From Macrostomum hystrix (taxonomy: Eukaryota > Animalia > Platyhelminthes), in assembly GCA_950097015.1 (NCBI GenBank), contig CATNEN010000030.1, positions 4,402,001-4,466,000 on the forward strand: a stretch of DNA of 64,000 nucleotides, in the 5' to 3' direction. Shown here in pieces: positions 1-64,000 of the stretch; position 1 is the stretch's first letter, and every line of letters starts with the position of its first letter. The translations under genes and the position numbers were made by a program. The notes beneath the pieces were generated by a model. It did not search any database. It was not told the DNA's origin and saw nothing but the letters and a program-made list of their open reading frames with translations.

Positions 1-1099
1 CACATGCCCATGAGTCCCAGCTCATCCATGTTTCAGCAGCTGCGATACACTCAATCTCTGGGCGCCATCAACAGAGCGATAGGCATCTCGGAGAGCAGTA
101 ATTTTTCCCATTCGCTGGACAGCTAAAAGCAGAAAAATTTGAGCGGAATTTCGGCCCGCAAATCCGGTTTGTTGGCCTATTCTTAAAGAAAAAAGACAAG
201 CTTTTTATCCCTATTTATTTCGATGTGATAACAAATTTATTTCTCCAACTCGATGCGAACAGGTCACCAGCTCTGTCCCCACCCTGACCGGCAGTAAAAT
301 GGCCAAAACGGACTCAACATTGAGTCGCATCCACTACAGCACCGCCGCGGCACACGGTCCATTATTGATGGCCCTGCACTCCCTTAATCAGCGCGGCAAA
401 TCGGTGCTTTTCTCCAACTGGCATCGAATTTCTCCAGCCAGTCCCCAGCGGTCGCATTGCTGTCCGAGTCTGCGCGGATGCTGCAAGCTGACCAGGGAGA
501 AACTTAGCCCACGGAAACCAATTTGAGAAGCAATTGAGTTCACAAGTGTTTGCCTGGCAGGTCTCAAAAAATGGCTCTGCGATGAGCATCACCTTCTTTC
601 ATTTAGTCTCCACGGGCCTGAGTTCAAGTGGAACTGGGGAGCAGGGACTCAAAAGAGGAAAGCGGATCTCTTACAACTAGCAAAACAGCGACAGCAACCA
701 CCTGTTTCTCCTCACAGGAGGTCACCGGCTGGGATCAGTTTTGATCAATTCCTCTAAGCGAATCCAAACATTCCGCACACTTTGAGAAAGAAATCTGATA
801 AAGAGGCTACTCATGACCCGCGACAGCAAACAGCTCAGGGATGAACAGCAAACTTAACTGGTGTGCCAGAATCTGACAAACAATAATTCATGGGCTAATG
901 GCGGAATTGCTTATTTAGACTGGAGCTGCTGTTTGCTTTAAAAAAAGCCACTCGTCGGAATATCTGAGTAGGGGTCATCACCGACTGAACTCATCACTCT
1001 ACTCACTACCGCCAGTAGCACTTGCGGTTTGTTGGACTGCATTTCCAATTTTCGATACCCTTGCATTTCGTCCTTAGCTCCTCATCTCCATCTCCCTGC

Positions 1100-1620
1100 A
1101 TCTCTCTCTCTTCCTTTCCCATCTCTCTCTCTCTATTCCTTTCCCATCTCTCTCTCTCTATTCCTTACCCATCTCTCTCTATTCCTTTCCCATCTCTCTC
1201 TATTCCTTTCCCATCTCTCTCTATTCCTTTCCCATCTCTCTCTATTCCTTTCCCATCTCTCTCTATTCCTTTCCCATCTCTCTCTATTCCTTTCCCATCT
1301 CTCTCTATTCCTTTCCAATCTCTCTCTATTCCTTTCCCATCTCTCTCTATTCCTTTCCCATCTCTCTCTATTCCTTTCCCATCTCTCTCTATTCCTTTCC
1401 CATCTATCTCTATTCCTTTCCAATCTCTCTCTATTCCTTTCCCATCTCTCTCTATTCCTTTCCCATCTCTCTCTATTCCTTTCCCATCTCTCTCTATTCC
1501 TTTCCCATCTCTCTCTATTCCTTTCCCATCTCTCTCTCCCTTTCCCATCACTCTCTATTCCTTTCCCATCTCTCTCTATTCCTTTCCCATCTCTCTCTAT
1601 TCATTTCCAATCTCTCTCTT
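1100..1620. repeat. 21-bp CT-rich minisatellite (CTCTCTCTATTCCTTTCCCAT)n
   Basis: Direct tandem periodicity; generates the spurious SLSIPFP/ERDGKGI ORFs. Confidence 0.95.
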
Positions 1621-2580
1621 TATCTTCCTTTTCCATCTGCAATAAAAAAGTGCAGCAAAAAGTGAAGGTCTTTTCATGGTCATGCAGAAACTGTTGAAAG
1701 TACGAGCAGTTGCAATAGTGTCTGAAGCGACAAGAACCGTTCGCGTCAAATTTATTTTTGAAGTAAAGCAATGGTATTATCAGTTGTGGCAAAACTAGTA
1801 AAATTAAAGTTCGCGTCAAATATTATTTAAATTAATAGTGTTACACCGACACAAAGTTACAACAAACAAAGAAAATCTAACTCTGGCCTCAATAAGTACC
1901 TGAATAAACTATTTCTTACAATCTTCAGGCTTAAAATACTAAACAGTAGAAATATTTGGTCACTTTCGCAAAACCAAAATATTTGCGAACAAAAATTCAT
2001 ACCATACTACTGTTAGTAAACATGTTAGCCGCTGTCCTGTTGCGAGTGTGGTTTTCCACACACATAGCGAGTAATTATCTCATTAAATTCGCAAACCAAT
2101 TACCATGGCAACAGAAGCCAATTATCGTTAAATTTATTGTAAATATACTGTCATTTGTGATTGACCTGATAGCAGTAATAAAATAGTTTGCGAATCATTT
2201 GGTACTAGAGAATTGAAGAGAGTCCAGCTCAATTAATCAATAGATAACTAGAAAATGGATCAGTTAGCCCGAAGTGAAACGGGAGAAATTTTAAACAAGT
2301 AAATAGAGTAAATCGTTTCAAACAGTTCATCAATAAAATAGCGTATGCTACAGTAATAATACGGCACGTACTTACTTTTTGCCTCAACTGCACAGACGTT
2401 GGTTAATAATGGAAAAATATTTCAATGGTAAAACAGAAAAGTCCAATTGTTTTATATTCAATTAACTCCGGGATTCCAATTTGACATCTTTGTACTTTTG
2501 AATCTTTGAATCTTACAACTGAGTTAACTGAAGCACTAAAGAATTAAGTGTCTTGCTTAAACACAAAAAAATTGTCTTTC

Positions 2581-2646
2581 ACTGGCTGAGATTCGAACTC
2601 TCGACCTCTGGTCAGAAGTCCGATGCCCAACCACTGACTTCCAATA
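2581..2646 (-). pseudogene. tRNA-like (Arg-TCT-like) relic or SINE head
   Basis: Minus strand reads AGTCAGTGG (A-box-like), GGACTTCTGACC (anticodon-arm-like) and GAGTTCGAATCTC (B box/T-arm); acceptor stem not convincing. Confidence 0.5.
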
Positions 2647-2784
2647 TATGTACGCTATGATAATAATAATAGAGGGAGTGGAATAAAAAACCACTCCAGC
2701 CTCGAAGAGCCGTATAAAATCACAGAGATACGACCATGTTTCCGAGAAACAGTGAGCCCAGTTCTCCCCTAGACAATGTCCCAA

Positions 2785-4452
2785 TTAGGAGCGCATCAGG
2801 CAGCCAAGGAGGAAGTCCTCGAATGGCTCGCCCCGGCCTTCGGTTCTGTAGCGATTGGCGCTGGCGGCGATCAGCGCGTTCAGCGAGATGAAGCCGTCAA
2901 GGCCGACATGGCCAACAGGAGGCTTGGCAAATCTCCTGGCTGCTTGATTGACAAAGCTGGGCGAGAAGGCGCACGAGTGCACTCGGTTCAGGGCGTTGGC
3001 CAACTCGCTGGGCGTCAGCTGGCGCGATCGGCTGGCGTCGAAGTCGACAAAGACGGCCCGCCAGTGACGGACAAAGTTGAAGATGGCCTGGGGATTGGGA
3101 TGGGCAGTCGGGAATAAGGATTGTTACCAGTATAACTAGCTATAATTATCATTGTTAACTGCCACATTGAGACGAATATGAATAGGAATGCACGAAAAGA
3201 AAGGTAAAGAAACGAGGGAAAAATAAAAAAACGGGAGAAAAAAACAGTGGGGAAAAATACAAAAAAATGTTTGAGATAGCGCAATAACTCGCTGTCTTCT
3301 TATAGTCTTGCTGTCCTCTCTGTCTCATATTTCTATCTGTGCGCCAACCTCATTTTTCCTGCCCCCATGCTCGTACATGTGTCAGACGCTTCTCTCTCCT
3401 CTAATGTACATTTCTTTATGCTCAATGCTAACAGTGAACAATACTCTTAATAAATACATCGCACTGCCCAAGTAGGGGCCTGAAGACTTTTCAATACTGC
3501 AAAATCATGAACTGAACTCTTACAGTATCTACTTCTCATGGGACAGATTCTGAGATGTCTACTTCTCATGGGACAGATTCTGAGGTGTCTACTTCTCATG
3601 GGACAGATTCTGAGATGTCTACTTCTCATGGGACAGATTCTGAGGTGTCTACTTCTCATGGGACAGATTCTGAGGTGTCTACTTCTCATGGGACAGATTC
3701 TGAGATGTCTACTTCTCATGGGACAGATTCTGAGGTGTCTACTTCTCATGAGACTGATTCTGAGGTGTCTACTTCTCATGTTTTCATGGAGTACAAACTG
3801 ATTTCGCAGCCTCACCTCGAACTCTCTAACATCGATTGTGCCGCTGCGATCCGCGTCAAACATGCTCACAAGCATCTGGCAGGTGGCCAGCTCAAACGAC
3901 TGACCATCGTCATTGATCAGCGCACTCTGCAGCTCCGGCACAGTGATAGAACCGTCCCGGTTTTCGTCAACAACGGCGAACCAACTGGCCACCTCCGGGT
4001 TAATATTGGTAGGAAGCTGCAGTACTGGAGGCTGCGGCTGACGCTGCTGCGAGTTGTACGGCGGCCGCTGTGAGTTGTACGGCGGCTGCTGCGAGTTGTA
4101 CGGCGGCTGCTGTGAGTTGTACGGCGGCTGCTGTGAGTTGTACGGCTGCTGCGAGTTGTACGGCGGCTGCTGCGAGTTGTACGGCGGCTGCTGTGTGTTG
4201 TACGGTGGCTGCTGCGAGTTGTACGGTGGCTGCTGCGAGTTGTACGGCGGCTGCTGTGGGTTGTACGGCGGCTGCTGCGAGTTGTACGGCGGCTGTTGCG
4301 GGTTGTATGGTGGCTGATTAGGATTATACGGCTGACCTGGGAAGCCTGGCGGATGCCCCGGGTTGCCAACTCCGCCTTGATTCGGTCTGGCCGGATCCTT
4401 ATAGGCCGGCGGAGCGCTTGCGTCCCCGTAATTTGGGGCGTTTGTATTATAG
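2785..4452 (-). CDS. Penta-EF-hand protein, ALG-2/peflin-like paralogue 1; exons 4452-3816 and 3087-2785, first exon not located
   Basis: EF loops DENRDGSITVPE, DADRSGTIDVRE, DASRSRQLTPSE; in-frame phase-0 splice FE|GTGAG...CAG|AIF; N-terminus rich in G/P/Y/Q. Confidence 0.85.
3525..3780. repeat. 30-bp intronic minisatellite (TCTACTTCTCATGGGACAGATTCTGAGGTG)n
   Basis: Exact 30-bp period inside the PEF-1 intron. Confidence 0.95.
4050..4320 (-). repeat. 21-bp coding minisatellite encoding (PPYNSQQ)n in the PEF-1 N-terminus
   Basis: The repeat is open in the same frame as the downstream EF-hand sequence (…PPYNSQQRQPQPPVLQLPTNINPEVASWF). Confidence 0.8.
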
Positions 4453-4584
4453 CTGTAAGACTGCGAGTTTGAAAGGGAGAAGTAAGGTTAGATCCACTAG
4501 TGGAAGACTAAACTACTCTTGTATTCTTATATGAAATATTGTCCTTTAATCCAGTCATTCTCTTTACAATTACATCCTCAGCCC

Positions 4585-5530
4585 GCCAGAATCAGCTCCC
4601 AGATCCCAGAGATGGACAGCCACTCTCCCAGATCCTCAGGTTGGACAGCCACTCTCCCAGATCCTCATGATGGACAGCCACTCTCACAGATCCTCAGGAT
4701 GGACAGCCACTATCCCAGATCCGCAGGATGGACAGCCACTCTCCCAGATCCTCATGATGGACAGCCACTCTCCCAGATCCTCATAATAGACAGCCACTCT
4801 CCCAGATCCTCATAATAGACAGCCACTCTCCCAGATCCTCAGGATGGACAGCCACTCTCCCAGATCCTCATAATAGACAGCCACTCTCCCAGATCCTCAG
4901 GATGGACAGCCACTATCCCAGATCCTCAGGATGGACAGCCACTATCCCAGATCCTCATAATAGACAGCCACACTCCCAGATCCTCATGATGGACAGCCAC
5001 TCTCCCAGATCCTCATAATAGACAGCCACTCTCCCAGATCCTCAGGATGGACAGCCACTCTCACAGATCCTCATAATAGACAGCCACTATCCCAGATCCT
5101 CAGGATGGACAGCCACACTCCCAGATCCTCATGATGAACAGCCACTCTCCCGGATCCTCAGGATGGACAGCCACTCTCCCAGATCCTCAGGATGGACAGC
5201 CACTCTCACAGATCCTCATAATAGACAGCCACTATCCCAGATCCTCATGATAGACAGCCACTCTCCCGGATCCTCAGGATGGACAGCATCTCTCCCAGAT
5301 CCTCATAATAGACAGCCACTATCCCAGATCCTCATAATAGACAGCCACTCTCCCAGATCCTCATAATAGACAGCCACTATCCCAGATCCTCATGATGGAC
5401 AGCCACTCTCCCAGATCCTCATGATAGACAGCCACTCTCCCAGATCCTCATGATGGACAGCCACTCTCCCAGATCCTCATGATAGACAGCCACTCTCCCA
5501 GATCCTCATGATGGACAGCCACTCTCACAG
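4585..5530. repeat. 29-bp minisatellite (GACAGCCACTCTCCCAGATCCTCAGGATG)n
   Basis: Tandem 29-bp period with variant units. Confidence 0.95.
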
Positions 5531-6037
5531 GAAATAATATGTCACGCTATAGCCAGAAAAGAAGTTCCCTAAGCAAAAAATGAAAAGCCAAAGTGACGCC
5601 GAGAACCACATAAGCCAGAATGAATAGAAAAAAATCACATCAAGTTCAATAATTATTTGCGTGGTTGGCTGCATGCGATTGCTAAGAGATAACTTTCATA
5701 AGTAACTAAACGTTGAACGCAAGGCACACTTGTTACGTAGAATACTGCAGCAGTGATTTGCAGTTGAAAACCAAGATCGGATTTGTTTCATTAATTTCTT
5801 TTTGTCAAGCCCTACGAAAAATAAAACGATAGAGAAAAATAAAAGATCAGACGAGAATTACTGAATAAAAATAGGTTAAAATGTGTAAAACTGCTACTAG
5901 AATTTTGTGTGTCAGTAGGGTCTCTGGAGTATAATAAATACGAAAGATTGGTCTTTGGCTACTACTTATTAAAGAGTTATTATTATAAAAAAATAATGAG
6001 ATTAAATTATTAACCCCAATTATTAATTTCTACTTGA

Positions 6038-6100
6038 AGGGGGTTATCCGAGTGGCTAGACTCACTGCTTGAAGGTCAGAGGTTCGAATTCCCGACACCA
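6038..6100 (+). pseudogene. Degenerate tRNA-like sequence
   Basis: TCCGAGTGG A-box-like and GGTTCGAATTCC B box at tRNA-like spacing. Confidence 0.35.
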
Positions 6101-6747
6101 TTGAAAAATAAGTTTTCTATAGCAATGCACTCAACTCTGCATTGCTTCGGCTCACCCAGCAAAGTCCAAAAGGACTGAACTGCAGCGCAGCAGCTGCGGC
6201 TGTGCTGTCGGCTGCTACACCAATTTGGACAGTTGCAATATACAATGTATAGTTTAGTTATATTCTTAGAAAAGCCGAACTGCTTTAACGAAATCCATTC
6301 AATAAAAGAGAAGGCTGACAATGAGTACATGCATTATGTGACAATAAGAATCGAACTGGGAAGCAACAGCGGGACAAACCATTTTTGGCAAAGTTAAAAG
6401 TAAAAAAAATACTGAAACAATTAAAGTCAAAGAACTTCTAGCAGCTTCGAATAAACAAAACTCTAAACAAATTGCCTACAAATAGCCAATTAGCTCGTAA
6501 TGCTCCAATGATAAACCTGATGCTTATACGGATTTCGGAACTATGAACTTGACTCTGATTAGTAATTGCACAGCAAAATAGCAACTGAAAAGTTATTATT
6601 ATAGAAACTGTTATTAATAAGAAATGGTTAATATGTGTTAATACGCAGTAGCTTATAGTAGAGCAGCAAGACGGTTGGGTTTACAAAAGAAAATAATTTA
6701 ATTACGCGCGCAATAATGCTGGAATAATTATTGGCTTTAATGTCGCC

Positions 6748-8169
6748 TCACACACCAGTATTAATACAATGAATTATAAAGTCTTCGTAGGGCTGACCTC
6801 GGCCATTGATTTCGTAATCTTTGGAATAGCGACTGATCAGCGCGTTCAACGAGATGAACCCGTCAAGATTCATCTCGCCAGCGCCATTCTGCTGAAACCG
6901 GCGCTGGGCCACCTGCAGGAAGCGAGCAGAGAACTGGCGCGAATGAATCTGCTGGAGAGCCGCAGCCAGCTCCTTAGTATCGATTAGGCCGGACCTGTCA
7001 GCATCGTACGACAGGAATATGCCACGCCACCGCTGCACATAGTTGTAGATTGCCTGCGAATTTCATACAATGCTCAACCTTAGACTATGGCCACTTGTGA
7101 CACACCTGCTGCCTACTGACCTCACCTGCTGCCAACTGACCTCACCTGCTGCCTACTGACCTCACCTGCTGCCAACTGACCTCACCTGCTGCCAACTGAC
7201 CTCACCTGCTGCCCACTGACCTCACCTGCTGCCAACTGACCTCACCTGCTGCCCACTGACCTCACCTGCTGCCAACTGACCTCACCTGCTGCCCACTGAC
7301 CTCACCTGCTGCCCACTGACCTCACCTGCTGCCAACTGACCTCACCTGCTGCCTACTGACCTCACCTGCTGCCAACTGACCTCACCTGCTGCCAACTGAC
7401 CTCACCTGCTGCCAACTGACCTCACCTGCTGCCAACTGACCTCACCTGCTGCCTACTGACCTCACCTGCTGCCAACTGACCTCACCTGCTGCCCACTGAC
7501 CTCACCTGCTGCCCACTGACCTCACCTGCTGCCCACTGACCTCACCTGCTGCCCACTGACCTCACCTGCTGCCCACTGACCTCACCTGCTGCCAACTGAC
7601 CTCACCTGCTGCCCTCTGACCTCACCTGCTGCCCTCTGACCTCACCTGCTGCCTACTGACCTCACCTGCTGCCAACTGACCTCACCTGCTGCCAACTGAC
7701 CTCTCCTGCTGCCAACTGACCTCACCTGCTGCCCACTGACCTCACCTGCTGCCCACTGACCTCACCTGCTGCCCACTAACCTAAATGAGCATATTAAGGT
7801 GTGCATTAGCAAAAAGCGTCAACCTCAAACTCTCCCAGCTCGATGCAGCCGCTTTTGTCAACATCGAACATGTTGACGAGCAGTCGGCAGGTGCTCAGGC
7901 CAAAGTGTCGCCAATCGTCTGTAACCAGAGCTTCCTGCAGCTCCTGAACAGTGATGGAGCCGTCGTTGTTTTCGTCCACGGCGTTGAACCACATGGCGAC
8001 CTCTGGATTAACGGGCAGCGGCTGCGGCGCTGACGGAGCAACTGCAGCCGGCGCCGGGGGCCTCGCAGGAGGCGCTACAGCCATAGACTCCTCGTAAGAG
8101 GGCGGTGGGGCCTCGTAGGCCGGCTGGTTGAAGTTGTACTGGAACGACTGCGGCACGGGAAGCAGGGAG
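6748..8169 (-). CDS. Penta-EF-hand protein paralogue 2; exons 8169-7824 and 7053-6748, first exon not located
   Basis: EF loops DENNDGSITVQE, DVDKSGCIELGE, DADRSGLIDTKE; same intron position and phase as paralogue 1; clear paralogy (LDGFISLNALI). Confidence 0.85.
7101..7780. repeat. 20-bp intronic minisatellite (CTCACCTGCTGCCAACTGAC) x ~34
   Basis: Exact 20-bp period inside the PEF-2 intron. Confidence 0.95.
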
Positions 8170-8199
8170 CTGGGTCAATCAGGTATAAAATCCCTTCAA

Positions 8200-8845
8200 C
8201 ATTGGAACTGAGACATCACCTACACTGTCACTATGGGAACTGAGACATCACCTGCACTATCACAATGGGGACCGAGACATCACCTGCACTGTCAGTATGG
8301 GAACCAAGACATCACCTGCACTGTCACTATGGGATCTGAGACATCACCTGCACTGTCAGTATGGGAACTGAGACATCACCTGCACTGTCACAATGGGAAC
8401 TGAGACATCACCTGCACTGTCACAATGGGAACTGAGACATCACCTACACTGTCACTATGGGAACTGAGACATCACCTGCACTATCACAATGGGGACCGAG
8501 ACATCACCTGCACTGTCAGTATGGGAACCAAGACATCACCTGCACTGTCACTATGGGATCTGAGACATCACCTGCACTGTCAGTATGGGAACTGAGACAT
8601 CACCTTCACTATCACTATGGGAACTGAGACATCACCTTCACTGTCACTATGGGAACTGAGACATCACCTGCACTGTCACAATGGGAACTGAGACATCACC
8701 TGCACCGTCAGTATGGGAACCAAGACATCACCTTCACTGTCACTATGGGAACTGAGACATCACCTTCACTGTCACTATGGGAACTGAGACATCACCTTCA
8801 CTGTCACAATGGGGACCGAGACATCACCTTCACTGTCACTATGAA
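8200..8845. repeat. 32-bp minisatellite (GGGAACTGAGACATCACCTGCACTGTCACTAT)n
   Basis: Tandem 32-bp period. Confidence 0.95.
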
Positions 8846-9449
8846 AACTAAAAGGTAATATACTAAGTTTGTTTAGTATTAGAAAATGAGGACAAGAAAA
8901 TTGAGCCATAAAGATTATTCCAAACAAATTTAATTAGCTTAGGGCAATTAAAAGTATCAAATTGGTAGCAAAATGTCATCTAAAATGACAAACTAGCACG
9001 GCAAAGCTTATAAAATGTGTGGCAACAAAAAGACACAAAAGAAAAAAACTTTAAAAAGCTGCTAATAATTTTGTGAAAATAAAATTTTAAAATAAAAGTT
9101 GAAACCTCATTAAATCACAGATTTTAGCAATCAAAACCCGCTGTCTCCTCTCAGTAGAACGCAAAATTGAAAGACGACATGCGATAGAGGAAATGTATAT
9201 TAACGAATACAATCTGAATGGGAAAATACGTACATATACGATTGTAATTGTAAATAAATGATTGAAGTTGGTATAGAAAAAAATCTTGGTTTCATATACA
9301 GTTGTAAAAATATAGCAAGATTTCATAGCTGATAGACAAAAATAATCAAGATGGCTAGATATCAAAACTAATTAACAGGGGCTAAAATTCGAAGCAACAA
9401 CTGACCAAGAAAATACGCCGATAAAAGCGTGGGATATGGCGAAATCAAA

Positions 9450-9760
9450 CCAGAGGATCTGGGTGGGTCACCCCAGAGGATCTGGGTGGGTCACTCCAGA
9501 GGATCTGGGTGGGTCACTCCAGAGGATCTGGGTGGGTCACTCCAGAGGATCAACAAGATTCACGCCAAAGGATCAAGGAAGTTCACACAGGAGGATTAAG
9601 GAAATTCCCACAGGAGGATCAATGAGATTCACTGCAGAGGATCAATGAGATTCACTGCAGAGGATCAATGAGATTCACTGCAGAGAATCAATGAGATTCA
9701 CTGCAGAGGATCAATGAGATTCACTGCAGAGAATCAAGGATATTTGTAGCAGAGGATCGG
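9450..9760. repeat. 23-bp minisatellite with two unit types sharing CAGAGGATC
   Basis: Period 23 in both the GGGTGGGTCAC and AATGAGATTCAC variants. Confidence 0.8.
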
Positions 9761-9852
9761 CTTAAGTCACACAAGAGGATTAAGAAGATTCCCATGCAGT
9801 ATGCTATTAATCAAGTAGCAATAAACATCCGTTTAAATTTGTCATTCGTCAA

Positions 9853-10440
9853 TCAGCCAGACGCAGCCGCGGATGCCGCAGCGCCATCGTCTCCAAGTTG
9901 GCCCTCTCCATCCAGCATTCTAGGCAGCTCGCGCAGCAGATATTCCTCCAGCGAGGGAGCCGTGTACCGATGCCCGCCAGCTTTGAACACTTTGGCTAGC
10001 CGAGTGAGGCAGGCGTTCAGGGCGAGAAATGCGTCAAGACTCAGAGCCATTCTGCGTACAGAGCGAGGCAGTCGCGATTTTAGTACCACCAACAGGCGGG
10101 AGATGAACTGGGCGGAGAACTGGTGCTTGTAGATGGTGCTAAGAGCCACCAGCAGCTCGAACTGATCGATGCTGCCGGACTGATCATGATCCTGGTCCAG
10201 AAAGGTCGTTGACCATTCGTGCAGAAATGAGCGCAGTTCAAGAAATTCGCTAAACTCAAGCTGGCCGTTTCTAATGTGAGTGTCAAAAATACGAACCAGC
10301 AGGCGGCAGGTGGGCAAGGCGAATGGCTTGCAGGCCGGGCTGAGGAGCCCGCAGCGCAGCTCCTGGGCGCTGATCAGGCCGTCGCCATTTTGATCTAGCA
10401 GGTCAAACCATTCGCGAGCTTCGACAGCGTCTCGGTCCAT
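9853..10440 (-). CDS. Penta-EF-hand protein paralogue 3, intronless over the EF region
   Basis: 195-aa ORF with EF loops DQNGDGLISAQE and DHDQSGSIDQFE; aligns with paralogues 1 and 2 (FALPTCRLLV, LDAFLALNA). Confidence 0.85.
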   Translation of the reverse strand: MDRDAVEAREWFDLLDQNGDGLISAQELRCGLLSPACKPFALPTCRLLVRIFDTHIRNGQLEFSEFLELRSFLHEWSTTFLDQDHDQSGSIDQFELLVALSTIYKHQFSAQFISRLLVVLKSRLPRSVRRMALSLDAFLALNACLTRLAKVFKAGGHRYTAPSLEEYLLRELPRMLDGEGQLGDDGAAASAAASG

Positions 10441-13400
10441 ACGGCGCTGGATGGGACATTGTTAGCAGCTAGCTAGTGTTAATGCTATTCGGGAGACAGT
10501 GACGAGACATCATTCTCATAAGTAAACCTAGGCTAGAACCCATTCTCGCTGTTCCCAATGGTCTAAGTTTAATAGACTTTAGGAAAGATTTTTTTCTTCT
10601 ACAGTTTTGCTGAAGTTCAGGGAAAATGATTCTGTGATCCCTACAAAGATATGAAGCTTTCCTACTTAAAAAATTGCCGATTTGGCTAGATTCTTTTAAG
10701 TTGACATAAAAATTTGGCTGAGTACAGTTAGAATAATCTTGAGACTTCTTTAGCCTATATAGATAGGCTATGCTAAAGACATAGTATATTGTCTTCTGAG
10801 CCTAGACTTTGTAGGTTTCTATCAGTTTTCAAGACAAATAAGTGATTGATTAGACTCCACACACATTTTAACTTATGGCTTGCAATAGTGGGCTGTGGGC
10901 ATGTGGGCTGTGGCTGACACGTTTAATAAATAAATACAAGGTATGTATACAAAATAGACAGCTTGTGAATGCCATTGGCAAATTACTATTTGTATCACTT
11001 ATACCATATAGAGTATATAAGCCAAGTGGTTGTGATATCTGACTCACTACTTAAAAGTCAGGTCCAGACATCACTAGTACAATTTGTGTCCCTTGGCAAA
11101 AACTGCATCTATTGAAGTAAAGTTTAAACCTATTTATTATTAACACACACTTTACCAAACCCAAAACCCATCAATCACAATTTCCTACTTAGTGTGGTAT
11201 TCCTATATATTAGGAGTACCCACTAAAGCACTGATGCCTATTGTAAAAAAATAATAAATAATAAATATGAGTAATCTTTACCCTTTGATTCTGTTGAATA
11301 TTAATCATATTTATTCTCTATTATCCCACAAACAAAATACCCAAGCACAAATTGCTTCTAAAATCTCTAATTTCACATGTCCCACTAAGTGTAGACATCC
11401 TGTGATACGGAGCAAATCCATAAAAAGTGGTTGTAGATTGAAAAACAATGAGGGTTTCTTTCTTTTAACTCAACATCCTTAAAACTGATTTGGACACAAA
11501 TTTATGAACTGACTAAAACAGTAACATGTTTAAAAAGCCTAGTAAACTCAGAGTTTAGCTATGAAATATATTTTATTATAGATCAATTTGTATAATAATA
11601 TAAATATCTTGAAAATACATTATATTTTTAGAAAGAAAACAAATATAATGGAGTTATTGTTAGTCAATCCAGTTATTTAATTTAATTTTTACATGCAAAA
11701 AGGAACAAAGTTAATTCATCATGTTTGTATAGAAAGTGGTGCATTTCAAAATTTGTTGAGTAACCAGGAGGGAAAGATCAGCCAATTTTTTATTTTAAAG
11801 ATTTGAACTAGGTTGACAAAGACTAATAATGATTAATTATTGTTACCAGAATTATTTTTTGCTTTTGTAACCCTCTAGTCTAATTACAAAATTAGCACAA
11901 AAACAATAGCTTTAGGCCAATCAGAGGAAATTTAAGTCCAATACATATATACTTTTTCCATCTTTTCATCTGCTGTCATCTTGTCGCTATTATATCGCTG
12001 AATATAAAAAACAACTGTAACAAAGTCACCTGCTATGGCTTTATTCATTACAAAATAAAATATCATAACGATAATATGCATATGCAATGCACAATTTCAT
12101 ATTGTTCAGGTGCTTTTATGTCCGCGTCACTTTAGTCTGCTCGACATCTAAACAAGATTTGACTCATTTTAAAGGCTCTTCTCACGGTCATCAAATCAAA
12201 TGCTGTGTTTACATGTTCTTCTTTTGTCGAGTAAAGTATTGTCAGAAAATATATAGGCCCTAAAATATTAATAAATCAACACCCATAGATGGTGTGTGCG
12301 TTTTATTCATAAAAATAATAATGTGTGCTAATTATTAATCTGCTGAATGAATTCCATTAGCCTACAAATTAGTCAACTCGTCTGTTGGCAGACGAGATGG
12401 CGGCAGGCGAAGAGACTGGAACCCCATGTACTCAAAAAGGGCAGCATGAGACAGACATTGATACTGATAGCTGAATTATGAAATCACAACGAGAATCCGA
12501 AATAAATGTGGCCACTGTAAGGTGAGGTGATACAATAAAGCAATTAGTTTTAGATAATAGCAAATGCTTCGCATTTATACGTATCCAGTACGGGATCGAT
12601 TGGAAAAACAACGAACTGGCAGCCCGGCCGACCCGAGAATAGCGCTTGCTAGATTGAGGATACTAAGTACTGATTTCACCGCCACTGGATTTCACCGATT
12701 TTTTAAATAAATTTTCAACAGCCAAAACTGTATAAAATCGATGGCGCAAGTTAATTTAGAGATGCGCCTAAATTTCTAGCACTGCGCGTTTCGTCGGGAC
12801 GGCAAAAGAGCGATTTTTTGTTTTATTATAGGCGGTGAATCGGCGGTGAATCAGATAAATGTAAATTATATTTTGCGCGTTATTGCGCATGAAAAGCGGT
12901 GTTATATTTTAAGTTTACATGCCTTTGCGCGATCCTTTTTGCATCTTAGAGTCGTTTTATATGCCTTTGGCTTCATGAAATAGCCTGTTGAAATATTACT
13001 TTTAAAACAAAGCTGGCGCGAATTCGAAATCAATACACATGCTGGAAGAAATTAGAAGTTGGCTATTCGTAGGCCTACGGTACCCACTCGTGTTACACTC
13101 TGTAAAGCCAATTCTGTGTTACAACACGAGCCTTCAAAGCGGTTCTCTGCGCGCAGCGGCGTAGCGATACGCGCAGCTTTAGCTTTCAAAGTCAATGCAA
13201 TGCTTTAATATGGGGCACAAATGTACGTGCTTAAATATAATATAATCAATGCTGTTAGATATCGTTTCAATGACTGACTCTTTTATAGAGTTACCAGGAT
13301 CAATACAATCGATTCGATACAGTGTCTTTACAATTTATTTGTATATTATTGTTTCCTATAGGCCTATTATTGCTAATTATAATTTGCTAGCTATTGAATG

Positions 13401-14099
13401 TTGGCCTACCTATGCCTAGCTAGATATGAATGGATGGCTATAGGCCTATAGCCATAGTTATAAACAGACCCCATGGCTCAGACCATAGTAGAAAGTTTAG
13501 CTAGCAAATATAGCTAGCTTCTAGCAAAAATCTAGCTAAAAAGCATGTTCTGCTAGACATTAGCTATTTAGAATGTTTTCCTAGCTAGGCTTGTTAAAGA
13601 ACAGGCACAGCCCCAAGCCTAAGCTAATAGTGTGATAGCTACTATTATGAGTACTATTATTAATATTTATTGCTAAACAGCAACACAAGTAAAATTTATA
13701 GTTTATTAGAAGCTGACATATTTAAATTTTATTATCATATTTATTTTTTAACCATGAAATAATAATTCAATAATTTATTAATTCTTATATGGCTTAGATA
13801 TATTCAAATATATATAGGCTCATAGACAGCTAGATTATTGCCAAAAAATATTTCTTAGGAATAATAACTAATGACAAATATGTTTGTTTCTATATATTAT
13901 ATAAATATATATACTTTTTTGTTTCTTTTCCATTCCTTTTCTCCTATTCATTGCTCCTGTTCCTCTGGCTCATTTACTACCCTTGCTACTCTTCATCCTG
14001 CTACCTGTTCCTTTATCAACTGCTCTACTACCCCCTGTTCCCCTATCAACTCCTCCTCCACCCACTGTTTCTCTACCAACTGCTTCTTTACCCCCCTGC

Positions 14100-14630
14100 T
14101 CCTCTACCCTACTCTTCTACACCTTGCTCCTCTACTGGCCCTGCCTCTCTACCCCTGCACCTCTACCCTACTCTTCTACACCTTGCTCCTCTACTGGCCC
14201 TGCCTCTCTACCCCTGCACCTCTACCCTACTCTTCTACACCTTGCTCCTCTACTGGCCCTGCCTCTCTACCCCTGCACCTCTACCCTACTCTTCTACACC
14301 TTGCTCCTCTACTGGCCCTGCCTCTCTACCCCTGCACCTCTACCCTACTCTTCTACACCTTGCTCCTCTACTGGCCCTGCCTCTCTACCCCTGCACCTCT
14401 ACCCTACTCTTCTACACCTTGCTCCTCTACTGGCCCTGCCTCTTTACCCCTGCACCTCTACCCTACTCTTCTACACCTTGCTCCTCTACTGGCCCTGCCT
14501 CTCTACCCCTGCACCTCTACCCTACTCTTCTACACCTTGCTCCTCTACTGGCCCTGCCTCTTTACCCCTGCACCTCTACCCTACTCTTCTACACCTTGCT
14601 CCTCTACTGGCCCTGCCTCTCTACCCCTGC
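14100..14630. repeat. 59-bp minisatellite in left arm (~9 copies; ~7 in right arm at ~32270-32690)
   Basis: One-base shift per 60-nt line gives a period of 59. Confidence 0.9.
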
Positions 14631-14764
14631 ACCTCTAACCCCTGCTCCTCTAACCCCTGCTCCTCTACCCCAGCACCTCAACCCCTGCTCCTCTAACCCC
14701 TGTTCCTCTACTGGCCCTTCTACTCTACCCATGCTCCTCTACCACAGCTCCTCTAACACTTTCT

Positions 14765-15700
14765 GTTCCTTGATAGTCCCCTCCCCCATCCTCCATGGCA
14801 TTCCTCCTGCCATCCTTGACAGTCCCCTCCCCATCCTCCATGGCATTCCTCATGCCATCCTTGACAGTCCCCTTCCCATCCTCCATGGCATTCCTTCCGC
14901 CATCCTTAATAGTCCCCTCTCCCATCCTCCTTGGCATTCCTTCCGCCATCCTTAATAGTCCCCTCCCCATCCTCCATGGCATTCCTCCTGCCATCCTTGA
15001 CAGTCCCCTCCCTTATCCTCCCTGGCCTTGACAGTCCCCTCTCCCATCCTCCTTGGCATTCCTTCCGCCATCCTTAATAGTCCCCTCCCCATCCTCCATG
15101 GCATTCCTCCTGCCATCCTTGACAGTCCCCTCCCCATCCTCCATGGCATTACTCCTGCCATCCTTGACAGTCCCCTCCCCATCCTCCATGGCATTCCTTC
15201 CGCCATCCTTAATAGTCCCCTCCCCATCCTCCATGGCATTCCTCCCGCCATCCTTGACAGTCCCCTCCCCATCCTCCATGGCATTCCTCATGCCATCCTT
15301 GACAGTCCCCTTCCCATCCTCCATGGCATTACTCCTGCCATCCTTGACAGTCCCCTCCCCATCCTCCATGGCATTCCTCCTGCCATCCTTGACAGTCCCC
15401 TCCCCATCCTCCATGGCATTCCTTCCGCCATCCTTGACAGTCCCCTCCCCATCCTCCATGGCATTCCTCCCGCCATCCTTGACAGTCCCCTCCCCATCCT
15501 CCATGGCATTCCTCATGCCATCCTTGACAGTCCCCTTCCCATCCTCCATGGCATTCCTTCCGCCATCCTTAATAGTCCCCTCCCCATCCTCCATGGCATT
15601 CCTCCTGCCATCCTTGACAGTCCCCTCCCTTATCCTCCCTGGCCTTGACAGTCCCCTCTCCTATCCTCCTTGGCATTCCTCCCGCCGTCCTTGATAGTCC
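14765..15700. repeat. 45-bp minisatellite in left arm (~21 copies; ~16 in right arm at ~31430-32135)
   Basis: 15-aa periodic ORFs (MEDGEGTVKDGGRNA). Confidence 0.9.
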
Positions 15701-16369
15701 CCTCCCTCTTCCCAGCACCTCTTTCATTCCCCCTGCTTTTGAAAAATTGGCTGTTTTGTCTAAATTAAAAAATAAAAAGGTACAACATCCTATTACCTAT
15801 GTTTCCTTTCAGGAACATGTGGCTCTCGCTGGAAGTTTCTATAAGCACATCCTGTTCGACTTGTCCTGAGTCAATTTTCGGTGCACATTCGAGATGCACA
15901 TTTTCGGAGCCCTTGATCCTGTGCTCTGACGGATATTTCAGAGCTATGACTGCTCAGACTACAAAAGTACAGCCAGGGTTGACGTTGACTGTCAGTTTTT
16001 TTTATTATAATATTTCGCTAGTCAGCGCGTAAGGCTGATAATTACATATCTTGAGAAACACTCTTGTCATTCGACAGTATTTTCGCTATTTTACACTGAG
16101 TACACCAAACCTTAAGCATTTCGCAGTTTGATGCCCTATTTTTATGATAAATATACTAGCTATTTGAAAGCCATTAAACGATGCGCATACTTATATTATT
16201 CTCCTGTAAGGCGTACGTTTCAAACAATTTCTACAACAAATTCTCATCTTTCAGTGTTAGCAGCTGTACTCTTCAGCGGTTCAGTTGCCTGTCAAATTGT
16301 TTGGTTCTTTTATGGTTTCTGAACTATCTTCATGGCAAGATCCCAAACAGAATCCTCGCAACTGATCCC

Positions 16370-17100
16370 CATCGAGATGGGTTGCCACACATTCATCAGC
16401 GACCGGGTCCTGATCCCCATCATGCAGGGTTGCCACACATCCATCAGCGACCGGGTCCTGATCCCCATCATGCAGGGTTGCCACACATCCATCAGCGACC
16501 GGGTCCTGATCTCCATCATGCAGGGTTGCCACACATCCATCAGCGACCGGGTCCTGATCTCCATCATGCAGGGTTGCCACACATCCATCAGCGACTGGGT
16601 CCTGATCCCCATCATGCAGGGTTGCCACACATCCATCAGCGACCGGGTCCTGATCTCCATCATGCAGGGTTGCCACACATCCATCAGCGACCGGGTCCTG
16701 ATCCCCATCATGCAGGGTTGCCACACATCCATCAGCGACCGGGTCCTGATCTCCATCATGCAGGGTTGCCACACATCCATCAGCGACCGGGTCCTGATCT
16801 CCATCATGCAGGGTTGCCACACATCCATCAGCGACCGGGTCCTGATCCCCATCATGCAGGGTTGCCACACATCCATCAGCGACCGGGTCCTGATCCCCAT
16901 CATGCAGGGTTGCCACACATCCATCAGCGACCGGGTCCTGATCCCCATCATGCAGGGTTGCCACACATCCATCAGCGACCGGGTCCTGATCTCCATCATG
17001 CAGGGTTGCCACACATCCATCAGCGACCGGGTCCTGATCCCCATCATGCAGGGTTGCCACACATCCATCAGCGACCTGGTCCTGATCCCCATAGTGCAGG
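16370..17100. repeat. 48-bp minisatellite in left arm (~15 copies; ~6 in right arm at ~30462-30770)
   Basis: 16-aa periodic ORFs (IMQGCHTSISDRVLIP). Confidence 0.9.
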
Positions 17101-17720
17101 AGGGTCACAAAGACTATAGCTATACTTATTGCAATTTAATTTTTAGGTATGTGTGAATAAAATAACAAAAATAACAATTAATAATTGCTGCCTTTTGTAC
17201 AAGCCAAAACTGCTGACATGTGTATGAACTATTTTACATGCATGATACTTTAATCAGCGACTAATACACCTATAAATCAAACGCTCGTAATACGAGCTAG
17301 TATCGATATTTGGGCCAAAAATTGTAGCATCGTTTCATCCCTATATAGGGACACCGACGACAGCAATATACTACTAACAGTAGTCAGAGTCGATAAAATT
17401 ACTAAAAAGTAAGAAAATGGTCATAACTTTTTTTCTTCCAATGATACTGAGCTCGGACCGCCTAGAATGAGTTTCCCGTCCGAAAATAGTTTAGAAAACA
17501 CAGTACCTAATAGTATGGAAGCAGTCGGCTAGGTACGAGTACTTGAAATGTTTTCGCATGTATTTCGTCTAATCTTCATTTACGAATACATAAATGCATC
17601 GGGTCTACATATGACAAACTGTATCGGAAATGCGTCGGGTAATTGACCCTCAAAGTGGAAACTCATACAAATAAGGTTTTAGATGATATTACCTGTAGAC
17701 TAAGTAAATGGATGAATAAC

Positions 17721-17784
17721 TATAGGGATGAAACGATCCTAAAATTTTTGGCCGAAATATCGATACTATTACGAGCGTTTGATT
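17721..17784 (-). repeat. Inner stub of the right foldback arm, cut off by the LINE insertion
   Basis: Reverse complement of 17275-17345 with 3 substitutions and a 7-bp indel; ends in the LINE TSD GAGCGTTTGATT (17773-17784). Confidence 0.9.
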
Positions 17785-17917
17785 GCTCGCACCGGCGGGA
17801 CACAACGCCTGTGAGTTATGAGTCAGTCCAGGCCCACGGGCTAAGGTCTGCGATGCCTCACACCTGCATGAGTCGCTTTTTGAGCAGGCTTGGCAGGAAG
17901 GAGCCCTGTGCCTTCGG

Positions 17918-18760
17918 GTGCCGACCGAAGCTGCCGGGGCGGGAGGCCTCCGGCCCACCTATCCGGCCCCTGAGGAAGGCAGGGCGCCTGAAGCCAAGGA
18001 GGGGGTTCCCCTGCCGGTTTATCGCACTGCATTGGACCCTCAGCCCGGTATCAGTGTAGCCAAGCCAGCCGGGGCGGCGGGCGCGGAAGGCCCTAGGCCT
18101 GCCTGCCCTGCCGCCCTGGAGGGTGGGGCCTCTGCCACCGCGGCTGGGGGGAGTCGTAACAACCGGCCCACCTTCGCCGCCGTCGCAAAGAGACAGCCGG
18201 CGATCGTCTTGCTCGGCAGAGACGCACGTCTGACTGCCGACCAGCTGAAGCAGGCGAGCCGCGTCATCGACGGGCTCCTGTGGAAGCAAACCCTGAAGGG
18301 CACGCCCCTGGCCATAAAGACCCACGCCACGCGGGACTCGGGCCTGCTCATCTGGCCCAGCGATGCCGAGTCAGGCCGGCGCCTCCTGGAGATGCTGCCT
18401 GGGCAGAACTGGGAAGCCAATATGGCCTTCCACCGAGAGGACGAGCCACCCCAGATGAAGAGGCACCGCATCTTAGTTCCGGCGGCCAGCGTCGTTACCT
18501 CCTCGGAAGAGTTGCCGAATGGACTGCTTGCAGTCAACCGCGACCTGCCTGCCGCGGGCCTAGGGTGCACGACACCATTCAGCATCCCGAGGGTCGGGGC
18601 TTCACCGCCATTCTTGGCCTGTCGGACGTCTGGATGCGCAAGTACCCAGACGACACAGATCGCCATCGGCCTCCTAAAGCTGCGCATCAGAGCTTTTGTG
18701 GCAGACAAGCGCCGAAAGCGGGCGCGAACCCAACTGAGGCAGCAGCCGAAGGAGCTTCAG
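17918..18760 (+). pseudogene. Probable ORF1 of LINE A (frameshifted; fused in this frame to the APE N-terminus)
   Basis: Position upstream of APE; TFAAVAKRQPAIVLL segment recalls the DUF4780-like ORF1 of Loa/Lian elements (from memory, unverified). Confidence 0.5.
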
Positions 18761-20236
18761 CCCCTAAGGCAGCAAAGCTCTCAGATAGGGGACACAAAGC
18801 CCAGCATAGCCGCGCTGGTAAGGCAGATCGCGCTGTTGAGGGGGGCTCTGATCGCCACCCAGCGCGCTCCACTAAGCGGAAAGGCCTCCTGCAGAGGGCC
18901 GCAGAGGCAGTCCAGTCTGCCAAGCTGACCCACCTAATGAGGGAGGTCTCCGGCCAGTCAAGGCGAGTTGCCCAGCCTAGGGCGACTGGCGGCGCCACCG
19001 GTGGGCCCAGCTCCAAAGGTAAAGCCCCAAAACGTGCCCTCTGGGTACAACTGCTTCTGCGTTAGCCCCCGCGAGGCGAACCGGCCACCTAGAGCCTGTA
19101 TCTTCGGGGCCAAAACCCTCGGTGCTTGGCTCAGATCCGACCTGTCTAACGGGGATATCTGCGTCATTCAATCTGAGGATCTGCTGCCTGGGAAGACCAC
19201 CCTCGTTGCCTCGGTTTACCTACCAGGTGACGCAGCGGTCGTCCCCCGGACGCTCCCGGAAGTCTGCTCTGCCAGGAACTACGAGCTCATGGTCGCCGGC
19301 GATATCAACACCCACCATACCCACTGGGGCAGCACAGGGATAAACCAGAGAGGCGAAGACCTCCTGTCCTATGTTGCCTCTACGACCCTTGAGTTCTGCA
19401 ACTCCGGGTCTACACCTACCTTCGACAATGGTCGCTGGTCAGAGGTGATTGACGCCACACTCGCATCACCCAAGCTCTTTCAGAGTATTGGGGAGTGGCG
19501 CGTGCTCCCGGTGCCATCCCTCTCTGACCATAAGTTAATTCACTTTCGTGTGGCGAGCGCTCGCAGCCTTAACCACATCACGTGGAGACGGAACGCCAGA
19601 AATACTGATTGGGAAGCCTTCAGGCATGCCCTGGAGGCAACCCATCGGTCTTCGGGCCAACCACCCACTATTTCGATGTGCCGAGAAGCGGACGAGTGCG
19701 CGACTGTTTTAACAGAAACGCTAACCGCCGCCTTCGAGGCAGCCTGTCCCCTAAAGGCCTACAAAGGCAAGACATCTGCGCCGTGCTGGAATCCTGAGCT
19801 CGGCGACCTCCCTCGCAGAGCGAAGAAATTACACCGCAGAGCAAACAAAACCAGGAGCCCTGCAGAGCAGACCGCCTACCTTGAAGCCATCCATGAGTTC
19901 AAGAGGGAGATCAGGAATGCCAAGGCCCAGAAGTGACGTCAATACTGCGAGGAGCTAGAAGGCTCACGCCCACCTCCAGGATTGTCAAAGCACTTACGTT
20001 GGACAAAATTGTCATGCCGTAGTCTAATAGCACTCACGTATCGCTTTGCCGGTCAATCTAATATGTACATGCATCACTAACTCTCGCTCACTATGTACAT
20101 GCCCCCCACGCGCACGTTGATCGTATCGGTTGCACGTTGAGGCAAATATATAAATACTGTCTCGCCCTACTTGGAGGGCTCACCTTTTTCTTCGCACCTC
20201 ACGCAGCTTGACTCTTGAGCCATTACATTGGCGTCC

Positions 20237-21442
20237 ATGGCCTTCCTACAACTGCCCCCACCAGCCCACTTTAGCATCAGAGACGACCCTCACTCTGTAA
20301 GCAAGCGCTGGCAGGAGTGGTCGACAAACCTTCTGCGGTACCTGGCGGCAACCGGCATCAAAGATGAGACGCAGAAACGCCAGATCCTTCTGTATACGGC
20401 AGGCAAAGAAGTGAGCGACCTGTACAACGAGATCGCCACCCAGTCGCAGCAACAAGAAGGCGAGCCCGCAGCCGAGCCCACGGTCGACCAGCTGATCGCA
20501 CAGTTCAGCACGCACTTCCAAGGCCGCGATAACGTCGTCTTCATTCGATACCAGTTTCGCCACTGTCTCCAGGAAGAAGGCGAATCCATAGACGCTTGGC
20601 ACAGCAGACTGTGGAGCGCCTCGGAAGCCTGCAAGTTCGAGGGTCTCCGCCAGTCGCTCATCAGGGACCAAATCGTGGCCAGCTGTCGCAGCGAGTCACT
20701 GAGGAAGCGCCTGCTGAATATCCCCAACATCAGCCTGTCGGACACTCTCCAGCTGGCCAGGACGCACGAGGCAGCAGAGAAGCAGGCGGCCATCATGACC
20801 AGGACAGCGGCAGCCTCTGAGGAAGTGGCGCAACTGCGCCGCCAGCGCCACCCGCTCCCGGAACCTTCGCGTGAGTCGCAGCAATTTGCTAAGTGCATCC
20901 GGTGCGGCGAGCTGGGCCACAAGAGCTGCAGCAGGGCGCAAGGCAAGCGATGCAGCAGCTGCGGCAAGGCCAACCATCTGGCCAAGGCCTGCCTCAGCAG
21001 CCGCTCGAAGATTAACTCACTGCAGCCCGAGCAGGACCAGTCAGCCGACCAACCACCTAACGAGGTGTTCTGCACGCTCAGCGGCAAGGACGACAGCGCC
21101 AAGTTCGTCATCAGAATCAACGGCAGTCCGGTCCGCACACTGATCGACAGCGGAGCGAGCTGCAACGTGTTGGACATGGCGACGTTCCACAGAATCTGCC
21201 GGCCCGGCACGCCGCTTTCACCGTCCAGCACCACAGTCTTTGCGCTTGGTGCCAGCGAGCCACTGAAGACAGCCGGCCAAACAACGCTCACTGTCAGAGC
21301 GAACCACCGCGAATTGCAGGCCAATTTCATCGTCATCAGCAGCAACTGCACACCGATTCTCGGAAGATCGTCCAGCACAAAGCTCGGCATGCTGAGAGTC
21401 GGACCTGAAGTCAGCACGAACTCTGCGGTGGTGGCCAGCTAA
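20237..21442 (+). CDS. gag: Gypsy gag-protease
   Basis: Zinc knuckles CIRCGELGH and CSSCGKANHLAKAC; aspartic protease LIDSGASCNV; ATG at 20237. Confidence 0.9.
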   Translation: MAFLQLPPPAHFSIRDDPHSVSKRWQEWSTNLLRYLAATGIKDETQKRQILLYTAGKEVSDLYNEIATQSQQQEGEPAAEPTVDQLIAQFSTHFQGRDNVVFIRYQFRHCLQEEGESIDAWHSRLWSASEACKFEGLRQSLIRDQIVASCRSESLRKRLLNIPNISLSDTLQLARTHEAAEKQAAIMTRTAAASEEVAQLRRQRHPLPEPSRESQQFAKCIRCGELGHKSCSRAQGKRCSSCGKANHLAKACLSSRSKINSLQPEQDQSADQPPNEVFCTLSGKDDSAKFVIRINGSPVRTLIDSGASCNVLDMATFHRICRPGTPLSPSSTTVFALGASEPLKTAGQTTLTVRANHRELQANFIVISSNCTPILGRSSSTKLGMLRVGPEVSTNSAVVAS

Positions 21443-24216
21443 GCCGGCCAGCAGTGAGGACCAGCACCTGCCCAAGCAGCTGCAACTTCAGACAATCCTG
21501 GCGGAATTCAGCGACTGCTTTCAAGGCATCGGATGCGTGAAGGGAGTCAGCGTCACTATCAGGCTCAGGCCGGATGCCACTCCAGTCTGCCAGCCGCCAT
21601 CCCGAGTGCCCGTTCACCTAAGGAATGCTGTAATCAAGGAGCTGGAAGATCAACTGGCACTGGGAATCGTCGAACGAGTGCGTGGTCCAACAGCCTGGTG
21701 CTCCAGGATGGTCGCAGTTCCAAAGGCCGAGCAGGGCGAGGTTCGCATCACCCAGGACCTCCGCGAGGTGAACAAGTACGTCATCCCAGAGAAGCAGCCT
21801 ATACCCACATTCGAAGAGGTGACGGACGAGATGGCGGGCGCGACGTATTTCTCGGAGCTGGACGTCGCCAAAGCCTTCCACCAAATTAAAGTCGCCGAGG
21901 AGTCTAGAGACCTGCTAACGTTCTCCTCACCCATCGGGCTCCTGCGGCTGCGCCGGCTCTGCATGGGCTTCACATCCGCCTCCGAGATCCTCCAGCGGGT
22001 GATGACCTCCGTCCTGAGTGGCCTCCCCGGCGTCCGCTGGGTGCACGACGACATCCTGGTGTACGCGAAAAACATTGAAGAGCACAACCAGCGCCTGCGA
22101 GACTGCCTGGCCCGGTTGAAGGCTAGCAACATCACGTTGAACCCCAAGAAGTGCCGCTTCGCTCGACCAGAGGTCGACTTTCTCGCCATGCGGCTCTCTG
22201 CATGCGGCATTCACCCAAGCGCCGAGAAAGTAGCGGCCATCAACAACTTCAAGCGGCCGACCAACGCAACCGAGGTGCGCTCCTTCCTCGGCCTCGTCAC
22301 CTTCGTGGCGCGCTTCATCAGCAACCTGTCTGACAGGGCCCGGCCACTCTGCGAGCTGACAAGGCAGGCCGCCGAGTGGACGTGGGGCGAAAAGCAAGAG
22401 GCCGCATTCAACGACATCAAACAGAATATCGCCAGCAGCCACGCGCTGGCATTCTTCAATAGTGAGCTGCAGACTCAGCTGATCGTGGACGCCAGCCCCA
22501 CGGGTGTCGGCGCCATCCTTGCCCAAGTCCAGCCAGACGGATCGACGCGGCCGGTGGCATACGCGAGCCGCAGCCTCAGCCCGACCGAGCAGCGCTACTC
22601 CCAGACGGAGCGAGAGGCCCTCGCGGTGAAGTACGGCAGCCTGAAGTTCTACCACTACCTCAGCGGGGGTGGCAGTTTCAAGGTCATCACCGACCACAAG
22701 CCGCTGATATCCCTGTTCAGCACGGGGTCTCGGCCGCCACCCCGCATTGAGCGCATGGCGCTGCGACTGCAAGACCTTGTCTTTCGGGTCGTGTACCAGC
22801 CCGGCGCCGGCAACCCGTCTGACGTCCTGAGCCGCCAGCCGCTGCCAATGCCACCAAACAACGTCGGCGAGCAGGCGGACGCGATCTACGTGGCCACGGC
22901 AGTCCAAGCTGCCACTCCGGTGTCCATCAGCCTGGGCACAATCAAGGCGGCCTCCGAACGAGACGGCACGGTACAAGCAGCGCTACACGCCATCCGCGGC
23001 CACCAATGGGACAAGAGTGACACGTGCCTGCAGGGACTCCATGGCGTATCCCACGAACTATCCGAGCTGAACGGCCTGCTGCTGCGCGGCAGTCAGCTGT
23101 ACATGCCGACGACTCTGCGATACCGGTGCATGCAGCTGGCCCACCAGGGACACCAGGGCGTCAAAAAAAACGCTCGACCGCTTGCAAGCGAAGGTCTGGT
23201 GGCCAGGCATGCGAGCATCCGTGGAGGCGCACGTAGCAGCCTGCACCAGCTGCCTGACCTGCACCAGCGAGACCTCGCCGAAAGCCACGCCGCTAAAGCC
23301 GACCGAACTGCCGGAGGGCCCCTGGCTCGAGCTGGGGCTCGACTTCCTCGGACCGATAAACGGCAAGTCGCTGCTCGTCTGTACGGACCACTTCTCCAGG
23401 TTCCCGCTCGTGGAGGTCATGGCCAGCACCACCGCCTCCGCCGTCATCAACGTGCTACGCCGGTGGTTTAGCATCTTCGGGCAGCCGACAAAGGTGACCA
23501 CAGACAATGGCCCACCCTTCGCATCGGCCGAGTTCAGCAGCTTCCTGATGGATCAGGGCGCACGGCACCATCGGATCACGCCTCTCTACCCTCAGGCCAA
23601 CGGCGCAACGGAGCGGTGCAATCAAGGGCTGAACAAGGCTATCCGCGCAGCGATCGTCGAAGGCAGGGACTGGACACTGGCCCTGGACGAGTACCTGGCA
23701 GCGTACAGACGCACTCCGCACTGCTCCACGGGCGTCGCGCCGGCCAGTCTGTTATTTGGCAGGCAGATCAACGATGTGATCCCGAGTCTCCGACACTCGC
23801 AGCCCGTCGACGCGACTCGAGCGGCCATTGCCGACAGCGACAGACAGGCCAAGGAGGCTATGAAGCGGCACGCCGACCGACGCTTCAGAGCCGCCGACCA
23901 CGGCATTCGCGCCGGCGACCGCGTCCTCAGGCGCCAGCAGTCCCGGCAAAAGACCGACGCCTTCTACGAGTCGGCGCCGTGGACCGTGGCCGAGGTGCAA
24001 GGCGACTCCCTGCTCATGCAGCGCGACGACGTCGTCTGCCGCAGGCACGCCACGCAGGTCAAGTGGCTACCCGGGCAGCCTGAGCAGTCCGATCAGCAGC
24101 CGCTCGAACCTCCTGACGCCCCTGAGCTCGCGGAGCCAGTCGCAGCCCGGCTCCACCCCCGGCGGGCGAAGGACCCAGAGAGGAACTACAGAGAACCCGA
24201 CCTGCGCAGAAGCTGA
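21440..24216 (+). CDS. pol: Gypsy pol (RT-RNase H-integrase); frameshifts near 21440 and in the A8 run at ~23163-23170
   Basis: RT WVHDDILVY; RNase H VDASPTGVGA, EREALAV, TDHKPL; integrase HQGHQG, LGLDFLGP, TDNGPPF, PQANGATER. Confidence 0.92.
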
Positions 24217-27144
24217 ATTGCTTGATTGACAGACTAAAGTTACAAGGACTGTTCTAAAAACAATTATATTGTTGCCTGCTACTACTTCTTTCATTTTATT
24301 CCCTATAATTTTTCATCCACTTGAGGAGGACTTTCATGCCGTAGTCTAATAGCACTCACGTATCGCTTTGCCGGTCAATCTAATATGTACATGCATCACT
24401 AACTCTCGCTCACTATGTACATGCCCCCCACGCGCACGTTGATCGTATCGGTTGCACGTTGAGGCAAATATATAAATACTGTCTCGCCCTACTTGGAGGG
24501 CTCACCTTTTTCTTCGCACCTCACACAGCTTGACTCTTGAGCCATTACAAAAATGTCGAAGCTCTCCTCGGTAAAGCGAACCGACGGCACGTCAACTGAC
24601 AACCCTGGGGAAACGCTGGAGGTCATGCTCTCTGCCTTCTTCCCCAACGAGCCAACCAACCCGACCACCTCAGACCACACTGAGGGAGGCCAGATGCTGG
24701 CTTCCTCTATCATCACGGAGGACCGCATCGTTAAAGCGGCCACCTCCGTTAAGCCTTTTAAGGCTCCAGGACCTGATGGCATCGTACCTGCTTTTCTTAG
24801 AGAGGCGGTTAAATGCCCAGGTTTCCTGCGCTCTCTTTGCAGCCTCTATCGAGCCTGCATCACGCTCGGGTACGTCCCGCAGGCATGGACCGAGGCGAAG
24901 GTGATTTTTATCCCGAAGCCAGGCCGCCCGGACTACCAGTCCATTAAATCCTTCAGACCAATCAGCCTAACCACCTTCCTGGTCAAGCTGATGGAGAGAC
25001 TTGTGCTTTGGCGCCTTCTCTCAGTGGAACTGAAGAACGCGCCGCTCAGCGACAACCAGCATGCTTTTCGGGCGGGTCGCTCCACTGAAAGCGCGCTTCA
25101 CGTTATGGTCGACAAATTGGAAAAAGCTGTGCTTGGCACCGGCTTCGCCTTAAGTGTCTTCCTGGACATCGATGGTGCCTTTGACAACGTCCTCTTCGAG
25201 GCGTTCCGCAAAGCCCTTTGTGAGAGACACACTCACTCGTCCCTCACCAGATGGATCATGTATATGATCAGTCATCGCACGGTCACTGCCAACCTGCTGG
25301 GCCACCAACGGACGGTCCCCGTCCGCAAAGGGAGCCCGCAGGGAGGGGTTCTCTCTCCTATTCTCTGGAACATGGTCATTGACGAACTCCTCCGAGACGC
25401 TCGTCCTGACCCAATCCTGAAGGTGGGTTATGCGGACGATGTCACAGCTGATCCCGATGGCCCATCCCCTGATACTCTCAGGGACCTACTTCAGAATTTC
25501 ATCCGCTCTGCTGAACAATGGGCGGGTCGCTGTGGTCTGAAGCTCTCTGAGACCAAGACTGCAGTGATCATGTTCACCAGCAGAAACAAATGGCAGATAC
25601 AGCCGCTTAGGCTTTACGGTAAGGAAAAGGATCACCCTGGACCATAGGCTGAACTGGTCTCCCAATGTTCAAACCAAAACCAAGAGGGCCCTCGCGATCC
25701 TCGCGCAGCTGCGAAGGGCCGTCGGCACCACCTGGGGGCTCACCCCCAAGCGCCTCTGGTGGATCTATACTGCAATTGTCAGGCCAGCTGTCTCGTACGG
25801 CAGCTTGATCTGGGCTAGCGCCCTGCAGATAAAGACCTGCCTGGAGGCACTTAGGAAAACGCAAGGGCGCGCCTGTCGCATGACCATGAGTGCCCCACAG
25901 TCGGCTCCTTACGACGGCCTCAATGCCTTCCTCGACGCTCCCCGTTGGACATTTTTGTCCGCAGGGAAGCCGCTAAAACAGCGCGTCGGCTCATTGACGC
26001 CGGCGTCCGCTTCACGCCGCAGAGAGCAATGGCAAAGCGCAAACTTCTGCCTCACACCGATCTGTGCCTTCGAGACTTGGAAGATAGCGGCGGACTCCAC
26101 GTCTTATCTGACGGCGAACCACGCACTCTCAATCTCACCCAACGCTACAAAATCATCATCCCCTCGAGGGAAGACGCTAACGACCACTGGAACCACCAGG
26201 AGGTCCACTGCTATACGGACGGATCCCTTAAAGACGGCCTTGCCAGGCTTTGGGGTCTGCATCCTGATCAATGGCCGCGTCGTCGCCACGCTTGCCCAAC
26301 ATACTGTGAGACTTTCTACGGTCTTCCAGAATGAAATCCTTGCCATCAGCTCCTGTGCCGCAGAGCTGAATGCCAGGAATACGAGAGGAGAGACTATCAT
26401 CATCCACTCTGACAGCGAAGCGGCCTTACAAGCCCTTTGCCGCACCACGTGCTCCCGGACAGTCGCTGACTGTGCCCGGCAACTCAACCTCCTGGCCCGT
26501 AACAACACGGTCAGGCTGAGCTGGATCCCAGGGCATGCGGGCTTCCCAGGGAACGAGCTTGCGGATACCCTTGCCAAGCAAGGTGGCTCTGGCTCTCTCC
26601 TTGGCCCTGCTCCCCTGGTCCCGATCCCCATCACGGTCCTCAACCGCCTCATTGATGACTGGGCTGAGTCCCTCCACAGGGACAGATGGGCGGGCACCCA
26701 GAACTGTCGGCAATCCCGTGCCGCAGTTCCGCGCCCGTCTCGCAGGCTTAGGAACATCCTTTTGAATCAAAGCGGATATCCGCGCCCTCGCCATGACCCT
26801 CACGGGCCACGGCTACCTCGCTAGGCACTGTTTCCTCCGGGGCGACCTTGAGAGTGAAATCTGCCCATTCTGTGAGTACGACAGCGAAGATGCTGAGCAC
26901 TTTGTGTGTCACTGCCCTTTCTTTAACAGAGACCGGCTACGCTACCTCGGGCCCAACCCGTCTATGGACGAGATCTGCCAGCCCGACAGCATTCCACGGC
27001 TCGTCCAGTTCCTCCGGGCAACAAGACGAGCCACGTTCTTCCCTACGGAAGACAACGCTGCAGGACGGACCGGCGGACCACCCTGACCGGCCCCGCGCCC
27101 TTGCCTGTCTGCGGGCCTACAGGGGTTAGCGGCATGGGCGATCC

Positions 27145-30100
27145 TCACCATCAAGAACATCAACGACCACAGGCACAAAGGCACAAACCTTAATTTCTGC
27201 AATGCCAGAAGCACCCCAACTTTCGACAATGGCCGTTGGTCAGAGGTCCTCGATGTGCACCCTCGTCTCCCCGGGCGTCCTCGCCAGGATATCCGGCTGG
27301 AGAGTGTGGGGAGAAGAGGAGTCCCTCTCAGACCATCGCCTCATCCGCTTCGAGGTCGTAAATGCTACCCCGAAGAGAACTATCACCTGGAGCAGGAACA
27401 TCCGAAACACCGACTGGACCAGGTTCGGCCTTGAGCTGAGCATGGGTCTGCGTGACATCGGCACCCCAGGTGACATCACAAACTGCAACATAGCTGACTA
27501 GATAGCCTCCAAGCTTGGAGGCACGGTCATCGATGCCTATGAGGCGGCCTGTCCCCTCAAAGCCTATAAAGGCAAGAAATCTGCCATCTGGTGGAACCCC
27601 GAGCCCGGAATCCTGAGACGACGAGCAAAGGCTCTGCAGAGGATATTTCTAAAAACCAGGACCCCTGAAGACAGAGAAGCCTATGTTCATGCCAGTCATG
27701 AGTTCAAGGGCCAGGTCAGAAGGGCAAAAGCGGCCAAGTGGCGCCAATACTGCGAAGGGCTTGAGGGCTCCCGCCCCACTGCCGACGTGGTAAAAGCGCT
27801 CACTTAAGACAGCTTCTCCAAACTAAACGCTCTAGCTCATGCTCGGGCATTTCTTCCCCAGCATCCAGACAGCGCAGGGCCAGCCAGACCACACTGTGGG
27901 CGGGCAAGACCTAGCAAAGTCTCTCGTCACCAAATACCGCATCATACGTGCGGCAAATTTCTTTAATCCGTACAAAGCACCGGGCCCGGACGGCATCTAC
28001 CCGGTCCTACCCCTCCTTCATCTACGGCATCTACCCTCCTTCCTGAAGCTGCTTGAGAGACTGGTGCTCTGGCGCCTTCTCTCTGGGGAGCTCAAGCGTT
28101 TCCCTCTCTCTCAGAACCAGCACGCTTTTAGGGCTGGCAGGTCCACTGAGAGCGCCCTCCACTCCATCGTGGAAAAGCTGGAACGGGCTGTGCTGGGTAA
28201 CAGCTTCGCCCTTTCCTTTTTCATCGACATCGAGGGGGCCTTCGATAACGTCCGTTTCGAAACGTTTCGTAGAGCCCTTAAATCTAGGGCCACGCACCCC
28301 CACCTTTTCCGCTGGATCATGTACATGATCCAGCACCGCTCTGTGATGGCCAACCTCAATGGGCTCTCGCTTTCAGCGCCAGTCCAGAAAGGGGGCCCGC
28401 AGGGCGGGATTCTTACTCCTCTCCTTTGGAATCTTGTCATGGATGAGCTGCTTGAGGATGCTCAGCCAGATCCGGTCCAAAAAGTGGGATACGCTGACGA
28501 TGTGACCGCCACCTGCGCGGGACCTTCAGCGGACACCACTAGGGACCTCATCCAGGGTTCCATCAACAGAGCTGAAAGCTGGGCGACCCGCTGCGGGCTC
28601 AGACTCTCCGAGTCCAAGACCGTGGCGATCATGTTTACCAGCAAGCTGCGTTGGACCATGAAACCCCTCACTCTCTACGGCAAGGACATGCCTTGGTCTG
28701 ATCTTGGACCATATGCTAAACTGGAGTCACCACCTCCGCTTCAAAACCAAGAGGGCCTTGGCGATACTGGCGTAAGTTAGGCGAGCCGTTGGGAACACTT
28801 GGGGCCTCACCCCCCAGATGCTCTGGTGGATCTACACAACGATCATCAGACCTTCGATCTCGTACGCCAGCCTCATCTGGGCTAGCGCCACGAGTACCCA
28901 GGGAAACCTGGATGCGCTTTACAGGGTGCAGGGCAGAGCCTGTCGCATGACCATGGGCGCCTCACCCTCCACTCCCTTCAAAGGCATGAACGCCTTCCTG
29001 GGAGCCACTCCTTTGGACATCTTCGTCAAGGGAGAAGCCGCGAAGAGCACCATATAGGCACCTTATGGATGCCGGCGTGACTTTCAATTTCTCGAGAGCC
29101 TTCAAAAAGCGCTCTCTCACTCCCCACTCCGATCTGTGCCTGAAGATTCTGGTGAGTGCGAGTGCAACATCCTCTCCGATGCAATACCCGCCACTCTGAT
29201 CCTGAGCCACAGGTACAAGGTCGAAATTCAGCCTTGCCAGGAGGCAAACGACAGCTGGACCGACCCTGAAATCCACTGTTATACCGACGGCTCCCTGATG
29301 AACGGAATCTCGGGATTCTGTATCTACCCTGTAGGAGTCTGTATCTACAATGGAGGAGAGGTCACCTGGACTCACTCCCAGCACACTGGGAAAAACTCCA
29401 GCGTTTTCAGAACGAGATGTTCGCTATCAGTTCATGTGCAGCAGAGTTGCACCAGAGGGGGCTCACTGACCGGAAGATCATTTTCCACTCCGACAGTCAA
29501 GCCGCCCTCCGGGCCCTCGACCGTGCTCTAAGACCACCTTGGACTGCAACGCCCAGCTCAACGGGCTGGCACGGGCCAACGAGGTCAAGCTCAAATGGAT
29601 CCCAGGTCACGCTGGCTTCCCAGGGAATGAGATGGCGGACCAGCTCACAAAAGCTGGAGCAGCCAGCACCCTGGCGGGGCCAGGGCCTGGCGCTCCTATC
29701 CCCGTCACTGTGACCAACCTCAAGCTGAAGCGCTGGATGGAGGCCCAGCACCTGGACAGATGGACCAAGACCCAGAAATGCAAGCAGTCCAGGGCAGCGG
29801 TCCCATGTCCGTCTCACCGCCTGCACAAAGCCCTCTTAAAGCTGAACCGCAGAGATCTCCGCGCAGTAAGCATGGCCCTCTCAGGGCATGGCTGTTTTTC
29901 TCGGCATCGATATCTCCAGGGCCAGCTCCGGAGGACAAATGCACCTTTTGTAGCTCGGGCAGCGAAAATGCCGAGCACTTCATCAGTTTTCACCAGGGCA
30001 AAGCTACCTTAGGCCTAACCCAACTCTCTCCGATTTGCAGGCCCGAGAGCATCCCTCAGCTTGCCCGGTACCTACGGGATACGGGGCGAGCCAACGTCTT

Positions 30101-30275
30101 CCCCACCGACAGTGCGGAGGACCACGCTGCAGGCGAGTCCGACGGGCCACCCTGAGCAACACCACCTCTCCTGAGGTCGTCTGGTTTGCGAGGGGTTAGC
30201 GGAATGGGCGGTCCCCTCCGCCTCCTCGCTGCGTCCGCCGGTACGGAGCACCCTGCAGCTAAGTCAGTAAGTCAA
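27145..30275 (+). mobile_element. 5'-truncated degenerate non-LTR retrotransposon B (same superfamily as A, different subfamily)
   Basis: Starts inside APE (TPTFDNGRWSEVLD), RT (PQGGILTP, YADD), RNase H (YTDGS, WIPGHAG); ends in a TAAGTCAGTAAGTCAA tail abutting the TSD GAGCGTTTGATT (30276-30287). Confidence 0.88.
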
Positions 30276-30287
30276 GAGCGTTTGATT

Positions 30288-33200
30288 TATAGGTGTATTA
30301 GTCGCTGATTAAAGTATCATGCATGTAAAATAGTTCATACACATGTCAGCAGTTTTGGCTTGTACAAATGGCAGCAATTATTAATTGTTATTTTTGTTAT
30401 TTTATTCACACATACCTAAAAATTAAATTGCAATAAGTATAGCTATAGTCTTTGTGACCCTCCTGCACTATGGGGATCAGGACCCGGTCGCTGATGGATG
30501 TGTGGCAACCCTGCATGATGGAGATCAGGACCCGGTCGCTGATGGATGTGTGGCAACCCTGCATGATGGAGATCAGGACCCGGTCGCTGATGGATGTGTG
30601 GCAACCCTGCATGATGGAGATCAGGACCCGGTCGCTGATGGATGTGTGGCAACCCTGCATGATGGGGATCAGGACCCGGTCGCTGATGGATGTGTGGCAA
30701 CCCTGCATGATGGGGATCAGGACCCGGTCGCTGATGAATGTGTGGCAACCCATCTCGATGGGGATCAGTTGCGAGGATTCTGTTTGGGATCTTGCCATGA
30801 AGATAGTTCAGAAACCATAAAAGAACCAAACAATTTGACAGGCAACTGAACCGCTGAAGAGTACAGCTGCTAACACTGAAAGATGAGAATTTGTTGTAGA
30901 AATTGTTTGAAACGTACGCCTTACAGGAGAATAATATAAGTATGCGCATCGTTTAATGGCTTTCAAATAGCTAGTATATTTATCATAAAAATAGGGCATC
31001 AAACTGCGAAATGCTTAAGGTTTGGTGTACTCAGTGTAAAATAGCGAAAATACTGTCGAATGACAAGAGTGTTTCTCAAGATATGTAATTATCAGCCTTA
31101 CGCGCTGACTAGCGAAATATTATAATAAAAAAAACTGACAGTCAACGTCAACCCTGGCTGTACTTTTGTAGTCTGAGCAGTCATAGCTCTGAAATATCCG
31201 TCAGAGCACAGGATCAAGGGCTCCGAAAATGTGCATCTCGAATGTGCACCGAAAATTGACTCAGGACAAGTCGAACAGGATGTGCTTATAGAAACTTCCA
31301 GCGAGAGCCACATGTTCCTGAAAGGAAACATAGGTAATAGGATGTTGTACCTTTTTATTTTTTAATTTAGACAAAACAGCCAATTTTTCAAAAGCAGGGG
31401 GAATGAAAGAGGTGCTGGGAAGAGGGAGGGGACTATCAAGGACGGCGGGAGGAATGCCAAGGAGGATAGGAGAGGGGACTGTCAAGGCCAGGGAGGATAA
31501 GGGAGGGGACTGTCAAGGATGGCAGGAGGAATGCCATGGAGGATGGGGAGGGGACTATTAAGGATGGCGGAAGGAATGCCATGGAGGATGGGAAGGGGAC
31601 TGTCAAGGATGGCATGAGGAATGCCATGGAGGATGGGGAGGGGACTGTCAAGGATGGTGGGAGGAATGCCATGGAGGATGGGGAGGGGACTGTCAAGGAT
31701 GGCGGAAGGAATGCCATGGAGGATGGGGAGGGGACTGTCAAGGATGGCAGGAGGAATGCCATGGAGGATGGGGAGGGGACTGTCAAGGATGGCAGGAGTA
31801 ATGCCATGGAGGATGGGGAGGGGACTATTAAGGATGGCGGAAGGAATGCCAAGGAGGATGGGAGAGGGGACTGTCAAGGCCAGGGAGGATAAGGGAGGGG
31901 ACTGTCAAGGATGGCAGGAGGAATGCCATGGAGGATGGGGAGGGGACTATTAAGGATGGCGGAAGGAATGCCAAGGAGGATGGGAGAGGGGACTATTAAG
32001 GATGGCGGAAGGAATGCCATGGAGGATGGGAAGGGGACTGTCAAGGATGGCATGAGGAATCCCATGGAGGATGGGGAGGGGACTGTCAAGGATGGCAGGA
32101 GGAATGCCATGGAGGATGGGGGAGGGGACTATCAAGGAACAGAGAGTGTTAGAGGAGCTGTGGTAGAGGAGCATGGGTAGAGTAGAAGGGCCAGTAGAGG
32201 AACAGGGGTTAGAGGAGCAGGGGTTGAGGTGCTGGGGTAGAGGAGCAGGGGTTAGAGGAGCAGGGGTTAGAGGTGCAGGGGTAGAGAGGCAGGGCCAGTA
32301 GAGGAGCAAGGTGTAGAAGAGTAGGGTAGAGGTGCAGGGGTAAAGAGGCAGGGCCAGTAGAGGAGCAAGGTGTAGAAGAGTAGGGTAGAGGTGCAGGGGT
32401 AGAGAGGCAGGGCCAGTAGAGGAGCAAGGTGTAGAAGAGTAGGGTAGAGGTGCAGGGGTAGAGAGGCAGGGCCAGTAGAGGAGCAAGGTGTAGAAGAGTA
32501 GGGTAGAGGTGCAGGGGTAGAGAGGCAGGGCCAGTAGAGGAGCAAGGTGTAGAAGAGTAGGGTAGAGGTGCAGGGGTAGAGAGGCAGGGCCAGTAGAGGA
32601 GCAAGGTGTAGAAGAGTAGGGTAGAGGTGCAGGGGTAGAGAGGCAGGGCCAGTAGAGGAGCAAGGTGTAGAAGAGTAGGGTAGAGGAGCAGGGGGGTAAA
32701 GAAGCAGTTGGTAGAGAAACAGTGGGTGGAGGAGGAGTTGATAGGGGAACAGGGGTAGTAGAGCAGTTGATAAAGGAACAGGTAGCAGGATGAAGAGTAG
32801 CAAGGGTAGTAAATGAGCCAGAGGAACAGGAGCAATGAATAGGAGAAAAGGAATGGAAAAGAAACAAAAAAGTATATATATTTATATAATATATAGAAAC
32901 AAACATATTTGTCATTAGTTATTATTCCTAAGAAAAATTTTTTGGCAATAATCTAGCTGTCTATGAGCCTATATATATTTGAATATATCTAAGCCATATA
33001 AGAATTAATAAATTATTGAATTATTATTTCATGGTTAAAAAATAAATATGATAATAAAATTTAAATATGTCAGCTTCTAATAAACTATAAATTTTACTTG
33101 TGTTGCTGTTTAGCAATAAATATTAATAATAGTACTCATAATAGTAGCTATCACACTATTAGCTTAGGCTTGGGGCTGTGCCTGTTCTTTAACAAGCCTA

Positions 33201-34124
33201 GCTAGGAAAACATTCTAAATAGCTAATGTCTAGCAGAACATGCTTTTTAGCTAGATTTTTGCTAGAAGCTAGCTATATTTGCTAGCTAAACTTTCTACTA
33301 TGGTCTGAGCCATGGGGTCTGTTTATAACTATGGCTATAGGCCTATAGCCATCCATTCATATCTAGCTAGGCATAGGTAGGCCAACATTCAATAGCTAGC
33401 AAATTATAATTAGCAATAATAGGCCTATAGGAAACAATAATATACAAATAAATTGTAAAGACACTGTATCGAATCGATTGTATTGATCCTGGTAACTCTA
33501 TAAAAGAGTCAGTCATTGAAACGATATCTAACAGCATTGATTATATTATATTTAAGCACGTACATTTGTGCCCCATATTAAAGCATTGCATTGACTTTGA
33601 AAGCTAAAGCTGCGCGTATCGCTACGCCGCTGCGCGCAGAGAACCGCTTTGAAGGCTCGTGTTGTAACACAGAATTGGCTTTACAGAGTGTAACACGAGT
33701 GGGTACCGTAGGCCTACGAATAGCCAACTTCTAATTTCTTCCAGCATGTGTATTGATTTCGAATTCGCGCCAGCTTTGTTTTAAAAGTAATATTTCAACA
33801 GGCTATTTCATGAAGCCAAAGGCATATAAAACGACTCTAAGATGCAAAAAGGATCGCGCAAAGGCATGTAAACTTAAAATATAACACCGCTTTTCATGCG
33901 CAATAACGCGCAAAATATAATTTACATTTATCTGATTCACCGCCGATTCACCGCCTATAATAAAACAAAAAATCGCTCTTTTGCCGTCCCGACGAAACGC
34001 GCAGTGCTAGAAATTTAGGCGCATCTCTAAATTAACTTGCGCCATCGATTTTATACAGTTTTGGCTGTTGAAAATTTATTTAAAAAATCGGTGAAATCCA
34101 GTGGCGGTGAAATCAGTACTTAGT
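30288..34124 (-). repeat. Right inverted arm of foldback (main part, 3837 bp)
   Basis: Reverse complement of the left arm. Confidence 0.95.
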
Positions 34125-36004
34125 ATTGAGGATATATTATAGTTGTCTAGGAAAAAGCTTATTTAAAAAGCTAAAACCGATAAAATTATTACAGTTAAGC
34201 AAATGAAAAATCAAAATTTGTTGCCAGAATATTGCTCTGACATTTATTGTAGACAAAAGCAGCTAAATAAAAATAAAATCACAAAATGGTTAAAGATGAT
34301 CTTGAATCTTAGTGAATTAAAAGAACTTATAAGCATTTAAAATTTACAAGCGTTTTAAACATACTTTGATAACTGAACTGAACATAACCGTGCGTTGGAG
34401 TGTCGTCGATTATTTTTCATTAATAAGTACTGAACAAAATGTGTTAAAAAAGAACTGAGGTTTGAGAAGCCTTGCTCAGGAAAAAGGGTGGTCTGAAATT
34501 AAAATTAAAATGGTGCAATTATAAATAGGATAATATACAGTAACTTATCAGCAGTACAGAGTACAAATTTAGACTAGTAGCTCACTTTAAAATGACAATA
34601 TGAAGCTTTATTAAATGCTTAATTTGTGGCTAAAGCTTATAACTGTCCCATAATTTGTTTTTACTTACATGATAATATTCTTTTTTACAGAGAATTTTTA
34701 GATGGATTTGTTTTGGTGCTTTTTGTTTATATTTCAGGTATATGTTACCATAAAACTCACGTTAGTAATTCTAACATATCCTCTGTACATTTAAAAAGTT
34801 TAGCAAATATTACTTCTAAGTAAATTTTTGAACAAAGGCAAAGGAACAAACATGAAGCATTTGACATTAGAAAAATGAAATGTTTCTAAGAATTTTACTA
34901 TATAAATTCACAACCACTTGTTTTAATCAATTCAAATTTGTTTAAAAAATGTTTTACTTAAAGTTTTTTTAAAGGAAATTGACAGAAATTTGACTATAAT
35001 TACAACAATTTAAACTATAAATATAGGCAACTAGAAGAAAGGAAAAACTACTTGTGGTTTCATACCACATTTGAATGAAATACTTAGAAGTGTTTTTTCA
35101 TTCTTTACAAATATATAGAGACGGATACTGAGAGAATTCAAAAGAGAGGGAGAAATAGAAAACATTTTTTGATCATTGGTAATGCTCTTCAGAAAACCTA
35201 TGCTCTTCAGAAATACATACATGTGATAAATTATTTAGCCAGAATTACTGAAATATACTACCTAGAAATATACTACATATGCTACTAGAATAACTAAATA
35301 TGATACCTAGAGAAACTAAATACACTACTGAGAAATAGTTATTTTTTAATATATAAAACACATTCTCAGAGACTAATTCCAAGAAAGAACTGGAGAAACT
35401 TAGAGACATTTATATTGAAATTACTTAGACATTATATTAAAATAACCTCTATAACAAATTTGGTTACATCATATCCTTCAAGTGATAATTATAGAGAACA
35501 CTAGAACAACTTTGGTGTCATAAGTAGGATATAAAAAATAAGCACTAGAACAACTTTGGTGGCATTGTGATAATAAAAAGTTTTAGAGTTTTAAATTACC
35601 CCTAGAACATAATTTTTTTATTTTATTTCTCTTGTATACATTTGTATCTTGTATACATACCTAACCCTTACCCTAACCCTTCTCTCTAAGTATTCCATAT
35701 TTGCTTTCTAGCTAGTTAATAATTAGGGAATCCACCTAATATGTTATTTCAAATGAAAAACTACAAAACACAGGTTATGCTTTTTGTGTGTAATAAACAG
35801 CTAAACTGTTTTGGCTTGTGAGGCATATATAAAAGTAGTTAACTATAACAAATTTTTTCCACTATTTTTATCAACGATCAATTGTAAAAACTTATGTTAT
35901 TTACTAGTACCTTTTATTTTAATTTATTTGCATTCCAGTGTCTTATATACCACAATTAACATTAACCTCTCATGTCTGCATTATCTGCATCGACTGCTCC
36001 AACA

Positions 36005-38382
36005 ATGCACCATCTGCCACCAGCCACAGCCCGCATGCTGAGTAGTGGTCAGGTGATTCTAGGCCCAGAGTCTGTCGTGAAGGAATTGATTGAAAATTCA
36101 TTGGATGCTAGTGCCACCAGGGTTGACATTCGTCTTGATAGTTGTGGGCTTGATCGCCTTGAAGTGTCTGACAATGGGCGAGGATTCTCGGCAGAAGATG
36201 CTGACCTTGTTGCCATGCGACACTGCACATCAAAGTTGGCTGATGACTCTGGGTTAGCCAGCCTGGCCACATATGGCTTTCGTGGCGAAGCTTTAAATTC
36301 GCTCTGCACTGTTGGTCAGCTCAGCATGGCAACGCGTTGCAATGCGGAAGAGATCGGTCGCGAGTATGCATTTGACAAGTCTGGCCAGGTTGTGTCTCAT
36401 CGAGCAGTGGCCATGCCATGCGGCACCCGGGCCACGGTGCGCCAGTTGTTCCACTGCATGCCAGTCCGGCGGCAGCAGCTGCGGGCTCCGAAACGGCTGC
36501 GCGAGTCTTTGGCCGCAGTTGAATCCGCTATTAGGTCAGCGGCTCTAGCCAATCCCAGCGTTCGACTAACGTTGCTTAGCGATGGAGAGACGCTACTTAG
36601 CCTGCCCGAGTGCGGCTGCTTGGAGGATCGAGTTCGGCAGGTGCTAAGCTACGCTGTGTGGCAGCAGATGCGCAGATTGGAGTGCAAGCTGACTAACGGC
36701 TGTGGCGCTGAAGGTCGTATTGTTGCCTTTGTACCTATCGCAGGGGCAGACAAATCTATGCTGTTTCGTAACGGAGACTTGCACTGCTTCCTACTGGGTA
36801 AGAAGTACAGTCTTTATTGGGAACTTCATTAAACTGGTAATAAATAACACAACTATGGTTACGCATAAAGATACGTATCACCTTATCGACAACGAACACT
36901 TTATATATAGAGTATAATACTATTTCTGTTCAATAGACTGTGACTGATATTTTTCTAATTCGTTTCCCCCACCCACATTTAGTAAACAGGCGCACGGTCC
37001 AATCAGCAAAGCTCATCAAAGTAATTAGGTCAACCGTTTCTGCCGCATTTGGTGTCCCCACGAAGCTGCCAGTTTGCGTACTTTCTCTGGAGCTGCCCAC
37101 AGACACTTTGGATGTAAATTTAAATGCTGCTAAGACCCAGATTGGCCTGACCAACGAAGCTGCTGTCTTGGAAGCTATCAGAGGTATGTTATCAATTGCT
37201 GCAGCGCCCACCGTTGTAGAAGTAGGTGACCAATCACTTCTTACCAATGTGTCTAACACTAAACACAGTCTTCACAGCTCGGATATTGTAACAGACCATG
37301 CTTTTACGCATCTTCATGCAGCATCAGCACCAAGTATTAGCAGTGAGAAAGGCATCCATGTGAATGCAACGGTGCCTAACACTCTTGGTTTTTCTAGTTC
37401 AAATAATCAAATACTTGGTGATAGGGCTCACCAAGTTAATGCCGCATCAACACCAGGCATTGCCACCTGGGCTACTGTAAATACCATAACATCAAGCACT
37501 CTTGTTGACCAAATTCAAAATGATGCAGCAGTCAGCGAGGCTGAAAAAGTTAATTTTTCATCAACACCTGATATAAACATCGAAGAAGCGGTCAGTATGA
37601 ATGCCACTGCAATGCTGTGTCATTTCAATTCGAAGAGCTCAGATGATCGACCTCAGTCTGCAGTTCAGGTTAAAGTAGCGGCACCGCATAATTTCAACAA
37701 AAATTTAGTCCCCACGATTGAACCTGCTGCACAGGCTGCATCGTTGGCGGTCGCTACTTTTTCAAAAACAGTTCAAAAAAATCTTGCGAGTGTTGACGTG
37801 ACTGGAGTTGCTATGCAGGGTGGAGCCATCGGCAATATGCCACTAATTGACTTGACAACAGCTGAGGATGATTCTTTGGCTTCGCCGACTCAGACAGCTC
37901 CGGCTTTGAATTCGAAGCGCAGAAGTCCAAGTCTAACGGATGCGGTAACTCCGCTGCCGGCTAAACGGCCTCGACTGACTTTGCAGCCATCGACGTCTCC
38001 ACCTTCGCCTGGTGTCTCCGCCGTGCCAGTGTATTCCGACCTAGCTTCCGTGCATAAGCGCCGTTATAGTTTGACTGCTACGTGTTCTTGCGATCGGCTT
38101 GAAAATCTGCTAGTTGACGTGCGAACTTCCGATGTTTTTAACTACTCGATGAAGCTTTCCGCTTCGCAGTCGGATATTGAACATTTCGACTGTCGTTTCG
38201 TTGGTCAAGTGTCCGATCGCTTTCTGATTGGCGTTGACTTGTCTGGCTCCTCTCTCTATGCTGCTAAGATTCCTTCGATTGACTCTGGAACTAATAACGA
38301 ACTCCGGGCGCTAGATGGGGCAGCAAATATTCGATTGTTAACGAACTGTGGTGGCAGAAAACTGCTTTGTAAGCTACCTTAA
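36005..38382 (+). CDS. PMS1: MutL-family mismatch-repair protein, PMS1-like; exons 36005-36797 and 36983-38382 (possible extra exon 38652-38692)
   Basis: GHKL ATPase motifs KELIENSLDA, VSDNGRGF, YGFRGEALNSL; N-terminus MHHLPPATARMLSSGQVI resembles PMS1; a phase-1 splice yields CFLLVNRRTV; DVNL motif. Confidence 0.8.
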
Positions 38383-39021
38383 AGTGAAACACTCGCCTCG
38401 CGTCGCAATTCATCTTGTTCGTTCTTGTATTTTTTTTTACATAAAATTTTGAAATAATATCATACAGTTTACTCCTACTAAGTATAAGTATGAGTAGCAT
38501 TTTGCGTAGAAGTAATTTCATGCTATTTTCTGCTTAAAATATACTCCTTAAACTGTACAACAGTGCGTTCAGCATTAACAGTATTTTACCAATTAGTGTC
38601 AGAAAGAATAATGCAGCTTTTCTAACAGCCAAGCAGCTATTTTGTATCTAGGTGGTTTTCATCGCGCCATTGACGTAGCGGCACCGGCATAAAAAATAAA
38701 CTGCGCTTAAAACCATCATTTTAAGAGTGCATATGCGTTTTTGCGCTATTAGTTTTTTTCTTGCCAATCTAAATATTTGCAATCGAATGAATTACAAGTT
38801 GCTTCTTTTTTTATCGTACATGCAAGCAATAAGCCATCAAAGAGTTGTCTATTAGGTCACATTCTTAAAACATTACAAGGAAAACAGAATGTGCGCGCGT
38901 TTTTGCAAATGCGCTGGTATTATGAATGAGGATAGTTCAGCTCGTACACAAATTGGTGATCATTGGTGATAAACACGAAACAGAGCTTATGATCAAACAC
39001 CTACACCATGAGGTTATTGTC

Positions 39022-39558
39022 TTACTGCTGCTCAAAAGCCTGCTGGTTGCTGGCTCTCGACTGGAGCGGCGGTGGCACAACCAGCACCGGTCGGTGCGTG
39101 TGGTGCAGCACGTAGTCGCTGACTGAGCCCAGCACAGTGCGGCGGATGAGACCGGCACCGCGACTGCCCAGAATGATGAGGTCGGCCAACTCCTCCTCGG
39201 CCGCGGCTGTTATAACTGGACCAGCGCTTCGGCCAACGCGCTCTAAAAAGCGAAGCTGATCGTCGCTGTTCTCATCGTGGATAATGCCCAACTGGCGACA
39301 GATCTGATGAGAGTCATCGGCCAGTTGCTTGGCTTCGGACACGGCTCGGTCGACCAGAGCCGTGTAGTTCTCGGCCACCGCCATGCCAGCCATGCCGTAG
39401 CCCAGGGCCAGCTCTGGCGGCTCAGTCACATTTAGCAGCAATACGGCATCGTTGGGTCTGTGAAGCATTTCGGCGTACCAGCGCAGCGCGCGCTCGCTAT
39501 GCTGACTGCCGTCAATGGCAATGAGAACCACTCTACGACTGGTACCAGTCGATTCCAT
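39022..39558 (-). CDS. Universal stress protein (UspA domain), intronless
   Basis: VLIAIDGSQHSERAL and ATP-binding GSRGAGLIRRTVLGSVSDYVLHH..PVLVVP. Confidence 0.93.
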   Translation of the reverse strand: MESTGTSRRVVLIAIDGSQHSERALRWYAEMLHRPNDAVLLLNVTEPPELALGYGMAGMAVAENYTALVDRAVSEAKQLADDSHQICRQLGIIHDENSDDQLRFLERVGRSAGPVITAAAEEELADLIILGSRGAGLIRRTVLGSVSDYVLHHTHRPVLVVPPPLQSRASNQQAFEQQ

Positions 39559-40923
39559 CTTGCAGTATATTATTGTATAGTAGTTTTCTATACACGATTA
39601 TCGAAAGTTTCTGCTCTATTTATGCGATTTTCCACCCTGACACGAAAATCGAAAGAAAATTGCAGCAGAAGGGAAAAATAACAAGGCCCACAATAATTGC
39701 CTACATCCTGTTCTGTGAACCAAATCGTCCCATAATCGCTATAGTTAGATCAAGCTACTGTACTAGCTAGCTACTGTCACAATCTACAGGCCGCCCTGTT
39801 TCCTGTCTAACCCATTGGTCAGTTCGATTTAAGATGTTTACATTTCAAATACAATATACGAGTATAAACACATACTCGTACTACGAGTACAAAACAAAAA
39901 TTGTTGCTGAACCATGTAGTCTATATCAATGTAAATTATTTGTAAACATTAATTTTAACAGAAAAATGTTTACCTAAGCAGCATTAAAGCTCACTAAAGT
40001 GTTTAAAGTTAAAATGAAAGAAACACTAGAGACAAAAAACAGCCCGCCTCAGATTGTTTCAGTAATAATCGTCTCAGAATAGAGGTGGAAAATGCACCTT
40101 GCCTTTATTACAGGATGATCAACTCCGAGAAAATAAACTAGGCGAAAGGTCATTTAAAGAGACTTTTGCGGAGCTTAATCCAAAGTTTATTTAGGTTGAA
40201 AAATGGTAAAAAAAACAAACAACAGAGTAGAAACAAACAATCAGGGTAAGTGCTACTGGTAACTCTAGGGACTGCAATTCTACAATGAAAAGCTAGCGCA
40301 GATCAGCAAGCCCTCGGCCGGTTTTGACTCTAATTAAACCGATTTCTATTAGCAGCAGATTGTAAAATGGTTTCCAGCGATTCACCATGAATACCATCAT
40401 AGTAATAGTAATGGTAATAGTAATCCAAATACCACCATAGTAATATCATAAATATTACTATGGTTTATTCAGTATATATTAGACTGGGAAGTGACAAAAT
40501 GATTAGCTTTCTATTTCTACACACGAGTCAATAAAAACACAACAGCTCCAGATTAGACAAATGATAGCATAGATAGGATTTATTATTGGGCCGTTTTAGC
40601 TTTTTAGCTTTAATAGATAACAAGCGATATAACTAACTTGAACAGTGACAGCAGGACTGCTCTATTTTAGCTTAAATGTTTATTGTGCTTGTGCAGAACC
40701 TACTTTAGAACATGGGATCGCAACTTAGCTATGCGTTTTAATTATTATAGATGATTATTAAGTTATATGTAAAAAAACTGGTGATCAAGCAAGAGGTCAG
40801 GTTGATTATTTCAAGCCAAGTTATTTGAGAACTAACTGAATTGACCGTTGAATTCCTCTTGCCATTAAGTTGCAATCTTATAGCCGTTGAAGACGCTTGC
40901 CTAGGCTGGCCAGCAAATCATAT

Positions 40924-43862
40924 TTAGGACGTGGCCTTGACTGTCATGCGCTTGAATTTGCGACGTGTGTCCATGGCTGCGGGACATTGTGTGCCTGTCA
41001 TTTAGCTAGCGTCTTACATTTAACTACCACATTCATCATTATTCATTTAACAAGCCACTAGTATCCCCAGTCATTCACTTAAAAACTGGACAAAATTTTA
41101 AATAATATATCATTACTCACCCGGAAAGCTGACATACGGCCATCCTGAAATAGAAAATACAAGTTTAGAAATAATAGAAAAGTTAAAATAGATCAGACAA
41201 TATAATACTCAATGATACTAGAGGGGTTGAGTGGACAAGCGGTTAACGCGTTTGCCTCTCACGCCAAGGTCCCTGAGCTCGATTCTGCGACGATGCCACA
41301 TTTATTTGGGGCGCAGCCTCGGAGAGAGAGCTTGAAGGCTTGTCGTGCAATTTACGCCTTTTAGGACCAACCTCCAAGGCACAGTGAAGTGTACACTGCC
41401 TGACGATGAGAAAGTCAGGGAGACGTTCACACCTGTGTGAGCGTGTGCCTGCGTAAAGTATCTGTTTGCATGTGTGCTCAGGAATCAGCGAAATGGGCAG
41501 AAATGCCCCCTCGCTGTCTGCAGGTCTAGTGTCCCCAAATGATGTGCCATTGCCTGCGGCCCTCGTGCAATAATAATAATTATTATTATGGTGGTCGCCC
41601 TATTCAAAAGCGGCACTTTATATAAGACCAATTAATTGAAGTTGCTATGCACACAGGAGGCGAATAACTACCAGGCTGATAATTGCTGTATCCGCCAGCG
41701 CCAATTGGCGGATAATTGGCATACTGCTGCTGCGGATACTGCGGCATCTCCATCTGGTGGCACTGGCGCAGCTTCTCTGCTATGAATGCGCCGGCCTGGC
41801 ACATGCCGTCAACTGAGCCGCGCACGGTGATGATGCGATCCATGCTGAAGCTGTTGCCCATCGAGTCAAAAGTGGTGATGGTTGGCGAGCTAAAAGCAAA
41901 ACGCCAGTACCGTTGCATTAGGGAATGCTATTGGTTAACAGTGGAAAGACCATGCGATTTCCCCCCTGGCGAAAGACCACGAGGGGTATTTCAAAGACCC
42001 ACTGCCCACTCCACGATAGCTCCCAAACCGAGTGACCGATTTTCGTCAAAGTCCTCCATATGAATTAAAATTTTCCGCCCTTTATTTAATGAACTAACTT
42101 TTAAAGCCACCCGAATCAGCATCGCCTAAGTAATGAACGATTGCTGTCGGAGACTGGTGACAAGGACATTAGGACAACTCACACTGCTCTGTATTAACCT
42201 CTATGGCGAATCCATATTCGTTTAAAAATGAAAAAAACACTTCAATCAACCCAAGTAGTCAATAATAATAGCCGACATGGTTCCATGACGAAATTTCATG
42301 AACAGAAAAATTGTTTATATTAATGGTTTTTGACACCAGACGACCCGACGAGAATCGTTGAATATCTAGACGATGCTGATAGTTTGTGATTCTGGATTGT
42401 TTCATCGGATTGAGCGGAATATTATAATCCGTGTTCAGGATTTTCATTGCGATTAGTTGCTTTTTTCGGAGATACAGAAAAAATGAAAATATGGGTAATT
42501 GAAATTATCTTTCTACTGTTGATAGCAAGCTTGCACGGCAAAAGAAAAGGACTCACTTGGACAGTTGAATACTGGTCTTGGTCTTCTCGCGAATCGTGTT
42601 CAAATTCTTTCCATCCTTGCCGATAATGCGGCCACAGAATCGGTCCTCAGCCAGAATGTTGAACTCGGCGTCTCTGAAAGTCAAAATATTTTGTTTATAC
42701 TTGTATCTTATTTTATTGTAGTACTCACAACAGATAGGGACTCGGTCAATCCAGGAAGCAAGTCTAATTCTATAAGCGTGGAGAGCAGAAAGCATTCCCA
42801 ACTCTTTACTTTAGTTACATACAATGAGGAAACCTTGGAGCCTTTTATCTGGGGTCTGTATTACAACTCCCAAGAAACGCTTACTCTTTAGTTTTCTCTT
42901 TTGCCTCGGCTGCGCAGATGGTTAGGATCTCCTTGCAGGCTGCGGAGCAGGCCTCTGGCGTGCCGGAGATAAACACAATCTGCCATGAGGTTAGTTGGAA
43001 CCGAGTGAATAAAATCTGTAGGAAACGTAAGGCTGGGACTTAACCTTGAATTACACGCCATATAATACTGGCTATGTTAAGTAACATAATCGGACAGGGT
43101 GTTATTTTTCTCTCCTGCTTTTTTTCTCCTTGAGACGTAGATTTTATTCTTAGCACCCTTTTCCCACTTAGGAACTGATGAGGAATAATTATCATGCTAA
43201 TGCCCTGCTCCTGACCACCTTATAATTAGAGCGTTAGATATATCGAGCAAAAATTGAAACAAATCAAGCACCTGACTATTTTGAACTTTTCGCGGTGGCA
43301 AAGTCCTGGATACAACTTCGCGCTTAACATCAATCCGAGCCTTAGAACGGTTAGTGATCTCCTTTATGGTCTCGCCACCTTTGCCTATGATGGCGCCAAC
43401 CAGTTCACTATTAACTAGCATTCGTAGCGGATAGAAGTCGCGCACTAGCACAGAGCTCAGATTGGGCGACTGCACTGGAGGGCCGCTGCGCCTCGCATTT
43501 ACATTAGCCGTGGTGTTGGTGTTGGGCCGTCTCTGATTGGCTGAGTCATTGTTAAGAGTCAGCTTCCCGCCTTGAAACTCGGAGCCATTGATCTCGGCCA
43601 CTGCTTTGTTTGCAACGTCAATTGACTCCATGGATACTACTAGGACGCCATCCTGATAGTTGTGCGGTTCAATCTTAACTACCGTTCCAAACTTAGCAAA
43701 TAGGGTCTCCAGATTTTTGTCCTCTTGTTTGCCACTGGCGCCAGTGACGCGAATTCGATGACTCTTCTTGATAGAGGTAGCAGCACTGCCTCCACTATGG
43801 GGACTGGACTGGCTGCCTCCATTTGCTGCTGCCGCCGATGATGCTTCCTTCTCACTGGACAT
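40924..43862 (-). CDS. IGF2BP: IMP/IGF2BP-like RNA-binding protein (RRM-KH1-KH2); exons 43862-43272, 42979-42885, 42673-42557, 41889-41672, 41144-41121, 40994-40924
   Basis: RRM followed by KH motifs GAIIGKGGETIK and GRIIGKDGKNLN; all junctions GT-AG with matching phases; last two exons less certain. Confidence 0.75.
41221..41590 (+). mobile_element. tRNA-derived SINE (Val-like head, (TAA)n tail)
   Basis: Head GCGGTTAACGCGTTTGCCTCTCACGCCAAGGTCCC; body motif GCCACATTTATTTGGGGCGC shared with the copy at ~49935; TAATAATAAT tail. Confidence 0.7.
41920..42230 (+). repeat. ~300-bp dispersed repeat, copy 1 (IMP intron)
   Basis: Diverged reverse-complement match to 52190-52560 (CACGATAGCTCCCAAACCGA; AACTAACTTTTAAAGCCACCCGA). 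Confidence 0.75.
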
Positions 43863-45601
43863 ATTAACTGTCCCTAAAATACCTGAAATAAATGAGCCAG
43901 ATTGAAATACTTATAATTAGAAGCAATAATGTAGAAACCATTTTCATAAAGCATAGTTTACACTGCCATCAGTGGTAATTAAATACAATGGCTCCAGGCA
44001 GTATAGCATTGGCCTTGATAACATGCCCAATTATATTTAGCAATACCAACTGTATGCACAAATAAAAATAAAATTAAGGTACATTTAAAACATATAGGCA
44101 ATTGTTATTTATGAAAAAATATAAGAAATATTTTCTATATAAAGTGATGGGTAGATTTATAACTAATTGAAATGCCTGAATAGAAAATGTCTTGTACATA
44201 GTAAATTTTGCAAAAGTAAATTCATTTTACTTTATTGTAATGACAAGTCTTTTTTGGCCAAGTACTTTGATTTGAATGTGGCTATAGATGTTCTAAAAAC
44301 CAAATTGAAATGTGCATCTATTGACATACCTGCCAAGGCATACCTAACAACACATTTCTAACTTTAGCAGCTCATAATCTAGCTTTAGAGAAAAAATATA
44401 TATTTTGTAGCAGAACATAATTTTATATTTTTACACCATGCTCATAGGCTATTGCCATAGTTTAGATCATGTTATGCTCACATTGAGCTAACATGCACAA
44501 TGTAAGCATCAGTGCATATTTTAAGGAGTTGGATATGCACCTTAAAATATATATGGTGTGCATTCAAAGCAATATCAGTATGTTATCAATACCTAATAGT
44601 TTTAATTTGTACAATAAAGTTGCAATAACAGTAAAAACCCATAAAACCTGTATACCTTATGTTTCTTAAATATTAAATTAAACATATATTTTAATCATCC
44701 AAAAATATTTCTATAAAAAGTCAACACTAATGTTTTCTAAGGTCACATTTTAAAACCTGTGAGTGTATAAAAAAAGTGCTTAAAATTTTGTAAAGGTAGC
44801 TTGAAAACATGAGATTAGAATATTTAATTGAATTTATGGCTCATTTAATGAGGGCTACATAAGAAGTATTGTAAAACACTTTTGACAGGAAAATCTCAGT
44901 TATCTAAGTATACAACTTTTTTAAATCAATTAAGTAGTCATATGCATAAATAACAACATCTTTATAGTGTTCCTGATCGAAGCTTAGATGTTACACCTGA
45001 AACAGATTGCTAACTTAAGAAAATGACAGAATTACAAATAGTAAAGCACACTTCAAAAGAGAATAACCCATTAATAAGAGTATGTTATAGGATATACAAT
45101 ACATCTGTTAAATGCTATGATTTGCATAAGAATCTGGCTAAAATTGCATTGGAATTGGCTGATTTATATCCCTTCAAGAGTAGCAAATAGACAATTTTAT
45201 GGAAGTTTAATGACTAAAAAGTTATTGTCACCAGTTCTATTTCAAAGCTAACTTTGAAATATATAAATCAGGAATGGTAGCATAAATTAATAAATGGATA
45301 TAAAAATTAATAATAAGGATGTGACTTTTGTCACAGTTACTACAAGTACACTGTGATTATCTCAATACATAACAATAGTTTTAAACATCTGTTGGGAAAT
45401 AACCATCCAGTTTTTTGGACCTAGTAATTTCAAATTGATACAAAAAATAAATTTTACATGCATAAAGTAAAAAACTTATTTTACATACTTTTAACTTGCA
45501 ATTTCAATTTAACTTGAAAAGAGCTAGACAAGGAATAAAAACAGCTGATTATAATATTACACTTAGATTTATATTTACAATTAGGCTCTATATAAAAAAT
45601 C

Positions 45602-45798
45602 ACCTTTTAAACTTTCCCGACTCCAATCCCAACTCAAATCCCAGCGGTATACCAGTATATGTAATTCGAGTTTAAGAAAATAATTCAAGTCGGAAATGGA
45701 TTTGCAAAATTTGTAATGGTCCCCCCTTACAGATTCAAGTCGGGATTTGAGTTGGGATTGGAGTCAGGAAATCCCAAGTCGGGGAAAGTTTAAAAGGT
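45602..45798. mobile_element. ~200-bp MITE-like element
   Basis: ~40-bp inverted ends ACCTTTTAAACTTTCCCGACTCCAATCCCAACTCAAATCCC, with an insertion in the right copy; TSD not resolved. Confidence 0.65.
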
Positions 45799-48266
45799 TA
45801 AAAATTCAACTTACATTTTAGTCAATAAATTTAGGTTAGGCCTATTAATTTTTTAGCAATAATGCATTTAGTTTTGGATAATTTTTTAAGTTTAAATTGG
45901 TGCCTAGGCATCATGTAGAGTCTGAATATGATCTAACTAGTCATGTCGCATTATCTGCCAATGGCCAAAACCACGGAGTTTGAGTTTAAGCCAACTATAG
46001 GCATCAAGGCATGCCTTGCCCTTGTCCTTTTTCTATCGCCAGAACTGAGTAAAAAATCACAATTTTTATGTAGGCACCAGTTCAAATTCATAATAATTAG
46101 AGAAAAACAAACTGCAATATTGCTATTTTTTGTGAAAAAAAGAAACAATAATTTCACTCATAAACCAACCGAAGCTGCTGCATGCATGCCTAAGGCTAAG
46201 CCTGCTTAGGACTTCCAAACCACCTTGTCAAAAATATAAATTGTTTGAGAAATAGTAACGATAAACAGAAACAAGTTGACAAATACACTTTCATACTTAT
46301 CTAAGTATACATTTATAGTAAAATAATACTCAAGTATTATAGTCAATATGGATACTTCATATGAATTAAATTAATGAGAATGTCAAGCTTGAAATCAGTA
46401 GCTGTACTGATGTCAATGACATTAGCTTATATTAGACGCATGATGTTGGTCAGAAAGCAAAACTATTTTTGCAGAATAAACTTTTTGTGTTTATTCTGAT
46501 AATGCACTCAATAATAAACTAATAGCAAACACAGGATAGCCTGGTGTGTCGAATTGAATTTCTACGAAAACAATCGCACGTTAGTCAAATTAAATATACA
46601 AATTATAACAAAGAGCCAGTTTTATTAGATTTACAAAGGGTTCTTGACACAGAACTAAATTAGTCTGTAAGAATGTAAGTGCTTACAATTAATTGTTTTG
46701 GTGCTTAAAGATCTGAAATTTTCAAATGTTTATGATGGTTTTTGCAGAAGTTTGTAAAATAAATTTCATATAGAAACTAAAAATTGGTCATTGCAGTTCA
46801 GGACAAAAAAGCCGGAAGTTTATCTTGTCTTAAATTTTCAATGCGTTTTGATATATTGAGGAGATCGCGAGAAACCGAATTTTGTCTTCGTAAGCGTGTT
46901 ACTTAGAAGGCCCAGATTTTGGGAAAAATATTTTTATTTTGTCCAGATCAAAGTCTGGCAACAATTCCTCAACAAATTATAGATAAGTGACATGCGGACT
47001 AATCCAGCTGAGGGGGTAGAGCTGGACTGGCTGACCAATCCTTCATAGTTTGTTCACACTTTGCGTGTACTTGCAATCATTTTACATCGGCCTATGCTGT
47101 AGTCCAACAGGCCAAGAACTGTTCATAAGCAACTGCATGCAACTATTGAATTTATTCGTGGCTTTATTTTGATCAGCTTTATAGAGCTTAAACAAGCACC
47201 TTTTAGACGATTAAAACTAAGTGGCGTAGGAATGCAACTTACTATTGTCTAAAAATATGTCTACAAATTGTATCAAATATAGGGCAATCGTTTTTTATGG
47301 TGTCTAGGGGCCATGGACTCTCGACTCAATGCACCATATTTTTTAACTCATTAGACTCATTTAACCTTAATGCAAGAAAAATATACCCAACTCTCTGCAA
47401 AATACCCAGTTTTTCAGCTGTCGCAAATAATCTACATGTAAATTTTCGTGAATATTGCATGTGCCTAGATGTTCGGGAGTATACTCACGGGGTATTTTTT
47501 CCTAATAAGCTATAAGCTAGCTACATTTGCTTGATGGTCTTACCATTCAGCAGAACGAAGACTATACACATGAAAGTAGTTTAATAGTTCTACACCGTCT
47601 ATATTTTCTAGCAGATACTATTATTTATAGGCGATCGAAAACCATGTACTTACGCAAATCATGCATATATAGCATACCAAAATTTCTGGACAGTACCTCA
47701 TATAAGTACACGGCATGCACGAAACACCAAAACTTTTTTCTCCGAACAAGTTTTAAATATACTTATTAACTATTCGACTACTATATTTACGCTGTATACA
47801 TTCTGCAATAAGAACAATAGTCTGCGAAATGTGTGTGTGGATGTGTGTGTGTGGAACACGTAGGTAAAACTCCAGTACAAAAATGGCGTAATGTGAATTC
47901 CATTTCTTAATTAGAAGCATGCACTGCCTGAAACCGTCATGAAGATGACGGTGCACCGGTTTATGTAAATACAGTATATATAGGATTCGAAAGTTGGGAC
48001 TAGTCAGCTGATCTGTTAGCAACGCAGGATCAGAGAAGAATTTCTTATTCGGAACAAACGGCACGTGATGATTCTAACTGATCTACCTATCCGCGAATTC
48101 CTAGCTAATTAAGAAATTCCTAAAAGATTCGCTGGCTGGAACAAGTATATAAGCCGGATATATAAGCCACGCAGTTAAATAAGTGGAAAATTCTGGAAAG
48201 GATTTCAGAACGCTTGTTGAATACCTTTGGACAGCTCCACATATCAAAGCCAACGCTTCGCTAAGC

Positions 48267-50678
48267 ATGATGCTGTTTCTATTCGTAGTCGCATTTGCTA
48301 CACTTCAAATTCTTGAAGTTGCAGCTGTAGCAGCGAGTGAGACCGCCACACCATTGCACCAGGTATCCGTTTCGATCAGCAGTGCTCGATCAATTCTGTA
48401 CCACGGGATGCAGGTTCCAGTGTTTCAAAATACAGGCAGCATCGGCTCGGGGCGATATTTCTTCCCACCCTTGGCTCTACTGGACTGTAGCTCAATGCGC
48501 ATCATTAATTCTGGCGATACCTCTGCCGACGATAGCAGCGAGAAAGTTGCGGTTGGCACCTCACTGCCTGTCGTTGCTCTGCTTCGTCTGTCAGTCCTGT
48601 TGTGGACAGATGAATTCCTGACTGCAGCTCGTGCCCAGCTTGGAGGTGATGCCAGAGCGGACGAGACCTCCATTCACGTGGAACTAATGCCCTTGACTGA
48701 GCTTACCTTGAATTGGTCGACCCAGGCTGATCGATGGCTTGGGAATGGCTTTAAGCAAAGATTCCGCCTGGTCTATGCCTGGCAGGACGCACAACGGCCG
48801 CTAGCGCGGGCTAACTTTGCCGTATCTTGCGCAAGCCGGTCGGACTGTGAGCAGCTACTGGCACAGTTAGGTGACACAGATTCTGCAGGCCTCATCTTCG
48901 ATCTAAAATACCGCATCAGGTGTGACAGCCAGCGACGTATCTCTGCAACTCTAGCAAGCCGTCACCTGCTTCGATCTCCGCTGTTCACACACTTGTATCG
49001 CTTCGGTGCAAAGTCATCTGGCATTGTTCTTGCTTCAGAGGCGACAGTTGACCAGTTAGCTGTCGAAATGCGTCGGGCTTCACTTGATGATCTGCAAGAA
49101 CAGCAGGCGGGCGAGCAGCGGGCTGACAGCGTAGATCCTGTGGCACTCAGCGCCCTGCTGGCCGACGCCGGAAGTCTTTTGCGCCGCGTGCCTGTCAAAG
49201 GTGCCGGCCTGACCCAGTGGGCTGAACGAGTATTCTGGCAGCCCTCACCTAACAGCAGAGGGCTGGCCTCCAGCGCTGCCAGTGCTGCGCTCCGACCCGA
49301 TCGACTGGCCAGCCTGTTCAACCGGCTGTTTTCTACTGAAGTCGGCGGGCCACCAAAGCTCGTTCGTCCGACATCTGCCTCAAGCAGTCTGGTCGCAAGT
49401 CTGGAAAGTGAAGGTGATTTGCCTTCAGGTGCAGGGGCTCTGATACGCCAGTTCCTTGCTACTCACAACCGCCCTGGAGCTGAACCAATTCGTGTCGAAG
49501 ATGTTTCCGAGCTTGCCTCGTCTCTCGGCAGTGCTGTGGCTTGGAATGCCTCCAGCATTCGATTCGTACCGTCACCAAATGTCCAGCTGTACCAACTCGA
49601 TACCGGGCGGCTGCTCAGCTTAGGAACCTTTGCTGTCCGCGATGTCTTGCTCCATTATAGAGTTTCAGAGCAGCGGGATCATGTAGTACCGCTTTGCCGC
49701 GCCGTCCACAGCTCGGCTGACTATACGACAGCCACATGGACTGCCCAAGCAGAAATGATGCGCAAGCGCTACGAGCAGCTACTACGACGGGCGAATAATG
49801 CATCGAATGAACTGCAACGCATCGCATCAGCACTAACCAGTGCTCGAGCCGAGTCTGGGCCTCACACATCTGTAGGTTACATTTTTTGCCCACCAAGGCA
49901 TGCAAAAAACTCATTTGAATTGAAGTTTGCTTGAAAGAATGCTAAAAGGCAGCCTGTGGCTTAATCTGAATCCGCAGCGAGGCCACATTCATTTGGGGCG
50001 CGGAGAAAAGGCTTGGGCACTTGTCGTAGCGTCTTTAAATCCGGAGATGTGCTCGTCTGCATGGAGTGTGTGCCTGTGTGATAGCTATATGTCTGTGTGT
50101 ACTCTGCAGGATCAGGAGAGAGTCATATTGTTGCTGGGGGTCGAGTGTCACGAAATGCAGCTTCAAAGCGCCTTTGGCCCCTGCTAGAGCTTATCATAAC
50201 CTCGTACTACGAGTATCATGTGCAGTTTTTTATCGATTTTTATCTCACTTTTTTTGGAATTTTTATCAAATCAATCTTATTTGTTATCGATGACGCAACC
50301 CTGCTACAGGTGCGTCATCGTTCGGCTGAAGATTCTTCAGCTCCGTACCCTGCCGCTGACGAAGACGGGACTTCGCTCGACGCGCTACGGCTGCAGCTTC
50401 AAACTCTCTCCGGTGCCGTCAATGGATCCGTGAATGACGCCGAAGAAGCCTGGCAGCGTCAGTTCGCGGGATCCTTCTGTATCTTAGCAAACTCGGGCCC
50501 GCCACCCAGGGGTATGACCTGCCGCACCATCTCATTCGTGATCCCGAAGTCCTCTCTACGTAAGGGCAAGATCTTCAATCGGCAGGTCCGCGTCGGCACT
50601 GGCACGGCTGGGCAGAACCTGATTGAGCCGCACGGAAAACGTTTTTTCCGCGTTCAGTTGCGCGGCTGCTGCAAGTGA
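48267..50678 (+). CDS. Uncharacterised secreted protein (~657 aa); exons 48267-49871 and 50310-50678
   Basis: Signal-peptide-like MMLFLFVVAFATLQILEVAAVA; long non-repetitive ORF; phase-0 splice TCT|GTAGGT...TACAG|GTG; coiled-coil segment and Cys-containing C-terminus (GSFCIL…GCCK). Confidence 0.8.
49935..50215 (+). mobile_element. Degenerate SINE copy, same family as 41221-41590, in an intron
   Basis: GCCACATTCATTTGGGGCGC and GTGTGCCTG(T/C)GT motifs shared with copy 1. Confidence 0.6.
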
Positions 50679-51879
50679 ACAGGTTTGCTATAAACTGCAT
50701 CCCACGTGAAGATGAAGACAGTTTGAATTGCTACTTATTACAATAAAAACAAGACTTTGAATTCAGAAAATTTTTTAACAAAAAACTTGCTAAGCCTATT
50801 TTATTACTGAACGTTCAGTTGAATCCCATTTGATACCATTGGGACATAGATTTAGACAGCTATGAGTTTTTTTATTGTTGCAACAATAAATATACTGAGT
50901 TCATACCCTGTGCGATTCAATGTCATCCATGCGATCGCAGGCCCTGCTTGAAGCTTCTTTCCCATTGGATGCATTGAATGCTGGAGCAGCTATCGGTACA
51001 GGGAGCAAACTACGCCATCAGTACCCCTCAAATTGCTGCATATATTACGTTGATTGGGAATTTTAGGCCCTCTTATTTTCCTCATGCCACCTGATACCGT
51101 TTCGAACAACTTCTGAAGCATCGATTTCAAAGTGAGCCAGCAATCAAAGTCAAACGATTGGCTTCCTAATGCAAATATTTTGAATCTATTTAAAAAATAT
51201 GCCTTCCACTTCAAATTGCCTTGAAACATTAAAGGTAGGGGTCCACCCAAAAATCGTTAACGACTGGAACAAGGCTATAAAGTACATTGTCCATGGCAAT
51301 TAGTAAAGTGAGCGCATATTTATGAAATATGAAATTGCTTAGTGACACAAGCACTAGCAACTGCTTATACTCGTATTTTCCTGCCAGATTGCATGTTTGA
51401 ATTTGAATGGCCCACGCAATTCGAATCATGCTTTGCGATGACAGGTTCAATTATGATGTGATTATTGTTGTGGCAAGCACTGACATCAATAAAGTTACAG
51501 AGAGTAAACTTGTCCTGACGTGACCTTCCTGTACTTGCATTTAAGACTTGGACTTAATGATTCGATGCGGACCCAAGCTTGAATTGTGTTAATTGCCAAT
51601 AAGGAGATGGAATCAGGTAAAAATCAGGTAAAAAACCTGAAAGTTCGAAGTGCTTCGTCACGGAGATGTGAATTCCGTCGTAATATTTAGTCGATTTTCT
51701 CTCTGCTTTTTTCATATGAAGCAAAAGGGGTTAACATTTGAAGAAAGTCAATACAATTCTGCGATCAATACACGTCCCGCTAGCTTTCAAAAGCTAGTAC
51801 CAATCTAGAATCAGTACTGGAATCAGTACCTAAGTCTCGCCGGCTTTCATATTCCCCGTATCGCACTCGGTTCACTCGA

Positions 51880-52701
51880 TCAGCCTAAAAAGCCGGGCAC
51901 GTGACGCGAGCCACGACCGGTCGTGCCACGGTTGTCCTCATCGAACTGGATCACTGGGTCCAAGGCGCTTCCAAAGATCTCCATGCCGGACGTTCGCTTG
52001 AGAGCCGCATCCTCCTGGTGAGCGAAACCTGGATATTCTTTATCGGCAAGCTCGTTTCGCCAGGGACGAGCGCTGGCCAGGGCTGAAACTATGAGGGATT
52101 TTTACTAAGGTACAACTATGATACACTTTAAGAAACTTTCTAGTTTGAAATGTTGTTGTAACTGTTGGGATTATATTGTTAATTATTATCGCATGGGCCG
52201 TTATGGATTGGCCATAGAGGTTTATACAGAGAAATGCTAGTTGTCCTTGTCAGCAGGGTCTTCGACAAGAATCGGTGAAAATCTCCACAATGCTGACGTC
52301 GGGTGGCTTTAAAAGTTAGTTCATTGTTAAGGGCGGAAAACATTAATTCATATGGTAGGCTTTTACGAAAATTGGTCAATCGGTTTGGGAGCTATCGTGC
52401 AGTAGGCAGTGGGTATTTGAAATATCCCTCGTTGTCTGTTCCAGGAGGAAAATAGCGTGGTCTTTCTACTGTTAAGAGCTGATCGGTCACTCCCATAGTT
52501 TGAAACTCTCACCAAAAAGGTCGACCTAAAAGCCATAGACGACGGGAACTGCATGCTGTCACGATTGGATGCCTCTCATTCCCACGAAACAGCACCACAA
52601 TAAAATTGCCAAAATCTCAATCATTTAAGTGCAAACTCGAAGTAGAACTTACTGAAAGCAAAGATGTACACAATTTTGACCAGAAGCTTTGCAGTAGCCA
52701 T
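51880..52701 (-). CDS. 83-aa secreted peptide / candidate neuropeptide precursor; exons 52701-52653 and 52082-51880
   Basis: ATG exon with a perfect GTAAGT donor, TTTCAG acceptor, phase 1 matches; MATAKLLVKIVYIFAFTLASA|RPW...ALKR|TSGMEIFG...SRHVPGFLG*. Confidence 0.7.
52190..52560 (-). repeat. ~300-bp dispersed repeat, copy 2 (intron of the peptide gene)
   Basis: Reverse-complement similarity to 41920-42230. Confidence 0.75.
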
Positions 52702-53446
52702 CGAAATTGACGCGTGCACAGTAAAATAGACTGTCACGCACGTACGAGCATTTAATATTGCAGCAAATAGTTTATTGAGAAGAGAGTATCTAACGTGCCG
52801 TGCAACGGTTTTATAGAGATTTTTAAAATTAGCTGCTGGCCGCTTAATTATGGCTTGCAATTGGTGTTGGTCTCTAGCCCAATGGGAATAAACGTTTATG
52901 CACTTCAAGGACTTTAGAACGCGTTTTTCAATGATCAGTGACTTCTCTTTAATCCATTCAGCAATGCCTTACAAAGAACTCGACAATTTAAGCTGTTATT
53001 TAACTGGCATTTAAGCTGACGCTCGCAATTAGTCAAATAGAGCCCCGGGTATCAGATGACAAAGATCAAAGCTAGCAAAATCTATATAACAAAAACGAAA
53101 TTTTCAAAATTGCGACACGATTACTTCCTTTGGTGGGCATTGCATTCGATTTGGTAAGGAACAAATAACTGCGCGCAATTGTTTAACGATATATGAATTA
53201 CACGGAACACCATCTATTCGAAAATCCGAAAAATAGTAACAAAGAATAAAGAAGCGATGAAGTGCAGTTTATTGCGGGAGTAAAAGCGAAATATGAGCAT
53301 ACAAAAAGCACGAAAAAATCTAGAAACTCTTCTGGGTGGAAACGTAAAAAGTGTTTTTCTTAATTTCTTTAGACGCAACAATGCTCAATACGGCCGGATC
53401 ATTAGTGATAAAAGTTCACTTTATAAAGCTTTTATTAGAATATGTA

Positions 53447-55889
53447 TCACGGTGGAGGCAGTACCCGGGTACGCTCCAAATCAATATCGGACGGGACCCG
53501 GGACAGCAGGTTGAGCAGCTCGTTGCTGTCATCAGCGTCCGGCCGGAGTAGCCGCTTGCTAAATTTGTTGACACCCCAAGCCAGCGCAAGCAGCCGCAGA
53601 GGCAGAAAACCAAGAATCAGAGCGGCTGAGGCCAGAAGAATGGCGACGAGGCAGGTGATGCGAGGCTCACGCCACTGCATCAGGTTGCGTAGTCTCTCAG
53701 CACCAGAGGCTGCAGCGTCCAGGCCGTCTTGCAGACGCAGCAGGAGCTCCTGAGCTGCGCGGGCGCGTTCTAGCCAGGATCTTTCGTCGATGTCACCTTC
53801 ATCGTCCGATCCAGCGGTCGTTTCATCAGCTGGCAAGTCGGAGCCGCTGGGATTGTAAGATTTCTGGATTTCTGGGCCGGTGTCTGTCATCTGCTTGCTC
53901 AGGTTGACGAGGAGCAAAGCTAGCGGCACCAGAGGCAACATGAACGGTTGCAGATTCCACACAATGGCCACATAGCAAGCCAGGGCCGTTGAACTCCGCA
54001 CTGGATCCTCCCAATGAAAGCAGCTGCTAGCGAAGGCGCCTAACTTGCTGAGGGTTTCAATAACAGTAATGCATCTGCGTGTGTCCCTCCGCACTAGTCG
54101 CAGTCGGAGCTTTGGCTCCGTTAGGCCCCACAGACGTGGCTCCTTGGGCTCGATGGTTCGTACTGCGGCACCCAACCAGCTGTAGCGGAGTCGAGTCTCA
54201 AGCTTCAGTCGACCGCCAGTCCAAGCTTCTAAACGCTTATCCTTCAAGCCGTACCAACCTGTCTGCTTGCCACGTGTATCAGCGTTTTCTAGGAGTTGCG
54301 GCAGGCGAAGCGTTAGCCGGCCCAGGAGTTGCGGCGGCGACTGGCGTTTGTTTTCTTCGTAGACGGACAGCTCCAGCTCTGAGTGAAGGTCGCGCACGCG
54401 GAACTTGAGCTCCCGGCAATAACGGCGAGGCTCTGTCCCGTTGCTTTGCTTTGACTCCGAATCAATCACATGGGTGCTCAGTTGTGAGTTGTTCAATCGC
54501 AAGGTGCAGAAAATTGCACCGGCGTTGCCACCCGACTTCACCCGTTCGGCGTCTAAAATTCGAACCGCCAGATATCCGATGCCACCATCTAACTTAAAAC
54601 TGTCTTCCTCATCTTCCATCTTTGCGTTTCCGATTCCATCCGCCTGGCTGGCCGGCAGAAAGTCCAGGATTAGGCGCACAGTGGGACCACCCGTTGGGTA
54701 GTCCAACAGTGGTGCCGCGATAAGATCCCCTCCTGATGCGGACGGGGCATCTGGAAGTGCAACTCGGGCCCTGCCGACCAGGATATCTTGGCTGGTAAGA
54801 TGTCGCTCAAAGATGCACACATCAAGCTGTTGCTGCTGGTTTTCTTGCTGTCCTTCAGGTGAAGGAATTTTCGATGGAACAGTCATGCGCAGCTCCTCAT
54901 CCCAGATGTGGCCTCGACGGGTGAGGCGACTGCGGCATAGCTGATCGCCCAGCTGCAGTTGCGCATAGAGCGGGCGTGAACACGACTGAAAGGTTTCCTC
55001 GCCATCCAAGCCGAAGCTGAAGAGGCCGACAACATCGATCAGGCCCACGGTCAGGATTGACTCCGGCATGGTAGCCGGCTCCAGTGAGGCAGCAGGAGCC
55101 TGCAGATTTAGCTCAGCCGTGAAGTGCAGATCACCCATAGAGGCCTCCCTGGCCAGACCGGTTTCATCTGACAGCGGCAGGCGCAGGCTGAGCTGCTGGC
55201 CCGGACACAGAGCGGCCAACGGCAGCAGGCATCGACCCATGTAGTCGTCCCGTGGGCTCAGCGCGTCCCAGTCATAGACACGAAGCTCCAAGTCGCCATT
55301 GAGATGATCAAGCCTGAACTCGAATTTCTGGATAGAAACGGAGGCAAGATATTCATTTGATTCAGCGGATTTACGGATTGCAGAAGTACAGATAAGAAAT
55401 TCTACTTAAAGTAATGTTAGCAGTTAATAGTTGGGATTAATTTTGATATACAAGAGGTGTCTCGGTCAAGGTAAGTATACTACTAGTCCGCTCGTTTGTC
55501 AACGCCTCACTTCTATGCAATAGAAAAATAAGCCAAGGTATTCACCTCATCCCAGGATGGCTCCAGGCACTGCCGAATGACCCGACTCTTTCCGAGCTGT
55601 TTGTCTGCTGCACAGAAGACGACATAGGGATCGCTGCTTCCTGACAAGTCCCGGACAACCAGTCCGCTGCCTTTGATGAGGCAGATCTGCAGCCTGTACA
55701 TATTTTCTGAACGGCAGTACCAGGATTCTTTGCTTTTCGATTGTTTGAGAGAGTGGATCGTGGCTCACAGCAGGATATTGTTGGATATTGGATATTGCCA
55801 CAACGTTTTTGTTGCTTATTGACAAATAAAACGCCAAGTAAGCATGTATGAGATGACTCACTCGATCGGCTAGCTGACTGGCTGTGCAT
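53447..55889 (-). CDS. MCTP: Multiple C2 and transmembrane domain protein; exons 55889-55862, 55706-55546, 55327-53447
   Basis: C2A (RDLSGSSDPYV; VYDWD..RDDYMG), two further C2-like domains, C-terminal hydrophobic PRT_C-like region (WEDPVRS, ERLRNLMQWREP, LALAWGVNKFSKRL). Confidence 0.88.
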
Positions 55890-56310
55890 TCCTGAAATTT
55901 GTAAAGCCCAGAATTTTAATTGACCTGCTGTACGTGCCAAGGACTGTAGCGAATGTACATGTAGATGTACACTGGGCCAAGATCTGCAATTTTAGACAAA
56001 CGTGGTGGAGTCAAATTTTCAGCTATCGATAGCCTCGGTAATAAACAGGTGCAAGCACATAGAGCACCTGTACATTCAGAAAATCAACCCGTCTTGACAC
56101 GGACTGCAGTATATACCAATTTTTCGATTACGTCCGATAAGTTTGCGAATCACAATCTTTCCAAGTAAAATTGCACATACAAAATATCTTCATCGCATGA
56201 TATATGAACCATTGTGATTTTGTTCTGCACATGAATATATAGTACGATATGACCATGCAGCTATCAGTGAGGTATCGGTGGGGCAGAGCGTAGTTCACGC
56301 TCGTAGAGTA

Positions 56311-58750
56311 TGTGGGGCAGTTGCAGTGTCTGTGGGGCAGTTGCAGTGTGGGTGGGGCAGTTGCAGTGACTGTGGGGCAGTTGCAGTGTTGGTGGGGCAG
56401 TTGCAGTGTTGGTGGGGCAGTTGCAGTGACTGTGGGGCAGTTGCAGTGTCTGTGGGGCAGTTGCAGTGTTGGTGGGGCAGTTGCAGTGACTGTGGGGCAG
56501 TTGCAGTGTTGGTGGGGCAGTTGCAGTGTCTGTGGGGCAGTTGCAGTGCCTGTGGGGCAGTTGCAGTGTTGGTGGGGCAGTTGCAGTGACTGTGGGGCAG
56601 TTGCAGTGTTGGTGGGGCAGTTGCAGTGTCTGTGGGGCAGTTGCAGTGTCTGTGGGGCAGTTGCAGTGTTGGTGGGGCAGTTGCAGTGACTGTGGGGCAG
56701 TTGCAGTGTTGGTGGGGCAGTTGCAGTGTCTGTGGGGCAGTTGCAGTGCCTGTGGGGCAGTTGCAGTGTTGGTGGGGCAGTTGCAGTGACTGTGGGGCAG
56801 TTGCAGTGTTGGTGGGGCAGTTGCAGTGTCTGTGGGGCAGTTGCAGTGTCTGTGGGGCAGTTGCAGTGTTGGTGGGGCAGTTGCAGTGCCTGTGGGGCAG
56901 TTGCAGTGTCTGTGGGGCAGTTGCAGTGACTGTGGGGCAGTTGCAGTGACTGTGGGGCAGTTGCAGTGTTGGTGGGGCAGTTGCAGTGACTGTGGGGCAG
57001 TTGCAGTGTTGGTGGGGCAGTTGCAGTGTTGGTGGGGCAGTTGCAGTGCCTGTGGGGCAGTTGCAGTGTTGGTGGGGCAGTTGCAGTGACTGTGGGGCAG
57101 TTGCAGTGTTGGTGGGGCAGTTGCAGTGTCTGTGGGGCAGTTGCAGTGTCTGTGGGGCAGTTGCAGTGTTGGTGGGGCAGTTGCAGTGCCTGTGGGGCAG
57201 TTGCAGTGTTGGTGGGGCAGTTGCAGTGCCTGTGGGGCAGTTGCAGTGTCTGTGGGGCAGTTGCAGTGTTGGTGGGGCAGTTGCAGTGCCTGTGGGGCAG
57301 TTGCAGTGACTGTGGGGCAGTTGCAGTGACTGTGGGGCAGTTGCAGTGACTGTGGGGCAGTTGCAGTGACTGTGGGGCAGTTGCAGTGTTGGTGGGGCAG
57401 TTGCAGTGTCTGTGGGGCAGTTGCAGTGCCTGTGGGGCAGTTGCAGTGTTGGTGGGGCAGTTGCAGTGACTGTGGGGCAGTTGCAGTGTTGGTGGGGCAG
57501 TTGCAGTGTCTGTGGGGCAGTTGCAGTGTCTGTGGGGCAGTTGCAGTGTTGGTGGGGCAGTTGCAGTGCCTGTGGGGCAGTTGCAGTGTCTGTGGGGCAG
57601 TTGCAGTGACTGTGGGGCAGTTGCAGTGACTGTGGGGCAGTTGCAGTGTTGGTGGGGCAGTTGCAGTGTTGGTGGGGCAGTTGCAGTGTCTGTGGGGCAG
57701 TTGCAGTGTCTGTGGGGCAGTTGCAGTGTTGGTGGGGCAGTTGCAGTGCCTGTGGGGCAGTTGCAGTGTCTGTGGGGCAGTTGCAGTGACTGTGGGGCAG
57801 TTGCAGTGACTGTGGGGCAGTTGCAGTGTTGGTGGGGCAGTTGCAGTGACTGTGGGGCAGTTGCAGTGTTGGTGGGGCAGTTGCAGTGTTGGTGGGGCAG
57901 TTGCAGTGTTGGTGGGGCAGTTGCAGTGACTGTGGGGCAGTTGCAGTGTTGGTGGGGCAGTTGCAGTGTCTGTGGGGCAGTTGCAGTGTCTGTGGGGCAG
58001 TTGCAGTGTTGGTGGGGCAGTTGCAGTGCCTGTGGGGCAGTTGCAGTGTTGGTGGGGCAGTTGCAGTGTCTGTGGGGCAGTTGCAGTGTCTGTGGGGCAG
58101 TTGCAGTGTTGGTGGGGCAGTTGCAGTGCCTGTGGGGCAGTTGCAGTGTCTGTGGGGCAGTTGCAGTGACTGTGGGGCAGTTGCAGTGACTGTGGGGCAG
58201 TTGCAGTGTTGGTGGGGCAGTTGCAGTGTCTGTGGGGCAGTTGCAGTGTCTGTGGGGCAGTTGCAGTGTTGGTGGGGCAGTTGCAGTGCCTGTGGGGCAG
58301 TTGCAGTGTCTGTGGGGCAGTTGCAGTGACTGTGGGGCAGTTGCAGTGACTGTGGGGCAGTTGCAGTGTTGGTGGGGCAGTTGCAGTGTCTGTGGGGCAG
58401 TTGCAGTGCCTGTGGGGCAGTTGCAGTGTTGGTGGGGCAGTTGCAGTGACTGTGGGGCAGTTGCAGTGTTGGTGGGGCAGTTGCAGTGTCTGTGGGGCAG
58501 TTGCAGTGTCTGTGGGGCAGTTGCAGTGTTGGTGGGGCAGTTGCAGTGCCTGTGGGGCAGTTGCAGTGTCTGTGGGGCAGTTGCAGTGACTGTGGGGCAG
58601 TTGCAGTGACTGTGGGGCAGTTGCAGTGTTGGTGGGGCAGTTGCAGTGTTGGTGGGGCAGTTGCAGTGTCTGTGGGGCAGTTGCAGTGTCTGTGGGGCAG
58701 TTGCAGTGTTGGTGGGGCAGTTGCAGTGCCTGTGGGGCAGTTGCAGTGTA
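56311..58750. repeat. 20-bp G-rich minisatellite (TTGCAGTGxy zGTGGGGCAG) x ~122, four variant units
   Basis: Exact 20-bp period. Confidence 0.97.
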
Positions 58751-59392
58751 TGTGGGATCAGTTGTATTTAAATCACAGAATCACATTTTTAAAATGGAGG
58801 TCTAACTTTGCGCTAGCAATAAACTACTCGTAAATTCGCCTAATTGAGAGCAAAGTATGCACAAAAAATTAGTCGAGTAATCACAAGCAGAAGTCCGAGT
58901 TTGTACATTGAAGACGTTAGCTTACGAGTTAGTGAGCCAGCAAAAGAGAGCCCGTATTTTGAGCGAATAACTGAGCGCAGCTGGGTGCTGCACCGTTCCA
59001 GAGCAACAAGTTTCTCAAAGCTTCTCCTGCCTGGCCTGCTCAGCCTCGCCGTATCATAAAGCCCATAATGTGTCACTTTTGCCCTCCCTCTGCCGCCCAG
59101 CCCGACAAGAGCAAAGGCTGGAGTCCCACACGATAGACATGAGAATATATACAGATGAGAGATGTGCTGCATAGGGCCCACACAGCTCAGTGCTCAGTCC
59201 GAGTCTGTCATGGAAAACCCACTTCATTGTGTATGAAGTGAGGGGGCAAGTGCAAGCAGACGAGAGCTCGTTCACATACAAGCGGTGCCCATATATTATG
59301 AGCAGACAGTGCCCGCCCAGACGTCTATTGCCGACCCACCCAGCCAGCAGTGTGTGAGGTGAGCAGTGTATCGTCTGTGAACTTGTTGCTAG

Positions 59393-62217
59393 GGTCTACA
59401 GAGAGCTTGCGAACATCTCAAAGACAGTCAGACCGGCCTAGCTATGCCAGCGGTGACCACTCTGGCATTTTACCGAGAGCCGCAGACCGTTGACAACTTC
59501 CTGCGCGAGCGCCCAAAATCTCTGCTGGCTCTGCGCGCCGCCTGCAGCCAGGAGCTGGACGCGGTCCTGGTCACCTTGCGGGAGATCGAGCTGGACTATT
59601 TACATCCGCACGAGACTCAGGAGGACTTCATCCGGGAGAACCTGTTCACCTTCAAGCGGCTGATGATGGCCGGCGGTATGCGAGAGATTCGTAAAACATT
59701 CGATATCGAGAACCTGATGGAGTCGCTGAACAGTCTGGGCACCGAGTCAGTCAAGTACATGGAGTCAATGCAGAAGGTCAGAGCGATGCAGCAGCACGTT
59801 GGTGAGTTCCTGCCGGAAAGATTTCTACCGTTCAACGATCGGCTCACCAAGGTGCTGCAGTGCTTGAAGAAGTATTGCGTCAGTTTCTACAGGGGCACGT
59901 CACAGAGGTCACCAGACAAGTATCTTGACACGCCGTTTAAGTACGAGCAGAAGCGACTAGAGCTCACAACCAGGCTGCAGGTAAAAAACCTGAGACAGGG
60001 ATGCTCAGATGTAGTTAAAATGCGCTATTTCGTAATTTTTGTTCGGGGTGTTCGAATTTGGTTCTTTGTACCAGAATTGAATATCGGCGACTGCATGCTG
60101 TCGTCGACAACATCCGAAAGATGGTCCACGCTTAGGTAAAAAGTGCGAAATTTCTGTCCTAACCCAACTGAACAATCAGAATGGCTTTGCTTCCATCGAG
60201 GTAAGCATTACAAAGAAATGGGTTGTTACTAGCATTAGCTGAATGAATTCCTTTCCCGACACTCCTGAGCTTCTTTAAAAGCACTCGAATTTCAATTCAG
60301 AAAACAACAAACCGCCCGCCTGCAGAAGATCATCATGGGTCTCACAGAAAAGTTCTTTGTGTTCGGCTCGGTGGGTCTGAGTCTGCAAGGCTTCGCCTAC
60401 AACGTGCAGCAGTTGGCCAGGCGCTGCGGCTGCGGGGAGATCTCCCTGCTCTTGCTGCTGCCCGAGGCCTGCGAGCAGGTGCGCGAGGCCTGCCAACTGC
60501 TGGCGAGCTGGCTGGAGCTGGACAAAGAGTACCTGGAGAATCTGGGCAACGATTTAGTTAGCATCGAGCTGGAGCAGTCGACCACAATGCGCCGCTACCA
60601 GGAGGAGTACACAAAGATGGTGCAGCTCAAGCACCGGCAGGCAGCCATCTTAAAGAGAATGGACGCCTACCAAAAGGAGCTGCCGGAGTTTCGACAGAAG
60701 AAGAAGCAGGTGGGCCGGCGCCACCACCTGGCGCTGGTTGAGATGAAGAAGTGCGAGTACCACCTGCACCGAGCCAAGACGGTCCTGGGCGATATTAAGC
60801 GGCATCCGGACAGCTTCTTCTCCGAGGAGGAGCTGCAGCGAGCCAAGCTGGAGAGCACCCTGGAGTTGAAGAAGCAGAAGACTATCTTTCCTAAGATTAG
60901 CAAGAAGGTGGAGCTCACCGAGTCTATTGTGAAGCACTGTGAACAGAAGGACGCGGAGCATGAGCAGGACAAACGGGCCACCATGGAGCTGCAGTTCCAG
61001 ATTGACAGGTCGGCTCGCATTGTGGCCTCGCTGCAGGAGAAGCTGGACCGCAGCAACAGGTATGAGAAGGTGCTGCGCCACATCTTCACACTGAAGCAGT
61101 CGCCATCGTCCATGAAGAAGATCTTCCACAATCTGCAGATGGACGACCGACTGCAGAACAGCCTAATTAAGGAACGCTCAGCTAGTCCCATCCTAATGAT
61201 GGCACCGGAGATTGAGGAGTACACTCTCGGTAGGAATTCCATTTTTGCTACGTACGTTGGTCGGTACTTTCATTGAAAGCTCCTAAAGAAAAAATCGATT
61301 AATCAAATAAATGCTACCAAAAGCCCTTTCAAGGTGGTTGGTAAGGTTGTCTCAGTCGGCAGGTTGTTCCAGTTGGTATGCTGTCCCAGTGGTAGGTTGT
61401 CCCAGTTAGCAGGTTGTCCCAGGTTGGCAGGTTGTCCCAGTTGGTAGGTTGCCTCAGTAGATTGTCCCAGTTGGTAGGTTGTCTCAGTCGGCATTTTATT
61501 CCAGTCAGTAGGTTGCCTCAGTAAGCAGATTGTCCCAGTTGGTAGGTTCTCCCAGTCAGTAGGTTGTCCCAGTCAGTAGGTTGTCCCAGTCGGCAGGTTG
61601 TCCCAGCCGGTAGGTTCTACCTGAAGAAAATTGAATTGAAATCGAAGTCAAGAGTGAGCTGTGAATCCCTGAACACACAGGCAACCCAATCGAGATGGCC
61701 TGTCGCGTGGCGGCTCGGAACATCGAGCAGGACTGGTTCCGACTGTACTTCCAGCTGCCGTTCTACCCTCCGCGCGGCCAAGTAGACTTAGACGCCGATG
61801 TTGATCGAATCAATAAGCGACTGGTGAGTAAGTGTGACTGTCCGCCTCCACTAAAATCTCACCGTCCCTGTCTTTTCTTCACTACGAGAATTCTCCTCAG
61901 ATCCCACCGTTTGCCCTCTGCCATTGGTTTCCAATCACTTCATCCACTCGCTGCACGTCCAGGTGCGCGGTAATCGGCAGGAGCTGGCCACGGAGATGCT
62001 GGCCACCTGGCGCCGCCTGCACACCCGCGCCAACGTTGAGGCGCTGAACGAAGCGCTGGCGAGCATTGGCAGGCAGGACGTTGTGCAGCGGGTCGAAGCT
62101 TATCTATCCAGGCGGCTGCGGCTGCAGCAGGCCGCCCAGCAGCGGTCAATGCTGTCTATGGGCACAGTCGCGCGCAATGACGCTGTGCGGACCTACACGT
62201 CTTTGCCGGCTCTCTGA
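59393..62217 (+). CDS. Coiled-coil protein with C-terminal death-domain-like fold; exons 59393-59980, 60326-61229, 61681-61823, 61963-62217 (5' end unresolved)
   Basis: Phase-compatible GT-AG junctions; long helical/coiled-coil exon; C-terminus IEQDWFRLYFQL…EMLATWRR…VEALNEALASIGRQDVVQRVE fits the death-domain pattern. Confidence 0.75.
61335..61620. repeat. Degenerate short intronic repeat (GTAGGTTGTCCCAGT-like units)
   Basis: Repeated AGGTTGTCCCAG motif. Confidence 0.7.
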
Positions 62218-63416
62218 AACTGCGTGACCTTAACAACCGCATAGCAACGGAAGTGCTTTATCATGAAGAGGGAATGAATGGCTACAAAAGTTTGGGTCTA
62301 TTGGTAATGAGTCATCCGGTATTAAGCGGGGCAACGTAGAGCAGCTCTGAAAAACCCTTAATAGTAGAAGGTATTAATCAGACTTTATCGAATCAACGTC
62401 CATTTTGCGTACCGTTTATTGAAGAATTTTCTCTTTCTTAGACTTATATTTGACACTACACCCATTTAAATGCCACTTGAATTGTATGCTTAAGCTGTAA
62501 TTTTTTTATGATATAACACTCAACGTGTCACATTACCTATTTGATTGAATCTCGCAAGTCACAACTCTCACCTGTTCTAACTTGTTTGTTACTACACAAA
62601 ATGCGGAGTCACAGAAGTTGCAAGATGCTTATTTTAAGTAAAAATAGAGGCACTTTAAAGCAGTAAATTATTTTTTCCTTACACTAAAGGCTAGTTAAGG
62701 CTATCTTGCGGTTCTAGTTGTGTCTCCTGCTGCGATTCTATCTCCGCCTTGGGCTCTAGCCACTGTGGATTCTGGAGAGAAAAAATCACTTTGCTAGCGC
62801 AAAATATGAATTAAATGCTGTGACAAGACCACAGAGAAGATAAGCTGAAAAGACAAGTCTGATTTCGGCTTTGATGATTAAAGTTGATACTTTTTCATGT
62901 CAGCGCCGCTAAAACGGAGACCAGATTTCCTGCTCAGGCTGGAGAAACACAGTCTATAAGATAAAACAGCTGCTGGAGCATCTGAAAGGCAACTCACGTG
63001 CTGACAGGTAGCCGAGGATGTCTTGAGGAATTAATTCACTGTAAGCAGAACTCAAGCATGCAGATGACAGGATCCCCGCCGAGTAACTAGCGAGATTCAA
63101 TTAACTAGTCTTGTGCGTAGCGAATTGCTGCCTCTCGTGGAAACGTCTATTTTTAGGAGCAGATCAGCAAAAAATCAAGCGGTGACTTTTTAGAAACAGA
63201 ATGAACGTACCCTAAGTTAAATATTTAATTTATAATATTTAAGTTAGCCATCTCTTTAGCCATGCTTGGTTATCAGATCTTTAAACAGGCCATTAGATTA
63301 CAGCTGGTTGAGATTAATAGCTGGTCTCAGCATTCGATAATTTTGTGATTTTCCAAAAGGTTTCCGTCACTAATGCGCCTGACTGCTTTTCTCCGGTCAC
63401 GAAGCTAGTCCAGGGC

Positions 63417-63998
63417 CTACAGGTCAGCAGCGGCCCACGGCCTTTCAGCCAAGTGAATCATCTGAAGGGTCTCGCCACCACGGACTGCAGCTTGACAGCC
63501 GGTGTCGGGCCGGTTGGACTCGTCCGGAACGGGCAGTCGGTGGGTCTCCTGCGGGCCCCCGCCGCACAGCACATTCATTATGGCCCGCCGAAACGAAGCG
63601 GACACGGCGCAGTAGAGAATGAAGTTCACGGAGCAGCCCAGTACCTGGCTGAGATTCACACAGTCCAGCAGTTTGTTAACAGAATAGTACCTGCCGATGG
63701 CCGCGATCTCGTGCCTTCTGAGCTCGTCCACCAGGTGGTGCACAACAAAGTGCCGACAGAAGAAGTTAACCAGTTCGGCTGGCGCAATAGTGACGAAGAA
63801 TGTCGCCGTGGTGGCCACTAGCAGAGGCGTCAGGTTGTCTCGGCCAACCGCGGCTGCAGCGTTGGCAGCCGAAGCGGCGATGCTTCGCCTGCGCTGGATG
63901 CTCCGTCTGTACTCGACAATTAGGCGCCAGTTGCAAAGAATCATCACGGCCAGCGGGATGAAGTTGACAAGGGCGCAAGAGGTCCACATGTAGGCGGC
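63417..63998 (-). CDS. Rhodopsin-family peptide GPCR (FMRFamide/sex-peptide-receptor-like), TM5-TM7 and C-tail; truncated by the window end
   Basis: NFIPLAVMILCNWRLI (TM5), LLVATTATFFVTIAPAE (TM6), SVNFILYC..SASFR (TM7/helix 8). Confidence 0.88.
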   Translation of the reverse strand, partial: AAYMWTSCALVNFIPLAVMILCNWRLIVEYRRSIQRRRSIAASAANAAAAVGRDNLTPLLVATTATFFVTIAPAELVNFFCRHFVVHHLVDELRRHEIAAIGRYYSVNKLLDCVNLSQVLGCSVNFILYCAVSASFRRAIMNVLCGGGPQETHRLPVPDESNRPDTGCQAAVRGGETLQMIHLAERPWAAADL

Positions 63999-64000
63999 GC

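Follow-up and report, generated by a model that had tools for sequence, protein, structure and literature searches.

A large foldback transposon with nested retroelements in Macrostomum hystrix and a likely Mutator-type transposase encoded by its relatives

The window, a stretch of 64,000 nucleotides from Macrostomum hystrix, contains two long inverted arms and a block of retroelements, which raises the question of whether the arms delimit a mobile element and, if so, which protein moves it. Positions 12662–34124 form a real inverted-repeat foldback transposon of the cut-and-paste kind, 21,463 bp long. The left arm (12662–17345, 4684 bp, forward strand) is the reverse complement of a right arm of ~3.9 kb, which the retroelement block divides into an inner piece of 64 nt (17721–17784, reverse strand) and a main part (30276–34124, reverse strand). 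Outside the tandem arrays, the arms are 99–100% identical, and an unpaired central loop of 375 bp (17346–17720) lies between them. The paired segments are 12660–14034 with 32752–34126 (1375 nt, 100%), 15268–16677 with 30453–31862 (99%) and 16794–17286 with 30276–30768 (98%). The left tip starts with ACTAAGTACTGATTTCACC and the right tip ends with GGTGAAATCAGTACTTAGT; both are directly adjoined by a perfect 9-bp target site duplication (TSD), ATTGAGGAT, at 12653–12661 and 34125–34133. The inverted-repeat and TSD coordinates thus confirmed the foldback, loop and intact TSD proposed in the first-pass annotation. Neither a further copy of the arm sequence nor any other long inverted repeat was found in the 64-kb window.

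Each arm begins with 1.4 kb of unique sequence, followed by arrays of 59-bp repeats (14093–14668, forward strand, 9.7 copies; right arm 32237–32694, 7.7 copies), 45-bp repeats (14767–15720, forward strand; right-arm counterpart 31487–32138, with fewer copies) and 48-bp repeats (16362–17100, forward strand, 15.4 copies; right arm 30462–30768, 6.4 copies). The arms differ in length because of these differences in array copy number, and the long open reading frames (ORFs) of the arms are read-throughs of the arrays.

The block within the right arm (17785–30275, forward strand) consists of a non-LTR element (endonuclease, reverse transcriptase and RNase H), an LTR element inserted in it, with identical 216-bp LTRs at 20012–20227 and 24334–24549, and a second non-LTR fragment related to the first. 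It is flanked by a 12-bp duplication, GAGCGTTTGATT, at 17773–17784 and 30276–30287, the second copy forming the first 12 nt of the main part of the right arm. The long ORFs of this cargo correspond to retroelement proteins (endonuclease, reverse transcriptase, RNase H, protease and integrase), and the retroelements aboard the window element are dead. A six-frame search with the candidate transposase described below found no transposase inside the element, in agreement with the earlier reading.

A genome search with the termini identified 12 such ends in the assembly and none in a reversed control; the family is a low-copy one. The same termini bound copies on five contigs other than that of the window. 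Four copies have long arms (C30, the window element; C38; C39; and C33), and C38 and C39, the complete ones other than C30, each have their own 9-bp TSD (CAATTATCG for C38 and GTTTTTCGG for C39, the latter located 33 bp past the right tip). The central loop is present in C38 and deleted in C39. The other two copies, C32 and C2, are shorter relatives (15.0 and 17.2 kb) with short terminal inverted repeats (TIRs) of 468–517 bp; the TSD is 8 bp in C32 (TAATATGA) and 9 bp in C2 (TCTGCGTCA). The flanks of all copies are mutually unrelated.

These copies bear on the possibility that no mobile element is involved and that the locus instead represents a palindrome created in assembly or a segmental duplication in inverted orientation. 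Chimeric long reads can create long perfect palindromes, and the short contigs available for the public runs gave no read-level confirmation of the hairpin centre. However, five other contigs carry copies with different flanks and TSDs of their own, a related element with a TSD is present in the Macrostomum lignano assembly, and one contig from a public run ends exactly at 12662, the first base of the window element. We therefore regard an artefact or a duplication as extremely improbable. The right flank of the element is single-copy. The empty site that the first-pass annotation proposed to look for was encountered neither in the assembly (pattern search) nor, as an empty-allele joint or a loose end, in the short contigs of four public runs.

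The copies also date the events at this locus. The cargo is 99.6–99.9% identical across C30, C38, C39 and C33, and the alignments continue through both cargo–arm junctions. Because one and the same cargo, joined to the arms in the same way, is present in all four long-arm copies, the loaded unit of 20–30 kb transposed after the retro-insertions. The earlier proposal of a ~9-kb hairpin before these insertions is arithmetically sound (21,463 − 12,491 = 8,972 bp), but the insertions precede the latest transpositions. Over the terminal 1.34 kb, C30, C38 and C39 differ from each other by 3–6 bases, whereas the two arms within a copy differ by 1, 1 and 4, and four variants are common to both arms of one single copy. 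Array copy numbers vary both between arms and between copies. This near identity marks the move of the window element as recent.

The base preceding ACTAAGT is G or A in other copies, so the alternative reading, with TACT termini and a 7-bp TSD, does not hold. The ACTAAGT start is a feature of the family itself and does not point to a new superfamily, and we found no evidence that it is diagnostic. C32 and C2 match the long-arm copies over the terminal ~385 bp only (12662–13046 in the left arm, forward strand), with ~92% identity, the C32 alignment ending abruptly there. This terminal part is probably what the transposase recognizes. It includes four WTTCACCG motifs, candidate transposase-binding sites, at 12674–12851 (direct at 12674–12681 and 12690–12697; inverted at 12833–12840 and 12844–12851). 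Of the ten matches to this motif in the window, eight fall no more than 190 bp from one of the tips, with a chance expectation of 3.2 for the whole 64-kb window. The outermost ~130 bp are conserved in the M. lignano element as well, and the repeated motifs are kept in the long-arm subfamily, the short-TIR subfamily and M. lignano.

The same ends enclose a DDE transposase gene in C32, which has an open exon of 1266 codons, and in C2, in which a copy of this exon is cut by a LINE. The first-pass annotation was correct in considering the window element non-autonomous and mobilized in trans, but its transposase can no longer be called unidentified, since the ~385-bp ends are shared by relatives with a gene for a DDE protein, probably of the Mutator/NOF kind. 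This protein exceeds 1270 aa in length; the start codon and the upstream exon or exons of its gene were not located. In M. lignano, contig NIVC01001984.1 contains an element with termini ACTAACTACTGAATTCACCG, a 9-bp TSD (GTCTGGCCG) and a homologous transposase gene, so that these ends and this gene occur together in a second species too. The homologue is 67% identical, conservation between this element and C32 is limited to the termini and the transposase gene, and a dN/dS of 0.13 over 675 codons indicates that the gene is under purifying selection.

The protein has 46 homologues among 1.8 billion representative proteins, in clusters consisting mostly of metagenome proteins together with M. 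lignano and a clam; word-indexed searches (single sequence and profile) yielded the M. lignano protein as the sole match. The IS256/MULE-type DDE core is defined by a DxTG-like first Asp, a CxxH-type motif after the second Asp and a Glu in an N..E.W....K-type motif, and the conserved residues D323 (DSTG), D402 (TDFNWP), H464 and E641 (TN..vE.W....K) correspond to this arrangement, with H464 invariant and distant members displaying C.AH at that place. IS256 is the bacterial relative of Mutator. An AlphaFold2 model (mean pLDDT 72) had the ISCth4 (IS256) transposase as its best match with VIA-align (Z 11.6), and its Foldseek matches were RAG1, BbRAGL and ISCth4. The N-terminal sheet domain (model residues ~93–204) resembled the DNA-binding domains of AFT2 (Z 5.7) and AtWRKY1 (Z 4.8), both low scores, and Pfam found no match to a WRKY-GCM1-type (FLYWCH/FAR1/AFT) N-terminal domain in the ORF. 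In the ESM Atlas shape search, the cluster of the '120.7 kDa protein in NOF-FB transposable element' ranked second (TM 0.39/0.30 over 353 residues), accompanied by many MULE clusters, and the language-model feature search also returned MULE clusters.

Sequence profiles gave fainter signals. The MULE model PF10551 matched the ORF neither whole nor in halves, and a six-frame genome scan with it detected 44 canonical MULEs elsewhere and no match at the ORF locus. Two distant homologues matched MULE below threshold (E 0.002–0.0035), and hhalign against one canonical MULE of this genome was weak (probability 17%, E 0.0015), with both Asp motifs in register. Pfam searches with the whole ORF and its halves gave nothing usable, including no THAP, hAT-dimerization or KDZ domain, and PDB sequence searches with the ORF and the alignments returned only low-complexity or chance matches.

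A foldback of another superfamily with 7–8-bp TSDs, namely P (Galileo-like), hAT or Zisupton/KDZ, must also be weighed. C32 has only eight matching TSD bases, and the P element transposase (Z 10.7) and Hermes (Z 9.1) are strong structural matches. Protease tails are a Zisupton feature, and some homologues of the flatworm protein carry such tails: P0016 and P0038 have PHD and Peptidase_C48 domains, although neither a PHD finger nor Ulp1 (C48) was found in the ORF by Pfam. However, the TSD is 9 bp in five of six complete copies, that of M. lignano included, and the TSDs of Zisupton are 8 bp long (PMC12730594). IS256 gives the best structural match, the N-terminal domain shows a low-scoring resemblance to WRKY/AFT, as in MULEs, and the Atlas neighbours are MULE and NOF clusters. 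Zisupton/KDZ was dropped on these grounds together with the lack of a Pfam KDZ match, and the P superfamily was rejected given the 9-bp TSDs, the absence of THAP from the Pfam results and the IS256, MULE and NOF neighbours; an origin in any of these superfamilies is very unlikely.

We therefore consider it highly probable that the window element is a non-autonomous foldback of the Mutator superfamily, within the Foldback/NOF-Rehavkus branch, with the C32-type protein as its mobilizer. The TSDs (9 bp at C30, C38, C39, C2 and in M. lignano, and 8 bp at C32) lie in the Mutator range of 8–11 bp, typically 9, and the arms of 3.9–4.7 kb with 59-, 45- and 48-bp arrays of variable copy number are those of a foldback.

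The long-arm subfamily might instead have been moved by a different transposase source, lost or unassembled, with exactly matching ends. The terminal 385 bp of the ORF-bearing and long-arm subfamilies are ~8% apart, with one or two of the differences in the outermost 26 bp, the large exon is uninterrupted in one genomic copy only, and the genome contains several diverged paralogous transposase families. Against this, the assembly contains no further element with these termini, and the repeated motifs near the tips have persisted in the two subfamilies as well as in M. lignano. In TIR transposons, moreover, non-autonomous relatives with similar ends are cross-mobilized as a rule. A separate source is thus rather unlikely, and the C32-type protein is the likely helper of the long-arm copies, although this cross-mobilization would take place between subfamilies with ends ~8% apart.

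With the C32-type protein as mobilizer, this protein, or a very close lost relative, would bind the repeated GGTGAAWTC-type motifs in the terminal ~190 bp, excise the element and insert it again where the target is cut with a 9-bp stagger. Donor-site repair may lead to gains in copy number and to internal deletions, slippage or unequal exchange may make the tandem arrays of the arms grow and shrink, and conversion within the element may keep both arms of each copy identical.

The C-terminal 347 aa of the transposase are a possible USP-like (deubiquitinase-like) tail. Paralogues have kept the motifs NGMCAVNH and HYQLR...FDD, every named match in an Atlas feature search with this region was a UCH/USP cluster (scores 0.90–0.94), and two homologues have UCH tails. 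This domain had no Pfam or PDB sequence match, its AlphaFold2 model was poor (pLDDT 48) and Foldseek with this model returned nothing meaningful. Such a tail would be one more case of the repeatedly seen association of DNA transposases with ubiquitin/SUMO proteases. A broader reading, which we put forward tentatively and consider somewhat doubtful as a whole, is that of a Mutator clade undetected by Pfam in flatworms, molluscs and other taxa, in which a USP-type deubiquitinase-like domain replaces the Ulp1/PHD tail of NOF/Rehavkus, and of a family still active and moving 20–30 kb with whole retrotransposons nested in one arm. If this were true, a genus of model flatworms would possess, in this family, a naturally occurring vector for large cargo.

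The locus provides a clean natural case of a foldback moving as a 20–30 kb unit after acquiring retrotransposons, a case relevant to the role of such elements in genome restructuring and in the spread of tandem repeats. It also matches a gene-less foldback with a likely transposase, a pairing missing for many foldback families; for Tetris, no transposase-encoding copy is known (PMC4079207). Transgenesis tools are important for Macrostomum, a model for regeneration (PMC5730564). A possible vector is a young endogenous transposon with defined ends of ~385 bp, one large exon for the transposase and a large payload that it is proven to carry.

Foldbacks that combine long arms containing tandem repeats with 9-bp TSDs have been described as FB, Tm1, Tetris and Rehavkus, with arms exceeding 11 kb in Tribolium (PMC3169594, PMC4079207, bioRxiv 10.1101/2024.12.02.626372). 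The suggestion of a possibly undescribed family thus holds for the family but not for a new class: this is probably a new family of a known kind. Like the flatworm family, Drosophila FB/FB-NOF has long arms of variable length made largely of tandem repeats, 9-bp TSDs and mostly gene-less copies with a few carrying a large gene, and the NOF protein cluster adjoins the flatworm protein in the shape search. In contrast, there is no detectable DNA or simple sequence similarity, the host belongs to another phylum, the flatworm protein lacks a PHD or Ulp1 (C48) match and has a possible USP-like tail instead, and in the flatworm arms 1.4 kb of unique sequence separates the arrays from the tip. Rehavkus (Repbase; Tribolium, other arthropods and annelids), treated as a sister group of Mutator or a group within it, shares the 9-bp TSD and the PHD finger found on some homologues of the flatworm protein; compared by description, it differs in that the flatworm protein itself has no PHD finger and in being reported from arthropods and annelids only. 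Galileo (P superfamily, Drosophila) shares kilobase-long, internally repetitive TIRs, structural dynamism and nested insertions (PMC3573991), but has 7-bp TSDs and a THAP-bearing P-type transposase, neither of which is found in the flatworm family. Tm1, a Phantom-like Mutator foldback of root-knot nematodes, likewise has a start other than G, variable-length composite TIRs of tandem repeats, mostly 9-bp (8–10 bp) TSDs and one or a few transposase-bearing copies among many non-autonomous ones (PMC3169594). However, Tm1 elements are 1–2.6 kb long, with 14-bp repeats and a FLYWCH + MULE transposase of 496 aa, whereas the flatworm elements are 15–30 kb long and their transposase, of more than 1270 aa, is undetected by the Pfam MULE model.

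The inverted-repeat architecture proposed in the first-pass annotation was borne out by a repeat finder run on the window: positions 12660-14034 pair with 32752-34126 over 1375 nt at 100% identity, and further inverted pairs link 15268-16677 with 30453-31862 (99%) and 16794-17286 with 30276-30768 (98%). The tips of the element consist of ACTAAGTACTGATTTCACC and its reverse complement, and both are adjoined by a 9-bp target-site duplication (TSD), ATTGAGGAT (12653-12661 and 34125-34133). The left arm (12662-17345) is followed by a loop (17346-17720) and a right arm in two pieces (17721-17784 and 30276-34124), split by a 12.5-kb retroelement block (17785-30275) that is bordered by a 12-bp duplication, GAGCGTTTGATT. 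This block encodes an endonuclease, a reverse transcriptase and an RNase H of non-LTR type; it also contains a nested LTR element, whose two 216-bp LTRs are identical and which encodes a protease, a reverse transcriptase-RNase H and an integrase. In each arm the outermost 1.4 kb is unique sequence and arrays of 59-, 45- and 48-bp units come next; the arms differ in length by about 780 bp because the array copy numbers are lower in the right arm. Unrelated minisatellite arrays are numerous at 1099-8843 and 56311-58764 (with 20-32-bp units over 1-9 kb), and no inverted-repeat pairing within the window was detected for any of them; one 2.45-kb minisatellite array of the window has a 20-bp unit, TGTGGGGCAGTTGCAGTGTC, with a strong G/C skew.

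The window corresponds to G000:C30:4402001-4466000 of a genome assembly with 42 contigs and 220 Mb. A search of this assembly with the terminal sequence, a check that the first-pass annotation had proposed, revealed further copies: the first 200 bp of the element matched contigs C38, C39 and C33 at 100% identity and C32, C2 and C29 at 91%, and a 25-nt terminal pattern was found at exactly 12 sites in the genome (none for the reversed control). The TSD is 9 bp long in the window copy on C30 (21,463 bp) and in the copies on C38 (20,274 bp; CAATTATCG), C39 (29,513 bp; GTTTTTCGG) and C2 (15,015 bp; TCTGCGTCA), and 8 bp long in C32 (17,200 bp; TAATATGA). In C39, the 9-mer abutting the left end is found again past an AT-rich filler, 33 bp outside the right tip; about 0.0002 such matches within 50 bp would be expected by chance. 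C33 has the fourth copy of the long-arm type; one of its tips is intact, and the first 215 bp of the other are absent. None of the flanks of these copies is related to another, so the copies are not segmental duplications. The element thus belongs to a mobile family and did not arise as an assembly artefact. The first-pass annotation had also considered a 7-bp TSD with TACT termini, and this reading is excluded, since the base preceding ACTAAGT varies among five copies (T, G, G, A and A). The C29 match (G000:C29:3174252-3174464; L027:4253-4465) is a remnant of about 210 bp from the short-TIR (terminal inverted repeat) subfamily, in which the left-tip 30 nt are fused to an inverted copy of positions ~205-27, while the right tip lacks its outer ~26 nt. 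Arm-interior sequence (arrays and neighbours) also occurs, at 76-95% identity, in loci without ACTAAGT termini (C3:567951-569605, C38:8256872-8258410, C38:22457239-22458341 and C8:2566057-2568199, and two inverted copies separated by about 20 kb at C39:18486703 and 18506460); these loci could represent foldback families, older or related, that have the arrays in common.

The retroelement block is common to the four long-arm copies (C30, C38, C39 and C33) at 99.6-99.9% identity, and their alignments are unbroken through both block-arm junctions; the retro-insertions therefore predate the latest transpositions. The ~9-kb hairpin that the first-pass annotation placed before these insertions is arithmetically correct (the element minus the block is 8,972 bp), but the units that transposed were of 20-30 kb and laden with cargo. 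The copies have also diverged individually: a 1.9-kb deletion removed one LTR from C38, C30 lacks 553 bp present in C38 and C39, and C33 carries several deletions. C39 (G000:C39:8820434-8849946; local stretches L016-L018, L001 and L006) has lost its hairpin centre (the loop and ~400 bp of adjoining arm) and has acquired a 7-kb LTR retrotransposon (334-bp LTRs 99.7% alike, one 1830-aa ORF), located 27 bp upstream of the 3' LTR of the older LTR element. In the terminal 1.34 kb, C30, C38 and C39 differ from each other at 3-6 positions, and the two arms within a copy at 1, 1 and 4. Four single-base variants are present in both arms of one copy and absent from the others (12662-14001 versus 32785-34124 and the C38 and C39 equivalents). 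This pattern in the aligned sequences points to intra-element conversion, by which the arms of an element would homogenise each other. The empty site that the first-pass annotation proposed as a check (joint ...GCTAGATTGAGGATATATTATAG...) was found neither in the assembly nor in the short contigs of four public runs containing this stretch, and these contigs did not bridge the hairpin centre. One of them terminates exactly at 12662, and the element pieces are identical in runs under two organism labels.

The first-pass annotation had proposed that the element is non-autonomous and mobilised in trans, which stands, by a transposase that it could not identify; a likely candidate can now be named. 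The C32 and C2 copies (99% identical) have TIRs of just 468 and 517 bp, match the long-arm copies in the outer ~385 bp alone (~92%) and enclose a gene of the DDE (Asp-Asp-Glu catalytic core) type, as the first-pass annotation had suggested looking for. In C32, 1266 codons of this gene form an open exon (L029:2907-6707, minus strand); a LINE insertion breaks the same frame in C2 after about residue 830. A homologous gene, truncated by the right tip of its element, lies inside a 6.5-kb element of M. lignano (contig NIVC01001984.1) that has ACTAACTACTGAATTCACCG and its inverse at its ends and a 9-bp flanking duplication, GTCTGGCCG. Conservation between the C32 and M. lignano elements is restricted to the termini and the gene, for which dN/dS is 0.13 (675 codons, dS about 1.8). 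This joint retention of ends and gene across species is our strongest argument that the gene is the transposase of the family. Conservation of the gene with M. lignano begins precisely where a site resembling a splice acceptor lies, 9 codons upstream of the GTG listed as its start; the start codon would therefore be in one or more further exons upstream. The 64-kb window has 10 matches to the motif WTTCACCG, where 3.2 are expected, and eight of them are no more than 190 bp from a tip, each end having two in direct and two in inverted orientation. C32 and M. lignano also have the motif; the copies at the tips are candidate binding sites.

Pfam and PDB sequence searches returned nothing for the C32 ORF. 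An exhaustive phmmer search yielded 46 relatives, the best being a partial M. lignano protein (67% identity), and the alignment shows conserved residues D323 (LAIDSTG), D402 (VVTDFNWP), H464 and E641 (TEGSVEVYH); in relatives the E641 motif reads TN..vE.W....K, and distant members have C.AH at the His position. Such a pattern is typical of Mutator/IS256 transposases. The AlphaFold2 model (mean pLDDT 72, core mostly >85) matched best, with VIA-align, the IS256-family ISCth4 transposase (Z 11.6), the P element transposase (10.7), Hermes (9.1) and RAG1-like proteins, and Foldseek concurred with the transposase matches; a sheet domain at ~93-204 resembled the AFT2 and WRKY DNA-binding domains (Z 5.7 and 4.8). 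The ESM Atlas shape search ranked second the cluster "120.7 kDa protein in NOF-FB transposable element", which has Peptidase_C48 and PHD domains, with many MULE (Mutator-like element) clusters under it, and the language-model feature search also returned MULE clusters. Two ORF homologues gave MULE matches, only sub-threshold, and others bear UCH, Ulp1 or PHD domains. A six-frame genome scan with PF10551 detected 44 canonical MULEs and missed the C32 gene; with one of these MULEs, hhalign aligned both Asp motifs, at a probability of only 17%. On its modelled fold, its motifs and the TSD, rather than on a curated sequence model, the protein can be placed in the Mutator superfamily, near NOF/Rehavkus. 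The genome also contains paralogous families of this kind of transposase (27-55% identity, several with long open frames) at C1:4095552-4099423, C1:12956191-12959185, C3:2223260-2224120, C2:6493942-6495627 and C11:3136152-3137837; at the two C1 loci, the regions that match the N-terminal part and the C-terminal domain are near each other.

The ORF protein ends in a 347-residue domain (L029:2907-3950) preceded by a Gly/Arg/Ala-rich tandem-repeat linker. This linker, coded by 24- and 12-bp tandem repeats, differs in length between C2 and C32 (L023:7977-8243 versus L029 ~4000-4500). The C-terminal domain is kept in the paralogous families (43-50% identity) and contains Cys-box-like (NGMCAVNH) and His-box-like (HYQLR...FDD) motifs. 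Its top Atlas feature neighbour is the vertebrate cluster "Chromosome 14 open reading frame 28" (0.96), perhaps a domesticated protein related to the tail of the transposase; behind it, all named feature hits are UCH/USP clusters, and two distant homologues have Pfam UCH tails. The AlphaFold2 model of the domain was of low quality, and a USP assignment found no support from Foldseek, Pfam or PDB. A USP-like deubiquitinase fold is thus a reasonable lead, but not established.

Arms filled with repeats and TSDs of 8-10 bp are known from the foldback elements FB and Tetris of Drosophila (PMC4079207) and from Tm1 of nematodes, whose MULE transposase is Phantom-like (PMC3169594). They are also known from the Rehavkus group, which is characterised by a 9-bp TSD and a PHD finger and is regarded as sister to or part of Mutator (PMC6446971), and its inverted termini exceed 11 kb in Tribolium (bioRxiv 10.1101/2024.12.02.626372). 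The first-pass annotation was right about the kind of element, a foldback that is non-autonomous and mobilised in trans, but the element does not represent a new class. Of added value are the identification of the likely transposase, the possible USP-like tail of this protein, and the proven transposition of cargo-laden copies of 20-30 kb. The flatworm family is probably a new, low-copy and young one within the Foldback/NOF-Rehavkus branch of Mutator.
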